In this document: positions 1-64,000 of the stretch, piece after piece
How positions within the stretch are numbered: position 1 is the first letter of the stretch
Layout of the letters: the number at the start of each line of letters is the position of its first letter
Assembly: GCF_037042905.1 (NCBI RefSeq)
Contig: NC_087250.1
Span: 23,066,001-23,130,000, forward strand
DNA: 64,000 nt
Direction of reading: 5' to 3'
Source: Lytechinus pictus
Lineage: Eukaryota
Notes under the pieces: generated by a model
The model's input: the letters and a program-made list of their open reading frames with translations, nothing else
Told to the model about the DNA's origin: nothing
Database searches by the model: none
Made by a program: the position numbers and the translations under genes

Positions 1-132
1 GAACAATTGGTGAAGTTTTAAGTTATTCGTGTAACGATGGCTTCATTCCGGACGGTGACTTGACTACGACCTGTAATCGTGATGATGGAGGAGACACAGC
101 AAGCTATTCTTCTGTGCCAGGCAAATGCGTCG
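1..132 (+). CDS. Sushi/CCP exon (partial, copy 1) of Sushi + C-type lectin gene
   Basis: Encodes ...TIGEVLSYSCNDGFIPDGDLTTTCNRDDGGDTASYSSVPGKCV; donor G|GTAAGG at 132/133. Confidence 0.9.
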
Positions 133-1187
133 GTAAGGATTTGTCACATTATCTTTCAGATTGAGAGGTTTGCTTTTTAAATTCTGATTCGTGTTACAAG
201 TAAAAATCATGCGTAAAACAAACAAAAAAACGTGAACCATGTACATCAGTGGTCTGTTAATTGACATACTGTAGAAATAGATACATTTTAACTCCTCTCT
301 CTCTCATTCTTTCTTTTTCTTGCTTTGAAATAACACTTGAATCCCCCAAATTGTATCAAATTAAGAGGAGTTGCAAGCTACATGTATATAGCTCTCAGTC
401 TTATACCCCGTTTAGATCTGTCTCTCTCTCGCGTCACACTAAACAATCATCTGGAAAAAACATGGCATAAAATCAATTGTGAAACATTTCTGTTTTTTCA
501 TCTTTTCCAACAACTATGTATTTTTCTAGTTTTATTTTTATATTTTTTTTCATAAATTTTCAATTTATCTCCTAGTTTATACATTTTCATCTTTTATTAA
601 TTCTTATGTGTATTTTGTTCTCTCCTTCCGTTTTCATCTTGAAGATTTCTAACGTATTTCTATAATATGCTTTAACTCCCAAACAAACTCCCAAATTCCC
701 TGGAAAAAAATTGATTCAGATACAATGTACATGTAACAAAGTCAAAACAGCTCTTAAAGCATACTTATTTAAATTGTACCTAGCCTCAACATAATGAACT
801 CACCAACACTTCTCTTCCTTTCCTTTGTTTTCTCAAGTGCATAGAGACTTATTTGTTCTGTAATATGCGCAATACAAAAACTGACCATTATTAGTATTTT
901 TATTATTATTAGGTGAATTTTGAAGAATGGGAGAGGGCAAGAGTAGTTCCCTTTCATGTTAATGTAAAATTAGAATGATTATTGTTATTTGTGCTACATT
1001 GTATTTATTATGATTATTATTATTATCTCTACTCTAATTATCATTGGTATTATAATTTCACTATTTTTATAATTTTTAGCTAAAACTTTATTTTTAATCA
1101 TTACCATTATTGTGTGATTATCATCATCATCCTTTATCATCATTATTGTAGTCATTTTATCATTACCAGCATCATTATCATAGTACT

Positions 1188-1450
1188 TGGGGCATTGTGG
1201 TCTAGTGGTTAAGACTCTCGTCTTTCAATCTGAAGGACGTGGGTTCGATTCCAAGCTATGGCGTGTTTTCCTTCAGCAAGAAATTTATCCACATTGTGCT
1301 GCACTCAACCCAGGGTACCGGCAGGAAGCAATTCCTGAAAATGCAGTGAGCACTGGAATCAGTAGACTATATGTAGCTTAGCCGGGGTGATATAGGAGCG
1401 CCTAGAGCACTTAGGAAGGTGGATATGTGCACTATACAAATCCTATATTA
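1188..1450 (+). mobile_element. tRNA-derived SINE (also at ~2817, ~4463 and ~6085 in each tandem unit)
   Basis: A box TGGTCTAGTGG, B box GTTCGATTC, core tccttcagcaagaaatttatccacattgtgctgcactcaacccagg, (TAT)n tail. Confidence 0.8.
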
Positions 1451-1569
1451 TTATTTATTTATCATTTTATTACTTATATCGTTGATATCATTTTCGTCAT
1501 CATAATCATTGTAGTTCATATCACACCCGAATGAATATCATATGCTATGCTTTTATTCACATTGTGCAG

Positions 1570-1761
1570 AACCCACATGCAGCAATCCCCCATCTGTTGA
1601 AAACGCAGCCCTTGATTCCACTCCAGCAGGAACAATTGGTGAAGTTTTAAGTTATTCGTGTAACGATGGCTTCATTCCAGACGGTGACTTGACTACGACC
1701 TGTAATCGTGATGATGGAGGAGACACAGCAAGCTATTCTTCTGTGCCAGGCAAATGCGTCG
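1570..1761 (+). CDS. Sushi/CCP exon copy 2 (192 bp, phase 1-1)
   Basis: ttgtgcag| acceptor and |gtaagg donor; EPTCSNPPSVENA...SYSCNDGF...TTTC...PGKCV shows the four-Cys CCP pattern (C-x-x-PP, Y-x-C-x-x-GF). Confidence 0.92.
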
Positions 1762-3205
1762 GTAAGGATTTGTCACATTATCTTTCAGATTGAGAGGTTT
1801 GCTTTTTAAATTCTGATTCGTGTTACAAGTAAAAATCATGCGTAAAACAAACAAAAAAACGTGAACCATGTACATCAGTGGTCTGTTAATTGACATACTG
1901 TAGAAATAGATACATTTTAACTCCTCTCTCTCTCATTCTTTCTTTTTCTTGCTTTGAAATAACACTTGAATCCCCCAAATTGTATCAAATTAAGAGGAGT
2001 TGCAAGCTACATGTATATAGCTCTCAGTCTTATACCCCGTTTAGATCTGTCTCTCTCTCGCGTCACACTAAACAATCATCTGGAAAAAACATGGCATAAA
2101 ATCAATTGTGAAACATTTCTGTTTTTTCATCTTTTCCAACAACTATGTATTTTTCTAGTTTTATTTTTATATTTTTTTTCATAAATTTTCAATTTATCTC
2201 CTAGTTTATACATTTTCATCTTTTATTAATTCTTATGTGTATTTTGTTCTCTCCTTCCGTTTTCATCTTGAAGATTTCTAACGTATTTCTATAATATGCT
2301 TTAACTCCCAAACAAACTCCCAAATTCCCTGGAAAAAAATTGATTCAGATACAATGTACATGTAACAAAGTCAAAACAGCTCTTAAAGCATACTTATTTA
2401 AATTGTACCTAGCCTCAACATAATGAACTCACCAACACTTCTCTTCCTTTCCTTTGTTTTCTCAAGTGCATAGAGACTTATTTGTTCTGTAATATGCGCA
2501 ATACAAAAACTGACCATTATTAGTATTTTTATTATTATTAGGTGAATTTTGAAGAATGGGAGAGGGCAAGAGTAGTTCCCTTTCATGTTAATGTAAAATT
2601 AGAATGATTATTGTTATTTGTGCTACATTGTATTTATTATGATTATTATTATTATCTCTACTCTAATTATCATTGGTATTATAATTTCACTATTTTTATA
2701 ATTTTTAGCTAAAACTTTATTTTTAATCATTACCATTATTGTGTGATTATCATCATCATCCTTTATCATCATTATTGTAGTCATTTTATCATTACCAGCA
2801 TCATTATCATAGTACTTGGGGCATTGTGGTCTAGTGGTTAAGACTCTCGTCTTTCAATCTGAAGGACGTGGGTTCGATTCCAAGCTATGGCGTGTTTTCC
2901 TTCAGCAAGAAATTTATCCACATTGTGCTACACTCAACCCAGGGTACCGGCAGGAAGCAATTCCTGAAAAAGCAGTGAGCACTGGAATCAGTAGACTATA
3001 TGTAGCTTAGCCGGGGTGATATAGGAGCGCCTAGAGCACTTAGGAAGGTGGATATGTGCACTATACAAATCCTATATTAATTATTATTATTTATTTATCA
3101 TTTTATTACTTATATCGTTGATATCATTTTCGTCATCATAATCATTGTAGTTCATATCACACCCGAATGAATATCATATGCTATGCTTTTATTCACATTG
3201 TGCAG

Positions 3206-3397
3206 AACCCACATGCAGCAATCCCCCATCTGTTGAAAACGCAGCCCTTGATTCCACTCCAGCAGGAACAATTGGTGAAGTTTTAAGTTATTCGTGTAAC
3301 GATGGCTTCATTCCGGACGGTGACTTGACTACGACCTGTAATCGTGATGATGGAGGAGACACAGCAAGCTATTCTTCTGTGCCAGGCAAATGCGTCG
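3206..3397 (+). CDS. Sushi/CCP exon copy 3
   Basis: Same splice sites and protein as copy 2. Confidence 0.92.
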
Positions 3398-4148
3398 GTA
3401 AGGATTTGTCACATTATCTTTCAGATTGAGAGGTTTGCTTTTTAAATTCTGATTCGTGTTACAAGTAAAAATCATGCGTAAAACAAACAAAAAAACGTGA
3501 ACCATGTACATCAGTGGTCTGTTAATTGACATACTGTAGAAATAGATACATTTTAACTCCTCTCTCTCTCATTCTTTCTTTTTCTTGCTTTGAAATAACA
3601 CTTGAATCCCCCAAATTGTATCAAATTAAGAGGAGTTGCAAGCTACATGTATATAGCTCTCAGTCTTATACCCCGTTTAGATCTGTCTCTCTCTCGCGTC
3701 ACACTAAACAATCATCTGGAAAAAACATGGCATAAAATCAATTGTGAAACATTTCTGTTTTTTCATCTTTTCCAACAACTATGTATTTTTCTAGTTTTAT
3801 TTTTATATTTTTTTTCATAAATTTTCAATTTATCTCCTAGTTTATACATTTTCATCTTTTATTAATTCTTATGTGTATTTTGTTCTCTCCTTCCGTTTTC
3901 ATCTTGAAGATTTCTAACGTATTTCTATAATATGCTTTAACTCCCAAACAAACTCCCAAAATCCCTGGAAAAAAATTGATTCAGATACATGTAACAAAGT
4001 CAAAACAGCTCTTAAAACATACTTCTTTAAATTGTACCTAGGCTAGCCTCAACATAATGAGCTCACCAACACTTCTCTTCCTTTCCTTTGTTTTCTCAAG
4101 TGCATAGAGACTTATTTGTTCTGTGATATGCGCAATACAAAAACTGAC

Positions 4149-4183
<35 letters not shown>

Positions 4184-4844
4184 GGTGAATTTTGAAGAAT
4201 GGGAGAGGGCAATAGTAGTTCCCTTTCATGTAAATGTAAAATTAGAATGATTATTGTTATTTGTGCTACATTGTATTTATTATGATTATTATTATTATCT
4301 CTACTCTAATTATCATTGGTATTATAATTTCACTATTTTTATAATTTTTTGCTAAAACTTTATTTTTAATCATTACCATTATTGTGTGATTATCATCATC
4401 ATCCTTTATTATCATCATTATTGTAGTCATTTTATCATTACCAGCATCATTATTATAGTATTTGGGGCGTTGTGGTCTAGTGGTTAAGACTCTCGTCTTT
4501 CAATCTGAAGGACGTGGGTTCGATTCCAAGCCATGGCATGTTTTCCTTCAGCAAGAAATTTATCCACATTGTGCTACACTCAACCCAGGGTACCGGCAGG
4601 AAGCAATTCCTGAAAAAGCAGTGAGCACCGGAATCAGTAGACTATATGTAGCTTAGCCGGGGTGATATAGGAGCGCCTAGAGCACTTAGGAAGGTGGATA
4701 TGTGCACTATACAAATCCTATATTATTATTTATTTATCATTTTATTACTTATATCGTTGATATCATTTTCGTCATCATAATCATTGTAGTTCATATCACA
4801 CCCGAATGAATATCATATGCTATGCTTTTATTCACATTGTGCAG

Positions 4845-5036
4845 AACCCACATGCAGCAATCCCCCATCTGTTGAAAACGCAGACCTTGATTCCACTCCA
4901 GCAGGAACAATTGGTGAAGTTTTAAGTTATTCGTGTAACGATGGCTTCATTCCGGACGGTGACTTGACTACGACCTGTAATCGTGATGATGGAGGAGACA
5001 CAGCAAGCTATTCTTCTGTGCCAGGCAAATGCGTCG
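4845..5036 (+). CDS. Sushi/CCP exon copy 4 (one A->D change)
   Basis: Same splice sites; ENADLD instead of ENAALD. Confidence 0.92.
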
Positions 5037-6466
5037 GTAAGGATTTGTCACATTATCTTTCAGATTGAGAGGTTTGCTTTTTAAATTCTGATTCGTGTTA
5101 CAAGTAAAAATCATGCGTAAAACAAACAAAAAAACGTGAACCATGTACATCAGTGGTCTGTTAATTGACATACTGTAGAAATAGATACATTTTAACTCCT
5201 CTCTCTCTCATTCTTTCTTTTTCTTGCTTTGAAATAACACTTGAATCCCCCAAATTGTATCAAATTAAGAGGAGTTGCAAGCTACATGTATATAGCTCTC
5301 AGTCTTATACCCCGTTTAGATCTGTCTCTCTCTCGCGTCACACTAAACAATCATCTGGAACGAACATGGCATAAAATCAATTGTGAAACATTTCTGTTTT
5401 TTCATCTTTTCCAACAACTATGTATTTTTCTAGTTTTATTTTTATATTTTTTTTCATAAATTTTCAATTTATCTCCTAGTTTATACATTTTCATCTTTTA
5501 TTAATTCTTATGTGTATTTTGTTCTCTCCTTCCGTTTTCATCTTGAAGATTTCTAACGTATTTCTATAATATGCTTTAACTCCCAAACAAACTCCCAAAT
5601 TCCCTGGAAAAAAATCGATTCAGATACATGTAACAAAGTCAAAACAGCTCTTAAAGCATACTTATTTAAATTGTACCTAGCCTCAACATAATGAACTCAC
5701 CAACACTTCTCTTCCTTTCCTTTGTTTTCTCAAGTGCATAGAGACTTATTTGTTCTGTAATATGCGCAATACAAAAACTGACCATTATTAGTATTTTTAT
5801 TATTATTAGGTGAATTTTGAAGAATGGGAGAGGGCAAGAGTAGTTCCCTTTCATGTTAATGTAAAATTAGAATGATTATTGTTATATGTGCTACATTGTA
5901 TTTATTATGATTATTATTATTATCTCTACTCTAATTATCATTGGTATTATAATTTCACTATTTTTATAATTTTTAGCTAAAACTTTATTTTTAATCATTA
6001 CCATTATTGTGTGATTATCATCATCATCCTTTATCATCATTATTGTAGTCATTTTATCATTACCAGCATCATTATCATAGTACTTGGGGCATTGTGGTCT
6101 AGTGGTTAAGACTCTCGTCTTTCAATCTGAAGGACGTGGGTTCGATTCCAAGCTATGGCGTGTTTTCCTTCAGCAAGAAATTTATCCACATTGTGCTGCA
6201 CTCAACCCAGGGTACCGGCAGGAAGCAATTCCTGAAAAAGCAGTGAGCACTGGAATCAGTAGACTATATGTAGCTTAGCCGGGGTGATATAGGAGCGCCT
6301 AGAGCACTTAGGAAGGTGGATATGTGCACTATACAAATCCTATATTATTATTTATTTATCATTTTATTACTTATATCGTTGATATCATTTTCGTCATCAT
6401 AATCATTGTAGTTCATATCACACCCGAATGAATATCATATGCTATGCTTTTATTCACATTGTGCAG

Positions 6467-6658
6467 AACCCACATGCAGCAATCCCCCATCTGTTGAAAA
6501 CGCAGCCCTTGATTCCACTCCAGCAGGAACAATTGGTGAAGTTTTAAGTTATTCGTGTAACGATGGCTTCATTCCGGACGGTGACTTGACTACGACCTGT
6601 AATCGTGATGATGGAGGAGACACAGCAAGCTATTCTTCTGTGCCAGGCAAATGCGTCG
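6467..6658 (+). CDS. Sushi/CCP exon copy 5
   Basis: Same splice sites and protein as copy 2. Confidence 0.92.
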
Positions 6659-9615
6659 GTAAGGATTTGTCACATTATCTTTCAGATTGAGAGGTTTGCT
6701 TTTTAAATTCTGATTCGTGTTACAAGTAAAAATCATGCGTAAAACAAACAAAAAAACGTGAACCATGTACATCAGTGGTCTGTTAATTGACATACTGTAG
6801 AAATAGATACATTTTAACTCCTCTCTCTCTCATTCTTTCTTTCTCTTGCTTTGAAATAACACTTGAATCCCCCAAATTGTATCAAATGAAGAGGAGTTGC
6901 AAGCTACATGTATATAGCTCTCAGTCTTATACCCCGTTTAGATCTGTCTCTCTCTCGCGTCACACTAAACAATCATCTGGAACGAACACGGCATAAAATC
7001 AATTGTGAAACATTTCTGTTTTTTCATCTTTTCCAACAACTATGTATTTTTCTAGTTTTATTTTTATCTTTTTTTGTCATAAATTTTCAATGTATCTCCT
7101 AGTTTATACATTTTCATCTTTTATTAATTCTTATGTGCATTTTGTTCTCTCCTTCCGTTTTCATCTTGAAGATTTGTAACATATTTCTTTAATATGCTTT
7201 AACTCCCAAACAAACTCCCAAATTCCCTGGAAAAAAAATCGATTCAGATACATGTTACAAAGTCAAAACAGCTCTTAAAACATACTTCTTTAAATTGTAC
7301 CTAGCCTCAACATAATGAACTCACCAACACTTCTCTTCCTTTCCTTTGTTTTCTCAAGTGCATAGAGACTTATTTGTTCTGTAATATGCGCAATACAAAA
7401 ACTGACCATTATTATTATTATTATTACATGTAGGTGAATTTTGAAGAATGGGAGAGGGCAATAGTAGTTCCCTTTCATGTAAATGTAAAATTAGAATGAT
7501 TATTGTTATTTGTGCTACATGCAGCTTAGCGAGGGTAATATAGGAGTGCCTTGAGCATGTACATGTAGCAAGTTGGATACGTGTGCTATACAAATCTTTC
7601 TTTGTGTTGTGAGCAAAAGGTTAAATTTTACTAGTACAAATCCTATATTTAGGGATAATTGGATGGCCTTGAGTGGGATGCGAAGAAATATTGTATGAGC
7701 TGAAGAACAAGATTGGATGAGTCGAAGATGAACCCAGAATTGTTCTTCAGCGAGTAACAATATTTCTACGCATCTCATGAAAATTGGTCATCCAACATTC
7801 TTATTATTTAGATATCCCCACAAACCTAAACATAAAGTAATAAAGCAAAAAAATATTGGTTTTAGTAACCATCATATGTGGCAATCCTGTAAATCATGAG
7901 CATGGCACCTGAGTATTGTTATTTTTTTAAAAGAAATCTCTGTAATAAAGTAAAGATGCGCTAGCGTGTAGTGCAAGCGCATTTGAATTCAATAAATTGA
8001 CGCTCCTTTACCACACCTCCTGGCAACTAATATGCAATGCATTTTCATTGTGATGAAACTATAGCTTCATGTGCACAATCATTTATTAACCAATAATAAT
8101 CTTGTGGGTGGGGCAAAATATTCATTTCGTCCAATATTTTCAATATTGGAAAGTTTTCATAGGCATGCACGTTAAAAATTCGTTTTAATATTTTGTCTCT
8201 CTGAAACAACCTCGCAAGACGTCAAAATATATCTGAGCCTCTAAACCCTACATCTAAATAATAATATTCATCATTACTAAAAAGATCAAGAGAAGAACAT
8301 TCATTAATATTATCAGGAAATTTATTTATTTATTTATCAATCTATTTGTTTACTTATTCGTTTATTTGTTGATTGTTTTATTTTATTTATTTATTCATTT
8401 ATTGCATTATTTCGGTGAATAGTTCTAGGCATTTCTTCATGAATATTCATTAGGTGGGCTGATGATGTCATTTCCCTACTTGTTCTTGTGTATTTTATTA
8501 TATTACATTAGGTTTATTAAAAAAATTTCTACCAAAAACGTAAAACATTTCAATTGACAAGTAAATGAGTGCATTAGTTATTTCTTGCTGCAACATATTT
8601 CACCATAATGGAGACACATCATTTACACATTTATGAAAAAATAAAACAATTATGATTTCATGTAAAGGCATGAGAAAAGGGAAAGTGGGGATGTGGCATC
8701 ATCAGCCCATCTAATGAATATTCATGACGATGTGCATATAACTGTTTTCACAAAATATTGATAAAACTTCGTTATTTGTTATCCGATTTTGATGAAATTT
8801 TCAGCATTTTGCTCAGTGAATTTAACTATTTATTTAGATATAAATATTTTCAGCCCGGATCATCCTTTTAATGAGGATTTGTTTTGCGACTATTTGAAAT
8901 GCTAACTTTCATTTCTGACATGGCAATAAATGCCAAAGTTTATAACATATGTGTAATCCTTCTTTGTTTACTATTTATGAAAAAATGGTTAGCTTATTAA
9001 AGGTCAAGTCCACCCGAGAAAAACGTTGATTTGAATAAGTAGAGAAAAATCAAACTAGCATAACACTGAAAATGGTACAGTATCATCAGCCCATCTATTG
9101 AATATTTATGAAAAACTGTTTCACCATAATAATGCAATTCTTTAAAATTCAATAACTTTGTCATTTGTTATCCTGGACCATCCCTTTAATGATATATAAC
9201 ACACAGTAGTCAGTTTACTGCCAGTTGTGGAAATGATCTCAAAATGAATTCGAAAAGAATCCAATAAAATGACCACCCAAGTATTTCTATGTATGAATAA
9301 AAAAATATGTGGCAATTCGCTCTGGAAAAAAATGTTTGATTGCTGAGAAATGAGCAAAATAATCATGGAATTCCATTAATGTCGGGTATTTGTCCAAGCA
9401 TTATTAATACACTGTTATCGGCAGAATCATCGGTTTTCAGCTAAAATGTCATGATTTCACATAGATGAGTTGATTCCAATGTACCAGACCTTGATCTGTG
9501 AGAATGTGATACCTTGATTATAAAGGCTTTCTCTTGAAATAATTGTTTGCTGCAATTTATTTTCTTTTATTATGTTTAAATACAACCTTTCCTTCTTTTG
9601 TTTTTCCTTTTTCAG

Positions 9616-9728
9616 AGCCTGAGCCTGAGGTCGTGTGTCCAGAAGGTTTTACCTTCCTAGCGGATAGGGAAACCGGACAATGTGTCAAATACCAACCTGA
9701 TAATCTACCTTGGGAAATGCACGCAAGA
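9616..9728 (+). CDS. C-type lectin domain 1, exon a
   Basis: ttttcag| acceptor, |gtgagt donor; (E)PEPEVVCPEGFTFLADRETGQCVKYQPDNLPWEMHAR; phase 1->0 fits the Sushi exon. Confidence 0.88.
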
Positions 9729-10778
9729 GTGAGTATTAGTGAACATTGTGGGCGCCTCAAACGTTTGATTTTGTTTTAAAGGATTTTTCATTCGTGGGTT
9801 CTCACTCAATCGAGATCAGTGACACAAAAGCCCACATTTTATTTTAAATTTGAACGGTGGAACATCCTTTAAGGGATGGTCCAGGCTGGAAATATTTATA
9901 GCTCAATAAATAGAGTAAAATTCACAGAGCAAAATGCTGAGAATTTGATCAAAATCGGATCACAAATAACAAAGTTATTGAATTTTAAAGATTTGCATTA
10001 TTCCGGTGAAACAGTTCTAGGCATGTCTTTATGAATATTCTTTAGGTGGGCTGATGATGTCATATCCCCTCTTGTCCTTTTGTATTTTATTATATGAAAC
10101 TAGGTTTATTCAAAAAATTTCTACCAAGAACTAAAACAATTGGATTGGCAACTGATTAAGTGCATTAGTTATTATTGCCTCAATTTATTTCATCATAATG
10201 AGACACATTATTTACACATGTTAAAAAAAAATGGAACTTCTTCCTCATACATGTGTATACCACAAAAACATTGTTTGGTCTTGCACTGTGTTGCACCAGG
10301 GTAATTCCATAGGTTGGTGGACATGAGCTCAATGTGTCTTTGTACATACAGCCCATCTGAACCGTAACGTGAGTAACCACTTTATCTGCACCCCTAGTAA
10401 AAACCATGTGTTCTTTATTTTTTTAATTATATACAAATTTGTCTCCCTAATATACTTCTTTGAAATGGATATAATCAACTTTCCTAAACGCCTTGCATGA
10501 GGACACTTTTCACTTATGTCCACTTTTCATTTTATGCATGTCCAAATCATGTAACGTGAGTAACCGACACATTTCAAATATTTGCCAGGAGCATAATGAA
10601 ATTTCCCAAGGTTTGTTTTTATACAAAGGATAGTCAGACTGCGTACTATGTTGTAATAAAGAGATTTTTAGTTCCTATCAATAATTATGGAGTTACAGCT
10701 CCAAGTATGAGTCAAGGTGTCTCCAAATGTAATGTGGGTAACCGTGGAATAGCCCACCATGTTTTTCTGTCATTGTAG

Positions 10779-10936
10779 CTATGCAAACAAAGTGGTGGGA
10801 GGCTTGTGGTCCCTGTGTCAGGAGCAGATCTCAAAGCTGTATTAGTGTACCAAGCTACTCAGACCAAGGAGGTTGTGTGGTATGGGCCTCAAGCCCTTGC
10901 TGGAGATGGAGTTTTCAGAGATTTCGACTACCAACG
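10779..10936 (+). CDS. C-type lectin domain 1, exon b
   Basis: cattgtag| acceptor, |gtaaat donor; LCKQSGGRLVVPVSGADLKAVLVYQATQTKEVVWYGPQALAGDGVFRDFDYQ; phase 0->2; this frame is not in the ORF track. Confidence 0.85.
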
Positions 10937-11910
10937 GTAAATAGCATATTATTATTTATTGGATATTAATAATAATAGTAATAATAGTTGATCCCCTCCC
11001 CCTTGACAAATTTTGTCACTATGCTGTGGCAGAAATTTTTGTTGCCGTGTTGTGGGTGGATTTTTACTCTTATGTCTTGCACATCTTTTGAGACCACATT
11101 TGCGGCGCACAGGTATGCAGTTCTGAAATGGCAGATCCAAAATTGCTCAAAAACTTGATTCCGTGTACAAAGTCATTGCAAAATGTGTTTTCATCCTGAA
11201 AATCATAGTTTTGTTGGTTTAAATGGATTTGTTTTATGCTATTTATGATTACAAAAGGGTCCCCAACAAAGTTCTTAAAAAAAAACAATAGAAAACAAAG
11301 GTTCTAAAAAACAATGAAATACATAAGAATTAAACAAACATTAAAAGACATAGGAAATTTATTATGTTTTGGCAATTTTTTTGTAGATATTTGTGAGAAA
11401 TGTAATGACTGATATTTTCACCAAAAATTAGCATTCAACTGGCTATATAAAGGGAGTTAAAGGCAAAAAACCATATTTGCATTATTGATTAATTAAGTAA
11501 TATAAGCAATGAAAATTTTACTATATAGGCTTGCAGTTTACATTCGGCTCTACGGGCGTGCAAATTTTTGCGGCGATCACGCAATCAGCAGCCGGTATAT
11601 TCTGGTTAATTCAATTATCCAATTTAATTAGGCTAAAAAAGCCTAAAGGCAGTTTACTAAGCTTTATTTCATCTTTGAGTATCCATGGTCTTTTTCAGTT
11701 CTAACATATATATTTTTTTTGCTCCTGCGTTCTGTTCTTCCAATGCAAGATTACTCTGGAAGGTGCGTGTCAAAAAGCTATTGATGATGATTATGATGAA
11801 GATAATGACAGTATAGTGTTTGATAGTATTTGAAAATATACATGTAGACGATGATGATGATAGTACTATGAACTACAGTTATCTGTTTATTTATAAAGGC
11901 GTATTCATAA

Positions 11911-12737
11911 TAGTGCTGTTATTGATAACCTCGTTATCGCTAGTGATGTCGAAAATCGCATGTTTTTGCCACTTAGCGATTATCGATAACCTTTCTCTCG
12001 TTGTCGATAATACCCGCTATTATGTAGTACAGCAAAGTTCCTCCGCATTCGCACATATACAGGGGGAAACCCCTGCTCAACCGGCCAGTAATAACGGTCT
12101 AATTGCTCCTGCTAGCGATGTTGTTACTATGAGGCTGTCCCGCGCACAACGAAAGTTTGATTCGTTGTCGAACTTGACGGCAATGATTGGTTATTCATTG
12201 GGCTGGATATGGCCAATCAATGACAAAGGAGGATGTCTGCGAGCGTGTGCACGAGGGCTGGCCTCTGGAACCCAGGGGGATTTGGGAATCATGAATATTA
12301 ATTCATTATCAAAACAAGAGATTTAGTAAACAACATTGTGACTCCACCCTCCAAAATGAACGAGAGACCACGAGAGCGTGTGCCTCTGATTATTTTGGGA
12401 TGTACACTTGTCATTTTGTGCACAGGCAAATTTCTTTCCTTTTGGTTCATACCGGTGTTATTGGTTTCGCCATGTTCGTAACTTCAGAAAAGTAAATGAG
12501 TTTGGCTGACGCTGACAGTGCACAATCTGCGTCGCCGTTTACACTATGTCGCCCAAGCCTAGCCTAAAGCTACGGCACCGACGTGGACGGGATGCAGCCC
12601 TATCTAAACTGCCGTGGCGCATTCAAAACTACCTCGAACAGGCCTATTAATAAAATGTTCTTTTATCGATAGTTGATATCAGTAAGATATTTTTACCGAT
12701 ATATCGACAGAGAATTTTCTTACCGATAACAGCACTA
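11911..12737. mobile_element. Non-autonomous hAT-like DNA transposon
   Basis: TIR TAGTGCTGTTAT...ATAACAGCACTA with 8-bp TSD ATTCATAA. Confidence 0.75.
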
Positions 12738-12924
12738 ATTCATAATGAACTGAATGCATAAGCAATTGAGTAGATTGTGAATTAAGTTCAACTAGATAAT
12801 GTCATTACACTATTTCTTTTTAGCCTGTGTTCTCTGTTGTTGTTGGTAAATATGTTTTTCAATATTGAATGGGATGGTGCCATGCAAATATTAAATCATA
12901 TTTTTGTAAAATCTGTATCTCTAG

Positions 12925-13061
12925 CCTTGTATACAGCAACTTTGGAGAAAGTGGAAGTGGTAACTGCGCGTATGTGCAGTTGGATCGCAGTTTGTATGTC
13001 AGAGATTGCTGCTGGAACGCCCGCCCAGCCATGTGTGCAATCGATCTTCCCGGTCCCAAGG
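12925..13061 (+). CDS. C-type lectin domain 1, exon c
   Basis: tctctag| acceptor (alternative in-frame AG at 12935-12936), |gtaagt donor; LVYSNFGESGSGNCAYVQLDRSLYVRDCCWNARPAMCAIDLPGPK; phase 2->1. Confidence 0.85.
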
Positions 13062-13069
13062 GTAAGTAC

Positions 13070-14053
13070 ATGATGATGATGGTGATGATGATGATGATGA
13101 TGATGGTGATGATGGTGATGGTGATGATGATGGTGATGATGATGGTGATGATGATGGTGATGATGGTGATGATGGTGATGGTGATGGTGATGATGGTGAT
13201 GGTGATGGTGATGATGGTGATGGTGATGATGGTGATGGTGATGGTGATGATGGTGGCGGTGATGATGATGGTGATGATGATGGTGATGGTGATGGTGATT
13301 ATGGCGGTGATGATGATGGTGATGATGGTGGTGATGATGATGGTGATGATGATGGTGATGATGATGGTGATGATGATGGTGATGATGGTGATGATGGTGA
13401 TGATGGTGATGATGGTGATGATGATGGTGATGATGATGGTGATGGTGATGATGATGATGGTGATGATGGTGATGATGATGATGATGGTGATGATGATGGT
13501 GATGGTGATGATGATGATGGTGATGATGGTGATGATGATGATGATGGTGATGATGATGGTGATGATGATGATGGTGATGATGGTGATGGTGATGATGGTG
13601 ATGATGGTGATGATGATGATGATGGTGATGATGATGGTGATGATGATGGTGATGATGGTGATGATGGTGATGGTGATGATGATGGTGATGGTGATGATGG
13701 TGGTGATGGTGATGATGGTGATGATGATGGTGATGGTGATGATGATGGTGATGATGATGATGATGGTGATGATGATGGTGATGATGATGGTGATGATGGT
13801 GATGGTGATGGTGATGATGGTGATGATGATGGTGATGGTGGTGATGGTGATGGTGATGATGATGATGGTGATGGTGATGGTGATGGTGATGATGATGATG
13901 GTGATGATGGTGATGGTGATGGTGATGATGATGGTGATGATGGTGATGGTGATGGTGATAATGATGATGGTGATGGTGATGGTGATGATGATGATGATGG
14001 TGATGGTGATGATGATGATGGTGATGGTGATGGTGATGGTGATGATGATGGTG

Positions 14054-14085
<32 letters not shown>

Positions 14086-14261
14086 GGTGATGGTGATGAT
14101 GATGGTGATGATGGTGATGGTGATGGTGATAATGATGATGGTGATGGTGATGGTGATGATGATGATGGTGATGATGGTGATGGTGATGATGATGGTGGTG
14201 ATTACGATGTTGGTGATTATGATTATGATGATAATGATGATGATGATGATGGTGGTGATGG

Positions 14262-14293
<32 letters not shown>

Positions 14294-14400
14294 GTGGTGA
14301 TGGTGATGATGATTATGGTGATGATGGTGGTGATGATGATGGTGATGATGGTGATGGTGGTGGGGATGATGATTGGGGTGATTATGATAATTGTGGTAAT
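13070..14400. repeat. ~1.3-kb (GAT/GGT)n microsatellite
   Basis: Directly visible; source of the poly-M/V and poly-I/T ORFs. Confidence 0.97.
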
Positions 14401-14564
14401 GAAACAGTTAATCAATCGAATTGAAATGAATAGGGTGAAAAGCATTGATTCCAGGGTCCTTTATAAAATTTATAACAAATTTGCTTGAACAGTTAAAAGC
14501 TACTGAAATCCATCAATCTGATTGGCTTTTAGTCAATTTCTTTCTCCCCATGTTGAATATTCAG

Positions 14565-14653
14565 AATGTCAAGAGGCGGGCGGATACGAGCTTTCCAACG
14601 GCCGATGCTACCGACTGATTGATAACGAAGGTTCATTCGAAGAACAATGTAGA
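14565..14653 (+). CDS. C-type lectin domain 2, exon a
   Basis: attcag| acceptor, |gtaagt donor; (E)CQEAGGYELSNGRCYRLIDNEGSFEEQCR; phase 1->0. Confidence 0.88.
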
Positions 14654-15436
14654 GTAAGTATTGTTTCTGACATGCCATTTTTAAGTAGTAGTTTGTTAAC
14701 ATTATATTTTCTTGGAATTTTTCTTATATTTGAATTTATTTGTGTCAACACCGCTCGCTATGTATTTAGTTCGCAAGACCCCATATTTTACCATTGTTGT
14801 CAGTTTCTTGGACCCCCACTTCAAGGTTTCGTGAGGCACACCCCCATCAAAATGAAAGCTTGAGTCCCCCCCCCCCACCCGACCTCTAATTGGTTTGATT
14901 TTGAATGACTCCTGTTTAAAAGCACAGCACACACTATCCGATCCGATTCTACACAGTTTTTTTAAGTCATCACATTTTGCATGAAATATGAAAGTTCCAA
15001 GAAGTATACTGCCCAACTTTGGCAAAAGGAAGCAAGTGACACATCAGTCAAATTTGAATTATTTAAGTTTCTGAAACACCCTTTGCATGTTGTACGTTCA
15101 GGCAAAATTTGGGAAGAAATGATCGTTCTATGGAAAGATATTGAAGAATATATGCTGTTGAATTGCATTGATGTCTATGTAAATGACGAACACACATTGC
15201 TCATTTACAACAAATTATACATTTGTAAATTGCTTCCTTTTGATAAAGTACGGCAGTATAATAATTTCATTTGAAGTTCTGCATAATGTTAGAAATGATA
15301 AAAACATGATTTTACTTAAAATTTTACTAAGTCTAGATTATTGCCTTCAAGTTGCAGTAGATGATGATGTCATTACAATTTGGAATTTGCTTTTATCCCA
15401 ACAGGGAGGTTCACATTTGACTGAATTTCAATTTAA

Positions 15437-16031
15437 AGGACAAGTCCACCCCAACAAAAACTTGATTTGAATAAAAAGAGAAAAATTCAACAAGCATAAC
15501 ACTGAAAATTTCATCAAAATCGGATGTAAAATAAGAAGTTATGGCATTTTAAAGTTTCGCTTCATTTCACAAACAGTTATATGCACATGTTGGTCGGTAT
15601 GCAAATGAGGAACTGATGACATCACTCACTATTTCTTTTGTATTTTATGATATGAAATATTTTTATTTTCTCGTCATTGTCATGTGAAATGAAGTTTCAT
15701 TCCTCCCTGAACACGTGGAATTCCGTTATTTTAACATTTTGTGCTTCAGGCAAGGAGGTCCTAATCGTCAAATTCGTAAAAATTGAAATATTGTATAATT
15801 CAAACAATAAAAAACAAAAGAAATAGTGAGTGAGTGACATCATCGATTATCTCATTTGGATGTAACTGGCTCGTTCATATACATTAACTATTTTGTTGAA
15901 AATAAGCGAAACTTTGAAATGGTCATAACTTTTTTATTTTATATCCGATTTTGATGAAATTTTCAGCATTGTGCTTGTCTGATTTTTCTCTTTTGATTCA
16001 AATCAACATTTTTCTGAGGTGGACTTGACCT
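15437..16031. mobile_element. ~600-bp TTAA-inserting MITE (Kolobok-like)
   Basis: ttaa|AGGACAAGTCCACC...GGTGGACTTGACCT; long imperfect TIRs; family repeated across the window. Confidence 0.75.
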
Positions 16032-16670
16032 TTGAGTAGTCCTACCAATATTTTGAACTCTGATTGGGACAATTTTATTGGTTGAATGTTATAGAATGTT
16101 ATTACAATTATTTCTTTGATTGCAACGGATCGTATATTGTACGCTGGGCTTTAAGCAGTTCATGCATACAACATAGCTTTTTATTTGGCATAAAAACTTT
16201 AGATGGGATTAAAAAAAAAAAAAAAATTCTTAATGCACTTCAATGCAATTTTTTATTCAATCCAATAAAAATCAATACAGAGCATAGAATACAGTAATAA
16301 GAAATACAATATTTAATAATAAGGCGAGAAAATGTACGGTACATGTAAAACAAGTATTAAACAGATGCTACTGACAATAAAAAGATAGAATATTGGAATT
16401 GGGTGGTCGTAAAAACCTATCAAGGTTTGTCGAGATAACCACCCTTATAAAATAAAATAAGCCGCATTGAAATTACAAATTTAGTAAAATGCTAATTTAA
16501 AATTAAATTCAATAATTGAAATCATTTGATAACACATGTACAATTAATGCTATAAACATATATAAGTTAAAACGCGTTTAACCCAACAAACCAAACACAT
16601 AAACACACAAGGTCAGTAAAAATCCTTGCTTACTTTATCCTCACTTGATGATTTCATTTTCATTTTGAAG

Positions 16671-16840
16671 AGTTGTCATCGATTGAATGGCCAGCTTGCA
16701 CCAGCTTTAGATGAAAAACAGAACGCAGCTCTGACGAACTTTTTCCTGAGCAAGCTATCAGGCGGCGACATCTTCGAAGCTTGGATCGGCATGCACAACA
16801 TGGTTGATGAGAACAGTCTCCAGAGCGTCGATCTCCGCTC
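16671..16840 (+). CDS. C-type lectin domain 2, exon b
   Basis: ttttgaag| acceptor, |gtaggt donor; SCHRLNGQLAPALDEKQNAALTNFFLSKLSGGDIFEAWIGMHNMVDENSLQSVDLR (WIG motif); phase 0->2. Confidence 0.9.
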
Positions 16841-17217
16841 GTAGGTTTAATTTCCTTTCCTAATTTCAAAGCGTTTTCAGCCGTATGAAAACGTAATCCT
16901 TTGTTAAGATGAATTTTTGTAGATTCCGTAATGTTCTCTTGAATATAAGAAAAGATAAAACTGTAGAGAAAAGACTGAAAGTCCAAAAAATAAAGGTAAA
17001 AAGATAAAACTCAATGAATATAGAGGCTTGTAGGAAATAGTAGCACACAAAATGAACATGTAGTTAGTAACGGGGATGCTTCACACACAGTTATATATGA
17101 GTAGTAGAACTTTTAACCTGAAGAGGAGGATGAATAAGATTGTATGTTTCTATTAATTGTAGCTTTAATCCCACCTTTATTCCAAAAATGAAATGAATAT
17201 GATATTTTTTTTTCTAG

Positions 17218-17342
17218 TTCCTCATTCACTGCTTATGCTCCATCTGCGGATTCAGCGAGTGGCAGGTGCGTTACCGTCGGAAGAGAAGGATGGGGGAAGA
17301 AGTGTTGTTTTGATCGACTTAGAGCTGTGTGCGAACTGAACC
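17218..17342 (+). CDS. C-type lectin domain 2, exon c
   Basis: tttctag| acceptor, |gtgagt donor; SSFTAYAPSADSASGRCVTVGREGWGKKCCFDRLRAVCELN; phase 2->1. Confidence 0.88.
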
Positions 17343-18295
17343 GTGAGTAAACATGTACCCTAATGGAAAGAACACAGTATGTGCCACAGTTAGTGTGAAA
17401 TTGCATTCACACTGTTGAATTTGAACATTTCAACAGTGTGAATCACATGTTCACATAGGTACCCATATGAACACGCTTTGAAGAGTTACACTGTCGTGGT
17501 GTCCACAGTGTGAAAATATCTTCACACTGTTGAATTTGTGCATTTTAACAGTGTGAATGATATTTTCACATAGTCTACTGTGTGAATACACTGTCAGGGT
17601 AGCTTCAATGATTACCATATTATCTTACACAAAGATACAACCAGGGGAAGATTCTCCTGGGGAAGGGCGCCCTTCAGCGTTGAGTAAGAAAACCATCGCA
17701 CATCGGCACGCAGCTGTGTATAAAACATATGGGGGAAATGAGAGAGGGCTCACGGGTGGTGCATTGTAATTTTCCACCTTTTATTACCCAGAAACCTCTG
17801 AAATATATTCATCTTTAATTTAAGAAAAAAATTGAATGAAAAAAATTGTAACATGTAAAAATCGTCTATTCCTTCACCCCTTCACCATTTCTCTCATATG
17901 TTTTGTACACAACCATCTCGCGATACGCAAAGGTAAAAAAAGGTTGTTACTTACATGTAACTATGTGGGGCACTCTTCCCGAGTGTTTCATTGCGCGGTT
18001 AATGTACTGTCCGATATTCCCCTTGTAGTATCTTACGCTGTTAAAAATAAAACAGAAGATTTTACAGGTTACAGAATCATTCTGTAAATTCTTATTACAG
18101 GGAATTTTCCGCAATTTATCACTACAGGTGCCCTTTTTTTAAAAAGGAAAACAAAAGTTTTATTGCATAAAATTTATAATGAAGCTTAGAAACATTCTAT
18201 TGAGTACTATATGTAATTGTTTTATATAATTACAATTATTTTGTGTGTTGTTGGTGTTAGTATTATTATTGAATTTCTCTTTTTTTTTTTTCAAG

Positions 18296-18387
18296 TTTGC
18301 GACAAGGGCTATGTCCAGGTCGGGAACAACTGTTACAGGGTAGTCGGATCGACTAATGGAGGAAGTACCTGGGAGGATAATTGTCGC
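18296..18387 (+). CDS. C-type lectin domain 3, exon a
   Basis: poly-T caag| acceptor, |gtgagt donor; (L)CDKGYVQVGNNCYRVVGSTNGGSTWEDNCR; phase 1->0. Confidence 0.88.
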
Positions 18388-18775
18388 GTGAGTGAACTTT
18401 GTTTTCTGATCCACAGCTTATTACACACTCCAACCAAAATCAATTGAAACAATTATGTTTGGAAATTCGATTATCATCTTTGCTCGTTCTTCACAGTCAT
18501 TCTTCAACAAATCTGAATATATTCTAATTCATCCCCAGAAAAAATAAATTTGCAGTTGCTGTCATTATTATTTCATATTTTTATCATTATCATTATCATC
18601 ACCATCATCATCATCATCATAATCATCATCATTATTATTAATATCATTATAATTATTAGCATCATCATCATTATCATAATTTTTATATTACTATTAATAT
18701 AATTATCTTTATTATTATCATCTTTATCATTGTTTTCATTAATCATTATCATTATAATCATCATCCAAATTGACC

Positions 18776-19005
18776 GGGCATGTTGCCTCAGTGGTAGAGC
18801 GTCCGTCTCATGAACGGGAGGTCATGGGTTTGATCCCCGGCCGAGTCATTCCAAAGACTTATAAAAATGGGACCTTCTGCCTTCTTGTCAGGCACTCAGC
18901 ATTTAGACTGGAGAAGGGTAATAATAACATATTATGTTATGCAGGGCCCGCTGGAAGAGCAGTCTTATGATTGAAGTGGCTACCCTGGGTAAATAAAACA
19001 TTATT
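18776..19005 (+). mobile_element. tRNA-derived SINE
   Basis: tRNA-like head (gcctcagtggtagagcg...ggtttgatcccc) and AATAAA/(ATT)n tail. Confidence 0.7.
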
Positions 19006-19055
19006 ATTATCATCATTACCATAATTTTCTTTAACTATTCACCATCAATGAATAG

Positions 19056-19228
19056 ACATGTCACAGGGATGGGGCTAGCTTGGTGTCCTTCTCCCAGGCG
19101 AGTGATGTAGGTGACTTCCTCGGGTACTTAGGTGGCCTTGCCGGTGATTACGTCGGTGGCAGTGATTTGTGGATCGGATGTCATGACCAGGCCACCGAGG
19201 GTGCATTCCAGACGAGCAGTCTTCAGGA
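19056..19228 (+). CDS. C-type lectin domain 3, exon b
   Basis: aatag| acceptor, |gtgagt donor; TCHRDGASLVSFSQASDVGDFLGYLGGLAGDYVGGSDLWIGCHDQATEGAFQTSSLQ (WIG motif); phase 0->2. Confidence 0.9.
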
Positions 19229-20273
19229 GTGAGTATTCAAATTCAATTTCACTTTATTCACATCCATTAAAACGGTACAACACATACAATAATTACATAA
19301 ACAATGATAAAATCAATTGATCAATACATTTAAAAATCAATATAATGACAAAAGAAAAGGGTAAAACCAAAATGCAGTGGATGTAGGGGATTGGCAAAGG
19401 CCAAAGACCTGCCGAGGCCTATTCCCCTTAGTTCTGCGCAATGGTTAAAAACAAAATTATACAAAATAACAGTAATTGAACAGTCAAATGTACAGCAAAA
19501 AAAAACATTAACATAAACAAACACAAGAAAAAAAAATAAGAAAAAAAAACCCAAAAAAGAAGAAAAAAACTAAACTGAACCAAAAAAAGCATACTCCATT
19601 TTATTTAGAAGTTGATTGAAAATTGGCAAGATATGATTTATATTTATGTTTAAAAGTCAATAGTGAGGGGCAAGTTTTAATTGCTGATGGCAAACCATTC
19701 TAGAAAACAGGGCTTTCATATCTAATAACAGTTCTAGAAAAATTATATATATTTTGGGGGATAAAAATCATTAATATTTTTTGTTGAATACGTATTTACA
19801 TTACTATTAAGAGTAAAAAATTCGTTAAAAATATCTGGTAAAGTCCCTTTGGTATTGATGTCATTGACTTGTGCAGCACAATGTGCGCTTTGCGATCCGA
19901 TGTGACATAATTTTTTAATATATCGTATTTTGCGTTAAATGCGAAAGTTCCTGGAAGTGAACTTATTTTATTTGAAGTTCGGCATTATGTTAGGAATGAT
20001 ATAATCATAATTTTGCTTTGCGGCAAGCCATGTGGTCGGAGCTTGGCTTGAAGACGCAGCCGACGATGATATCATTACAATTCGGATTTGAATTTGCTTT
20101 CATTATTACAGGGATTCTAAAACTAGACTCGAACTAGAAATAGTCTTACCACTATTCTGAACTCTGATTGCTAAGATTTTATTGGCTGGAGCATTCATAT
20201 CAAATGTTATCACAATTTCTTTGAAATTTGGATCTCAACGAATTGCATAGTGTGCACCGGGCTTAGGAGAACA

Positions 20274-20537
20274 GGGCCCCTTCTTACATAGAGTTACAAG
20301 TGATCCAATCAATCGTAACTCTATGGAAATCCACCAGGGTCATAATTTTTTCTACAGGATATTTGTACAATGTCCTTTGTAAGCAAAGAGAAGCACTGTG
20401 AATTTTCAAGAAAACAATGAATGCATGAATATTACATCGTAGCTAGAAAATATTTTGAACAAATAGATGTTGACGTTGCTGGCCGTCCATAGTTGCGATT
20501 GATCGGATCAATCGCTATTCTTTGTAAGACGGGGCCC
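20274..20537. mobile_element. Short MITE (GGGCCCC TIR)
   Basis: gggccccttcttacatagag...ctttgtaagacggggccc; a related copy at ~26149-27033 is interrupted by a TTAA MITE. Confidence 0.65.
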
Positions 20538-21380
20538 TGGAGTTGAGATGGAGGGAATTGGGACCATGACTCCCTCCTCCTCCTCAAAGAAAAAATTCAT
20601 GATCAAGAAAAAAGAAAAAAAGGGATAGGAAAAAGATGGATATTATGTGAAAATCTATACACAAAGAACGTTTTGTATTGAAAATGTCAGATTTTTGCGC
20701 AAGGCCCGTAGTCTTCATGATTATATGAAGTGTTTTGTTTGATAAAGAGTAAAATAAATGTAGACAGAGTAGAAATAGACCATCTGTACATTTGACTTAT
20801 TAGAAAGTTCAGGCATATACTACAGAGCTGCTCTCTAGATACAATCCACCAATTCCTTTGAAAATGTAATTAAAATCACAATGGAGAGCTGAGAGGCATT
20901 TGTCGGAAGTTGGATGGACCGGGACGGCAGATCATCTAAAGATGTGCACCGGACAAACAATGGCAAGTATATCGTCCAATGTTAAGAGATTCCGCTGATG
21001 TTCTGGTCCACCAACTTTCGACAAAAGCTGCGAAGCTCTCCTTTGCGATTTGACTTGCGTTTTCCAAGGAATTGGTGCATTGTAGAAAGCTGCTCCGTAG
21101 TAAATGCGAAAGCTCTATTAGCAATTAGAACATGCAAGTGGTGTGTTTATATAAAACCAAATAGAAACAAAGTAGAGGCCAAATAGATTACTGATATGTT
21201 GAAGACTGTTATTTATTTCTGAGTTTGAACCAATGTCAGATTCCATAAAACAGTATCACAAACAAAATGAACATATTGTCAACACACTGTGTACACTGAA
21301 TCACACTGTTACCACACGCTTTATACACTGAAGACACTGTCTAGACTCTTTCAATACTCTGAACTCACTGTAAACACAGA

Positions 21381-21640
21381 TTCAATACACTGGACACACT
21401 GAACACACTTTCAATACACTGGACACACTGAACACACTTTCAATACACTCGACACACTGAACACACTTTCAATACACTTGACACACTGAACACACTTTCA
21501 ATACACTCGACACACTGAACACACTTTCAATACACTGGACACACTGAACACACTTTCAATACACTCGACACACTGAACACACTTTCAATACACTCGACAC
21601 ACTGAACACACTTTCAATACACTCGACACACTTTCAACAC
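21381..21640. repeat. 29-bp minisatellite (~9 copies)
   Basis: Unit ttcaatacact(g/c)gacacactgaacacact. Confidence 0.9.
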
Positions 21641-21706
21641 ACTGTGAACACACTGTCCTTTCAACCAGAGATTTCATGTGTGTGAATAATTCTCTTTATT
21701 TCTTAG

Positions 21707-21848
21707 ATTCTTGTTCTTTGGTGGGGTGTCAAGGCCATCTAGCAACGCAGACGGGGAGGATTGCTGTGCCCTTAATGAGCATGGCGTGTCCGCTCAGTGC
21801 TGCTATTCTTGCCTTAGAGGAGTGTGCTCCAAACCACTCAATAAGTAA
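21707..21848 (+). CDS. C-type lectin domain 3, exon c (last coding exon, TAA stop)
   Basis: tttcttag| acceptor; FLFFGGVSRPSSNADGEDCCALNEHGVSAQCCYSCLRGVCSKPLNK*; exon continues to a strong donor AG|GTAAGT at 21863/21864. Confidence 0.85.
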
Positions 21849-22670
21849 TGGAATGGTGAATAGGTAAGTTGTCATACTTAATTCAAGTTAGCAGAATGTA
21901 TGGAAGATACAATTTCTGGGTTGTACCTCGTGAATAAGAACGCATACTCAATCTGAAAAAATAAGTCAGAAAAATCCAGAAACCAACAGGATTTGAGTCT
22001 TTTTTTTAATTGGTTGGCCCATATGGCCTTTTACTTGCATCCAAGATCAAAACATACATGTAACATGATAAACAATATTGGAAAATAATATGAAGAGGTA
22101 TTAAAAAGGGAGTAAAGGGATGCTCTGGGCTAAAAATATTTGTATCTTAATGAATAGAGTAAAATTCACAGAGCAAAATGCTGAAAATTTCATCAAAATC
22201 GGATAAGAAGTAGCAAAAATATTTAGCAATATATTGTGAAAACAGTTATATGCACGTGGTCATGAACATTCATTAGATGGACTGATGTCACATCCCCACT
22301 TTCCTTTTTCTTATGTTATTACGTGAAATCATAATTGTTTCATTTTTTCATACATGTTTGAATAAAACGTCTCCCTTATAGTGAAATAAGTTGCAGCAAT
22401 AGTGTCTAATAATAATCAGTTGTTATTCCAATATTCTTGGCTCTTAAAGGAAAAAAAAATGAATAAACCTAATTTTGTATAATAAAATACAACAGAATAA
22501 GTGGGGATATGACATCATCAGTTTGCCCAAGCAGGGGAATGAGATTGCATTTTTTAAAATTTGTTTATTCATTTTCCCATTGACCTCGGGCCATACAAAT
22601 CCTACCAAATAAGTAATATTGATGACAACTTTATTTATGCGGTCTTAAATATTTTGTTTTCTTCTTTCAG

Positions 22671-23040
22671 CTGGCATTTGACACGACTGACTACTGGTGT
22701 GCAGGCCTATTCTACTTAACTTTTCTATGGACTCTCATCTTCCTTCATTTTCAAAAACCACAATCGATCTGACCGTTATTGACTCAGAGTTCAGCCATCT
22801 GACCTGCTATATGTGACCTTTGACCTCAAAGGGTCAACTCGTAATTCAAATTCTTTGATCGCAAGTGATAATGACATCCATGCCTGGATCTTGTCCGTTG
22901 GACGGTCTTGTATTACTTAGGAGTATCATAATAATGGTGAAGATAATGATTATTCTATTCAGTATTTTGTGCAAACATCAAGTTTCTCTAAGATTGTATT
23001 AGATTAACTGGGTATAGTGCAATAGTGGAAATAAAATAAG
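22671..23040 (+). other. Probable non-coding 3'-UTR exon of the Sushi/CTL gene
   Basis: Strong acceptor ttttgttttcttctttcag|ctgg at 22670/22671; first AATAAA near 23030 (others near 23926 and 24835); the end is uncertain. Confidence 0.55.
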
Positions 23041-26000
23041 TATTATCAAGTCTGTTTTAACTGAAATGCATTCTCTTTGTGTGTAGTAGTCTTAACTGTC
23101 ATTTCTGAAGCCTGTTTAAGCATATTTACTACAGTGCAATGTCTTGACTGTAAAATCATTCCATAGCATTTTCCACTTTCTTGAATATTTATGGTAGAAT
23201 ATGCTTTTATTTCACCATGTCTACATTCCTCCTATAATTGAATTCAGTCCAGTTAATCATGCAAGTTGCAAACTATTACATTGGTCGACCCTTCTTTTTT
23301 TTTAATTAAAGCTAATGTGTGTCAGGGTCGGATGTGGGACTTATTAAAATGTTGCCCCCCCCCCCCCCAGATCCATTCCCAATCATAAGTTCGTATTGAT
23401 GACACCTGTCTCAGTATGAACGAGATGGTCAAACTCCTTATGAAGTTGAATAAAACATGAAATTGGGGCATCCCATATACTTTCATTACGATAATCATCA
23501 TTATTATGATAACCATCACTGTGATAATCGTCAGTATTCCTGATGTTTATTGTCTTCCCCAGCGAGGGCGATATTCCATCCTGGTAGTAATATTTACTTC
23601 AGATTTACAAAATATCTCGCCAGTTGAGCGACACAAAATCGTAAAGGAAGAAACTATAGGCATAAATGATAATTTTATTTGAATCCAAAACTATATGTAT
23701 CATTTTACATGGAACGTAAAGAAAATGTGTTTTCTTAATAGCAGGCCCTCAATGTAAAGAAATTTGTGTTCTTTTATTCTACAACTATTCTGTAATTCTG
23801 CCTATTTTTTCCTGTGCATGGTCAGCTCAATGTGTCTACTAGTGGGAGTTTCAATCCGTTCTTTTGTGTATAATACTTTCGTCCGCATTTAAAGTTGATA
23901 CAAGACAGGGTCTTCATTCTCTGTGTAATAAAAACAAAATTGTCCTTTCCTTTATTTTCAGTGATTGAAACATTGCTCCCACTAATCAAATGTCAAGCAT
24001 GAATACATTGGTCCACGAGATCAACCCTAAGAAAAAAAAACCCAAAACATCAAGAGTCTGTAATGTGTGTGTTGGGAATTTAACAATCCCATTTCCGACA
24101 CTGTGTAATGTGTCCGGCTAAGTAGACATCTGATAAGGACATAACGAGGTGGTCATGATCTTAGCCATGTTGTGAATATGTCTGCCAATAGCTGACGCTA
24201 TATTATTACAGAGCCCTTTTGTTTATTGCCTCGAGCAACAGTTCCTACGTGAAATTTTCACTAGTCTTGGCTGGACCGGATTTTGTTTATTCCATTGGAG
24301 GTGTTGCTTCCATGACAAACCACAACATTTTAGCAAAAAAGGAGAAATACCGAAAATCGTACAGCTGGAACTTTGGGCAGAGAAATCGTGTTTTTACATT
24401 AAAGACATCATATCAACATTTCTCCCTTGAACATCAAGTCGATTGTTATGCTGTTAGTATGATTCAGATTTGAGGCTGTAATATTTGTCAGTGCTTAAAA
24501 AAAGTTTAACAGCTCTAAGGTCATCCTTTCACCTCAATTCAACCGTTGAATATATTATCATAATGAAGAGTTCATATATTGTTTATCCTTCGGGATCGTA
24601 CTATTCCCCTTCCATTCTTTCATTAAACATTTAAAAATACATTCATGTAGTAGTGCAACTAAGATAGTTTAGGCGAGGTATTTACCATTAAAGGTTTTAA
24701 TTCGAATCGTGAGATAATCGATATATTCATATAGTGTCTGCAAGGGTAGGGCTGTATATTTTTTTCTGCTGCGATGTCTGCTTCAAATGTCAAACCCTCA
24801 CATTTATCAATGACTTATGGCTTTATGAACGTGCAATAAACTTCAATTCTTGATGTTACAAATCATGCATTGTGACATGTCTTTTGTTATGTTAGGTGTT
24901 CCATAAAGCTGTTTTTAAGTTAAGCGCGACTTTAAGAACGACTGGTGAACCTTTTCTTACACGCTTGATAGTCACCAATGAACATGTAATTGTGAATATG
25001 ATTTACCACAAGAAAGGATCACCAGTTCTTAAAATCACTCTTACTCTAATTAACTTCTGAATGACTTTATGAAATGGCCCCTGGTATTGATATAATTTTT
25101 TTTCAATTCCTCATAAAGATAGGATGTAAAAGGAGGCAAATTGGCCCTTTAAATTGGATTTTAATAAGAGATCAATCAAACCAGCATCATGCTAAAAAAA
25201 AATTTATTGAAATCAGGGGCCCGTTGCAGAAAGAGTTGCAATCAAACGCAACTTCAAAAATCATGCGCAACTTGATTTTCAACCAATCAACAGCGTGCAT
25301 TTGGGACTTGCGATTGATATTTTGACTTGCGTTTAAACGCAACTCTTTCTGCAACGGGCCCCTGATGTCGAATAAGAACATTTTGAAATTTCAAAGTTTC
25401 AGTTATTTTTCACAAAACATTCATATGCACAAACAGGGACGTGCAAATGGGAGTTGATGATATCCCTTACGATTTTTTTTAATTTTTTATTTCATGACAT
25501 TGTAGAATATGTCAATGACATTAAAGGAGAATGAAACTCTTGGAGCAAGTTAGTTTTTGTGAAAGCAGAAAAATCAAAGAATAAGATCAACAAAAGTTTG
25601 AGTAAAATAGGACTAGCAATAGAAGAGTTATGAGCATTCGAATGTCGAGATCACTAATGCTATGGAGATCCTCCCATTGGCAACGCAACCAAGATCTATG
25701 ATATCACAGATGAACAACTCTCCCCTTTTGGACACTGAAAATATACCCCAAAACATCTCTTTTTGCTCTTTCTAATCATATGACAAACGATTCATCAATG
25801 ATATAATGTTGTGAAACTTCTGTACTTGTCCTCTCATAAAGAGAACACCTCACCTTGTGATAGATTCTATAAAAGTGAGAATATAAGTGAAATAAGTACT
25901 AAAGCAATGAGGGAGTTGTACGTGTGTGACATCACAGATCTTGGTCGCATTGCCAATTTTTTTAAATTCGTAGAAATGTGTATACGTCATAAACGTAAAA

Positions 26001-26332
26001 TAAAGATTATTGCTCTCTTTATCTTGGTATTTTGAATGTTAAAATGAATCGTAAGATCGATTATCACGTGAATCGATTCAATTGAACTTCAGAGAAAAAA
26101 GTTATCTGGCGCCCTCTGGACCTGAGGCAGTGTTCGTCCCACTGATATGGGCCCCTTTTTACAAAGAGTTACAATTTATTGATTCAATCAACCACAACTA
26201 TGGAAAGCCAGCAACATCAACATCTAAACTACATATTTGTTCCAAACATTTTCTAGATATGATGTATATTCATACATTCATTGCTTTCTTGACAATTCAG
26301 TATTGCTTCTCTTTGTTTTCAAAAGACATTAA

Positions 26333-26935
26333 AGGACAAGTCCACCCCAACAAAAAGTTTATTTGAATAAAAAGAGAAAAATCCAACAAACATTACACTG
26401 AAAATTTCATCAAAATCGGATGTAAAATAAGAAAGTTATGACATTTTAAAGTTTCGCTTGATTTCACAAAATAGTTATACGCACATCCTGGTCGGTATGC
26501 AAATGAGGAGACTGATGACATCATCCACTCACTATTTCTTTTGTATTTTATTATATGAAATATGAAATATTCTCATTTTCTCCTCATTGTCAAGTGAAAC
26601 AACAATTATTCCTCCCTGAACATGTGGAATTAGCATTGTTTAATACTATATATGGTTCAGTCAAGTTGGTCCATATTGTCAAATTTGTAAAAAATGAAAT
26701 ATTGTATATTCAAACAATAAAAAACAAAAGAAATAGTGAGTGAGGGACATCATCGACTGTTTCATTTGCATGTTACTGAGTTGTGCATATCACTGTTTTT
26801 TGAAAAATAAGCGAAACTTCAAAATGTCATAACTTTAATATTTTACATCCGATTTTGATGAAATTTTCAGTGTTATGCAAGTTTGATTTTTCTTTATTTA
26901 TTCAAATCAACATTTTCCTGTGGTGGACTTGACCT
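26333..26935. mobile_element. TTAA-inserting MITE (Kolobok-like), complete with TTAA on both sides
   Basis: ttaa|AGGACAAGTCCACC...GGTGGACTTGACCT|ttaa; further copies at ~40539-41125, ~56530-57084, ~57173-57760 and ~61845-62402. Confidence 0.8.
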
Positions 26936-29900
26936 TTAAGTAAAATTCCTAAAGAAAAAAATTATGACATTGATGGATTTCCATATATTTGAGATTGATC
27001 GGATCAATCGTAACTCTTTGTAAGACGGGGCCCAGGGTTTTATACAGATCTGGGGAGCGTTTCATGAAAGGACTTGTCAGACGTTTTATCCGACAAGTAC
27101 TGTTTTATCCGACAGTTACTATAGCAACCCTGCCTCTCGGCCAATCATAATCGAGGAAAGTTGTCAGACTTGACAACTTGTCGGACGAAAATGTTAATGA
27201 CACGCTCCCCAGTGGTACGCCATTGAAGACAAAATTGTGTTTTGCCGCCAAAAGAGGGATTTGAAGGGGGTAAAAAAAATCAAAACTCACAGGGAAAATG
27301 GAATATTATAGAATTAGTGGAACGAGGATCTTCCCTCCCCATCAACATGACCAAGAAGATGAGTGGACTGGCGGTGTCACGCGCGTAAAACATTCCCCGT
27401 AGACTTGTGTCTTAAATGGCACTTTTGAAAAATTCATAAAAAATAAACGTGAAATTAGAGGGTCGAATGTTTACTACCATTGGATAGGGTATATATCTGA
27501 CATCCGATATCTGACCAGAGAAGGGTATCGTAGCCAGCCCATTTTAAAAATAAATCGCCATTCGTGAAGATAACTATGATAGGATCAAATTTATCAACTG
27601 AAACAGTAAAATATAGACCTAATTCTTCCGCCAGTCAAAAAACAGTTCCAAAGTCGTTTTATATCTTCCCAATTTGGACAAAGGAAGTTCAGTAGTTACC
27701 ATTTCCAGAATCAGTGTTAGATTTGTCAATCAGCAATATCAAATTGAAAACAAATCGAATGGGTTGGGTCGAACGAATATCTTTAGCCCTCCTATTATAA
27801 TTAGGCTCATGGAACCTGGCGCTGATTAGAGTCAAATTACACAAAATGTTAGCGATTAATCGCAAACATGATGTTTACAATTAACCGTACATTGTAGTCA
27901 ATGCAATTAATCGCAAAAAAATCTACGATGATTGATAAGCTTTTTGAAACCGGCCTCCATGTTTCAGAATGATATCAGACTCGTTCGAGTTTACTCAGGA
28001 GTGGATTTTACATCTAAGGTGTACAGATACAATAAAAATCACGATATCAAAGCATATTAATTCTATAAAACAAAAGTTCAGGTCGGGACCTAACGGAGAA
28101 ATATCCAAGGTAAATTTTTGTTTTACACCTTTGTTTTGTCTTCCCCCAAATCAAATATACAATAACAATATGAGTCCCATAAGCAAATTATACAATCATG
28201 TAAAACAGGTATCATGAGTTAATGACAGAATATTGTACAACGATCATTCAGAATGAATAATAGAAAATGATAACGAAAAGCATGTAACCTGTCGCCAAAA
28301 CATATTGAAATTTATAAGAAACTGAAATAACTTACTTTTTCACATGGCTAACCACTATAGCTTTATCATTGAAAAAAATGATATGTTATTGCTCAACCAT
28401 TAGGCTAGGAAACTAGAAATTGTTGTCAAAATGTCCCGTACGACACGTATGGAATCGCCCTAATAGGAATGGGTATATTCATCATCCTCATCTCCGGGGG
28501 AGCGTTTCATGAAAGGACTTGTCGGACGTTTTATCCTACAAGTCCTGTTTTATCCGACAGTTACCATAGTAACAGTGCTTCTCAGCCAATCAAAATCAAG
28601 GAAAGATGTCAGATCTGACAACTTGTCGGACAAAAATCTTGATGAAACGCTCCCCAGGCTTCTGCATTCCCCAGAACTCAGTGGCCTGCATTCTGAGTCG
28701 GGTTTAACTTAAACTCGGGTTTAAAGTTGTGGTTTAAGTATGGAAAGCCAACTGTAACATAAATCACGAACGGTAGATATATTATATTTCAGTTCATTTG
28801 GCTCTCAAATCATTCATAATTGTCTAGGAAGTAGATGATTGTCTTCACCATCGATGAAACAGAAAAGAGCACAGTAAACATAAGAAACATACACCTTAAT
28901 AACAATTTTGACACTTTTGGCTTCCCATAATTTGAGCACAGAGTTAGACCATAGTCTAAGTTAAACCTGACTTTAGAATACGGGCCAGTAAGCTTAATTA
29001 AAAATGGACGGTTCACCTTGGCGAAAAGTTTACAGTAAGAGTTTTTTTTTTTTAAAGCAGGGAGAAAATGTTTATTGGTGTAATGAAGGTTTGAGGAAAA
29101 TCCCTCCATGATTTAAACTATTACTAGAATTTTAGCTTTTCTTTTAAAATTGGCGACTTCAATTGCGAACAGCTTATCCCTGTCTTGACATTTTCTTTTT
29201 AAATGCATAATGTATGATTAAAAGTGGCGAAAAGAGCCAAAGTTTTGAGGGGGGCAGGTGATGTATCAGGCAAAATTTAGCTTTCAAAATAAAAAAAAAG
29301 TTGCGAGCGAGCTTTTGACATAATATTTTGAAAATTCTTTATTTCACCCTTCTCTCTTTTTTTTTTTTTGGGGGGGGGGGGGGGGGTCGTGGATTTTTTC
29401 CTTCTTTTTTTTGCTAGAGCAAGCGCCCCCAAATGATGATTTGTCCCAAAGCCCCCTTTCATTTTATTTGTTTTCATTTGTTTATTTTCTCAAAGAAATG
29501 AAAGTGTTTTTATTGTACTGTCAGAATACGAACAGACAAGTAATTTCTCACCAGCTCCTAAAAGAAAAGGTATTTCAATCATCATAAACCATCAATAAAA
29601 AGGAAACTTATGTATTTCATAATTACATTATGTACTCTCTTCTTATACTCGCCTTGTTGCCTAATCCTTCCCCCATTTTCCCCCTTTTTCCAGAAAAGCT
29701 TTAAAGAACAATTGTTTACCATAAATTCAAATTCGAATTGAAATTTATTCATGGCCAACAAAAAGAAATATACAATATGACGACGTTTCGTCGTATGACT
29801 GATAATTAACATAATAAACATAAGTGTACAAACAAAGACAAATTGATTGTAGACAATTCATAATTCATATATTCTAAATATAGATCTGAGGATATCTGGA

Positions 29901-30359
29901 ATGGGGGTGACAAACGTTATGCTTGATCAGCCTTCGAACATACTCAATTGCACGATTCAAATAATGTTTGATATCCGCTTTGTCTGTGGATAGTCCAGAG
30001 ATAACCAATTTAATATATTCGAGAATTCGGATATTATCTCGGCCCGACTACTCTTTCATCAGAATGGATATCAGGTAGCTCTGTCGAATTCCATCATGTA
30101 CTAGTATAACCAACTGGGTGAAATATTTTTTTGGGCAACTCCCGGATAATCATGTCTGGGTGCATGTATATCTGCTTGGATTTCATACATACTGAAATCA
30201 GTGATATATCCAGAGATTCAAAGGGTGTTTAGCATTACGAGCCCGATTTTCCGGTTATCATCGCTGTCCTATCCGATTGAATTTCGGATAGCCCTGTGTC
30301 CGGTTATTTGTATTTCTGCTTGGATTCCGGATTTTCCTGCACGCTGAAAGCAGTACCGT

Positions 30360-30432
30360 TTATTCGGTGTTCGGTTTGCTCTGGACGGATACATATTTGA
30401 TGGTGCTCTTTCTGTCGTCCCACTGAAGAGCG
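30360..30432 (-). CDS. SLC46-like MFS transporter, last coding exon
   Basis: ctttccttctacag| acceptor; (L)ALQWDDRKSTIKYVSVQSKPNTE*; phase 2 matches the previous exon. Confidence 0.8.
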
Positions 30433-30549
30433 CTGTAGAAGGAAAGGAAAGTTTTTTGGAGAATAAGTCAGGGAAAATATACAAGTATGATTTCAGCTTT
30501 TTATTCAATGTTTTATGGGTAATATATCATTAATATTTTAATTATGTTT

Positions 30550-30638
30550 TTTATCTTATTCTTCTTCTCCTTCTTCTTCTTCTTCTTATTGTTATCATTA
30601 TCATTATTACTATTGTAATTATTGTTCTTGCTCTTGTT

Positions 30639-30669
<31 letters not shown>

Positions 30670-30700
30670 CCATCAGCATCATCATCATCATCACCATCAG

Positions 30701-30746
<46 letters not shown>

Positions 30747-31335
30747 GTCGTCGAATCATCACCACCATCATCATCATCATCATCATCAGCATCATCATCA
30801 TCATCGTCACCATCAGCATCACCATTATCATCATCATCACCATCATCATCATCTTCACCATCATCACTATCATCATCATCATCATCACCACCATCACCAT
30901 CATCATCATCTTCACCATCATCACTATCATCACCATCATCACCACCATCATCATTATCTTCATCACCATCATCACCTCCTCATCATCATCACCACTATCA
31001 TCACAACCATCATCATTATCTTCATCACCATCACCATCCTCATCATCACCATCATCACCACCATCATCATTATCTTCATCACCATCCTCATCATCACCAT
31101 CATCACCACCATCATCATTATCTTCATCACCATCATCACCATCATCACCACCATCATCATTAGCTTCACCACCATCGTCATCATCATCATCATCACCATC
31201 ACCACCATCATCATTATCTTCACCACCATCATCATCATCATCACCACCATCATCATCACCACCATCATTATCTTCACCACCATCATCATCATCACCACCA
31301 TCATCATTATCTTCATCACCATCGTTGTTATCGTT
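30550..31335. repeat. (CAT/CAC)n microsatellite in SLC46-like intron
   Basis: Directly visible. Confidence 0.95.
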
Positions 31336-31357
31336 GCTATGGCCTACATCAACTTAC

Positions 31358-31514
31358 AGGGTCATCAGGACGGGGATGATAAAGGTAATTGCCATGACAA
31401 CAAAAACAAACCCAGATGACACGTTCAAGGTAAGAGGGTAAAGGGCGTTGAAGATCACAGGGGATAGGAGAGTCCCAATGCTTTGTATACATCCGCTGCA
31501 GGCGAACAAAATTC
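31358..31514 (-). CDS. SLC46-like MFS transporter, penultimate exon (last two TM helices)
   Basis: cctttcctatag| acceptor, |gtaagt donor; GILFACSGCIQSIGTLLSPVIFNALYPLTLNVSSGFVFVVMAITFIIPVLMT resembles the SLC46A1 GALF...IFNSLYPATLN...GF segment. Confidence 0.9.
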
Positions 31515-31794
31515 CTATAGGAAAGGAATGATAACAATAATGATGATAACTATAATAATAATAATCATAATAACAAGACACAGACAAAGAAGTTTTCTGG
31601 CTGTTCTAGGAGTCGAGGTGTCCTTTGAAACGATACAGAAGGCAAGCTAACTTGGAACAGCTCATATCCTATACGGAAGGTCTTGAATTAGAAAGAGAAG
31701 TGAACAATGAGAAGAGGACCCATTTGATAGAATATAGAACAATAACCCTAGACTTCTGGAAGAAGTCCGGTTGCTGTTTAATATACCAACAGAA

Positions 31795-33325
31795 CAGTGG
31801 CGTAACTACGGGGGGGGCATGGGGGGGCACGTGCCCCCCCAATCGGCTGGCAAAAAAAAAAAACGGGGAAAAGGAGAAAAAGAAGGGAAAAGGAAGAGAA
31901 ACGTAGTGGGGAAAGAATATATTATTGTTCATTATAATGTTATATCATATTGTGTTATATTACATAAGAAGCATTTTTTCATGACTTTATGAAACATTAT
32001 TTGCTTCATTGTGTCTTCATTGTTCCTGGTGCTCGCATAGACTGTTTAACGAGATATATAATCCTGTTGTACTAAAACCTCCCGTTTTCAAATCAATATA
32101 CAACAAATATATTTTTCCTCGCAATTCGAGTTATTATTGTTTTATGTAGTGACATATTCTTCTTTTTCATGACTACTTAAAGTGATTGCCCTATTTTAAG
32201 GTCTTAATATAAAACATTTCCTGTCCGTGCTAACGTTCGCATTAGTGGATTGGGGAGATTTCTGCTCTTCATGAACTCCTAAAATCAGTCCTTAAAATGA
32301 CAATTTTTCTGATCTGAACATCAAAAATGTTCAGCTCGCGCTTCGCGCTCGCATCATTTGGTTAGTGAAATACGTAGGGTCTTAGTGAATTCCTACAAAC
32401 AAGCCTTAGAATGCCCCTCTTCAGGCCTGAATTTCCTAAATTTTCAGCTCGCGCTTCGCGCTCGTAGTATTTGATTAGTGAGATGCGTATGATAATCATG
32501 ATTACAATGATTTCAAAAAGTGCTTCATGTGTTTAGATGTAATTCTAATTTCTAACAAAATCAGCAAGCGCTTGGCACTCGCATTAGATGACTATGGTGA
32601 GATATGTATACTCTTAATGGATTCCTAAAAAACATAGTCCTTAAAATATCCATGTTTAGGGTCGATATATACAAAATTTTCAGCTTGCGCTTCGCGCTCG
32701 CATTATTTGGTTAGTGAAATACGTACGGTCTTAGGGAATTCCTACAAACAAGCCTTAGAATGCATCTCTTCAGGTCTGAATTTCCTAAATTTTCAGCTAG
32801 CGCTTCGCACTTGCAGTATTTGATTAGTAAGATGCGTATGATAATCATGATTACAATGACTACAAAAGGTGCTTCATGATCTGTGTTTAGATGTAATTCT
32901 AACAAAATCAGCAAAGGATGGCACTAGCATTAGATGACTATGGTGAGATATTCATACTCTTAATGGATTCTAAAATATAGTCCTTAAAATTTCCCTGTTT
33001 AGGGTCAATATATACAAAAATTTTAGCTCGCGCTTCGCGCTCGCATTGTTTGTTTAGCGAGACAGTTATGTATCATGATTACAAAAAAAAATGCTTATAA
33101 TGTCCCTTTTTAGCTCTGAATATCAAAAATTTTCAGCTCGCGCTTCGCGCTCGCACTATTTAATCAGTGAGATACATATCCGTTTAATGGCACTGCATGT
33201 CCTAAAAATATCTCTATTAGGTCAGTATACCTGACAACTGAACGCGCTTCGCGCGCTCCCTAAGTGACTCGAATTTTTTGCTGGTGCCCCCCCCCCCCAA
33301 TGCCGTGACCCACGGTACGCCACTG
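31795..33325. mobile_element. Non-autonomous hAT-like element with internal tandem subrepeats
   Basis: TIR CAGTGGCGTA...TACGCCACTG, 8-bp TSD CAACAGAA, internal repeats of cagctcgcgcttcgcgctcgc. Confidence 0.82.
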
Positions 33326-34689
33326 CAACAGAACATCAAGTTGTGGACAATGGAAATAATAATAATAATAGTAATAATAATGATAATAATAATAATGATA
33401 ATAATAATAATAATAAACATGATTGCTTATTATAGCGCACATCACAGTGATAAAATCACGTCACTATGCGCTTTAGAAGAAAAGAAAAGAAGGAAACAAC
33501 TGTTTACGGAGGAGCATAATGATGTACATGTATATCTTACCTTACACAAAGGAATGTCTTCAAAAGGGACTTAAATAGCTCTTCAGTATCAGCTTGTTTC
33601 ACAATATCAGGTAACTTGTTAAAAAAACTCGGGAGAGGACATTTTGAAAGGCGAACGAGAGCCATTGAATTGAGTATTAATTTTTGGAATTAACAGTAAA
33701 GATTTCTTGTTTGGATCTTAGTAATGATAATGATTTTGGATGGTTTGGTTTATGTCAAAGGAAAAGTCCCACCCCTATAAAAAAAGTTGGTTTGAATGAG
33801 AAGAAATATTCAGGCAAGCAAACATATTATAGAAATCGGATCATAAAGTCAGGTTATGACATTTGAAAGTGTCATTTATTTTTTCACATAACAATTATAT
33901 GCACATCCTGGGCCACTTAACACAAACACTAACGATTAATCGCTTATTTTATGTAAGAGAAATTCTGATTGGTTCCTAGTCAGTCTACTGAGCAAATTGC
34001 GCATGCAACGATGACCTTGATAGGTCATTTCATTTAGCGATTGATCGCTAACCTTTGTGCCACGGGGCCCCGGTCATTATGGGCTACACGGGCCTAAGTA
34101 CAACTGGCAGGCAAAAGATATTCATTCGAGCCAACCCATTCTCAATTTTTAAATTTGATATTGCTGATTGATAAAAATGAATAAGATTGATAATCTAACA
34201 CTGATTCGAGGGAGGGTAACTTTACTGAACTTCTTTTTATTCCAAATTGGGAAGATTCATCACCACTTTAGAATTATTTTTTAATGGCGGAAGAATTAGG
34301 GTCATTTTACTGTCCCAAGTGATGAATTTCTTCTTCTTCATCTCCTATTTTTTGCCACTGCTTTAATTTGGAGCCTTCTTTGAGAGCATGATCCTGTCAG
34401 GTATAGTCTTTTTAAATGCTTTTTTTTAATGAGCCGGTAGAGGAACCCTTTTCTGGTCAGATATGGATATCAGCCATAATGATTATCCTATCCACTGGTA
34501 GTAAACATTCAACCCTCGAATTTCATCCTTATTTTATGAAGTTTTTTAAAGTGCCACTTTAACACAAGAGTCTATGGGAAATGTTTTAGGCCTGTGAAAC
34601 CTATGCTCATGTTGGGTGCGATGACGTTAACCAGTATAAAGAAAAACAAGTAGAAAAAGAAGAATATTGATTTTGTGTACTCTTCTTAC

Positions 34690-34773
34690 CTTGTTCGTCC
34701 GGTCCAATCAGTTTTGACATCTTTGCTCTGCAAATTGGCATCGCAAGCATACGCAGTGCACCAACGGCAGTGA
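34690..34773 (-). CDS. SLC46-like MFS transporter, 84-bp exon
   Basis: ttcctactccag| acceptor, |gtaaga donor; VTAVGALRMLAMPICRAKMSKLIGPDEQG matches the SLC46 RAKLSKL...EQG motif; the 28-codon size matches SLC46A1 exon 3. Confidence 0.9.
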
Positions 34774-36290
34774 CTGGAGTAGGAAAAAAACACAAAAACA
34801 ATATATTTACATACAAATAATATGATTGTGGAGATAGCCCCCCCCCCCCTTCCCTCCTCCCTCCCCGAAACGTTCCACAACCAGTAAACATTGTTTCTTG
34901 CCAAACAATACACTCGTACGGCCTCATATTGGTGAACAAAGCAAGCTTGCATTAGGTAAACAAATGATTGGATTTGATATGACTTATGTTGTATTTTCTT
35001 CTGCATCAGGTCTGTTCGGCATAACAAAATTACTATACCGCAACATTATTTAACAAAGAAATTTTGACAAAAAATCGAGTAAAAAAATCATCAAAGAAAA
35101 ATCTCTTGCGGAAGACGGATTGTCATTTTCAGCAAATATTCTTAAGAATATGACAAACCAATCGTATTAAACAAGTATTATGGATAGCTATAAATATGTG
35201 TGAAATATTAAGTGTTATAAACTCATAAAATAGCATTAAGCCTAATAAGACTGGGGGCTGAATAAGCCACCCCACTTCAACATTTCCGCGCAAATTTTTT
35301 TTGACCGCGTCGCTTGCTGACTTTTTACTTTCAACTTTTTGAGACCAAAATTGCGACCCCGTGGACGCGGTTCCAAAACTACACAACATTTCGTAAGTGT
35401 ATATGCAGACCCAAAATTGCTGAACAACGTAAATTTGTGTTCAAATCTAATGCAAATAGTGTCTTTAGCGGCCGAGATCATAAGGGGGGGGCTGAATCAG
35501 CCCCCGTCTTCTTAGGCGTTGAAATAGCCCAGTCTATTCATTTATTAATTATTTATATTAAAACATCTTTCAACAGGATAAAACCTTAATCAGCTCGCAG
35601 GCTGTTTCACATAATGGTCCTACATAAAGAGAAAAATACACACATTAAAAGGAAAGATTACAAATAATTACGAATAATTATATACAGCAAAACTCAAGTT
35701 CAAATAATTAATACTAAAAGTGAAACGTCAGGGGGACAAACAGTAAGATTTAGCTTATAGGAAGATAACAAAGTGAAGGAAAGGAAATAGGTTTTATACA
35801 TCGATATGAAATCATGGCTTTTCGACATGCAGTCTTCGGAGTAAAATCGCATAAATAATCAGAGAGATTCAATGCGCCATGTTTTGATTTAAAGGGAGAG
35901 TGAACAGTGTGTGGTCTCTCATTCACTGTAAATACATAGTCTTAAAATATACATTTTCAGACTTCTACCTACATGTATGTTTTAGAGAATACATTGAACT
36001 ATAATTCTATTTGTATAGAAAAACTAAAATGTTTTCAGAGGAAAGTAATTGTTTTGCTACTTGGTAACATAATTATTGCAGTATAAATGTATTGAGTAGT
36101 TAACAAGCATGTTATCATTCAAGTGGGTCTGTATTACTAGACTACACTAGAATTATGGTAAACAATACTGGCCAGGTACGAGTAGTTGAGGACTCGAGAT
36201 GGCGCTATTGGTTCGTATCTGCTGTAAAGGGCTTTTTCGTAAATAGTAGTTATTTAGCAGTAACTACTTTCTGTTATATGTAATTCTTTT

Positions 36291-36407
36291 CAGAGCGTAG
36301 CTCCAGGTACGCTTCTGTCAGAATTTGTGTTTATTGATTCACCGAATCAGTGGCACAATTATTAAATAACTGGTCCCGAGACAGGTGTAGGCATAACATT
36401 AGAGTAT
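36291..36407 (-). ncRNA. Candidate Sm-site snRNA-like gene, degenerate copy (lacks GACUAGGUC tip)
   Basis: Hairpin - AAUUCUGA - 3' hairpin (CAGAAGCGUA...UACGCUCUG); TTAACT at 36449-36454 and AATCGATT at 36640-36647 sit at family spacing. The first hairpin folds better on the + strand, so this copy is weaker. Confidence 0.4.
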
Positions 36408-37372
36408 ATATATTAATATTTTGTATCATTATCAAAATTAATAGTTGAAGTTAATTTTAATTACGGTACTTTACGATTTATATTCAGTGTTAATTATTCT
36501 TTGATAAAAGGGCTTAAACCTAAATTTAAAATAAGGTAATATATCTTAATGTTATTTTTTTTCATTAATGAAGATAGTTTGGAGGAGAGAACATGGCATC
36601 TTAAATTCTGCAAACGAATAAGAGTAAGGCTGGTATATGAATCGATTATATGATTTTCTTTTTTTTTTCAAAATAAATAGATGATGGTTGATATGAGTAT
36701 TTACAAGTATGATGCCATGGCCGAGTTAGCCTCTTGTCAAGGCCCTTGTGGGTGAATTTATATCCTAATTTGCGAAATGAGTTGGGAATATCTGGGTTGC
36801 TGATGCTTGCCAGAATTCAACCGCCAGGGCCTCGATAAGAGGCTATGGCAGACATTGGCAGCGGAAGGCAAAAAATTTAAGGGGGGTCCACCTAAAATTT
36901 TGGAATGGACACAGGTAAAAAATTTGAGAAGCAAGAAAAAAAAAAAAAAAGGGTTACCAACCAAAATTTTAGGTGGGGGGCCACAAAAAATTTAGGGGGG
37001 TCCACCTGAATTTAGGGGGGACGCAGGAAAAAAATTGACAAGCAAAAAAAAAGCCCCCTAACAGACGCGTGGAAGTTCGGGGTTCGATCCCCGGCTATGA
37101 CACATAAGCCCACTAGCAAGGCATCTAAAAACAATATACAAATGATTAATATTCATGGAGCAATGCAAAATATGCTCATGCTATGCAGTGCAAGCTCGGT
37201 CCGTTGATTGTTGCTTACATACAACACGCGCGATGCAATCACGAATATTTTACTTGAGGTGCCTGCAATCTCAGTGCGCGCGTGCAATGGACAAAATAGT
37301 ATGGATCCAAAGTTGCACGGATGATGACGTCATTGTAAAATGGGCTGAATGATCGATATCCATAGAGAGGAC

Positions 37373-37535
37373 GTGCCGTGGCCGAGTGGTCTAAGGCGCC
37401 TGGCTATACATGGAAAGTCCGGAGTTCGATCCCCGGCTGCGGCAAGGCAAATCTACAATGCTCTTTTATCCTGCTTTCAAATAAATGGAAATGCTATATG
37501 CATTATTGGTAACTAGGTGTGCACTTGTTTAAAAA
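37373..37535 (+). mobile_element. Short tRNA-derived SINE family 'gtgccgtggccgagtggtctaagg' (copies also at ~39618, ~43450, 44852-45032, 49064-49252, 56341-56523(-), 58810-59441(-))
   Basis: A box TGGCCGAGTGG, B box GTTCGATCC, shared tail aatgctcttttatcctgctttcaaataaatggaaatgctatatgc + A-run. Confidence 0.8.
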
Positions 37536-39063
37536 TATATATATATATTATCTCGATGAGTCTATGTCGATATCAAACAACCAATCAAATGACAAGGATA
37601 TATTATCTAGGTGTCATAAAATGCGTTTTAACCTACATTCAAATAAATGGAAATTTTCATACATATTCTAAGTAATAAATTAGTGTGCACATGTCTTAGA
37701 AAAGAGAAGGAAGTTAATAAGAACAAAAAAGGGCTATTCAAATATGACGTCATTTCATTTTTATTTACTACTACCACTACTACTACTACTGTCACCACCA
37801 CCATCACCACTACTACCAGGGGCGGATCCAGGATTTTCCAAAAGGGGGGAGGGGGCATATTTCCCCGAGGAAAAATTTGACAATCCAAAAAAAAAGGTCT
37901 TCATTTTCAAAAGGGGGGGGGGCACACTTCTGTTTTAACGGCATTTTTACATTACATGCCCCCCTGGATCCGCCAGTGACGACGACTACTACCAGTACTA
38001 GTACTAGTACTACTACTTCTACTACTACTACTACTACTTCTACTACTATTGCCACCACCACAATCACCACCACTACTGCTACTAATAACAATGATAACAA
38101 TAGAAATAATAATGTTAATAATATCATGATGATAATAATAATAATTAAATAGTAATAGTAGTAATAATAATACTAATGATTAATAATAAGTTTGTTTATA
38201 TGGCGCGTCGCGTCTGTAAGTGCATCATTCCGGTCATCAGAGGCAACATAAAGGTTATTGCTATAATGGAATGGCCTATCAAGATCATCATTGCATGCGC
38301 ATATTGTTCAGTACACTGACTATGAACCAATCAGAACTGTTGTTTCAAAAGTATGAGGTAATCCGAAGTAGAGTAAGTCTCATCGTTGCACACGCATATT
38401 GCTCAGTAGACCGACTCGGAATCGATCAGATTGTTCTTTCAAATTAGCGATTGATCGCTAACCTTTGTGGTACGGTGTCAATATCCTTGCACGCCCGCAC
38501 ACAATGTGTACTCTCCACACCATGGGGAGCATTCTACCCGAAAGGTTTTCAAAACCCCACTGCTAGGCATACTACAGAGGCTTTCGCATCCACCGGGTAC
38601 CCATTTTGGGTTTATTTCCAATTTGTCTAATGCTAATTCGTCCAATTGCCAACTCGTCTACTATCATTTGGTCTACCATCAGTTCGTCCACTCAACACAT
38701 GGTCTACTTTCATTTAGTCTAATGCCATTCCATCTAATAACCAGTTGGTCCAAATTCGTCCAATAACCATTTAGTCCTTATACCATGTGGTCTAATTAAA
38801 TTAAAGTATTTTATTGTGCAAAATGAATGAAAGAAAATGGTAATAGACGAACTGGTGACTAGACGAAGTGATGATTGGACCAAATGGTTGTTAGACGAAA
38901 TGTTGATGGATGGAATGGCATTAGACTAAATGAAGGTAGACCATGTGGTGAGTGGACGATACACCTGGGTGGAGAGTGGCAAGGTGCGGATTGACGTGTT
39001 GCACAGGACAAAGTGGCAGGCGGACCATTGCTAAGTTGTGATATTTTGCTATCATCATGGCAA

Positions 39064-39196
39064 GGAGAGATGCCTAAGCACTACTCCATTCAAAATTAGA
39101 CATGACACTCCGTATCCAAACCAACCTAGTCAGAATGGTATACAGAGCTCGCTGACAGTGCTTAGCCGGCATGCTGTGTGACACCAATCAGGTAAT
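39064..39196 (-). ncRNA. Candidate Sm-class snRNA-like gene A
   Basis: CUCUGUAU-A-CCA-UU-CUGAC UAG GUUGG-UU-UGG-AUACGGAG hairpin, Sm site AAUUUUGA (39090-39097), 3' hairpin GGAGUAGUGC UUAG GCAUCUCUCC; CTAACC and AATCGATT upstream. 5' end approximate. Confidence 0.72.
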
Positions 39197-39504
39197 AATA
39201 TAATAATATATAATTAAATTATATTATTTTTAAAAGGTTAGCCTGCAAACAAATCTATTCTTAGATATGAAAGTTGGAGGATTAAATTCACTTTGACTGA
39301 AACATTTAAAATAAAAAATAAATATTTGTATTAATATATATGCATCAAACATAATTTTTTTAAAGGCATCCCCCTTTGGTTGGTAATGTTGGCACGAGAA
39401 AAAATACCTACGTAATCGATTCTGGATTAAAAAAAATAATAATCGGAGATCAAAAGAGGCAATCGAATAAGGGAAGATCCGAGTCTGCAAGCACAGTATG
39501 TGTG

Positions 39505-39620
39505 GGTGGGTGGGTGTACGAGGGTGTTTGGAGGTGGGTGGGTGTACGAGGGTGTTTGGAGGTGGGTGGGTGTACGAGGGTGTTTGGAGGTGGGTGGGTG
39601 TACGAGGGTGTTTGGAGGTG
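39505..39620. repeat. 28-bp G-rich minisatellite (~4 copies)
   Basis: Unit ggtgggtgggtgtacgagggtgtttgga. Confidence 0.85.
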
Positions 39621-40140
39621 CCGTGGCCGAGTGGTCTAAGCCTCTGACTATACATGGAAAAGTATTTCCCCTTCTACTAGCTTGTTTTTTTCCTCTCCTT
39701 TCCTTTAAAAACTTTTGTTCATTTGGGATGGATTTCCGTTAATCCAAGCTTTATCAATTTTCGCGTGAAACCAATGTTGACTGGAACTATACAGTGCGTC
39801 CCAGAAAAAAGGAAACCAAAATTCAGTGTAATTTGTTACCATCATAATTATGAATGTGCTTCATGAGATGTATATCTATTTAAAGATATAATTTCCCTCT
39901 TCATTATGAAGCCCATCTCAAAGTTCTTAATACACGCATGATTGAGTTAGAACAAATTTCCATTTGCAAGAGCAAATTAAGAATTTGAGTGAGTTTTTTC
40001 TGGCTTTTACTGTTATGTATTCGGAAAATAAAGTCTATTAATTTTAATATTCATTTGTTCATCTTTCATATGAGTCTTCGTGCTTGAAAGATTATACAAA
40101 TAATTAATGCACGTAAGCGCGTGCATGCAGGGCTGATTAA

Positions 40141-40534
40141 AGAGAAATGCCAGTAGTTGCAGTAAACACTGATTTCATGAGAAAGTCTGTAAAACCAGGC
40201 TTAATTGTCAGTATATCATCGAGGATCTAGATCTGGTACAGTTACACAAACTGAACTTTGTGAAATCTTGAAATCTACGCTGAAAAATGTTCACACTGAA
40301 GATCACCAACACAGATAGGCACACGTGGGACAGTGTATTATTATTGCTTGAATAAAGACCCGACGGAAGTGACCGAATCCGCGCTTATTTTGCTTATTTC
40401 TCAGCAATTACACAATTTCTTCCAGAATCCTTTGGCACATATTTTTTATTCATACAAACTGACACTTGGGTGGTCATTATATAAGATTCTGTAAAAAGTC
40501 ATTTTGAGATCGTTACCAGAACTGGAATTTATCT
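40141..40534. mobile_element. TTAA-flanked MITE (second Kolobok-like family)
   Basis: ttaa|AGAGAAATGCCAGT...ACTGGAATTTATCT|ttaa; shares its right TTAA with the next MITE. Confidence 0.6.
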
Positions 40535-42225
40535 TTAAAGGACAAGTCCATCCCAACAAAAAATTGGTTTGAATAAATAGAGAAAAATCCAACAAGCAAA
40601 ACACTGAAAATTTCATCAAAATTGGATGTAAAATAAGAAAGTTATGAAATTCTTAAGTTTCGCTTAATTTCCCCAAACAGTTATATGCACATCCTGGTTG
40701 ATATGCAAATGACGGGACTGATGACGTCACCCACTCACTATTTCTTTTGTATTTTATTATATGAAATATGAAATATTCTGATTTTTTCCCCCTTGTCATG
40801 TGAAATCGAGTTTTGTTTCTTCCTGAACATGTGGAATGAACATTGTTTAACATTATGTGGTTCAGTAAAGTTGGTCCTAAATGTCAAATTTGTAAAAATT
40901 GAAATATTGTATAATTCAAACAGTAAAAATCAAAAGAAATAGTGAGTGATGGACATCATCGACTCTCTCATTTGCATGTTACTGAGTTGTGCATATAACT
41001 GTTTTGTGAAAAATAAGCGAAACTTTAAAATGTCATAACTTTCTTATTTTACATCCGATTTTGATCAAATTTTCAGCATTATGCTTGTTTGATTTTTCTC
41101 TATTGATTAAAAGCAACATTTTGTTGCGTGTATGTTTGTTTTATACACTCCTCCCCTTGTAACTGAGTTGCCCCGAATGCTATATTTGATCTAATTTCTA
41201 GATAAATTATTCTAGATAATTCCCGACCTCGCACATAGCACATTTGATATGACGTCAGAGTGCGGGATAGTGCATTTTGGATGCCATAATGGAATTCGCT
41301 GAATATCATGTGATCCGATTTGGACCAATCAGATTACAGAACATTCTTGGGAGATGTTAAGATTGACGCATTGTCGAGTAAAAGTTGCATGAAAACATGC
41401 TTTATTTTCACTTAAAAGCGGCAGACAATGGGCTACCGGTAAAAGCGCTGAATGTGATTTTATGGTTGGCTTGAGTATTATGTTTGAATTTTTGTAAGAC
41501 TCGTAAAAAAAATGCTTGAAAGTGTGAGATGAGGCAGGGGCGGTGGATTGATGAAGGAGGGGGGGGGGTGACCCACTTAAAGAAAAACAAGAAAATGGCT
41601 TCAGTCTCCCTTTCAACTGTAAAAAAAAGTGATGTACCCCTTTTCTGTTGCGCCCCGCCCCTGCAAACATATTCTGCCGTCTCTTTGAAATTTAGCACGA
41701 ATAAAACGACTGACAGAAGTTTGAGATAAAACTTATCAAAATGATTAGCAGTGTAGCATTGAATTCTAATCATAGCTATAGACTCCAGTCCGCAACAATG
41801 AAGGGATGTTCTTCCCCGGCCCGAACAGCATTCACCATTAGCCGATTGTCTCCTGTTTTTAATCAAACGAACGTCCCGTTTTCACACGATCCATCAAATA
41901 GGTAGATTTCAAGCATGTTTTCATGCAGCTTTTACTCGACCATGCGTCATTCATATTTTATGCATAAGGTCTCATATGTAAGAGGAAAAGATGGATTGTT
42001 TTTGTTTTCCGAATAGCCAGTAAAAGCCAGCAATAATCACTCAAAATCATAATTTGCTCATGCAAATGAAAATTTGGTACCACCACTTTTCATTGTTGTA
42101 ACTCAGCCACGCGTGTATTATGAACGTTGAGATGTGTCTCAATTGAAAAAAGAGATGTATATCTTTCATTGATGTACATTTAATGAAGAAAACTTATCAA
42201 TTATTACGGTAAAAAGTATTACGGT

Positions 42226-42565
42226 GGAAGCGCCGTGGTGTAGCGGGTCTGACTCCCGCATTGTAATTAGAGGGTCGTGTGTTCGAATCCCACCATGGCC
42301 TAGCGTCCTTTAGCCAGGCGTCAATCCACACTTTGCCACTCTCACCCAGGTGTTAAATGGGTACCCGGTAGGATATGAAAGCCTATATGTAGTATTCCTA
42401 GCGATGGAGTCTTGGAACTCTTGTTGGAATGCTCCCCAGTGAGTGGAGAACTGTGCATACATTGTATGCGGGCATGCAAAGATCCGATGACCGGGGTAAT
42501 AATATATCTGTAAAGCGCTTAGAGACATTGTTCCGATGTGTTATATCAATACGGAATATTATTAT
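42226..42565 (+). mobile_element. tRNA-derived SINE
   Basis: gccgtggtgtagcgg...gttcgaatccc head; core atccacactttgccactctc.acccaggtg; related to the 46427 copy. Confidence 0.8.
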
Positions 42566-43015
42566 TTAAAAAGATACACTGAATTCATGTTTCCTTTTTC
42601 TGGACACACTGTATATTCTTTAAGAGTCTACACAGTGCTTCCCCTTTTCTAAACGAAACTTCCTGGAATTTACTCTCAAAGTTCTTGGATTTTTACAAAA
42701 TATCCGGAATTTTACAAAATTAATGTTCTCCAGTCTTCCATAAGTTATAATTCTGTTCTGTACACACACACAAAAAAATGAAATATAGGGCCCAGTGCCG
42801 TAATTGAGCCAAAAATTTTGAGGGGGCGAAACATGACGTAACGGGCAAAGTTTAGAGAGTTGCGAGCGAGCAAACATGTTGATATATTAATTAAAGAGAT
42901 CCAATTTCGTGATAGATTTTGACATATTAATTCAGAAAATAGTATTTTTTTCCGAAAATGATAACTTCCTGGATTCCAGGGAGAGTGTATTGCATCTATG
43001 TCTTGTCAGGGATGT

Positions 43016-43162
43016 AGGAGTAGTGCAGCAGCATTACTCCTTCTAAAATTGTTTGGTTGTTCCTCCTGTCCGATCCGACCTAGTCAGAACGAACAGGAGT
43101 CGCTGATCTTAGCCCGAAGGCTGAGCGGCTGGCCTGGCTTTGGCTTGGATAAGAATGTTGAT
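43016..43162 (-). ncRNA. Candidate Sm-class snRNA-like gene B (U2-like 5' segment)
   Basis: CUCCUGUUCG-U-UCUGAC UAG GUCGGA-U-CGGACAGGAG hairpin, AAUUUUAG, 3' hairpin AGGAGUAAUGC UGCU GCACUACUCCU; AATCGATT at 43383-43390. 5' end approximate. Confidence 0.72.
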
Positions 43163-44271
43163 AGAAACACTTAATATTCATTAAAAATTTACTTTTAAAA
43201 AGTAGTTATTTTATTTGTGAACATGAGATTTGGAGTGTGACAGTTGTTTTGTCTTCACTTTAACATACTTCATATTTATGTGTATATTTAAAAAATTCAA
43301 ATGACATTAAAATGTTACGATGTCTTAATGAAATTGTATGAATATACTCATATTGTATTGTTTGCTTGCTCTGCTAATCAATAATCGATTCCTGAGTAAT
43401 GAGCAATCGATTATTTCTCCAGAATGAGTCATTTGGCCTTTGCGCTGACCCTACTAGACACATGAAAAAGTCCCGGATTCGATCCCCGGCCACGACACTT
43501 ATATCAATCAGTGAGCAAGGCATTTAATCAACAATGTTCTTTGGTCTGTATTCAAATGCTATACTCATTCTTGATACCTTAGCTACACATATTTATGATA
43601 TTTTAGTTACACAGATTTCCTACATTTTAAAATTATTTTGTATCACGTCTCAATGATAAATATAATTTTGTTCATATTAATTTTTTTAAATAAATATAAT
43701 AGAAAAAACTCTTGTTAGATAATTTTAGTGCTGACGTTACAAAAATGTGTGTTTCCTGTGCATGTCAGCATTCTTTTGTACAATATTTCGGTAAGAGTGT
43801 GATGAAATGATGCTGAAATCGGATAGTGCAATGATACATTGATTTAAATGGGGCTTTCAGGCTAATTATGCATTCATGAAGTAAGATCTGAAGCCCAAGA
43901 AAACAAATCTGTGAGAACACTAAAATACTGCAATAGATATCAGGTCAAGCATTGTCCGCACCCGGACTTAGATTTGGTTTGGACGGGGGTGTGCGGGGTG
44001 GTTCAAAACCCATACCCATATTTACGGGTCATTTTGGCTGAAAAGGTACCCATTATTAAAATTTGACAAAAAGAAAGGTTATCACCCAAAATTGAAGGAG
44101 AATATGGATCCATGTTTAAGGCCAGTATCTAAAAATTGGGGCCATGGACCCATGTTTAAGGCCAGTATCTAAGAAGTGGGGCCATGTTTAGGGATTTTCC
44201 AGCATAAAACCATATAATAACCCATGTATAGGGATTTCTTCCAAAAAAAGCGACCCATTCCAGTGGCACAT

Positions 44272-44485
44272 TAGTCCAGATTGGACCTTGTTGTTTGGAA
44301 GTGCCCTTTCCCAAAGCTAACATAGAGGGCACATGACTCCCGATCTCTAATCAGCGCCAATCCACTCATCTTCCTTGGGGAGGGAAGATGAGTGGATTGG
44401 CGCTGATTAGAGATTGGGAGTCATGTGCCCTCTATGTTAGCTTTGGGAAAGGGCACTTCCAAACAACAAGGTCCAATCTGGACTA
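44272..44485. mobile_element. Palindromic MITE, TAG...CTA termini, 9-bp TSD (Academ-like or MULE-like)
   Basis: Near-perfect ~100-bp inverted arms; GTGGCACAT duplicated at 44263-44271 and 44486-44494. Confidence 0.8.
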
Positions 44486-46164
44486 GTGGCACATCCACGT
44501 ATGCCTTATTTCGTGAGTACCCCCCCCCCCCCCGGGTGTCCGCAGGCACTTGTAATGCAAAGTAGAAACAACAAAACTATAGTAAATTATTGCGTGATAC
44601 AACTGGTTACGTAATAGGTACTTATGTAAAAATTGTATTCGCATAGAGATTCAGATGTTGGTGTATATAATCATTTTTAAAGGTAAATGACAGTTGTTGC
44701 AGCAAATAATTATTTCATAAGAAAGTATTTTAAATCTAGGTTAATTATTGTCAAAATACTATCCAACATCTCGATCTGGTACATTAATGTAAACTTATCT
44801 TTGTAAAATCATGAAATCTTATCTCAAAATCGATAATTCTGATGATCTGATGAGGTGCCGTGGCCGAGTGGTCTAAGGCGCCTGGCTATACAAGTCCGGG
44901 GTTCAATCCCCGGCCGCGCCACCTATGCTGTGAGAAGGCTTTTCATCTACAATGCTCTTTTATCCTGCTTTCAAATAAATGGAAATGCTATGTGCATTAT
45001 CGGTAACTTGGTCTGCACTTGTTGAAAAAAAATCACTAACACAGAAAAGCATATGTGGGACAGTGTATTAATATTGCTTCGAAAAATGTCCGACATTTGA
45101 TGGAATTCCATATTTATTTTGCTAGTTTCTCAACAATTACGCATTTTCTTCCGGAGTCATTTCGCACACATTATTGAGCAAAGTTTCAATACAGTCGTGA
45201 ACCTGCCGACCATCCGTGACCTGGCCCGTGTTTCATCAACATTTTTGTGTAACAAGTTGTCAGATCTGACAACTTTCCTTGATTCTGATTGGCTGAGAGG
45301 CACTGTTACTATGGTAACTGTCGGATAAAACGTCTGACAAGTCCTTTATTGAAACGCTTCCCTGAAATCTATTGTGGTATTGAACATCCTCACATAAATA
45401 GTGTGTCAGCTCATGTGTCGGTGTCGGAAGGATAATTCTTGCCAAAATTCATATTAATGATTATATATAGGGCAATTATCTAACTTTATTTAAACTATTG
45501 TATTATTGCCTGGTGTAATCCAAATACCTCATTTATAAACAGACTTTTTTTATTGCATAAAATGCTGTCCGTATTATTACAAAGTCCTCTTATCTTGCCA
45601 ATTTGAAACCACTTTTTCCTCTTATTATTTCAGATTTTGAATATTTATGATTTAAATCTCTATAATATTGGAATTTCTATGTATCTTTGTTGCAGAAATA
45701 AAATTCCAATTCAAATGAAAAAAATCAATTCGAGTCTGATTTTTCACATTGTAATACAACATCATCCAGCAAATATCATTTTCCCCAAACAGCTCAAAAT
45801 TGTCTATTTTCTTTTAAGGTCCAGAAATATGGAACAATATTGAAAAAATTGTAAGAGAAAAAAAAACTTTGAACTCATTAAAATTTGATAAAAGATTGGA
45901 TTTTCCTGCATGTGTATAAAGTGTGTATGTGTCTGCATTAAGTTTAATTGTAAATTATTCAAAGTAACCACTACTTAAATTTACTGTCTCATTACATTTA
46001 AATGTTTAATATTGTATACACATGACTGTGCACTTGCTGTTTGTAAGGGAATAACCTTTGTAAACAAGTTTGCTTTTGCTATCCCGGCCCATCCACTTTA
46101 TTATAATAAGCTGTCTTGGCACACTTGTGGAATAAAAAAAAAAAAGAAGATTATTCATTCGTTG

Positions 46165-46276
46165 GGAGAAATGCCGAAACACGCCTCCATTCAAAATTAC
46201 GATCGTCTGCGCCTTCTACGACCTAGTCAAAGATGGCGTGGTACTGTAGCTATGAGCCACGCTAACAGCTAAAAAT
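46165..46276 (-). ncRNA. Candidate Sm-class snRNA-like gene C
   Basis: CGCC-A-UCU-U-UGAC UAG GUCG-U-AGA-A-GGCG, Sm AAUUUUGA (46191-46198), 3' hairpin with UUCG tetraloop and G-U pairs; AATCGATT at 46843-46850, pushed out by a SINE. Confidence 0.7.
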
Positions 46277-46426
46277 GAAGTTTTAATCAATTAAACCTGT
46301 TATTCAATAATATAAGATATGTTAACAAGCATAAACTCAATTTGCTGTATTTTTGGTGTAATTAAATACACTGTATTAATGTTGTATCTTTTTAAATAAA
46401 AATATGCAATGACTATTATAAATAGT

Positions 46427-46785
46427 GGAAGAGCCGTGGTGTAGTGGTTCAGACTCTCGCCTTGTAAACAGAGGGTCGTGTGTTCGAATCCCATCGCGGT
46501 CTAGCGTCCTTTGGCAAGGCGTAAATCCACACTTTGCCACTCTCGACCCAGGTGCTAAATGGGTACCCGGTAGGATGCGAAAGATATTGTATGTTTGATT
46601 TTGCCAGCGCCATAATGAGGCTGCGATGAATGCAAGGAATGCTCCCCAGGGAGTGGAAATTGTGCACTTTTCGTGTGGAATTGAATGAATCCAATGACCG
46701 GGGTAATAATATGCTGTTACGCGCTTTGAGCCATTCTGAAAAAAGCGCTCTATAAAACTTGGCTGTTATTATTATTATTATAAAT
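46427..46785 (+). mobile_element. tRNA-derived SINE inserted in the promoter region of snRNA-like gene C
   Basis: A/B boxes (tggtgtagtgg; gttcgaatcc), core shared with 42226, (TTA)n tail. Confidence 0.8.
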
Positions 46786-49493
46786 AATTGATGAATAAAT
46801 CATTAGTTTCAGTCAGTATTCTTATTCAAATATACCTGAAGTAATCGATTCTAGTATATGAAATTTGCCTTTATCTATACGCCGATTAACTCTTTGCACG
46901 CTGTATTACTTTTGGGGAATGACAATGACAATTGTTTCCATGTAATTTTACTTAATTTAGGATTTCCATATTGCACCATTGATACTTATTATTATATCCC
47001 TCTTATGAATATTCATGAGTATTCTAGATAAAAGATTGGTCAATTCTTTCTTTAACTTTTGTTCACAATCATTCGTTTTATTCTCCCATAGTCGTGATAA
47101 GGCGTGATGGTTGTAAAACATATTCGGTAATGTTATGTTAACCAGCTGGCGACTCATGATTTTGCTGTAACAAATGTTTTTATTATTAATTATTTTGTTT
47201 TGTTTTTTCTATCGACTCTAGCCAGCATACCAATTTAAAGAGTACAAATAAATTTCATCAGAAAGGACAATTACAGTATACACACATGTAAAGGAATATG
47301 GGAGCGTTATGCGGGTCGGGAGGGGGCACAAAAGTGAAATTCAGCACTGTTGCCTCTCACACATGCCACTCCCATGACATACATCAAATCAAGAAGATCT
47401 CCTTGATCAAATATATTATTCTCTTACACAAAATATTGCACATTGAAAAGTAGGGATGCAGGGGAAGGCGGTGGGGGGCAAAGAAAAAAATCATCGGCTT
47501 TTATGAAAATTCTAAGATGGCCACCACAGTTTTACAAAAACTCTGGTGTTGAGTTAACACCAGCCCGGAATCTATATATGCCCACACAAGAGAAGTGCTA
47601 ACAACACCATTTTCGTTTTGGTCTAACATCAGATACTTGTTTATACAACACCAATTTGATTCCAAAGGGGAGATGTTGCAATACTTCTCTGATGTGGACA
47701 TATAACGATTACGGGCTGGTGTTAAATCAACACCGGAGTTTTGGCAGTGTAACTGGACACTTCAAGCAATACAAAAAAATTTGTTTAAATTTTCTCTGAG
47801 GGTACACGGGAACTCCTTTTGCGACTAGACGAGCTCATAAATATTGGAGAAATAATATTACATTAACATGACTTTGTATAGCGCTTGTTTAGAGTTGTTT
47901 ACACTTAGTTTTAGATGTAAAAAAAATTGATAAACGATATATGGTTTCAATTTTGACTTGTAGATAGTGAATGATGGAGAGCTTGTTATGTAAATTGGCA
48001 AGCTATTCCATAGATTAGGGGAAGTAAGAGCAAATGCGTGATCGACAAGTGTGTCGTTTGCTGTTTGCAATATTATTATTATTGTTAGTATTATTATCCA
48101 TTAATTTCATCATTACTATCATTATAATCCATTATTATTACTATTACCATCATTATTATCATTATAATAATAATAACAATTAATATTATCATTATTATCA
48201 TACTTTTCATGTCCATGCTAATCATGTACATTTGTAAATATTTCCCGATATTCTGAACATTATTGACTCATAAATTTTATACATTGTAAATATTTTTCAT
48301 TATTCTGAACATTTCTGGACACATAATGTGTATGATTGAAATGTTATTGATGATACTAATCCATAATATTAACTGATAATAATTGGTAATATTTCTGATG
48401 TCATCTGGTATTTTTCTTAGTTTCACTCGGTCATAATAAAATTAAATTTAATGAATACAAAGTGAAGTCGATTGCAATTTACAATAGATGATTTGTATTT
48501 AACTTATTATTAATTCAGTTATTTGTCAAATTCTTCTGTGTAGCTTACTTTCCTATCTAATCGTAGACAAGCTCTTGCAGAGTGTCAATCAATAATAAAG
48601 CATTCAATTGAGATTCAAAACAGCTTGGATAATGTCCACAATCAAGTCAAATTACTGCATTATTTTTTTCTTTTCTTTTATTATTCATATTGCAATGAAT
48701 CAATTCAAATGATAATTGCTGATTGATCCATGTTACATTTGTTTCGCCAAATAAATTGTTGCCGGTTTAATTTGTATACTTTTAATTCATATGTTTCTTT
48801 GTATATTCTTATACTGACCTGGATGGAGGTAAAGGGGTGTGGGAAGGAAGACCTGTGGGTCATGGTAATTTAGTTAACCTTTTCCAAACGCAGGCAGCCC
48901 CTTCATCTCTATTCCAGGTCCTTTGTACTATGTCATGTATATCCTATTGTTTATGTAATTTGCATTGTACTGTAATTTATGTTTTTTGAAATGCCGAATG
49001 AATAATAATAATAGTTCTGATTTCTTAATAAAAAAAAAGTGATCGATACCCTTATCACATGTGGAGGTGCCGTTGCCGAGTGGTCTAAGGCGCCTGACTA
49101 TACATGGAAAAGTCCGGGGTTCGATCCCCGGCCACGGCACCTATGCCCGTGAGCAAGGCATTTAATCTACAATGCTCTTTTATCATGCGTTTAAATAAAA
49201 GGAAATGCTATATGCATTATTGGTAACTAGGTGTGCACTTGTTTAAAAAAAAGTCCGGTACAGCTTTGTACAGATTGGACAAAACAGTAATCGATTAATA
49301 CCGAGGGAATATTTTCAAAGTTTTAATCATATTTAAACTTACAAAAACCCCGTTGTAGTTACTAATATATAATTTATTTGATTGCACTCTGAAAATGTAA
49401 TTTAAAAAAATATGTAGGGTAGCAAAAAAAATCAATTTATTACTAACTATAACGATTTTATGCTTTAAATTAAATATTAGCAAATCTTTGAAG

Positions 49494-49575
49494 ATCCCAA
49501 GCAACTGCATTTAGTGCCAATATTGTATATATTGGAAATTTTGGCAGGAGGTATTACCTAGTGTATCTGCCTCCT
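49494..49575 (+). ncRNA. Candidate Sm-class snRNA-like gene G (short type, + strand)
   Basis: CCAAUAU UGUAU AUAUUGG hairpin, Sm AAUUUUGG (49537-49544), 3' hairpin AGGAGGUA...UGCCUCCU; CTAACT at 49443 and AATCGATT at 49289-49296 upstream. Confidence 0.6.
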
Positions 49576-49593
49576 CTACTCAAACCGGTCCAC

Positions 49594-49984
49594 GGTCAAA
49601 TGCCATTTCGTCTAATTTCCTTCTTATCTCGTCTGCTATCGTTTGGTCTTTCATCAATTCGTCCACTTACCACTTGGACTTATAGCCATTTTGTTACTCA
49701 CCATTTCGTCTATTAAACAGTTGGTCCAATAGCCATTTTATCCATAACACAATTGGTCTAATTTGATAAGTGTTAATTGGGCGAAATGAATGAAAAGAAA
49801 ATGGATATTAGATCAACTTGTTCTTAGACGAAATGGCCATAGAAGAACTGGTGATTAGACGAAGTGATTATTGGACCTAATGGTTGTAAGACGAAATGTT
49901 GATGGGCGGAATGGCATTAGACTAAATGAAGGTAGAGCATGTGACGAATGGACGAATTGGTAATAGACGAATCGGCAGTTTACC
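49594..49984. mobile_element. Palindromic MITE (related copy ~38610-38960)
   Basis: ggtcaaatgccatttcgtcta...tagacgaatcggcagtttacc with internal ttcgtcta/tagacgaa subrepeats. Confidence 0.6.
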
Positions 49985-50429
49985 AACACATCTACATCAG
50001 AAAATTTAGATGATTGAAAAGTACTTAGTAGAACCTCGGTCATATTTGCTATACGGCAGCCGTACGGCGAGTCGAAAAAAAACGTGTTAACATTTTCTAT
50101 ACCAGCTACATGTAGGTACGAATATGAAAATGAATAAAACGGCCGCCGTAGAGCAAATGTGACTGGGGTATAAGCTATGCACCATTGCGCCATGGAAGTG
50201 GGAGGTCTAAACTTCCTACATCCCTGATTGTACTGAGTGATGTTATAAACAATTAAGGCCCATATTCTCAAAAGATACTTCAATAATTGTATACCATGAT
50301 GGTATCAAACCATGGACTATGTACAACGGTTATTTTATCTCGTGCTCAAAGGTAAATCAAATTAAATGCGCACTTTCTGCAAAATGAGCTTAAAATGGAG
50401 CGTCTTAATGAATTACATTACAAATAATG

Positions 50430-51215
50430 AAAAAAATTATGAGTGCAATGGACAGAATACTTCATGAGATGAAAGATGAAATGATCCATTAAACGCGGCG
50501 TACCCGAGTTGAATGGATCTTACACGTCATCTTTCACCGAACGAAGTATTCTGTCCATTGCACGAATGATAAGAACATTCATTATTTGGTTTATTATGAC
50601 ACCTAAAATAATATTATTTTTCATATGAAAATTTATGAATTTCGATGCAAATTATGCTCACAGAGTGCGAGCTCGGTCTGTTGATTATTATACAAAATAT
50701 GTCTATGAGGGCAATGGACAGAATATTTCATGAGGTGAAAGATAAAATGATCCATTCAACGAGGCGTAGCAGAGTTGAATGGTCATTCTTTTCATCTTTC
50801 ACCGAACGAAGTATGCTGTCCATTGCACCAATGATAAGAACATTCATTGTTTGGTTTATATGACACCTAAAATAATATTATTTTTCATATGAAAATTTAT
50901 GAATTTCGATGCAAATTATGCTCACGGAGTGCGAGCTCGGTCTGTTGATTATTATACAAAATATGTCTATGCGGGCAATGGACGGAATATTTCATGAGGT
51001 GAAAGATAAAATGATCCATTCAAAGAGGCATAGCAGAGTTAAATGGTCATTCATTTCATCTTTCACCGAATAAATATTCTGTCCATAGCACGAATGATAA
51101 GAACATTCATTATTTAGGTTTATCATGACACCTGAAAATATATTATTTTTCATATGAAAAGTTATGAATTCGATGCAAATTATGTTCACGGAGTGCGAGC
51201 TAGGTCTGTTGATTG
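50430..51215. repeat. Three tandem ~265-bp units, each with an internal long inverted repeat
   Basis: gcaatggac.gaata recurs at ~50446, ~50711 and ~50976. Confidence 0.85.
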
Positions 51216-52144
51216 TCGTGTACATACAACATACGCGCTGCCAACACGCATAGACTAATACACACAATTTCTTGCATCATGATACAATGCGCTTTTGGTG
51301 TTACCCCGGATTTAGATCGAGCTACCATCACCGGCGCTCAGTGCATGAAAGGAATTAATCCTGCCGGGTACCCATTTACCTCACCTGGGGCCCGTTTCAT
51401 AAAGCTGTTCGTAAGTTAAGAGCGACTTTAAGAACGGCTGGTGATCCTTTCTTGTGGTAAACGATGTTCACCATTAATAATTATTTAGCTCGTAAGAAAG
51501 GATCACCAGTCGTTCTTAAAGTTGCTCTTAACTTACGAGCAGCTTTATGAAACACCCATCTGGGTTGAGTGCAGCACAATGTGGATAAATTTCTTGCTGA
51601 AAGAAAACACGCCATGGTTAAGATTCGTACCCACGACCTCTGTTTGAAAGGCGAGTGTCAAAGTTATTATTCTCATCATCATCAATTTTATTATTATTAA
51701 CATTATTATTAATATCATTATCATTGTTATTATTATCAATATTATTATTGTAAATGTTATTATTATCACTACTGTTGCTGTTTTTATCATTATTAAGATC
51801 AATATTATTATCATACTTTCATGTCCATGCGAATTATGTCCCAGTAATGTGTGGAGACTACACATTACTTTCTGATGTGATCGATACCATTATTACAATC
51901 ATGTCCGATACAGGTTTGTACAGATTTGATGAACAATAATCGATTCATACCCTGAGAGTATTTTCAAACTCAAAATCATAATTAAACTTAAAAAAACGAC
52001 TATGTAGTTGTCAATTATGTTTAAAATTATTTATTTTATTGCACTATGGAAATGAAATAAACTAAAACAATATCAATGATAGCAAAAGAAGTTTTAAGTT
52101 GATACTAACTATGACAGTTTTTGCTTTAAAACAATTATGAACAG

Positions 52145-52228
52145 ATCTTCACCTCTCTATTTACCACTCTAGGCGACACGCCTATTATTTATTTTGGCAG
52201 GAGGTAGCACTTCTGAAAAGCTACCCCC
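52145..52228 (+). ncRNA. Candidate Sm-class snRNA-like gene H (short type, + strand)
   Basis: UAGGCG ACA CGCCUA hairpin, Sm-like AUUUUGG (52191-52197), 3' hairpin GGAGGUAGC...GCUACCCCC; CTAACT at 52105, AATCGATT at 51938-51945. Confidence 0.55.
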
Positions 52229-53594
52229 AAATGTTCCAACTCTTCATCAGGAAATCTGGAGGAAGCAAAGTAATATCTCAGTATCATTTGCCCTACGACA
52301 GCTGTACGCCGGGTCGAAAAGTCGTTATAACATTTCTTATCAGCTACATGTAGTAACAAAGAAACCGCGTAGCAAGGATTTCAATTTAGAGGGCGGTAAA
52401 TGCACGCGAAGCAGGGAGTGCAGGGAGGGGGAGTTTCCTCCTCCAGCGCAAAGCTTTCGGTGTTTCATAAATTAAAATGAAAGAGAGCCGCCTTTCTTGT
52501 CTCTAGTACTTATATCAGCTCCAATTCAGTTGACTTTGTTGTGATTTTGAACCTTGCTTTCAAAAGTGATTGTGAACGCACAAAAAAAGGGATAAAATGG
52601 AGGAAATTAAAACAAATTATTACCCCGCGAGAAGCGCGGAAGCTTAAGCTTTTTATCAAGCTTTTTTCCAAAGAAAATGGTCCCGAGGTAAGGGTATTCT
52701 CTAAGTTATATTGAATGCTTCCCTTGGAAAGATCAGATTTGATTACAAACAATTTAGCGACAGTGCATATCTTTAACTCGCAAAACAAAGGAGAAGAAGG
52801 GTATATGCCGGTAAGAACATTTTCCTCCCTGCGCAGAACAATGAAACTCTGAAATTTCAAAGGGCGGACGATTCATCAAATGCAGATATCTCTGATACCC
52901 CCATCGGCTCGAATTCAATTGGATTTTCTAAGATTATTGAACTTCATTACAAGGAAAATAGTGCGCAAAAAGTTGAAACTTCTGTGATTTGTTGAAATCA
53001 TATAAAAAAGCCTGATGTATAATTTCCTTGACTTATCATTAAGCGCTTCATTTTGAATGATAAAGAAACTTTAGTGTTATTCAAAATTTCAAACTGAGGG
53101 CGTAAAATAGGACAGGAGATGAATGTGAAGGGAAATGACATGAAGTTTGATAGAATTTGATAAAAAAATATTATACTTTTTTTTATTAAATACGACACGA
53201 ATTTTATACCATCCTCTTTGTAAATTAGGAACCTGTTTGCCCCCAAATTATGGTTGTTTAGTAATAAGCCTTCCCAATGCCTGAAACCAAGTGAACTTTT
53301 CTTTCTTACCGATGAATCAAAATGCTCTTTTGCCGATTTAACTCTACGTCATAATAGTTGCCTGGACTTTACTCATTACGTCACAATATCTTCTAAAAAT
53401 GCACCTGTCGCGTTATGTTGTTGCGGATTGTATTTATTGTGCGTTGGTATCATCACCAAATGATGCAACCTGTTTTGGATAATAAAATCATCCCTGAAGA
53501 AGGTCTATGACCGAAAATTCGGAAGATTATGTCTCCTCACGGCGTTTCTATTACGTCTTCTTTTGTTTATATATATATATATATACATATTGTG

Positions 53595-54005
53595 TGAAAG
53601 AAATGGATGAAGAGAACAATGGTAGGCGTAGCTTAAATCAAGGTTCCCCAGAGCTATCTACCCTTTGGAAAAATTGGTGATGCCGAAAAAATGTCTCTGC
53701 CGGGAATCGAACCCGGGCCCCCAGCTTTGAACGCCGGTGCCCTAACCACTAGACCACAGAGACGGGTTAGTGGCTAGGGCGACCCCTATCAGATTGACCG
53801 TCAGATAGACAGATTTTCGACACTATACAAATTATAATTTCCTTTGTCGGGTGAAGGTGGGTTTTGAACAAAGCTGGGGGCCCGGGTTCGATTCCCGGCA
53901 GAGACATTTTTTCGGCTTCACCAATTTTTTCAAAGGGTAGATAGCTCTGGGAAACCTTGATTTAAGCTACGCCTACCATTGTTCTCTTCATCCATTTCTT
54001 TCACA
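53595..54005. mobile_element. tRNA-containing element with ~135-bp inverted duplication, in (TA)n
   Basis: 53595-53729 is the near-exact reverse complement of ~53869-54005; flanked by (TA)n runs. Confidence 0.65.
53692..53763 (-). tRNA. tRNA-like cloverleaf (tRNA-Glu-like body, UCA at anticodon position) inside a repeat element
   Basis: GTCTCTG/CAGAGAC acceptor stem, A box TGGTCTAGTGG, CCGGC/GCTGG anticodon stem with loop GT-TCA-AA, T arm CCGGG TTCGATT CCCGG, then T6. G32 is non-canonical. Confidence 0.5.
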
Positions 54006-54057
54006 AATATTGAAATAAAAGAGTTGCCAAAGCTGTTGTACATGTATAACTTCACAC

Positions 54058-54120
<63 letters not shown>

Positions 54121-54127
<7 letters not shown>

Positions 54128-54312
54128 GAGGCAAAGTGTTTTGTACTTAGTTCCAACAGTTTATTTTGAATTCCAAATTTTCGACGTTAGACATACGTCT
54201 TCTTCAGGGATAAAGCTCCCTGAAGAAGACGTATGTTTAACGTCGAAAATTTGGAATTCAAAATAAACTGTTGGAACTAAGTACAATGCATTACCACTTT
54301 GCCTCATTAATA
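54121..54312. mobile_element. Penelope-like element remnant: inverted duplication with hammerhead-like core
   Basis: ~90-bp arms around a 6-nt spacer; each arm has CTGAAGA-A-GACGT...ACGTC-GAAA; embedded in (TA)n. Confidence 0.6.
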
Positions 54313-55880
54313 TCTTCTATGTCCAACACGCGGAACTCAATATCGTCATATATATATATATATATATATATCCATTCTGGAAGCTTCTAGTATTGTCTTT
54401 AAAAAGAACATTCTGCTTCTTTTTAGAGCAATCCTAATTCTATATAGAAGACTCTTGAATGACCTCAGTGAAATTAACAATGTAAACAACATAGCTAATC
54501 CTATTGTCCTTTTCCCCTGCTAGCAGTCTATTGTCTATTGTCCATTGTACATTTCAAAAATACCATACATTACTCAGCCTCATTTTTACAAAGCTTAATT
54601 GAGGCATTCTGGAATATTCTTATTACGCAATGAACTTCTTAGAGAAAAAAAAAACTACATGGATGAATGTAATTTCTCTTCCAATTCTTCTTATACATAA
54701 CACTACATAACACCAGTTGTTGCTACACGCATTCTTGCTTTAAACAGGGACGTGAGACGCCCCTGCTTTAAATATAAAGGGGGAGTGAACTGTATGTGGT
54801 CTCTCATTGACTATGTGTTATGAATACATAGTCTTAAAATGTACTTTTTCAGATATCTAATAATACTACAGAGAATAAATTGACCTTTACTTGTATTTGT
54901 TTAGAGAAACTAAAATGTTTTGAGAGGAAAAGTAATTGTTTTGCTGACTGGTAACATAATTATTGCGGTATAAATGTACTGAGTAGTTATTATAGCATGT
55001 CATTATTCATGTGGGTCTATATTACTTGACTACACTAGCATTATGGGTCAGGAAATTGGCCAGGTATGAGTAGTTGAGGACTCGAGGTGGCGCTATTGGT
55101 TCGTATCTGCTTTAAATGAAAACATTTTAAAGGAAAATATGAATAATCAAGACATCAGCGTCGGTGCTTATCTCATTGAATATTAAACCACCATGCCACT
55201 AGAGTTCCTGAGCTTCTTCTGATCATGCGCAGAATAGAACTCCTAACTGGCTTGCTGCAGTCTACAGAGTGGATTTGGCGCTTGAAAATCACATATGTAT
55301 TATTAAATCAAGGTTTGACAATACCCTTGTACACTTAAAGGAAACCAGAACCCAAGAGAAGAAGCAATCTTATTGGAAAGAGTAAAATGAGAGGAACAAG
55401 TTAAAAGAGCTTCATCAAAATCGGTTATGAATAATAAGCAAGTTATGGACGTTTAACAAGTCTTGTTGTACTTTCTATGGCGATCCTCAAATTGGCAAAC
55501 GTGCTTCTAAATGGCTGATTTTGCGGACAACTCTCCATTTGTTTTGTACACAAATTTTCAGATTTCCCCCCTTTATTTTACATATTTCACTTTATCTCCT
55601 CCTGACCTTGACATATGTGATGAGAATTATATTTTCCCATGACACATTTTGTGCTCATAATTGCAAGATGCAATTTGAAAGATAATGAGGAAAATCTGAA
55701 AATTTGTGAACAACACAAATGGAGAGTTGTCCACAAAATCAGTCATAGAAAGTACAAGACTTTTTAAACGCCCATAAATTGCTTATTTCATAACTGATTT
55801 TGATAAAATTGTTTTTAATTGTACCTCTCATTTTACTCTTTCCAATTATCTTGCTTCTCTTTTACGGTTTTGGGAACATT

Positions 55881-55997
55881 TCGGAGAGGTGCTGGCGCAC
55901 TTCTCCGATCAAAATTTGCCCGTATCCGACCTGACCTAGTCAAATCGGCATAAGGGAGCTCCGGCGTTTGCTTAGGCTGCTCAGCCTGCCCATAGAT
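55881..55997 (-). ncRNA. Candidate Sm-class snRNA-like gene D
   Basis: CCGAUUUGAC UAG GUCAGGUCGG hairpin, Sm AAUUUUGA (55909-55916), 3' hairpin UCGGAGAAGUGC GCCA GCACCUCUCCGA; CTAACT begins 50 nt upstream of an AUC; AATCGATT at 56215-56222. Confidence 0.75.
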
Positions 55998-56039
55998 TAT
56001 AAAGAGATTTTTATTTATTTAAAATTAAATAATTTTTAA

Positions 56040-56322
56040 AAAGTTAGTCGCTAAAAGGGTTACAATTATATAGATTAAAATTTTCGATAGTAATTCTAGA
56101 ATCAAATTGTTTTTAAATTTTCAATTCTGAGATTTTTCAAATACAATCCAAATAACTACGCATGAATGTAGTTTTTGAAAGGTATTATGGTTGCCCCCCA
56201 AAATATGATTTTATAATCGATTTAGTCCTTTTTTAACCTATCAAACAAAGTCAGATATTAGACAGCATGTACAGACCCTATTGAAGTTTTTATCAACACG
56301 TGGGTCTTCACAAAAGACTAAG
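56040..56322 (-). promoter_or_regulatory. Putative snRNA-type promoter of gene D (PSE-like CTAACT + distal AATCGATT block)
   Basis: Blocks alignable by eye with the regions upstream of E and F (ctatc.aacaa, acagaccc, ttgaa..ttt.tca.cac.tgggtctt, aaagact). Confidence 0.6.
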
Positions 56323-58079
56323 TCATAGTCCATTCCATAATTTTTTTTTGAACAAACAAGTGCACACCGAGTTACCAATAATGCATATAGCATTTCCATT
56401 TATTTGAAAGCAGGATAAAAGAGCATTGTAGATTAAATGCCTTGCTCACGGGCATAGGTGCCGTGGCCGGGGATTGAACCCCGGACTTTCCATGTATAGC
56501 CAGGCGCCTTAGACCACTCGGCCATTCCATAAAATGTTGCTTTGAATCAATACAGAAAAATCAACAAGCATAACGATAAAAAATCATAAAAATCGGACGT
56601 GAAAGTAAGAAATTTCTGATATTTCATAGTTTTGCTTAGTTTTCACAAAACAGTTATTATGCACAACGCACTGACATGCCAATGAGAGGGGGGTCGATGA
56701 TATCCCTCACTCACTTTTTTTTATTGTTTGAATTACAATAATTCAAATATATCAAGTTTTACAGATTTGACAAAAAGGACCTGAACCATAAAGTGTTTAA
56801 AAAATAATAATTCCACATGTTCAGTGAGGGATTAAACTTTGTTTCAAAGGACAATGAGGAGAAAATTATTCATTTTCCATGTAATAAGATACAAAAAGTG
56901 AGTTGGTGACGTCATCAGTTACCTCATTTGCATACCGACATATTTTGTGAAATTAAGAGAAACTTAAAAATGTCATAACCTTCTTACTTTATAACAGATT
57001 TTATTGAAAATGTCAGTGTTATTGTGGTTGGATTTTTCACTTTACTCAAATCGACTTTTTTGTTTGGGTGGACATGTACTTTAAATTAAAAGAAAGAAAA
57101 TGGCGCACTTAGCTCCTTTGATCGCTTTCAACTGAATTATTGATACTTAAAATACATCTACAATCATACAAAAAGTCAAGTCCACCCCAGAAAAACGTTG
57201 ATTTGAATCAGTAGAGAAACATCCAACAAGCGTAATGTTGAAAATTTCATCAAAATCGGATATAAAATAAGAAAATTATGACAGTTCAAAGTTTTGCTTA
57301 TTTTTCACCAAACAGTTATACGCACAACTCAGTGACAGGCAAATCAGAGAGTGATGTCCGTCAATCACTATTTCTTTTGTTTTTATGGTTTGAATTATAC
57401 AACATTTCATTTTTTACAAATATGACAAAATTGATAAGGACCAACTTGATTGAACCATGCTAATTGCACATATTCATGGTAAAATAAAATTTCTTCCACA
57501 CGAGGAGAAAAATAAAATATTTCCAATTTTATATAATAAAATAGAAAAGAAATAGTGAATGGGTGACGTCATCAGTCTTCTCATTTGCATACAGACCAAG
57601 ATGTGCATAACTGTTTTTTTTTCTTTTATTAAGTGAAACTTTAAAATGCTATAACTTTCTTATTTTAATTCCGATTTTTATGAAATTTTCAGTGTTATGC
57701 TTGTTGGATTTTTCGCTTTCTATTCAAATGAACTTTTTGTTGGGGTGGACTTGTCCTGTAAGGGAATGATCGACTTCAACCTTGGGTTTATCACTATACC
57801 TGTATACCTTACCCTAACCATGAAACCCTATTGCAACCTTATTAACCCTAATACCTTTGTCACATTTCTTCTGAGGCGGCTTCAAACCACCTATAATGTG
57901 GCAGGTACAAAACAAAAAAACATGTTAATACGACTGTCTTCGAGCAAATGTGACTGAGGAATTATCTTATATCCTAGAGGAAAAAAAGCATAGAGCGATC
58001 AATAATTGTCGCCGGAACAAATGTCGTCGGAATAAATGTCGTGACACTTGATGGCTGATAAGGAAATTTTCACTATACA

Positions 58080-58197
58080 GGAGAATGCTATCGTAGCATT
58101 CACCCGACCAAAATTTCAGTAGTGTGGCTCCGTATCCGAACGACCTAGTCGGACGGACCGGAGCCAGGCTCCACTACACTTCACAAGTATCAATGAT
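58080..58197 (-). ncRNA. Candidate Sm-class snRNA-like gene E
   Basis: GUAGUG..UGGCUCCG-G-UCCG-UC-CGAC UAG GUCG-UU-CGGA-UA-CGGAGCCA-CACUAC long stem, Sm AAUUUUGG (58108-58115), 3' hairpin GAAUGCUA CGA UAGCAUUC; CTAACT at 58238-58243, AATCGATT at 58445-58452. Confidence 0.75.
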
Positions 58198-58235
58198 GGC
58201 GAGAAGAATTTATACAAATATATTATTTTTTTTTT

Positions 58236-58556
58236 CTAGTTAGCGTGCTTTAGAAATTGTTTGTTAATATATAGGTTAAAAGTTTAGATTTTTTTGAATT
58301 ATTACTGTTTTAATTTCTAAACAAAAAAATTTCGTGAAAAAATTTGCAAAAAAGATTAAAATAGCTATGATTGAATGAGACATTTTAAAGGTATCGTGGT
58401 TGACATTTCATAAAATAATATCGATAATAAAGATAAAATAATGGAATCGATTCTTTTTTTTCTATTTAGCTATCGAACAAAGTGAAGAGCCTAGTCTGCA
58501 TGCACAGACCCAATTGAATTTTTATCAACACAGGTGTCTTAAAAAAAAGACTAGAA
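58236..58556 (-). promoter_or_regulatory. Putative snRNA-type promoter of gene E
   Basis: Same ordered conserved blocks as D and F. Confidence 0.6.
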
Positions 58557-58937
58557 CATATATTAAAGGTCGAAATCACTCAAGAAAAAAAAGTGGATTT
58601 GAATCAATAGAGTACTACGATATTAAATATCAAACAAATAACCAAAAAATTAGATTATTTGGCTATTTTTTATTTACAGGAAATAGAGCACAAAGTAAAC
58701 AAAATAATTATTATATTAATAAAAAAATATGATAATCCAAATAATCCGTATTGGCTGGCAAGAAGTTCTTTATCAAAAGTCCACAATGCTGGCGATGATG
58801 AATTTTTTTAACAAGTGTACACCTCGTTATCAATAATGCGTGAAGTATTTCAATTTATTTGAATGCAGGATAAAAGAGCACATGTGCTGTGGCCGGGGAT
58901 CGAACCCCGGACTTTCCATGTATAGCCAGGCACCTTA

Positions 58938-59416
58938 CCGCCCTTTCACAGGGTACCAAACTCGTAATTTGAATGATGATTCCAGTGAAAAATAATTCTA
59001 ATTACGAACTTTTAGCACGTGTGAAACCAAACTAGAATCCCGAACGTTAAGCACAATCACGAATTCAAATTCTACTCCGGAGGTGAATTCCAGTTAAGTT
59101 TCACTCAAATTACGGTACGAAGTTTACGTCTGAAAGGGTTGACCTCCAAACAATCTTTTGAGGGGCGGAGCTTACGTGACCTTTCGAGCACTTCCGTAGA
59201 TAATACAATTTCATGCGCTCATCGTAGTTTCTTTTTTTGCGATGCAGTGCTTTGATTGGGTTTGATTGACAAGTCACCAAGGACACAATACCGCCTTCGC
59301 TCAGGAATTCGAATTCAAATCACAGTTTTCGAGTGAACTTGTGAGCGGGACAATGATTCTAAAGACGAAATGCAATCATCACAATGATGATTCACGATTC
59401 TCGTGTGAAAAGGCCC
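58938..59416. mobile_element. PIF/Harbinger-like MITE splitting a SINE
   Basis: TTA TSD, imperfect TIR ccctttcaca...tgtgaaaagg; SINE halves rejoin across it. Confidence 0.65.
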
Positions 59417-59639
59417 TTAGACCACTCGGCCACGGCACTTCCATTGATGTTGGCATACGATTTCAACACACCTTCCGATCTTATTGTTACTGTGTGTAAT
59501 TAAAGAGAGCAGGAGACAGATAGATATGAGATTATACAGTGAAAAGAAAAGTAGAAAGAGGGAAGGAGGGAAAGATAAATGTCCCCAAAATGCTTCTAGG
59601 ATAAAGGGCTGGGTCATACTCTCGGCTCAGCCAAAATGT

Positions 59640-59879
59640 ACACAGCAAAAACTCCGGTGTTAACCGGTGTACATAGTGGACCACACCAGTTATTTTACAC
59701 CGGTGTTAAATTGACAGTGTTAGTTTAACACCTATAGGTGTTATTATAACACCTTCGGTTATTACATTTACACTCTTTGGTGTTATGTTCAGTCTCTAGG
59801 GTGTAATTTTAACACCTCAGGGTGTGGTCCTCTATTAACACCAACTGGTGTCAGTTTTAACACCACAATTTTTACAGTG
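59640..59879. mobile_element. Short CAC...GTG (EnSpm-like) MITE
   Basis: tacacagcaaaaa...tttttacagtgta with internal ggtgtt/aacacc subrepeats; related copy at ~47505-47752. Confidence 0.5.
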
Positions 59880-60218
59880 TAGAACACTTGTACCAATCTA
59901 TTGCCAGAAAGTATTATGTAATACTTGTATTCATATATTGCGACGATTTCCAACTAAAGGTAAGTGATTAACATCTAAAGAGATCGAAAGGGATAGTTAT
60001 ACAATATTGATGAAACCACAGTTGCATAAATTATTGTTGCATATATTGCCAACAGTTCCGCGTTGACTGTGGGAACAAGCCATTTCAAAATCAATGAGTA
60101 TATCTTCTCTTTTTTCAATTTATCAAAAGCCATCAGGGTCACGTGTTACAGTAACGCACTTCCAAATGTTCGGCTCATGATCAGCCTGGATTGTTTGGGA
60201 AGGTAATGAAGAAATTCG

Positions 60219-60341
60219 GGAGAAACGCTAAGGCACTTCTCCGTTCAAAACTTGAGTATATAAGGCTACGCAACCGATCCGACCTAGTCAGATCGGCTTA
60301 TGGTGCCCCATGTCTGCGTTTGCACCTAATATATCTTGTAT
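60219..60341 (-). ncRNA. Candidate Sm-class snRNA-like gene F
   Basis: AGCCGAUCUGAC UAG GUCGGAUCGGUU hairpin, Sm-like AGUUUUGA (60245-60252), 3' hairpin GGAGAAGUGC CUUA GCGUUUCUCC; CTAACT at 60384-60389, AATCGATT at 60565-60572. Confidence 0.72.
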
Positions 60342-60381
60342 AAAATTCAAATTTCATATAATTAAACTATATTCTTAAAAA

Positions 60382-60670
60382 ACAGTTAGCGTAGCGTGCT
60401 ACGAAACATTCATTATCATTAAAATGGAAATATTTGATTATAATGCTAGATCAAAGTGTAATTTTTATTTTTGATTAAATGTTTTTCTCCAAAAGCATTT
60501 AAAAACACGCATAAACTATAGCATTATGATGTTAAGGTTGGCACTTGTACAAGTACCATATTATAATCGATTCATAATTCAAGCTATCGAACAAGGGCAG
60601 AGCGTAGTCTGGAGTTACAGACCCTAATTGAAATTGTTCTCACCACGTGGGTCTTGAAAAAAGACTAGAA
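60382..60670 (-). promoter_or_regulatory. Putative snRNA-type promoter of gene F
   Basis: Same ordered conserved blocks as D and E. Confidence 0.6.
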
Positions 60671-62827
60671 AATAAGTTATGTTTTGGTTTCAATTAGGAC
60701 GTTAAAGAATGGAATAGATACCCCAAAGCTTAAGTCCAACACGAAAATTCTTATTTGAGAGCTTGCAAAATGTCTTAAATTAATTGTTTGCTTACTTTCT
60801 AGTTTATCATTGTAAATGTATTTGTATTATTCCTGTTTTATTTGTATGTTAGTTTTTTTTCATCATTAATATATGAAGAGCCCACTTGCAAAAGGGGTTA
60901 GGTCCATTTTACAATGTATAGATTTTTAGTGGCTCTATAAGATGATACCAAAGAAAAGTTGAAATTCCCATTAAAAACTTATCTAAATTGGCAAAGAAAA
61001 TCACTTTGTTTTCAAAAGGGGTTAGGTCTATTTCAGTTTGGTTGCAAAAGGGGTTGAAGACAAGTAGATTTCTTTTATACCCAATTTTATGTTCACATGA
61101 TAGGGTAGTACATCATGACATTTTAGTTTCTCATAAGAGTATTGCAATAAGTGAGAATCAAAATGGTTTTTCTCGGAATGGTCCAAAGTGAACCTAACCC
61201 CTTTTGCAACAAAACTCTTCATATGTATATATGTTTGTTTATGCCATAATGTTTTATACATCTTCCTTTGCTTTGTTAATATGTTGTTATATCAATTTCA
61301 TTAAGGGGCCTCTTTCACAAGCTGTGCTTCTACGGGGTCCTAAACATTTTTTTGTTATATTATTTTTGCCAACCTTTGTACTTAACATTTGTAACATTTC
61401 CCCTCATTGGTTTGAATTAACTCATATCACTTATCACTTAATAGTATACTAAATAAATATGTGATCGATATAGACTTTAGCTCGTGCACATAATGTATTA
61501 AAATGTCACATCCTCTAAACGATGAAAGATCCATACTGATTTAAAGGATCAAGGATCGAGCCCCTACTATTTATTTCCTCTTGATCAATTAAAAATTTAG
61601 ATAAAGTCTAAACACTTACATTTTAACCACAGATACTGTGTAATAATAATCTTTAACTCAGATTTGTTGATTAGTTTATAACTAACCATCCAAGTTAATT
61701 ATTTATATACGAACTAATGGAAATATTTCCCTTGTTTTGTATCTTTGAAATAAAAATAATAAATTCCTTGAATTCTAAACAGATTTCGACAGGAGACAGT
61801 ACATTTATCTCTGACTCCTACTTACAAGAAACAAAATTTATCATGAAAGGGACAACTCCACCCCAACTAAAAGCTTATTTGAATGAAAAGAGAAAAACCC
61901 AACGAGAAATAATACTGACAAATTATTCAAAATCGGATGTAAAATAAGACAATTGTGATATTTTACAGTTTTTCTTCATTTCACAAAACAGTAATATGCA
62001 CATCCTGGTTGGTATGCAAATGAGGAGACTGACGACATTATCTACTCACCATTTCTTTGTACTTTCTTAAATGAAATATTCAAATTTTCTCCTCATTGTC
62101 AAGTGAAACAACGATTAATTCCTCCCTGAACATGTGGAATTAGCACTGTTTAATACTATATGGTTCAGTCAACTTGGCCCTTATTGTCAAATCTGTAAAA
62201 AATGAAATATTGTATAATTCAAACTCATTTGCATGACACTGAATTGTGCATATCACTGCTTTGTGAAAAATAAGCAAAACTTTGAATTGTCATAACTTTC
62301 TTATTTTACATTCAATTTTTATGAAATTTTCAGCGTTATGCTAGTTTGATTTTCCTCTATTTATTCAAATCATTATTTTTCTGGGGTGGACTTGACCTTT
62401 AATAATAATTGTTGTTTGTCCTCATATCACTCTGGACCTGGTTCCTTTACATAAACTGAACTTTCTTGAAATCATTTCAAATTCAATGACGTTACATTGT
62501 CCATAGTGTCGAAATTCTTAAAAATTAGGTTTATTGTCACCGTCCTAAGGTTCTATGACATTTGCTCTGGCGACAAAATCTCAGAAGGAAAAAAAGAGTT
62601 TAAGAACCCAGACTTCAATAACCACCTTCAAGGGCAACCTGAAAAACACATACCTGTTTAAGAGTGATTTTTGATAGACATTGACTTATTGTTCAGACAT
62701 GTATTATATGTAAATAATTTTTGTTGTTCTGCTCTGAAGCGCCTTGAGCATCTAATCAAGATGGAAAGTGCGCTATACAAATCTCATTTTTTATTATTAT
62801 TTTTTTATCATTATCATTATTATTATT

Positions 62828-63925
62828 CCTCTAAACAGGATCAAGTCCGTATTTTTTTCTTGAATAACTTTGCTCTAACAAAAAGCACCAAGTAATTTCA
62901 AGTGCAACTAGGAACTTTACACTACTAATGTCCGAGAGTCTTTCTTATCAATCTGGTTGTACCCAAGATAGCTGCCTTCTGAATGTCGTACATCCGAAGG
63001 TGAGGAGAGATCTTGGTTATGCAGGCTTCCATTCCCTTCTTCACCATTCCTGAGTGACCAATGATGACTGGTGTGACCTCTGCTTTCACGTTCCACATCC
63101 TCTCGATCTCAATCCTTAGGTCTTGATACTTGAGCCGTTTGTCTCTTTCCTTTACAGCAATGTTGATATCGTGGGGAACAGAGACCTCAATGATATTTAC
63201 TACGTTGTTGTCTCTGACGATGATGTCCGGCTTGTTGCAGTTGATGGTTCTATCCGTTAGTATGCCACAGTTCCAATATATGGTGCTGTTATTGATCGTG
63301 GTGATCGTTTGTGGCTGATGTTCCCAAGCGTGATCACAAGTCATTTTACCGCGATCCTTCAGTAGTTGCCAATGGATAAGTTTGGCAATATTGTCATGTC
63401 TTGTGATGTACTCAGTTCCAGCAAGAGTCGAACATGCTGATACCAAATGCATGATTGTTTCGGTCTCTTTTCCACACATCCTGCAAGTGTCGTCTGTGTC
63501 TCTTCTGAGGATAGATTTTTCGTAGGCACGGGTCCTCACCACCTGGTCCTGAATAGCATAGACGAACCCTTCAGTTTTACCTCTTAGTCCCGCCGACTTA
63601 AGCCATTGATGGGTGTCTTTCTGGTCTACGAACTCCCGATGCGTCTGTTTTTCATGGTGGCCATGAAGTCGCTTGGATTTAAGTTGCTCTTGAAGTTTCT
63701 TGTGAAAGGAGCATTTAAGTCTTGCCTTCTCTTTTTCACCGTAGGGTAGTGTCAGTCGACGTTGTGCCAATAAGATAGATGCTTGCTTGTTAATGGAGTA
63801 TATTGCTTGACAATTATCATAATCGAGGGATATACTCGTCAGTATATCAGGTGGATTGGATAGGTAGTTGGCGAGGTTCGTTGCTTCCATATTCCAGACC
63901 ATCTCAATTTGTTGTAGACCTCTTT
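62828..63925 (-). mobile_element. 5'-truncated non-LTR retrotransposon of RLE type (R4/Dong clade) inserted in (TAA)n
   Basis: ORF 62925-63902 has CRMC...H...C zinc knuckle, RHD, KPDI...IIEV...K..KY restriction-like endonuclease; RGL thumb motif at the truncation point; (TAA)n on both sides. Confidence 0.9.
62925..63902 (-). pseudogene. C-terminal part of R4/Dong-type ORF (post-RT region, CCHC, RLE)
   Basis: 325 uninterrupted codons; RT core absent because of 5' truncation. Confidence 0.85.
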
Positions 63926-63932
63926 ATTATTA

Positions 63933-63963
<31 letters not shown>

Positions 63964-64000
63964 TATTATTGTTATTATTATCATCATCAGTATTATTATT

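What the first reader, a model, noticed from the sequence alone, without database searches (positions are those of the whole stretch)
36291..60670. Cluster of up to nine undescribed Sm-class snRNA-like genes with a shared promoter layout
Seen: nine ~80-145-nt loci, spaced 2-4 kb apart (36.3, 39.1, 43.0, 46.2, 55.9, 58.1, 60.2 kb on -; 49.5, 52.2 kb on +). All read hairpin - single-stranded Sm-like site (AAUUUUGA x3, AAUUUUGG x2, AAUUUUAG, AGUUUUGA, AUUUUGG, AAUUCUGA) - 3' GC-rich hairpin. All have AATCGATT upstream. Stem sequences differ between copies while pairing is kept, and G-U pairs favour the Sm-site strand in A-F. There are no TSDs, TIRs, A/B boxes or oligo-T terminators. Established: PuAU4-6GPu between two stem-loops is the Sm-binding architecture of Pol II snRNAs (U5, SL RNA, nematode SmY). 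Inference: a diversified family of Sm snRNPs that does not match U1/U2/U4/U5/U7/U11/U12/U4atac over its length.
Basis: partly seen in the sequence, partly recalled or inferred. Interest (0 to 1): 0.93.

Follow-up and report, generated by a model that had tools for sequence, protein, structure and literature searches.

The report
Family of unannotated snRNA-type mini-genes
The nine loci are real and belong to a larger family of small genes built like spliceosomal snRNA genes but matching no described RNA family; whether they are transcribed is still unproven.

Summary
Observation confirmed. Nine units lie at 36.3-60.6 kb, a tenth 5 kb past the window end. Each reads: exact AATCGATT, then 154-209 nt (525 in D, which carries a repeat insertion), a (C/T/A)TAAC box, about 60 nt, and a predicted 64-134-nt RNA ending in a U-rich Sm-type site plus terminal hairpin. 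The TAAC box is this genome's own snRNA proximal element: ACTAAC(C/T) sits at -59 to -62 in its U12, U11, U4atac and single-copy U5 and U2 genes. AATCGATT also sits at -260 of one solitary U4 gene. The layout is enriched genome-wide (29 hits against 4 in the reversed control). At least 11 more units lie in four other places on contigs C6 and C16, most of them U7-sized. Spacers between units are mutationally saturated, yet the motifs stay exact, which argues for selection. No Rfam family matches; canonical U2, U4, U5, U11, U12 and U4atac genes lie elsewhere. Unit C's 5' part resembles U2 nt 7-48. Weak points: covariation in the conserved core is not significant, three units (A, C, D) have degenerate elements, and one RNA-seq run shows almost no reads. 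Best reading (0.55): a lineage-specific, selectively maintained family of Pol II Sm-class snRNA genes of unknown function.

The parts
36291..36394 (-). Unit A, predicted short RNA (104 nt): hairpins, AAUUCUGA, 3' hairpin
   Evidence: The start is inferred as TAAC box + 60. Sm word is degenerate. MFE z -1.55.
36450..36647 (-). Unit A promoter: AATCGATT (36640-36647) to variant box TTAAC (36454-36450)
   Evidence: Octamer to box is 193 nt.
39064..39181 (-). Unit B, predicted long RNA (118 nt): stem tipped by GACUAGGU, AAUUUUGA, 3' hairpin
   Evidence: Model R1 scores 82.9 bits.
39237..39421 (-). Unit B promoter: AATCGATT (39414-39421) to GCTAACC box
   Evidence: (hit L052).
43016..43149 (-). Unit C, predicted long RNA (134 nt). 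The 5' part resembles U2 nt 7-48 and includes GGCUAAGAUCA. Sm word AAUUUUAG.
   Evidence: R1 scores 81.4 bits. MFE z -3.4.
43205..43412 (-). Unit C promoter: two AATCGATT copies (43383-43390, 43405-43412) and variant box ATAAC
46165..46265 (-). Unit D, predicted long RNA (101 nt); a T12 run lies 20 nt downstream
   Evidence: R1 scores 71.8 bits. MFE z -0.7.
46321..46850 (-). Unit D promoter, split by a repeat copy (46425-46735). AATCGATT at 46843-46850; variant box TTAAC.
   Evidence: Octamer to box is 525 nt, against 154-209 in the other units.
49503..49577 (+). Unit E, predicted short RNA (75 nt): hairpin, AAUUUUGG, 3' hairpin
   Evidence: Single copy by BLAST in the genome. MFE z -2.1.
49289..49447 (+). 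Unit E promoter: AATCGATT to ACTAACT box
   Evidence: (L053). Homologous to F's promoter (73% identity).
52165..52228 (+). Unit F, predicted short RNA (64 nt): hairpin, UAUUUUGG, 3' hairpin
   Evidence: RNA-seq depth 0 in its bin.
51938..52109 (+). Unit F promoter: AATCGATT to ACTAACT box
   Evidence: (L054).
55881..55987 (-). Unit G, predicted long RNA (107 nt)
   Evidence: R1 scores 78 bits. MFE z -3.6. Unit plus promoter is unique in the genome.
56043..56222 (-). Unit G promoter: AATCGATT to ACTAACT box
   Evidence: (L055).
58078..58183 (-). Unit H, predicted long RNA (106 nt)
   Evidence: R1 scores 64.3 bits. MFE z -5.3.
58239..58452 (-). Unit H promoter: AATCGATT to GCTAACT box (209 nt apart)
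60219..60329 (-). Unit I, predicted long RNA (111 nt); Sm word AGUUUUGA
   Evidence: R1 scores 83.5 bits. MFE z -4.2. RNA-seq bin depth 1.81/1.
60385..60572 (-). Unit I promoter: AATCGATT to GCTAACT box

Best explanation
The nine loci are members of a lineage-specific family of snRNA-type mini-genes. Six look intact (B, E, F, G, H, I). Three have degenerate elements (A, C, D). A tenth unit (J) lies about 5.2 kb beyond the window end. At least eleven more lie at four other places on contig C6 and on C16.

Shown from sequence: each unit has, in fixed order and spacing, an exact AATCGATT, then an ACTAAC(C/T)-type box 154-209 nt later, then about 60 nt on a stretch that ends in a U-rich Sm-type word followed directly by a hairpin. 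The box is the same sequence, at the same distance from the RNA start, as the proximal element of this genome's U12, U11, U4atac and single-copy U5 and U2 genes.

Inferred mechanism: SNAPc-dependent RNA polymerase II starts about 60 nt after the box, and the AATCGATT element acts as a distal enhancer. The 3' end is cut just after the terminal hairpin. The RNA is exported and receives an Sm ring at the Sm word next to the 3' hairpin. Its cap is then hypermethylated and it returns to the nucleus as a stable snRNP.

The 3' module (Sm word plus hairpin) and the promoter are the constant part. The 5' module is the variable part. In the six long units it is a U2-like 5' hairpin plus a long stem tipped by invariant GACUAGGU. 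In the short units it is a hairpin or a 20-35-nt AU-rich arm, giving a U7-sized RNA.

The family most likely arose by duplication and rapid divergence of canonical snRNA genes, given the traces of U2 and U4. The function of the 5' modules is not known. My guess is binding of a specific protein or RNA partner in nuclear RNA processing.
For: Local signal:
- AATCGATT occurs 13 times against 2.59 expected, with 10 in the cluster.
- Octamer-to-box distances are 154-209 nt in 9 of 10 units. Box-to-Sm distances are 85-94 nt (short units E, F, J) or 127-159 nt (A and the six long units).

Match to canonical promoters:
- CTAAC starts at -59 to -62 in 4 of 4 U12, 2 of 2 U11 and 2 of 2 U4atac genes examined, in the single-copy U5 on C3 and in the U2 on C19.
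- AATCGATT lies at -260 of the solitary U4 gene L032.

Genome-wide signal:
- The pattern octamer + RCTAACY + ATTTTRR gives 29 hits against 4 for the reversed control.
- By inspection, 16 of the 29 have an Sm word followed by a hairpin.
- 14 of the 29 have a hairpin of -10 kcal/mol or better after the Sm word, against 8.4% of 214 control ATTTTRR sites.
- In about 230 kb of held sequence, 15 of 17 box + Sm + hairpin combinations have ATCGAT 150-210 nt upstream.

Selection:
- Octamer-to-box spacers are as unlike as shuffled sequence (mean identity 0.540 against 0.531; 36 pairs).
- Even so, the octamer is exact in 10 of 10 units and TAAC is present in 10 of 10.

Not a known family:
- No Rfam match at any unit at E<=10 or at E<=1 in nine further loci.
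- Canonical U2 (48 hits), U4 (18), U5 (48), U11 (3), U12 (4) and U4atac (2) lie elsewhere.

Not a repeat:
- E and G plus its promoter are single-copy by BLAST.
- The long-type motif is found only in this cluster: 6 of 10 pattern hits, and the other 4 fail the covariance model.
- No terminal repeats were found in the three regions searched, around units C, E and G.

Structure and polymerase:
- MFE z-scores are -3.4 to -5.3 for C, G, H and I.
- A TTTT inside the Sm word and no T-run after 8 of 9 hairpins argue against Pol III.

Precedent:
- Drosophila LU snRNA is a lineage-specific Sm-class snRNA thought to derive from a duplicated U5 gene (PMC4053861, passages read).
Against: - No transcript was seen. 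In raw RNA-seq run X21 (about 25% of the run read) the mean depth is 0/0 in F's bin, 0.33/0 in H's and 1.81/1 in I's. G's bin is mixed with a repeat, and no discrete starts or ends were reported at any unit. Library type is unknown and RNAs of 60-135 nt are usually lost, so this is weak.
- Covariation in the alignable core is not significant. Three pairs have double changes against 2.0 +/- 1.0 in shuffles (150 of 500 reach it). 88.5% of cells are paired against 84.8% (16 of 500).
- B and D fold no better than shuffles (z -1.2 and -0.7).
- Only 5 of 9 Sm words fit the strict purine-A-U4-G-purine form.
- A, C and D have variant boxes. D's promoter is interrupted.
- A clear 3' box like the CAAAGAAAGA of the canonical genes is not evident in most units (by eye).
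- No other species could be searched, so conservation beyond this genome is unknown.
Confidence: 0.55

Rival explanations
1. A dead or dying array: old tandem duplicates of an snRNA gene that are no longer transcribed. The shared motifs would be leftovers of common descent.
For: - RNA-seq depth is near zero at F, H and I.
- A, C and D have degenerate boxes or Sm words, and D's promoter holds a repeat insertion.
- No significant covariation.
- No clear 3' box.
Against: - Spacers are mutationally saturated (identity 0.54 against 0.53 shuffled).
- Despite that, an 8-nt octamer is exact in 10 of 10 units and the box, Sm word and terminal hairpin keep their order and spacing.
- The same layout recurs in at least four other places.
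- Such retention is not expected under neutral decay.
Confidence: 0.2
2. Functional variant spliceosomal snRNAs: strongly diverged U2-like (long type) or U4-like (some short units) isoforms that still work inside the spliceosome.
For: - Unit C aligns to U2 nt 7-48 in 31 of 41 columns, including stem I and GGCUAAGAUCA. 7 of 20,000 shuffles reach the score.
- L064 and J resemble the U4 3' domain around the Sm word (64 and 232 of 20,000 shuffles).
- One U4 gene shares the octamer.
Against: - The U2 branch-point-binding GUAGUA is absent from C.
- The other five long units show no significant U2 similarity (z -0.7 to 1.1).
- Rfam U2 and U4 models give nothing at E<=10.
- After correction for 126 and 21 comparisons, only the C-U2 match stays near 0.05.
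Confidence: 0.12
3. Spliced-leader RNAs: the UAG|GU at the stem tip would be a donor site, and the 5' part a leader trans-spliced onto mRNAs.
For: Sm word between hairpins and a conserved ...CUAG|GU... at the tip of a stem in the six long units.
Against: - There is no shared leader. The 5' parts differ between units and would be 45-70 nt long.
- Several family members have no GU at all in the 5' arm (L057, L058, L066).
- A sea urchin transcriptome study found no evidence of SL trans-splicing in embryos (PMC3460201, passage read). This applies only if this genome is a sea urchin's, which I did not establish.
- No joints or loose ends were reported at the units; those tables are truncated and there was almost no coverage at the units.
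Confidence: 0.03
4. Pol III (U6-type) small RNA genes that use the proximal box plus an AT-rich -30 region.
For: AT-rich, TATA-like sequence lies between the box and the predicted start in most units.
Against: - Every unit has TTTT inside the Sm word, which would terminate Pol III before the 3' hairpin.
- There is no T-run after the hairpin in 8 of 9 units.
- The same box serves Pol II-type U2, U5, U11 and U12 genes here.
Confidence: 0.04
5. Part of a transposable element or SINE family.
For: tRNA-derived repeat copies lie near several units (37369-37535, 44849-45029, 49063-49252, 56342-56524, 58804-58937).
Against: - The repeats sit at varying distance and orientation from the units.
- E and G plus its promoter are single-copy.
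- The long-type motif is confined to this cluster.
- No terminal inverted or flanking direct repeats were found in the three regions searched, around units C, E and G.
Confidence: 0.03

Closest known systems
Drosophila Like-U (LU) snRNA
   Same: A lineage-specific Sm-class snRNA with an snRNA-type promoter. It is thought to have arisen from a duplicated canonical snRNA gene followed by rapid divergence, and its function is unclear (PMC4053861, passages read).
   Different: LU is a single gene shown to be expressed, TMG-capped and Sm-bound. Here there are at least 21 diverse genes in several clusters with no expression data.
U7 snRNA
   Same: The short units are U7-sized (60-83 nt predicted): a 5' arm, a U-rich site and one terminal hairpin. 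Sea urchin U7 genes are also clustered (PMC5054213, passages read).
   Different: - The U7 site RUUUNUCYNG is not met; these units have canonical-type AAUUUUGG.
- Rfam U7 gives no hit at the units.
- No histone-downstream-element complement was seen.
U2 snRNA of the same genome
   Same: Unit C shares stem I, GGCUAAGAUCA and CUGUUC in the same order with U2 nt 7-48. B and G keep CUAAG after a 5' hairpin. The proximal box is the same as in the U2 gene on C19.
   Different: - No GUAGUA.
- No stem-loops III and IV.
- 101-134 nt against 192.
- No Rfam U2 hit.
U4 snRNA 3' domain, and the solitary U4 gene L032
   Same: - Architecture of hairpin, Sm word, terminal hairpin.
- UGUAGCAA before the U-run in J, and a like stem-loop in L064.
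- AATCGATT at -260 of L032.
   Different: - No 5' stem-loop or U6-pairing region.
- The similarity is not significant after correction.
- No Rfam U4 hit.
Nematode SmY RNAs (recalled, no call)
   Same: A multi-copy, clustered, lineage-restricted family of small RNAs with two hairpins flanking a canonical Sm site.
   Different: SmY RNAs are tied to SL trans-splicing in nematodes. There is no Rfam hit of any family at the units and no sign of trans-splicing here.
Herpesvirus saimiri HSURs (recalled, no call)
   Same: Several small Sm-class RNAs with snRNA-type promoters, a constant Sm + 3' hairpin module and variable 5' parts that pair with other RNAs.
   Different: HSURs are viral. These units sit in a cellular chromosome, in several clusters.

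Membership tests
Pol II Sm-class snRNA gene | Proximal sequence element about 55-60 nt upstream of the start, of the species' own type | tested here: met
   ACTAAC(C/T) lies at -59 to -62 in U12 (4 of 4), U11 (2 of 2), U4atac (2 of 2), U5 on C3 and U2 on C19. The same box is present in B, E, F, G, H, I and J, with variants TTAAC/ATAAC in A, C and D. The RNA start itself is inferred from this distance.
Pol II Sm-class snRNA gene | Distal enhancer element about 200-260 nt upstream | tested here: inconclusive
   An exact AATCGATT lies 154-209 nt upstream of the box in 9 of 10 units and at -260 of one U4 gene. The minor-spliceosome genes use ATGAATATGCAT instead. Enhancer activity was not tested.
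Pol II Sm-class snRNA gene | Single-stranded Sm site (purine-A-U4-6-G-purine) followed by a terminal stem-loop | tested here: met
   The strict form occurs in B, D, E, G and H (5 of 9), near forms in C, F and I, and a degenerate form in A. A hairpin follows in all nine. Hairpins after the Sm word are enriched against controls (14 of 29 against 8.4%).
Pol II Sm-class snRNA gene | 3' box shortly after the coding region | tested here: inconclusive
   Canonical genes here have CAAAGAAAGA-like boxes 9-17 nt downstream. The units have only loose A/G-rich stretches, judged by eye.
Pol II Sm-class snRNA gene | Discrete transcript with a TMG cap, bound by Sm proteins | not testable with these tools
   The one RNA-seq run laid gave depth 0-2 at F, H and I. 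Cap and Sm binding need bench work.
U2 snRNA (RF00004) | Branch-point recognition GUAGUA, stem-loops I-IV, match to the family model | tested here: not met
   No Rfam hit at E<=10. GUAGUA is absent in C's alignment. Only C is similar, over U2 nt 7-48.
U4 snRNA (RF00015) | 5' stem-loop and U6-pairing stems, match to the family model | tested here: not met
   No Rfam hit. Only the 3'-domain resemblance in L064 and J.
U5 snRNA (RF00020) | Conserved loop I, match to the family model | tested here: not met
   No Rfam hit. Alignment z is at most 2.0 against this genome's U5.
U7 snRNA (RF00066) | Special Sm site RUUUNUCYNG and a UCUUU box in the 5' arm | tested here: not met
   The motif comes from PMC5054213. 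The units have AUUUUGG-type sites. No Rfam hit. The genome-wide U7 search found nothing, so the true U7 genes were not located.
U11, U12, U4atac | Match to the family models | tested here: not met
   No Rfam hits at the units. Canonical genes score 92-115 bits elsewhere. Alignment z is at most 3.5.
SL RNA | A shared 5' leader ending at a GU donor, found on many mRNAs | tested here: not met
   The 5' parts are not shared between units. L057, L058 and L066 have no GU in the arm. mRNA 5' ends were not examined.

The most novel reading that the evidence does not exclude
This genome carries a large, selectively maintained family (tens of genes in several clusters) of canonical-Sm snRNPs built from a constant promoter + Sm + hairpin cassette and a freely diversifying 5' module. 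That would make them natural 'programmable' U7-sized snRNPs, plus a U2-derived long form. They would act as sequence- or protein-specific regulators of nuclear RNA processing, a class not described in any deuterostome.
Probability: 0.25. Interest if true: 0.85.

Novelty: new variant of a known kind. Interest (0 to 1): 0.7.

Why it matters
The list of Sm-class snRNAs in animals is short and considered nearly closed. Lineage-specific additions such as LU in flies and SmY in nematodes are rare and usually involve one RNA type.

Here at least 21 mini-genes share one promoter and one assembly cassette but carry very different 5' parts. If expressed, they would show that the snRNP biogenesis pathway can be reused as a platform for a diversifying RNA family.

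The finding also gives practical results:
- A defined promoter grammar for this genome: AATCGATT, then ACTAACY, then the start.
- A concrete locus list for northern blots, RIP and knock-outs.
- A case study of how canonical U2 and U4 genes give rise to new RNAs.

Tried and rejected
1. Public runs: no RNA holder listed for window 55800-60400.
2. Laying four runs on 51300-60700 at 85% likeness was dominated by repeats. Contig runs X1 and X4 cover unique promoter bins as deeply as gene bins, so they behave like DNA and say nothing on expression.
I used IUPAC patterns instead. These miss units with variant boxes or Sm words; 4 of the 10 local units are missed by both patterns.
4. The genome-wide U7 search found nothing (only 65 of 190,597 candidates were scored). 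The real U7 genes remain unlocated, so a U7 origin of the short units cannot be excluded.
5. Strand asymmetry of folding is weak support only.
6. Literature:
   - Searches for sea urchin snRNA promoter elements, Sm-class RNAs in sea urchin, echinoderm spliced leaders, novel Sm-site snRNAs and the word AATCGATT gave no description of such a family or of the octamer as a promoter element (listings and abstracts seen).
   - Two older sea urchin U7 papers are not held.
7. Earlier notes of this scan: nothing by place, sequence or words.
8. ORFs in the cluster gave no Pfam family above cut-off.
9. A histone-stem-loop-like hairpin 290 nt after unit J scores below the Rfam cut-off and has no ORF before it.
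10. I did not establish which organism the genome belongs to.

Full report
**What is in the window**

The palindromic octamer AATCGATT occurs 13 times in 64 kb against 2.59 expected (0 of 100 shuffles reach 13). Ten of these lie between 36,640 and 60,572.

Their Sm-like words are exactly as listed. Rfam finds nothing at them, neither at gathering thresholds (two tRNA hits elsewhere) nor at E<=10 over 35-62 kb (21 weak matches, none overlapping a unit).

**Two types**

Six units (B 39.1, C 43.0, D 46.2, G 55.9, H 58.1, I 60.2 kb, all on the minus strand) align with each other. They share:
- an invariant GACUAGGU at the tip of a long stem;
- a U-rich word;
- a 3' hairpin that begins GGAG.

A covariance model of this core (R1) scores the six at 64-84 bits. 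Everything else in the window scores 20 bits or less. It finds nothing in 100 kb of flanks.

A genome-wide pattern for the tip plus Sm word gives 10 hits. Six are these units; the other four fail the model, and the reversed control gives 5. Units A, E and F are shorter: hairpin, Sm word, hairpin.

**The promoter is the genome's own snRNA promoter**

Besides the octamer, every unit has a (C/T/A)TAAC box 154-209 nt further on. The distance is 525 nt in D, where a repeat copy at 46425-46735 is inserted.

I located the canonical snRNA genes of the same genome:

| snRNA | hits |
|---|---|
| U5 | 48 |
| U4 | 18 |
| U12 | 4 |
| U11 | 3 |
| U4atac | 2 |
| U2 | 48 |

I then read their upstream regions. 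ACTAAC(C/T) begins at -59 to -62 in all 4 U12, both U11 and both U4atac genes examined, in the single-copy U5 on C3 and in the U2 on C19. The tandem-array U4, U5 and U2 genes have related TAAC or AACC boxes.

So the box in the units is the proximal element, and the RNA start can be placed about 60 nt after it. That placement is an inference. It gives RNAs of 64-134 nt.

The distal element of U11, U12 and U4atac is ATGAATATGCAT near -250, not the octamer. AATCGATT does lie at -260 of one solitary U4 gene.

**The family is larger than the finding**

A tenth unit (J) lies about 5.2 kb beyond the window end.

The pattern AATCGATT-N(145-175)-RCTAACY-N(74-144)-ATTTTRR hits 29 places in the genome against 4 for the reversed control. 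By inspection, 16 of the 29 have the Sm word followed by a hairpin:
- five of ours (B, E, F, G, J);
- a four-gene cluster at C6:20.246-20.254 Mb;
- singles at C6:20.886, 25.776 and 25.790 Mb;
- a four-gene cluster at C16:19.168-19.184 Mb.

Fourteen of the 29 have a hairpin of -10 kcal/mol or better after the Sm word, against 8.4% of 214 control sites.

A wider spacing (176-206) adds only H and perhaps one more on C6 (10 hits against 4).

The new units are short (60-83 nt predicted): an AU-rich arm or small hairpin, AUUUUGG, then a hairpin. This is U7-like in size and shape but with a canonical-type Sm word. Rfam finds no family at them.

The 3' module (UUUUG..CGGAGAAG) is shared between long units G and I and the C16 cluster. 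This ties long and short types together.

**Evidence for selection**

Between units, the octamer-to-box spacers are as unlike as shuffled sequence (mean identity 0.540 against 0.531 over 36 pairs; only E-F reaches 0.70). The duplications are therefore old.

Yet the octamer is exact in 10 of 10 units, TAAC is present in 10 of 10, and the order and spacing of box, Sm word and hairpin are kept. In about 230 kb of held sequence, 15 of 17 box + Sm + hairpin combinations have ATCGAT 150-210 nt upstream.

This is the main argument that the units are maintained genes and not relics.

**Structure**

MFE z-scores against dinucleotide shuffles:

| unit | z |
|---|---|
| C | -3.4 |
| G | -3.6 |
| H | -5.3 |
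| I | -4.2 |
| B | -1.2 |
| D | -0.7 |

On the model-fitted alignment of the six long units, 88.5% of cells pair, against 84.8% in shuffles (16 of 500 reach it). Only 3 of 19 pairs show double changes, against 2.0 +/- 1.0 (150 of 500). Covariation in the conserved core is therefore not significant. The lower stems differ in register and could not be aligned with the tools at hand.

The sense strand folds more stably than the antisense in 16 of 21 units, and these are not independent.

**Ancestry**

Unit C aligns to this genome's U2 nt 7-48 in 31 of 41 columns: stem I, GGCUAAGAUCA, then CUGUUC, without the GUAGUA. The z-score is 6.1, and 7 of 20,000 shuffles reach the score. With 126 unit-by-snRNA comparisons this is borderline after correction.

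B and G keep CUAAG after a 5' hairpin.

L064 and J resemble the U4 3' domain around the Sm word (64 and 232 of 20,000 shuffles). This is not significant after correction.

I read this as descent from canonical snRNA genes, as proposed for Drosophila LU from U5 (PMC4053861).

**Not a repeat, not coding**

E and G plus its promoter are single-copy by BLAST. No terminal or flanking repeats were found in the three regions searched, around units C, E and G. The ORFs in the cluster have no Pfam family above cut-off.

**Expression is open**

No RNA holder was listed. In the raw RNA-seq run X21, mean depth is 0/0 in F's bin, 0.33/0 in H's and 1.81/1 in I's. Neighbouring promoter bins show 0.06-0.37. 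Library type is unknown and small RNAs are usually lost, so this is weak evidence against.

**Verdict**

Confidence:
- Real, maintained Sm-class snRNA genes: 0.55.
- Rivals: dead array 0.20; variant spliceosomal U2/U4 0.12; Pol III 0.04; SL RNA 0.03; transposable element 0.03.

I found no description of such a family in six literature searches. Older subscription papers on sea urchin snRNA promoters were not available and may bear on the octamer.

Noticed in passing
L012:5023-5330 (= contig C6, about 5.0-5.3 kb past the window end), + strand: A tenth unit (J). It has AATCGATT, a GCTAACCATCA box 181 nt later (nearly identical to the U12 and U5 proximal elements), then hairpin, AAAUUUUAG and hairpin.
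   Followed up: yes
L047-L051, L057, L058 (contig C6 at 20.25, 20.89, 25.78, 25.79 Mb) and L064-L067 (contig C16 at 19.17-19.18 Mb): Eleven further units with the same octamer-box-Sm-hairpin layout, mostly 60-83 nt predicted, with AU-rich 5' arms. Two of the places are small tandem clusters.
   Followed up: partly
window 53587-54010: A 72-nt tRNA-like gene (Rfam tRNA 59.7 bits; ARAGORN calls it SeC with anticodon tca) at 53692-53763 (-), with a T-run after it. It sits in a 97% inverted duplication (53587-53729 against 54010-53869). RNA-seq depth there is about 160, so it is probably a tRNA-derived repeat and not a selenocysteine tRNA gene.
   Followed up: partly
window 37369-37535, 44849-45029, 49063-49252, 56342-56524, 58804-58937: Copies of a tRNA-derived repeat of about 180 nt (weak Rfam tRNA hits), at varying distance and orientation upstream of several units.
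   Followed up: partly
window 5613 and 7237; L018:929 and 2556; L019:9307: A tandem repeat of about 1.6 kb that also carries AATCGATT. About 195 nt after it comes GAAUUUUGAAG plus a possible hairpin, but there is no TAAC box at the right place. I judged it unrelated.
   Followed up: partly
window 12800-14500: A G-rich stretch (GC 0.43, GC skew 0.49) open in several frames on both strands (452-539 aa). It looks like low-complexity repeat.
   Followed up: no
window 30600-31330, 32240-33180, 50438-51214: Three tandem-repeat blocks (80-92% identity between copies).
   Followed up: no
window 62925-63923 (-): An open frame of 332 aa with a sub-threshold zf-RVT match (21.9 bits, cut-off 27.5), probably a retroelement fragment.
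   Followed up: partly
L056:2114-2159: A hairpin like a histone 3' stem-loop (Rfam 24.3 bits, cut-off 34), 290 nt downstream of unit J, with no histone ORF before it.
   Followed up: partly
contigs C8:33.237-33.285 Mb, C13:21.634-21.679 Mb, C14:25.097-25.120 Mb: Tandem arrays of canonical U2 (about 1.04 kb period), U5 (about 1.36 kb) and U4 (1.2-1.7 kb). U11, U12 and U4atac genes share a distal ATGAATATGCAT near -250.
   Followed up: partly

What the first reader, a model, noticed from the sequence alone, without database searches (positions are those of the whole stretch)
36449..60670. Shared bipartite upstream element: CTAACT-like at about -50 and palindromic AATCGATT 150-200 bp further up
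Seen: AATCGATT at 36640, 39414, 43383, 46843, 56215, 58445 and 60565 (right of - genes) and at 49289 and 51938 (left of + genes), so always upstream. It lies 154-202 bp from a CTAACT-like hexamer (CTAACT, CTAACC, ATAACT, TTAACT or TTAACA); in C the distance is longer by the inserted SINE. D, E and F, and partly A, share further ordered blocks. Established: Pol II snRNA genes use a PSE at about -50 to -60 plus a distal element near -200 to -250. This is independent support that the loci are transcription units.
Basis: partly seen in the sequence, partly recalled or inferred. Interest (0 to 1): 0.7.

Follow-up and report, generated by a model that had tools for sequence, protein, structure and literature searches.

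The report
Promoter mark of uncatalogued small-RNA genes
Nine small gene-like units in a sea-urchin-type genome all keep the same eight-letter DNA word upstream while the surrounding DNA has mostly drifted beyond recognition, which suggests they are, or recently were, real genes for an uncatalogued small nuclear RNA, although no RNA from them has been seen.

Summary
AATCGATT is at all nine stated sites (13 in the window, 2.6 expected). It is the only 8-mer shared by 9 of 9 upstream regions, although most spacers no longer align. Neutral duplication kept any 8-mer in at most 28 of 20,000 simulations, so the word is most likely under selection. The proximal hexamer is weaker: strict CTAACY in 6 of 9, loose variants in 3, and '-50' rests on no mapped start. 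Downstream lie modules shaped like Sm-class snRNA genes. Six share an invariant GACUAGGU hairpin apex, a U-tract and a 3' hairpin; none matches Rfam. Best reading: a PSE-plus-distal-element Pol II snRNA-type promoter with a non-canonical distal word, driving a lineage-specific family resembling Drosophila LU snRNA in layout. One SINE family has 7 of 8 insertions just upstream. Not shown: expression, a 3' box, covariation, or a match to this species' U1/U2/U5 promoters (no genome available).

The parts
36640..36647 (.). AATCGATT distal element, locus A
36449..36454 (-). TTAACT, loose PSE-like hexamer, locus A (weak)
36291..36407 (-). Predicted RNA A (~117 nt): U-tract with one mismatch to the Sm consensus and a 3' hairpin; no GACUAGGU hairpin; weakest member
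   Evidence: 5' end inferred
39414..39421 (.). AATCGATT, locus B
39236..39241 (-). CTAACC hexamer, locus B
39063..39194 (-). Predicted RNA B, hairpin family, exact Sm consensus
43383..43412 (.). Two AATCGATT copies (43383, 43405), locus C
43204..43209 (-). ATAACT, loose hexamer, locus C
43015..43162 (-). Predicted RNA C, hairpin family (fold z -3.9); Sm site with one mismatch
46843..46850 (.). AATCGATT, locus D
46425..46786 (+). 362-bp tRNA-derived SINE inserted between the two elements of locus D; 10-bp target duplication at 46415 and 46777
46320..46325 (-). TTAACA, loose hexamer, locus D (weak)
46163..46278 (-). Predicted RNA D, hairpin family, exact Sm consensus
49289..49296 (.). AATCGATT, locus E
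49443..49448 (+). CTAACT hexamer, locus E
49490..49575 (+). Predicted short RNA E (~86 nt): exact Sm consensus and 3' hairpin; paralog of F
51938..51945 (.). AATCGATT, locus F
52105..52110 (+). CTAACT hexamer, locus F
52152..52227 (+). Predicted short RNA F (~76 nt): U-tract with one mismatch and 3' hairpin
56215..56320 (-). AATCGATT (56215-56222) plus shared distal block with an E-box, locus G
56042..56047 (-). CTAACT hexamer, locus G
55881..56000 (-). Predicted RNA G, hairpin family (fold z -2.9), exact Sm consensus, best 3'-box-like flank (2 mismatches)
58445..58553 (-). AATCGATT (58445-58452) plus shared distal block, locus H; extra TATCGATA at 58419
58238..58243 (-). CTAACT hexamer, locus H
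58079..58196 (-). Predicted RNA H, hairpin family (fold z -4.6), exact Sm consensus
60565..60667 (-). AATCGATT (60565-60572) plus shared distal block with an E-box, locus I
60384..60389 (-). CTAACT hexamer, locus I
60217..60342 (-). Predicted RNA I, hairpin family (fold z -4.0); Sm site with one mismatch

Best explanation
The nine loci are old, locally duplicated genes for small Sm-class-like nuclear RNAs, and the shared upstream words are their promoter. Shown: AATCGATT is invariant amid mostly unalignable DNA; it sits 154-209 nt upstream of a TAAC-core hexamer, then 40-50 nt of very AT-rich DNA, then a GC-richer 76-148 nt body with a U-tract and 3' hairpin. Inferred: a sequence-specific activator binds the palindrome (best lead a CUT-class homeodomain protein, whose consensus is ATCRAT; a DREF/BEAF-like protein is the alternative) and works as a distal enhancer element. 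It helps SNAPc bind the PSE that contains the hexamer, and SNAPc with TBP starts Pol II about 47-55 nt downstream. Pol II rather than Pol III is inferred because each body has a run of T before the conserved 3' hairpin, where Pol III would stop. The RNA would load an Sm ring on the U-tract. In six genes a long hairpin would display an invariant GAC-UAG-GUY apex as a protein-binding or pairing site, with a variable 5' part. Some copies (A, D) may be decaying.
For: 13 versus 2.6 expected. Only 8-mer in 9 of 9 upstream regions anchored on the U-tract; 0 of 3000 random sets of nine reached 9. Spacers: 1 of 36 pairs exceeds z 3 in global alignment and 4 of 36 reach z 4 in local alignment. Longest invariant run in the B/G/H/I alignment is the motif itself (8; next 4); neutral simulation 28, 3 and 0 of 20,000 at 70, 65 and 60% deep identity. 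The same word toggles at its CpG in near-identical intronic repeats, 2 of 5. The covariance model finds 6 strong members (72-94 bits; next row 18 bits), all in the cluster and all with the motif. U-tract plus hairpin lies at matching distance for 9 of 9 loci (D after SINE removal) and 0 of 3 outside sites; chance about 7% per site. CTAAC[TC] in 6 of 9, and 1 of 9 loose hexamers on the mirror side. Body GC 40-54% versus spacer 21-28%. 7 of 8 insertions of one SINE family lie within 800 nt upstream of a motif, P about 0.001, as expected of open germline chromatin. PSE -55, DSE -220 and Sm consensus from PMC2582628; Drosophila PSE consensus ends in CCCAAct (PMC1796607); CUX1 consensus ATCRAT (PMC2248751).
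Against: No 3' box: best match has 2 mismatches in 1 of 9 and 4-5 in the other 8, while 203 of 1,999 random 45-mers match with 2 or fewer. Sm consensus is exact in only 5 of 9. The hexamer is loose in 3 of 9 and a de novo search does not recover it across all nine. Covariation is not significant: 3 of 19 pairs change on both sides, 144 of 500 shuffles do as well. Folding z is below -2.5 in only 4 of 9 (A was folded 5 nt short). Known distal motifs are absent or rare. The 240-345 nt distance window and the 800-nt SINE window were chosen after seeing the data, and A and C also have a chance U-tract/hairpin on the opposite side. The paralogs are not independent, so the hexamer count overstates the evidence.
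Confidence: 0.62

Rival explanations
1. The motifs are fossils: the loci were snRNA-type genes with this promoter, but most or all copies in this cluster are now silent.
For: SINE insertions within 40-200 nt of the motif or inside the promoter at B, C, D, E and G; Sm mismatches in 4 of 9 and no 3' box; weak folding in 5 of 9.
Against: A CpG-containing 8-mer is perfect in 9 of 9 although spacers are saturated; loss of function would have to be recent in every copy.
Confidence: 0.13
2. AATCGATT is a selected protein-binding site, but the units are not snRNA-type Pol II genes: for example Pol III type-3 genes ending at the T-run, or enhancer/insulator modules with a DNA hairpin.
For: AT-rich TATA-like stretch between hexamer and body; the T-run could be a Pol III terminator; no 3' box; the hexamer is not proven to be a PSE.
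Against: A hairpin follows the T-run in 9 of 9 and keeps 89% paired cells in the six-member family, which is hard to explain if transcription stops before it.
Confidence: 0.12
3. The module is an old non-autonomous mobile element whose enzyme-recognition sites (palindrome, CTAG-tipped hairpin, terminal hairpin) are what is conserved.
Against: All six model hits and all nine modules lie in 24.5 kb and none in the other 39 kb; no common ends or target duplications are visible in the alignments; after insertion an element's sites decay at the same rate as its spacer.
Confidence: 0.07
4. Passive homology: the words survive by chance in neutrally duplicated DNA, and the resemblance to snRNA genes is pattern-seeking in AT-rich sequence.
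For: G/H/I and E/F clearly share recent ancestry of their flanks; the loose hexamer set occurs in 22% of locally shuffled windows.
Against: At most 28 of 20,000 neutral simulations keep any 8-mer; conservation is strongly non-uniform.
Confidence: 0.03
5. The six hairpin-family RNAs are spliced-leader-like donors: the invariant AG|GU at the hairpin apex is a 5' splice site and the variable 5' part is a leader exon.
For: AG|GU is invariant in 6 of 6 at the end of the first loop, 17-28 nt before the U-tract; SL RNAs have a donor, an Sm site and stem-loops (PMC3795323).
Against: Known SL junctions read GGTA and leaders are 22-25 or 36-39 nt and conserved within a phylum. Here the next base is C or U and the 5' parts are 52-83 nt (my arithmetic from predicted starts) and unalike. 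That paper did not accept echinoderm candidates.
Confidence: 0.03

Closest known systems
Metazoan Pol II snRNA promoter (PSE at -55, DSE at -220; PMC2582628, passages)
   Same: Two elements about 150-210 nt apart, the proximal one about 50 nt before a short structured body with a U-tract
   Different: Distal word is AATCGATT, not octamer or SPH/Staf (octamer 0 of 9); no recognisable 3' box; the PSE identity is untested
Sea-urchin U1/U2/U6/U7 promoters (Marzluff and Busslinger laboratories; titles seen in reference lists; U6 E-box/USF in bioRxiv 2023.01.09.523328 passages)
   Same: Two-element layout; a cited title states that urchin PSEs have minimal sequence similarity, which fits a weak hexamer; E-box in 2 of 9. 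Recalled, not from a call: AACT is the critical core of the urchin U6 PSE
   Different: Their published distal elements (E-box for U6; CRE for U1, recalled) are not the shared word here; I could not see their sequences
Drosophila snRNA:LU (PMC4053861, passages)
   Same: Lineage-restricted 116-nt Sm-class RNA with a PSE and stem-loops on both sides of the Sm site, unknown function, possibly U5-derived
   Different: LU is single-copy, intronic and experimentally shown; here nine clustered diverged paralogs with an invariant hairpin apex in six, and no expression data
U5 snRNA and clustered sea-urchin U7 genes
   Same: Long 5' hairpin with invariant apex, then Sm site and 3' hairpin (U5 layout, recalled); clustered genes (U7, PMC5054213 passages)
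   Different: No Rfam U5, U7 or other snRNA match at E up to 10
CUX1/CUT-class site ATCRAT (PMC2248751) and Drosophila DRE TATCGATA (title in reference list)
   Same: ATCGAT core
   Different: Flanks are A..T in 9 of 9; neither factor is known to me as an snRNA activator; binding untested

Membership tests
Pol II snRNA-type promoter | PSE at about -55 matching the species' U1/U2/U4/U5 PSE | not testable with these tools
   No genome held; primary paper not held. CTAAC[TC] in 6 of 9 is suggestive only.
Pol II snRNA-type promoter | Conserved distal element about 200-260 nt upstream of the start | tested here: met
   AATCGATT 9 of 9, 154-209 nt before the hexamer; position relative to the start is inferred
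Pol II snRNA-type promoter | Distal element made of octamer and SPH/Staf sites (vertebrate type) | tested here: not met
   Octamer, CRE and GC box 0 of 9; ACTACA-type word in scattered positions in 4 of 9; E-box 2 of 9 (these motifs were recalled)
Pol II snRNA-type promoter | SNAPc/TBP/Pol II occupancy and promoter activity | not testable with these tools
   No ChIP, ATAC or reporter data
Sm-class snRNA gene | Sm site RAU3-6GR flanked by stem-loops | tested here: inconclusive
   Exact in 5 of 9, one mismatch in 4 of 9; 3' hairpin follows in 9 of 9
Sm-class snRNA gene | 3' box GTTTN0-3AAARNNAGA about 10 nt after the 3' end | tested here: not met
   2 mismatches in 1 of 9, 4-5 in 8 of 9; background level. 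The vertebrate consensus was used; the urchin box may differ.
Sm-class snRNA gene | Structure supported by compensatory changes | tested here: inconclusive
   88.5% of 113 cells paired (11 of 500 shuffles); 3 of 19 pairs with double changes (144 of 500)
Sm-class snRNA gene | Stable, TMG-capped, Sm-bound RNA | not testable with these tools
   No reads could be laid
Known Rfam snRNA families (U1, U2, U4, U5, U7, U11, U12, SmY, SL) | Covariance-model match | tested here: not met
   None at gathering score in the window, none at E up to 10 in 35-62 kb or in loci C, H, A searched alone (3 of 9 loci searched this way)
Spliced-leader RNA | GGTA junction and short conserved leader exon | tested here: not met
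   AG|GUY in 6 of 6 and variable 52-83 nt 5' parts against the features in PMC3795323

The most novel reading that the evidence does not exclude
Sea urchins have an uncatalogued, actively transcribed family of Sm-class regulatory snRNAs, made from gene clusters with their own distal enhancer word (AATCGATT, read by a factor not used by known snRNA genes). Six members couple an invariant GAC-UAG-GUY hairpin apex to a variable 5' segment that could serve as a guide, and the open promoters attract one SINE family to insert just upstream.
Probability: 0.35. Interest if true: 0.82.

Novelty: new variant of a known kind. Interest (0 to 1): 0.58.

Why it matters
Animal Sm-class RNAs are a short list, and few extra ones (such as fly LU) are described. 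A multi-gene family with a constant core, variable 5' ends and its own enhancer word would be a new snRNP class to study in a deuterostome. The motif pair is also a practical tool: a search key for the family across urchin genomes and two precise targets for embryo reporter or CRISPR tests. The promoter layout itself is of a known kind.

Tried and rejected
Expression: the look-up of sequencing runs on 58040-58570 (locus H only, 1 of 9 loci) listed no RNA holder; this is no evidence either way, and no reads could be laid. Genome-wide copy number and comparison with the species' U1/U2/U5/U7 promoters: no genome held. Homologs elsewhere: the family pattern gave 60 metagenome loci, 23 distinct sequences, none with the hairpin-plus-3'-hairpin layout or AATCGATT upstream in the representative shown; rejected as chance. 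0 hits in viral contigs. Rfam: no snRNA family. The sites at 5613 and 7237 looked like a second array (U-tract/hairpin 200 nt away) but are intronic variants in a tandem exon duplication. De novo motif search for the PSE gave mixed registers. Literature: 'novel snRNA + Sm site + echinoderm' 0 papers; 'AATCGATT + promoter motif' 2 unrelated papers (listing only); 'sea urchin + core promoter + ATCGAT + motif' 4 papers (one read in passages, nothing on this motif in urchins); searches gave no urchin PSE sequence. The library lacks most subscription papers and the 1986-1996 urchin promoter papers (PMC231110 not held), so 'not in print' is not established. PMC12498455 passages gave nothing relevant. 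No supplements were opened. Earlier-findings look-ups by place near, sequence, relatives and motif words were empty; one search gave unrelated notes.


Full report
Labels. I name the loci A-I by their AATCGATT site: A 36640, B 39414, C 43383, D 46843, E 49289, F 51938, G 56215, H 58445, I 60565. E and F point right, the others left.

Observation. All nine sites are exact. The window has 13 copies against 2.59 expected; low-order Markov expectations are 1.2-1.6, rising to 3.9-6.7 at orders 4-5, where the motif inflates its own background. Ten of the 13 lie upstream of these modules, including a second copy in C. Anchoring on the U-tract instead of the motif, AATCGATT is the only 8-mer present in 9 of 9 upstream 700-nt regions; the next best reaches 6, and 0 of 3000 random sets of nine regions reached 9. 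The hexamer lies 154-209 nt further on in eight loci. In D it is 525 nt, or 163 without a 362-bp SINE bounded by a 10-bp duplication.

Is it selection or shared descent? This is the key test, since the loci are paralogs. Between motif and hexamer, global identity is at shuffle level for 35 of 36 pairs; only E/F exceeds z 3. Local alignment finds homology for E/F, G/H, G/I and B/I, 4 of 36. In the B/G/H/I alignment 72 of 256 gap-free columns are invariant, and the longest invariant run is the motif itself (8 nt, next 4). Neutral evolution on a tree fitted to these identities, without indels, left any invariant 8-mer in 28, 3 and 0 of 20,000 runs at 70, 65 and 60% deep identity. An internal contrast: in five near-identical intronic repeats at the left of the window the same word is present in 2 and reads AATTGATT in 3. 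Conservation is also uneven: G/H/I keep 77-82% identity in a block of about 90 nt beyond the motif but 47-61% in the spacer. Passive duplication is therefore unlikely.

CTAAC[TC] occurs in B, E, F, G, H, I (6 of 9; 1.3% of random 62-nt windows, 2.9% of locally shuffled ones). A, C and D carry only loose variants; the five-variant set occurs in 8% and 22% of such windows. On the mirror side of the palindrome 1 of 9 has a hexamer. A, D and H have more than one candidate. A de novo 12-mer search beat 15 of 15 shuffles but placed only B, D and H in the hexamer register. No start site is mapped. The body begins after 40-50 nt that are 0-27% GC, with possible starts 46-55 nt after the hexamer. The Drosophila PSE consensus ends in CCCAAct (PMC1796607, passages). 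I recall, but could not check, that AACT is the critical core of the urchin U6 PSE; the title of that paper, seen in a reference list, says urchin PSEs have minimal similarity.

What lies downstream. B, C, D, G, H and I form one family: variable 5' part, long hairpin with invariant GACUAGGU at the apex, ARUUUURR tract, 3' hairpin. A model built from them finds exactly these six in the window at 72-94 bits, by construction; of the other 13 rows none exceeds 18 bits, and E scores 8.8. So no further member exists in the window without the motif. E and F are shorter paralogs of each other; A aligns to nothing. A U-tract plus hairpin lies 249-341 nt from the motif in eight loci and in D after SINE removal, against 0 of 3 outside sites and about 7% by chance; the distance window was set after seeing the data, and A and C also have a hit on the other side. 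Against the snRNA reading: the Sm consensus (PMC2582628, passages) is exact in 5 of 9; no 3' box rises above background; covariation is not significant; folding z is below -2.5 in 4 of 9. No Rfam snRNA family matches.

An independent footprint. One tRNA-derived SINE family has nine pieces (eight insertions) in the window, all between 37073 and 59441, none in the first 36 kb. Seven of the eight lie 37-723 nt upstream of an AATCGATT, in both orientations; P is about 0.001 given 29% coverage (threshold chosen afterwards). E's copy is missing at the matching site of F and G's has an 11-bp target duplication, so at least these are separate, later insertions. Other repeats are spread across the window. 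This fits open germline chromatin or targeted insertion at these promoters, but one window cannot give the family's background density.

Mechanism. Most likely the palindrome binds an activator and acts as the distal element of a Pol II snRNA-type promoter (PSE -55, DSE -220). Its core matches the CUX1 consensus ATCRAT (PMC2248751, passages) and resembles the fly DRE (title only); binding is untested. Octamer, CRE and GC box are absent in 9 of 9, and an E-box, the urchin U6 distal element (bioRxiv 2023.01.09.523328, passages), is present in G and I. Ten extra TCGAT/ATCGA words (some overlapping) lie within 120 nt of the motifs against 2.8 expected, hinting at clustered sites. The 146-201 nt gap is about one nucleosome, as in vertebrate snRNA promoters (recalled), although DNA of 21-28% GC is a poor nucleosome substrate (general knowledge). 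Pol III is disfavoured because the T-run precedes a conserved hairpin. Everything from factor identity to RNA function is inference.

Comparison and novelty. It works like a metazoan snRNA promoter, but membership is unproven: the vertebrate-type distal motifs and 3' box were tested and not met, and the PSE could not be compared with the species' own genes. The closest described RNA is Drosophila LU (PMC4053861, passages). A spliced-leader reading fails on junction and exon features (PMC3795323, passages). My searches found no description of the family or motif, but the library lacks the older urchin papers.

Verdict. Real, selected and promoter-like; most likely a new variant of the snRNA promoter serving an uncatalogued RNA family (confidence about 0.6). 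Interest 0.58, held down by the lack of any expression or cross-species evidence.

Noticed in passing
window 37073-59441: One tRNA-derived SINE family (type copy 49064-49252) occurs only in the cluster; 7 of 8 insertions are within 800 nt upstream of an AATCGATT. Possible position-specific targeting near snRNA-type promoters.
   Followed up: partly
window 53692-53763 (-): Well-formed tRNA-like gene (Rfam 59.7 bits) with anticodon UCA and a T-run right after it. ARAGORN calls it SeC, but it has no long variable arm; opal-suppressor-like or a SINE-related copy. Its 3' part and flank are duplicated in inverted orientation at 53869-54010 (97%).
   Followed up: partly
window 1-7600: Near-identical 1.63-kb tandem repeat, each unit with what looks like a sushi/CCP-type exon and a SINE; part of a multi-exon gene that seems to continue with lectin-like exons to about 22,700 (read by eye).
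   Followed up: no
window 31360-31510 (-) and 34680-34770 (-): Exon-like stretches that read by eye as a membrane transporter gene flanking the cluster on the left; a possible synteny anchor.
   Followed up: no
window 44269-44488: Near-perfect 220-bp palindrome (95% arm identity).
   Followed up: no
window 13070-14373 and 30639-31323: Long GAT/GGT-type and ATC microsatellite arrays in opposite orientation.
   Followed up: no
window 35887-36228 and 54772-55116: 82% identical 350-bp duplicate; the first copy lies just downstream of locus A, the second has no A-like module beside it by eye.
   Followed up: no
window 62940-63900: Fragment that reads by eye as a non-LTR retrotransposon reverse-transcriptase region on the - strand.
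   Followed up: no
window 39184-39200 and 36400-36407 (-): The predicted 5' end of B contains UUACCUG and that of A begins AUACUCU, which recall the 5' ends of U1 and U5 (recalled); may be chance.
   Followed up: no

What the first reader, a model, noticed from the sequence alone, without database searches (positions are those of the whole stretch)
39123..60289. Near-invariant GAC-UAG-GUC hairpin tip in six paralogs whose stems otherwise diverge
Seen: + strand gacctagtc at 43077, 46220, 55933, 58142 and 60281, and aacctagtc at 39123 (keeps a G-U pair). Each caps a long stem whose arms differ between copies but still pair (e.g. CCGAUUU/AGGUCGG, GCCGAUCU/GGAUCGGU, CGCCAUCUU/GUAGAAGGCG). Inference: this tip is the functional site. 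It sits where U5 loop I sits (5' stem-loop before the Sm site) but lacks U5's invariant GCCUUUUAC. It could be a protein-binding loop (UAG/UAGG are Musashi and hnRNP A1-type motifs) or an RNA-pairing loop.
Basis: partly seen in the sequence, partly recalled or inferred. Interest (0 to 1): 0.85.

Follow-up and report, generated by a model that had tools for sequence, protein, structure and literature searches.

The report
Orphan Sm-type small RNA gene cluster
Six very diverged neighbouring copies of a small-RNA-like gene, built like a spliceosomal snRNA but matching no known RNA family, all keep the same nine letters at the tip of a long hairpin, which points to an undescribed, probably protein-bound RNA whose expression is still unproven.

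Summary
GACCTAGTC occurs 5 times exactly in the window against 0.19 expected (0 of 100 shuffles). The sixth site differs by one base. All six are homologous minus-strand units (76-95 bits with one covariance model).

Each unit reads as a small snRNA-type gene:
- a TAAC-core upstream element and an A/T-rich box;
- a variable 5' part with a small stem-loop;
- an 11-23 bp irregular hairpin capped by C-UAG-G;
- a U-run in an Sm-site setting (canonical in 4 of 6);
- a terminal GGAG...CUCC hairpin.

No Rfam family matches, even at E<=10 on single genes. Canonical U1, U2, U4, U5, U11, U12 and U4atac lie elsewhere in the genome. Two genome-wide motif searches found full members only in this 21-kb cluster.

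Flanks of the older copies have decayed to random identity while the tip, U-run and 3' hairpin persist. That argues for selection on an RNA.

Best reading (0.55): a lineage-specific orphan Sm-class snRNA-like family, possibly U2-derived, whose tip is a specific recognition site.

Weak points: no 3' box, weak covariation with n=6, no expression or cross-species evidence.

The parts
39064..39180 (-). Copy 1, predicted RNA of about 117 nt. Tip GACUAGGUU at 39123-39131, inner hairpin 39116-39138, Sm site AAUUUUG at 39091-39097, 3' hairpin 39064-39087. The 5' end is predicted only, 57 nt downstream of TAAC.
   Evidence: Model R1 scores 94.9 bits over 39064-39171. Coordinates. Fold.
39237..39240 (-). 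PSE-like core (GGCTAACC) of copy 1, followed by an A/T-rich TATA-like stretch.
   Evidence: TAAC is invariant in the 6-way promoter alignment. The same core sits at -61..-55 of this genome's U1, U2 and U5 genes.
43017..43148 (-). Copy 2, predicted RNA of 112-132 nt with an ambiguous 5' end. Tip 43077-43085, inner hairpin 43070-43092, non-canonical U-run AAUUUUA at 43044-43050, 3' hairpin 43017-43040. The 5' part resembles U2 stem-loop I plus GGCUAAGAUCA.
   Evidence: R1 scores 91.8 bits. Identity to this genome's U2 nt 8-29 is 19 of 22; 1 of 10000 shuffles reaches that score. Coordinates.
46165..46268 (-). Copy 3. Tip 46220-46228, inner hairpin 46213-46235, Sm site AAUUUUG at 46192-46198, 3' hairpin 46165-46188. 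A T12 run lies about 20 nt downstream.
   Evidence: R1 scores 80.9 bits. Coordinates. Downstream sequence.
55883..55986 (-). Copy 4. Tip 55933-55941, inner hairpin 55926-55948, Sm site AAUUUUG at 55910-55916, 3' hairpin 55883-55906. PSE-like GACTAACT at 56043-56046.
   Evidence: R1 scores 87.0 bits. Coordinates.
58078..58190 (-). Copy 5. Tip 58142-58150, inner hairpin 58135-58157 inside a 23-bp hairpin, Sm site AAUUUUG at 58109-58115, longer 3' hairpin 58078-58105. PSE-like CGCTAACT at 58239-58242.
   Evidence: R1 scores 76.4 bits. Details.
60219..60329 (-). Copy 6. Tip 60281-60289, inner hairpin 60274-60296, variant U-run AGUUUUG at 60246-60252, 3' hairpin 60219-60242. PSE-like CGCTAACTGTTTTT at about 60376-60390.
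   Evidence: R1 scores 95.3 bits. Coordinates. CTAACTGTT is identical to the upstream element of a U1 gene, and there are 11 of 12 matches to the tandem U2 upstream element.
58470..58553 (-). Transposon-end fragment about 330 nt upstream of copy 5, with homologous blocks upstream of copies 4 and 6. It is not part of the RNA. It marks copies 4-6 as one duplicated unit.
   Evidence: BLAST gives 72-80% identity among the three copies. The genome holds at least 40 dispersed copies with CTAGTCT / AGACTAG ends.

Best explanation
The six sites are the best-conserved part of a lineage-specific cluster of six snRNA-type genes on the minus strand. Each probably yields an RNA of about 100-130 nt made by RNA polymerase II.

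Proposed order of parts in the RNA:
- a fast-evolving 5' part with a small stem-loop, followed in 4 of 6 copies by UAAG;
- a long irregular hairpin capped by the invariant C-UAG-G tip;
- a single-stranded Sm site;
- a terminal hairpin.

Proposed mechanism (inferred). The Sm site plus the adjacent 3' hairpin load a Sm ring, as in other Sm-class snRNAs. The invariant tip, held out on a stem whose sequence is free to vary, is then the docking site of a family-specific partner. That partner is more likely a protein that reads the triloop and its three closing pairs than another RNA. The family probably arose from a duplicated spliceosomal snRNA gene, with U2 the best candidate, and then diverged, as proposed for the Drosophila LU snRNA.

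Shown: the anatomy, the paralogy, the strand, the conservation pattern, the absence from Rfam, and the restriction to one locus.

Inferred: transcription, Sm binding, and the role of the tip.
For: (1) One covariance model finds exactly six units in the window (76-95 bits; the next hit scores 18.7 bits). It finds none in 40 kb downstream.

(2) Anatomy typical of Sm-class RNAs:
- [AG]AU3-6G[AG] in 4 of 6 copies;
- a 3' hairpin directly after it in 6 of 6 copies;
- 8 G-U against 0 A-C pairs, which fixes the strand.

(3) Upstream elements:
- TAAC is invariant in all six promoters, and CTAAC is present in 4 of them.
- Authentic U1, U2 and U5 genes of this genome carry CTAAC or close variants of it (such as CCAAC, CTCAC) at -61..-55. 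The tandem U2 gene also has a TATA-like box near -30.
- Copy 6 shares CTAACTGTT with a U1 gene and ACTGTTTTT with the tandem U2 gene.

(4) Selection signature:
- For pairs involving copies 1-3, flanks sit at random-level identity (0.45-0.53 against a null of 0.49-0.51).
- The hairpin region stays at 0.52-0.66 in all 15 pairs (null 0.48 +/- 0.04).
- Within the RNA, the 5' part and the linker are near random, while the tip, U-run and 3' hairpin are kept.

(5) The stems keep pairing with different letters: 3-4 pair types at positions 7-8 and hairpins of 11-23 bp. Folding z-scores are -2.9, -4.8, -0.7, -1.7, -4.6 and -4.0.

(6) It is not a known family:
- No Rfam match at gathering score, at E<=10 over 23.5 kb, or on single genes.
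- U5 (48 matches), U1, U2, U4, U11, U12 and U4atac are all found elsewhere.

(7) U2 link:
- Copy 2 matches U2 stem-loop I plus GGCUAAGAUCA at 19 of 22 positions (1 of 10000 shuffles).
- UUUUGAA[CU] after the U-run occurs in 4 of 6 copies. Among seven snRNAs of this genome it occurs only in U2.

(8) Precedent: Drosophila LU is an orphan Sm-class snRNA. Its authors suggest it arose from a U5 duplicate followed by rapid divergence (passages of PMC4053861).
Against: - 3' box: the box of this genome's snRNA genes (AAAGAAAGA, 10-20 nt downstream) is missing. Only 2 of 6 copies have a hit with up to 2 mismatches within 70 nt, against a background of 0.195.
- Sm site: two copies have non-canonical U-runs (AAUUUUA, AGUUUUG).
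- Covariation: not significant with six sequences (102 of 500 shuffles).
- Promoter: the similarity rests on a 4-5-nt core. Whole-promoter alignments to 14 snRNA promoters are mostly not significant (z<2 in all but two of 84 comparisons). The element is ambiguous in copies 2 and 3. The 5' ends are therefore predicted, not mapped.
- Expression: raw RNA-seq reads of run X21 gave mean depth 0 in the bin holding copy 2, 0.1-0.2 in the bin holding copy 3, and about 1 in the bin holding copy 6. The library type may well exclude RNAs of about 110 nt, and no authentic snRNA was laid for calibration, so this weighs only against high abundance in that sample.
- Relatives: none was available outside this genome.
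Confidence: 0.55

Rival explanations
1. This is a decaying array. An old tandem duplication of an snRNA-like gene is now silent, and the shared blocks are remnants rather than selected elements.
For: - No 3' box.
- Two degenerate Sm sites.
- Almost no read depth over copies 2 and 3 in X21.
- Weak covariation statistics.
- Among the three younger copies the RNA region is no better kept than the neighbouring flank. Hairpin-to-Sm identity is 0.56-0.71 and the transposon block is 0.70-0.76.
Against: - In the older pairs everything outside the unit is at random identity, yet an 8-column invariant block, the U-run and the 3' hairpin persist.
- The stems differ in sequence yet stay paired over 11-23 bp.
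- No intact master copy exists elsewhere that could be a source of pseudogenes.
Confidence: 0.2
2. These are divergent working variants of a spliceosomal snRNA (U2-like or U5-like) that enter spliceosomes.
For: - U2-like stem-loop I and GGCUAAGAUCA in copy 2.
- U2-like UUUUGAAC context and U2-like promoter layout.
- A hairpin placed as in U5.
Against: - GUAGUA is absent in 6 of 6 copies and GCCUUUUAC is absent in 6 of 6 copies.
- No U2 or U5 Rfam match even on single genes.
- Only one copy has significant U2 similarity: 1 of 42 copy-by-snRNA comparisons at p about 0.001.
Confidence: 0.07
3. These are RNA polymerase III genes of the U6 type (upstream element plus TATA box). Transcripts would end at the invariant T4 run, giving an RNA of about 70-100 nt that ends in UUUU. 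On this reading the 'Sm site' is a terminator.
For: - Only TTTT is invariant in the 'Sm site'; the flanking A and G vary.
- An upstream element plus an A/T-rich box near -30.
- No 3' box.
- A sea urchin U6 gene needs a TATA-like box and a proximal element. This rests only on a title seen in the reference list of PMC1761439; the paper itself was not read.
Against: - The hairpin downstream of the T-run is conserved in sequence and pairing in 6 of 6 copies, so it is most likely transcribed.
- This genome's own U2 gene combines the same promoter layout with an internal T5 run.
Confidence: 0.05
4. The nine letters are conserved as DNA, for example as a binding site inside the gene for a transcription or chromatin factor, and not as RNA.
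For: - GACTAGG and CTAGTC also occur about 330 nt upstream of copies 5 and 6.
- The tip reads like two facing nuclear-receptor-type half-sites (TGAC / AGGTC). This resemblance is recalled, not tested.
Against: - The upstream occurrences are the ends of a dispersed transposon.
- The 12-mer is not enriched genome-wide: 100 against 189 for the control.
- The motif always sits exactly at the apex of a hairpin with 8 G-U and 0 A-C pairs. That is an RNA-level signature.
Confidence: 0.05
5. These are spliced-leader RNAs. The invariant UAG|GU at the tip would be a splice donor, and the 5' part a set of polymorphic leaders.
For: - AG|GU is invariant.
- The layout, stem-loops with an Sm site before the last hairpin, resembles SL RNAs (recalled).
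- Positions -2, -1, +1, +2 and often +5 fit a 5' splice site (read from the sequences).
Against: - The would-be leaders are about 60 nt long and unrelated between copies.
- Position +3 is C or U in all six copies.
- X21 raw reads give depth 0 and 0.1-0.2 over the bins of copies 2 and 3, whereas a used leader would be abundant in mRNA reads.
- A transcriptome study of a sea urchin found no significant evidence of SL trans-splicing (passage of PMC3460201).
Confidence: 0.03

Closest known systems
U5 snRNA
   Same: - Similar size.
- A long irregular 5' hairpin, then an Sm site, then a terminal hairpin.
- An snRNA-type promoter core.
   Different: - The loop is a 3-nt UAG, not the 11-nt loop I with GCCUUUUAC (absent in 6 of 6 copies).
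- No RF00020 match, while 48 canonical U5 matches lie elsewhere.
- An extra 5' stem-loop.
U2 snRNA
   Same: - Upstream element plus a TATA-like box near -30.
- Stem-loop I plus GGCUAAGAUCA in copy 2 (19 of 22 identical).
- UAAG after the 5' stem-loop in 4 of 6 copies.
- UUUUGAA[CU] after the U-run.
   Different: - No branch-point recognition sequence GUAGUA (0 of 6 copies).
- One hairpin in place of stem-loops IIa and IIb.
- One 3' hairpin in place of stem-loops III and IV.
- No RF00004 match.
Drosophila LU (Like-U) snRNA
   Same: - An orphan Sm-class snRNA with an snRNA promoter.
- Covarying stem-loops and one nearly invariant short region.
- Thought to derive from a duplicated spliceosomal snRNA gene that diverged fast (passages of PMC4053861).
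   Different: - LU is a verified, TMG-capped, Sm-bound transcript. Its invariant region is single-stranded and complementary to U6.
- Here nothing is verified at the RNA level. The invariant block is a hairpin tip with no snRNA complement found.
- Here there are six diverged clustered copies. LU is described at a single D. melanogaster locus in the passages read.
Nematode SmY RNAs (recalled; no paper read)
   Same: - A multi-copy, clustered family of small Sm-class RNAs.
- Hairpins flank an Sm site.
- Paralogs diverge in the stems.
   Different: - No Rfam family, SmY included if held, matched at E<=10.
- SmY is tied to SL trans-splicing, for which sea urchin data give no evidence.
U7 snRNA
   Same: - A clustered small Sm-type RNA gene family in sea urchins (passages of PMC5054213).
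- A variable 5' part, then a U-rich site, then a 3' hairpin.
   Different: - The deviant site RUUUNUCYNG is present in 0 of 6 copies.
- The UCUUU box is present in 1 of 6 copies.
- Predicted length is about 100-130 nt, against 57 nt.

Membership tests
Sm-class snRNA gene (generic) | Single-stranded Sm site RAU3-6GR | tested here: inconclusive
   Canonical in 4 of 6 copies. Copy 2 has AAUUUUA and copy 6 has AGUUUUG.
Sm-class snRNA gene (generic) | Stem-loop directly 3' of the Sm site | tested here: met
   Present in 6 of 6 copies. 88.9% of cells are paired in helix 2.
Sm-class snRNA gene (generic) | Proximal sequence element about 55-60 nt upstream of the start | tested here: inconclusive
   The TAAC core is invariant in 6 of 6 copies and shared with authentic U1, U2 and U5 genes. 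The start sites are unmapped. The element is ambiguous in copies 2 and 3. Whole-promoter alignments are mostly not significant.
Sm-class snRNA gene (generic) | 3' box downstream of the coding region | tested here: not met
   AAAGAAAGA with up to 2 mismatches occurs in 2 of 6 copies, against a background of 0.195.
Sm-class snRNA gene (generic) | Stable transcript with a trimethylguanosine cap and bound Sm proteins | not testable with these tools
   Only one raw-read RNA run was laid. Depth over the bins of copies 2, 3 and 6 was 0 to about 1, and there was no calibration against a real snRNA.
U5 snRNA | Invariant loop I (GCCUUUUAC) | tested here: not met
   Present in 0 of 6 copies. The loop is UAG.
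U5 snRNA | Match to Rfam RF00020 | tested here: not met
   No hit at E<=10. There are 48 true matches elsewhere.
U2 snRNA | Branch-point recognition sequence GUAGUA | tested here: not met
   Present in 0 of 6 copies.
U2 snRNA | 5' stem-loop I followed by GCUAAGAUCA | tested here: inconclusive
   Copy 2 only: 19 of 22 identical, with 1 of 10000 shuffles reaching the score. Three further copies keep only the stem-loop plus UAAG.
U7 snRNA | Deviant Sm site RUUUNUCYNG and UCUUU box (as given in PMC5054213) | tested here: not met
   Present in 0 of 6 and 1 of 6 copies respectively.
Spliced-leader RNA | A leader found at the 5' end of many mRNAs | tested here: inconclusive
   Depth is 0 and 0.1-0.2 over the bins of copies 2 and 3 in raw RNA reads. 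One published sea urchin survey was negative. No search for chimeric reads was possible.
Any Rfam 15 family | Covariance-model match | tested here: not met
   The window's only matches at gathering score are two tRNA hits, neither over a copy. Nothing overlaps the copies at E<=10 apart from trivial short hits with E>=0.088.

The most novel reading that the evidence does not exclude
This is an echinoid-specific family of modular Sm snRNPs. A constant scaffold (the C-UAG-G hairpin tip, the Sm site and the terminal hairpin) recruits one dedicated protein. A hypervariable 5' module gives each paralog its own RNA target, as in U7 or the viral HSURs. The 5' module shows no detectable homology even between the youngest copies, whose neighbouring flanks are still alignable (z 0.7-1.1 against 2.4-5.2). 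The six genes would then be six different guides, not six redundant copies.
Probability: 0.1. Interest if true: 0.85.

Novelty: new variant of a known kind. Interest (0 to 1): 0.55.

Why it matters
The set of Sm-class snRNAs in animals is thought to be nearly closed: U1, U2, U4, U5, U7, U11, U12 and U4atac, plus rare lineage-specific orphans such as fly LU and nematode SmY.

A further orphan family in a deuterostome would show that new snRNPs keep arising from duplicated spliceosomal genes. Here the paralogs are old enough that only the functional core survives, and that core includes an invariant hairpin tip.

The tip is also a ready-made handle for finding the family's partner, using a pulldown with wild-type against loop-mutant RNA.

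If the copies turn out to be silent, the locus is still a clean example of how an snRNA gene array decays.

Tried and rejected
- Sequencing-run search: no RNA holder was listed. The 0.04-0.06 word shares of the listed runs came from transposons between the genes, as the lay showed, so they say nothing about the RNAs.
- Covariance-model search of the whole genome was not possible. Instead I used two motif patterns and a DNA search, and ran the model on fetched loci: 15 loci and 7. Only 8 of the 41 non-cluster matches were fetched and scanned. The others were excluded only indirectly, because none recurs.
- The DNA search with copy 1 found only itself, not even its five paralogs. That search is blind at this level of divergence.
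- One metagenome pattern scan gave 0 matches. No echinoderm genome collection is on hand, so conservation across species stays untested.
- The conserved block about 330 nt upstream looked like a distal enhancer. It is the end of a dispersed transposon.
- Copy 5 has CTTCTCG and GTGTAGT, spaced nearly as in U2. These 7-mers score at chance level, and the first lies upstream of the predicted start. Rejected.
- The 3' hairpin of copy 6 against U1 stem-loop 4 gives 20 of 26 identical, p about 0.03 before correction for 42 tests. Not significant.
- Pairing of the 5' GCUAAGCAC with the 3' hairpin loop is seen in copy 1 only. Treated as chance.
- The U7 family search found nothing in the genome, but only 65 of about 190,000 candidates were scored. 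No conclusion drawn.
- Literature: three word searches on sea urchin snRNAs and a search for the tip sequence as a string (114 papers, of which the 15 listed are primers and unrelated sequences) found no description of such RNAs. Two older sea urchin promoter papers were not held. Their titles were seen only in a reference list.
- The earlier-findings index returned nothing.

Full report
**Observation.**
The plus-strand 9-mer GACCTAGTC lies at 43077, 46220, 55933, 58142 and 60281. A one-mismatch form, AACCTAGTC, lies at 39123. Five exact copies compare with 0.19 expected, and no shuffle out of 100 reaches five. With one mismatch allowed the bare count is not significant (7 against 4.79). However, the 39123 site is part of a unit homologous to the other five. 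The seventh hit (56316-56324, minus strand) belongs to a transposon end. In the whole 812-Mb genome the 12-mer YTGACTAGGTCR occurs 100 times against 189 for its reversed control, and four of the 100 lie in this 21-kb cluster.

**What the units are.**
Aligning 400 nt around each site on the minus strand shows six paralogs. Trimmed to the core they give alignment A2 and model R1. The model finds the six units at 76-95 bits. The next hit in the window scores 18.7 bits. Nothing is found in the 40 kb downstream of the window. Each unit has, in order:
- a variable stretch of about 25-35 nt with a small stem-loop;
- a long irregular hairpin of 11-23 bp whose apex is C-UAG-G;
- a short linker;
- a U-run in an Sm-site setting (AAUUUUG in four copies, AAUUUUA and AGUUUUG in the other two);
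- a terminal hairpin GGAG..GUGC-loop-GCA..CUCC.

The inner ten stem positions hold 45 Watson-Crick pairs, 8 G-U and 0 A-C. Five of six units fold more stably as minus-strand RNA. The RNA strand is therefore the minus strand.

**Is the hairpin real?**
Positions 1-2 from the loop never vary. Position 3 is G-C in five copies and G-U in one. Positions 7 and 8 show three and four different standard pairs. On the model-fitted alignment 88.5% of cells pair, against 32-51% when the partner is slid by 1-3 columns. The shuffle control for covariation is not significant, however (102 of 500), and only three pairs change on both sides. With six sequences the structure is well supported by register and stability (z -0.7 to -4.8). 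It is only weakly supported by formal covariation.

**Conservation pattern.**
Pairwise identity over the whole RNA is only 39-62%. The 5' part and the linker are near random. The hairpin, U-run region and 3' hairpin are the conserved parts. Outside the unit, identity sits at the level of unrelated sequence for all pairs that involve copies 1-3. Copies 4-6 still share flanking sequence, including the end of a dispersed transposon about 330 nt upstream. They are therefore younger duplicates of one unit. In them the flank between the transposon and the promoter remains alignable (z 2.4-5.2), whereas the 5' part of the RNA does not (z 0.7-1.1, segments of 24-37 nt). The old copies thus show purifying selection on the tip, U-run and 3' hairpin. 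The young copies show that the 5' part changes at least as fast as the flank. The short segments do not allow a stronger claim.

**Gene signals.**
Authentic U1, U2, U4 and U5 genes of this genome were located with Rfam models. Most lie in tandem arrays of 1.0-1.4 kb. The U1, U2 and U5 genes carry CTAAC or close variants of it (such as CCAAC, CTCAC) at -61 to -55. All four gene types have a box AAAGAAAGA 10-20 nt past the 3' end. The tandem U2 gene also has a TATA-like box near -30.

All six units have an invariant TAAC (CTAAC in four), followed by an A/T-rich, TATA-like stretch. Copy 6 shares CTAACTGTT with a U1 gene and ACTGTTTTT with the tandem U2 gene. Placing the start 57 nt after the core predicts RNAs of about 100-132 nt.

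These points have limits:
- The core is short.
- Whole-promoter alignments are mostly not significant.
- Two copies have more than one candidate element.
- The 3' box is absent: 2 of 6 weak hits against a 0.195 background.

**Not a known family.**
- Rfam 15 gives nothing over the copies at gathering score, at E<=10 over 23.5 kb, or when single genes are searched alone.
- U5's loop sequence and U2's GUAGUA are absent from all six. The U7-type Sm site is absent from all six and the UCUUU box occurs in one (U7 features as stated in passages of PMC5054213).
- U11, U12 and U4atac are present elsewhere, so the units do not stand in for a missing minor snRNA.
- U7 was not found by the tool, but that search scored only 65 of about 190,000 candidates.
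- Two independent genome-wide motif searches returned full members only from this cluster. One used the tip plus the U-run. The other used the U-run plus the 3' hairpin.

**A U2 link.**
Copy 2 matches U2 nucleotides 8-29 (stem-loop I and GGCUAAGAUCA) at 19 of 22 positions. One of 10,000 shuffles reaches that score, and it is the only significant result among 42 copy-by-snRNA comparisons. Three other copies keep a 5' stem-loop followed by UAAG. Four copies have UUUUGAA[CU] after the U-run, which among seven snRNAs of this genome is found only in U2. Together with the U2-like promoter layout, this makes a diverged U2 duplicate the most likely origin. Gene conversion of copy 2 alone is not excluded.

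**Function of the tip.**
The tip shows no better complementarity to U1, U2, U4, U5, U11, U12 or U4atac than shuffled versions do (p 0.32-0.98). U6, U6atac and U7 were not tested. The motif is not enriched in the genome, and it always sits at the apex of a strand-specific hairpin. That speaks against a DNA-level role.

I therefore favour sequence-specific recognition of the triloop and its three closing pairs by a protein. A stem of free sequence would present the site.

A splice-donor reading of UAG|GU is unlikely for these reasons:
- The would-be leaders are long and unrelated between copies.
- Raw RNA reads gave depth 0 and 0.1-0.2 over the bins of copies 2 and 3.
- A sea urchin transcriptome study found no significant evidence of SL trans-splicing (passage of PMC3460201).

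**Expression.**
Expression is the main gap. The run search listed no RNA holder. The laid runs are dominated by transposons between the genes. The one raw-read run argues only against high abundance in that sample.

**Comparison and verdict.**
The closest known case is the Drosophila LU snRNA. It is an orphan Sm-class RNA with an invariant short region, and its authors suggest it may have arisen from a duplicated U5 gene (passages of PMC4053861). Nematode SmY RNAs (recalled) share the clustered, diverged multi-copy pattern. I rate the locus as a probable new orphan family of the Sm-class kind (0.55). A silent relic array is the main rival (0.2). I found no description of it in three word searches on sea urchin snRNAs or in a string search for the tip.

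Noticed in passing
window 53692-53763 (-): A tRNA-like sequence (59.7 bits to the tRNA model) whose anticodon reads UCA. ARAGORN labels it tRNA-SeC, but it has an ordinary 72-nt cloverleaf. Together with about 25 nt of flank on each side it is a dispersed repeat: at least 40 genome copies at 80-99% identity. It is therefore a tRNA-derived mobile element rather than a single-copy suppressor tRNA gene.
   Followed up: partly
window 58470-58553, 56208-56320 and about 60557-60673 (-): A block of about 75 nt with CTAGTCT ... AGACTAG ends lies about 330 nt upstream of copies 4-6. It is the end of a transposon with at least 40 dispersed copies on many contigs. Its ends contain GACTAG, the core of the hairpin tip. 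I take this as coincidence.
   Followed up: yes
G000 C13:21.63-21.68 Mb, C2:31.96-32.01 Mb, C8:33.24-33.28 Mb, C14:25.10-25.12 Mb: Canonical U5, U1, U2 and U4 genes lie in long tandem arrays, with periods of about 1.36, 1.4, 1.04 and 1.2-1.5 kb. A few dispersed copies have different flanks.
   Followed up: partly
L060 (G000 C4:13344830-13344983): This genome's U12 carries a hairpin made of two CCUAGG words (GAGCCUAGGUAGCCCUAGGUUC). It shares CUAGGU with the tip studied here. Duplex energy with the tip is not significant (p 0.40).
   Followed up: partly
window 13070-14373 and 30639-31323: Long microsatellites, (ATGATG)n with about 217 units and (ATC)n with about 228 units. They explain the multi-frame open reading frames and the GC-skew spike near 13 kb.
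   Followed up: no
window 38688-38954, 44311-44449, 54142-54286, 55513-55749: Long inverted repeats that hit plant and animal miRNA models far below their gathering scores. They are probably small inverted-repeat transposons between the snRNA-like genes.
   Followed up: no
window 62925-63923 (-): A 332-codon open frame with a weak match (below Pfam's cut-off) to the zinc-binding region of reverse transcriptases. It is probably a retroelement remnant.
   Followed up: no
whole genome G000: The Rfam U7 model found no match. The tool scored only 65 of about 190,000 first-look candidates, so this says little. Sea urchin U7 genes are reported to be clustered (passage of PMC5054213).
   Followed up: no
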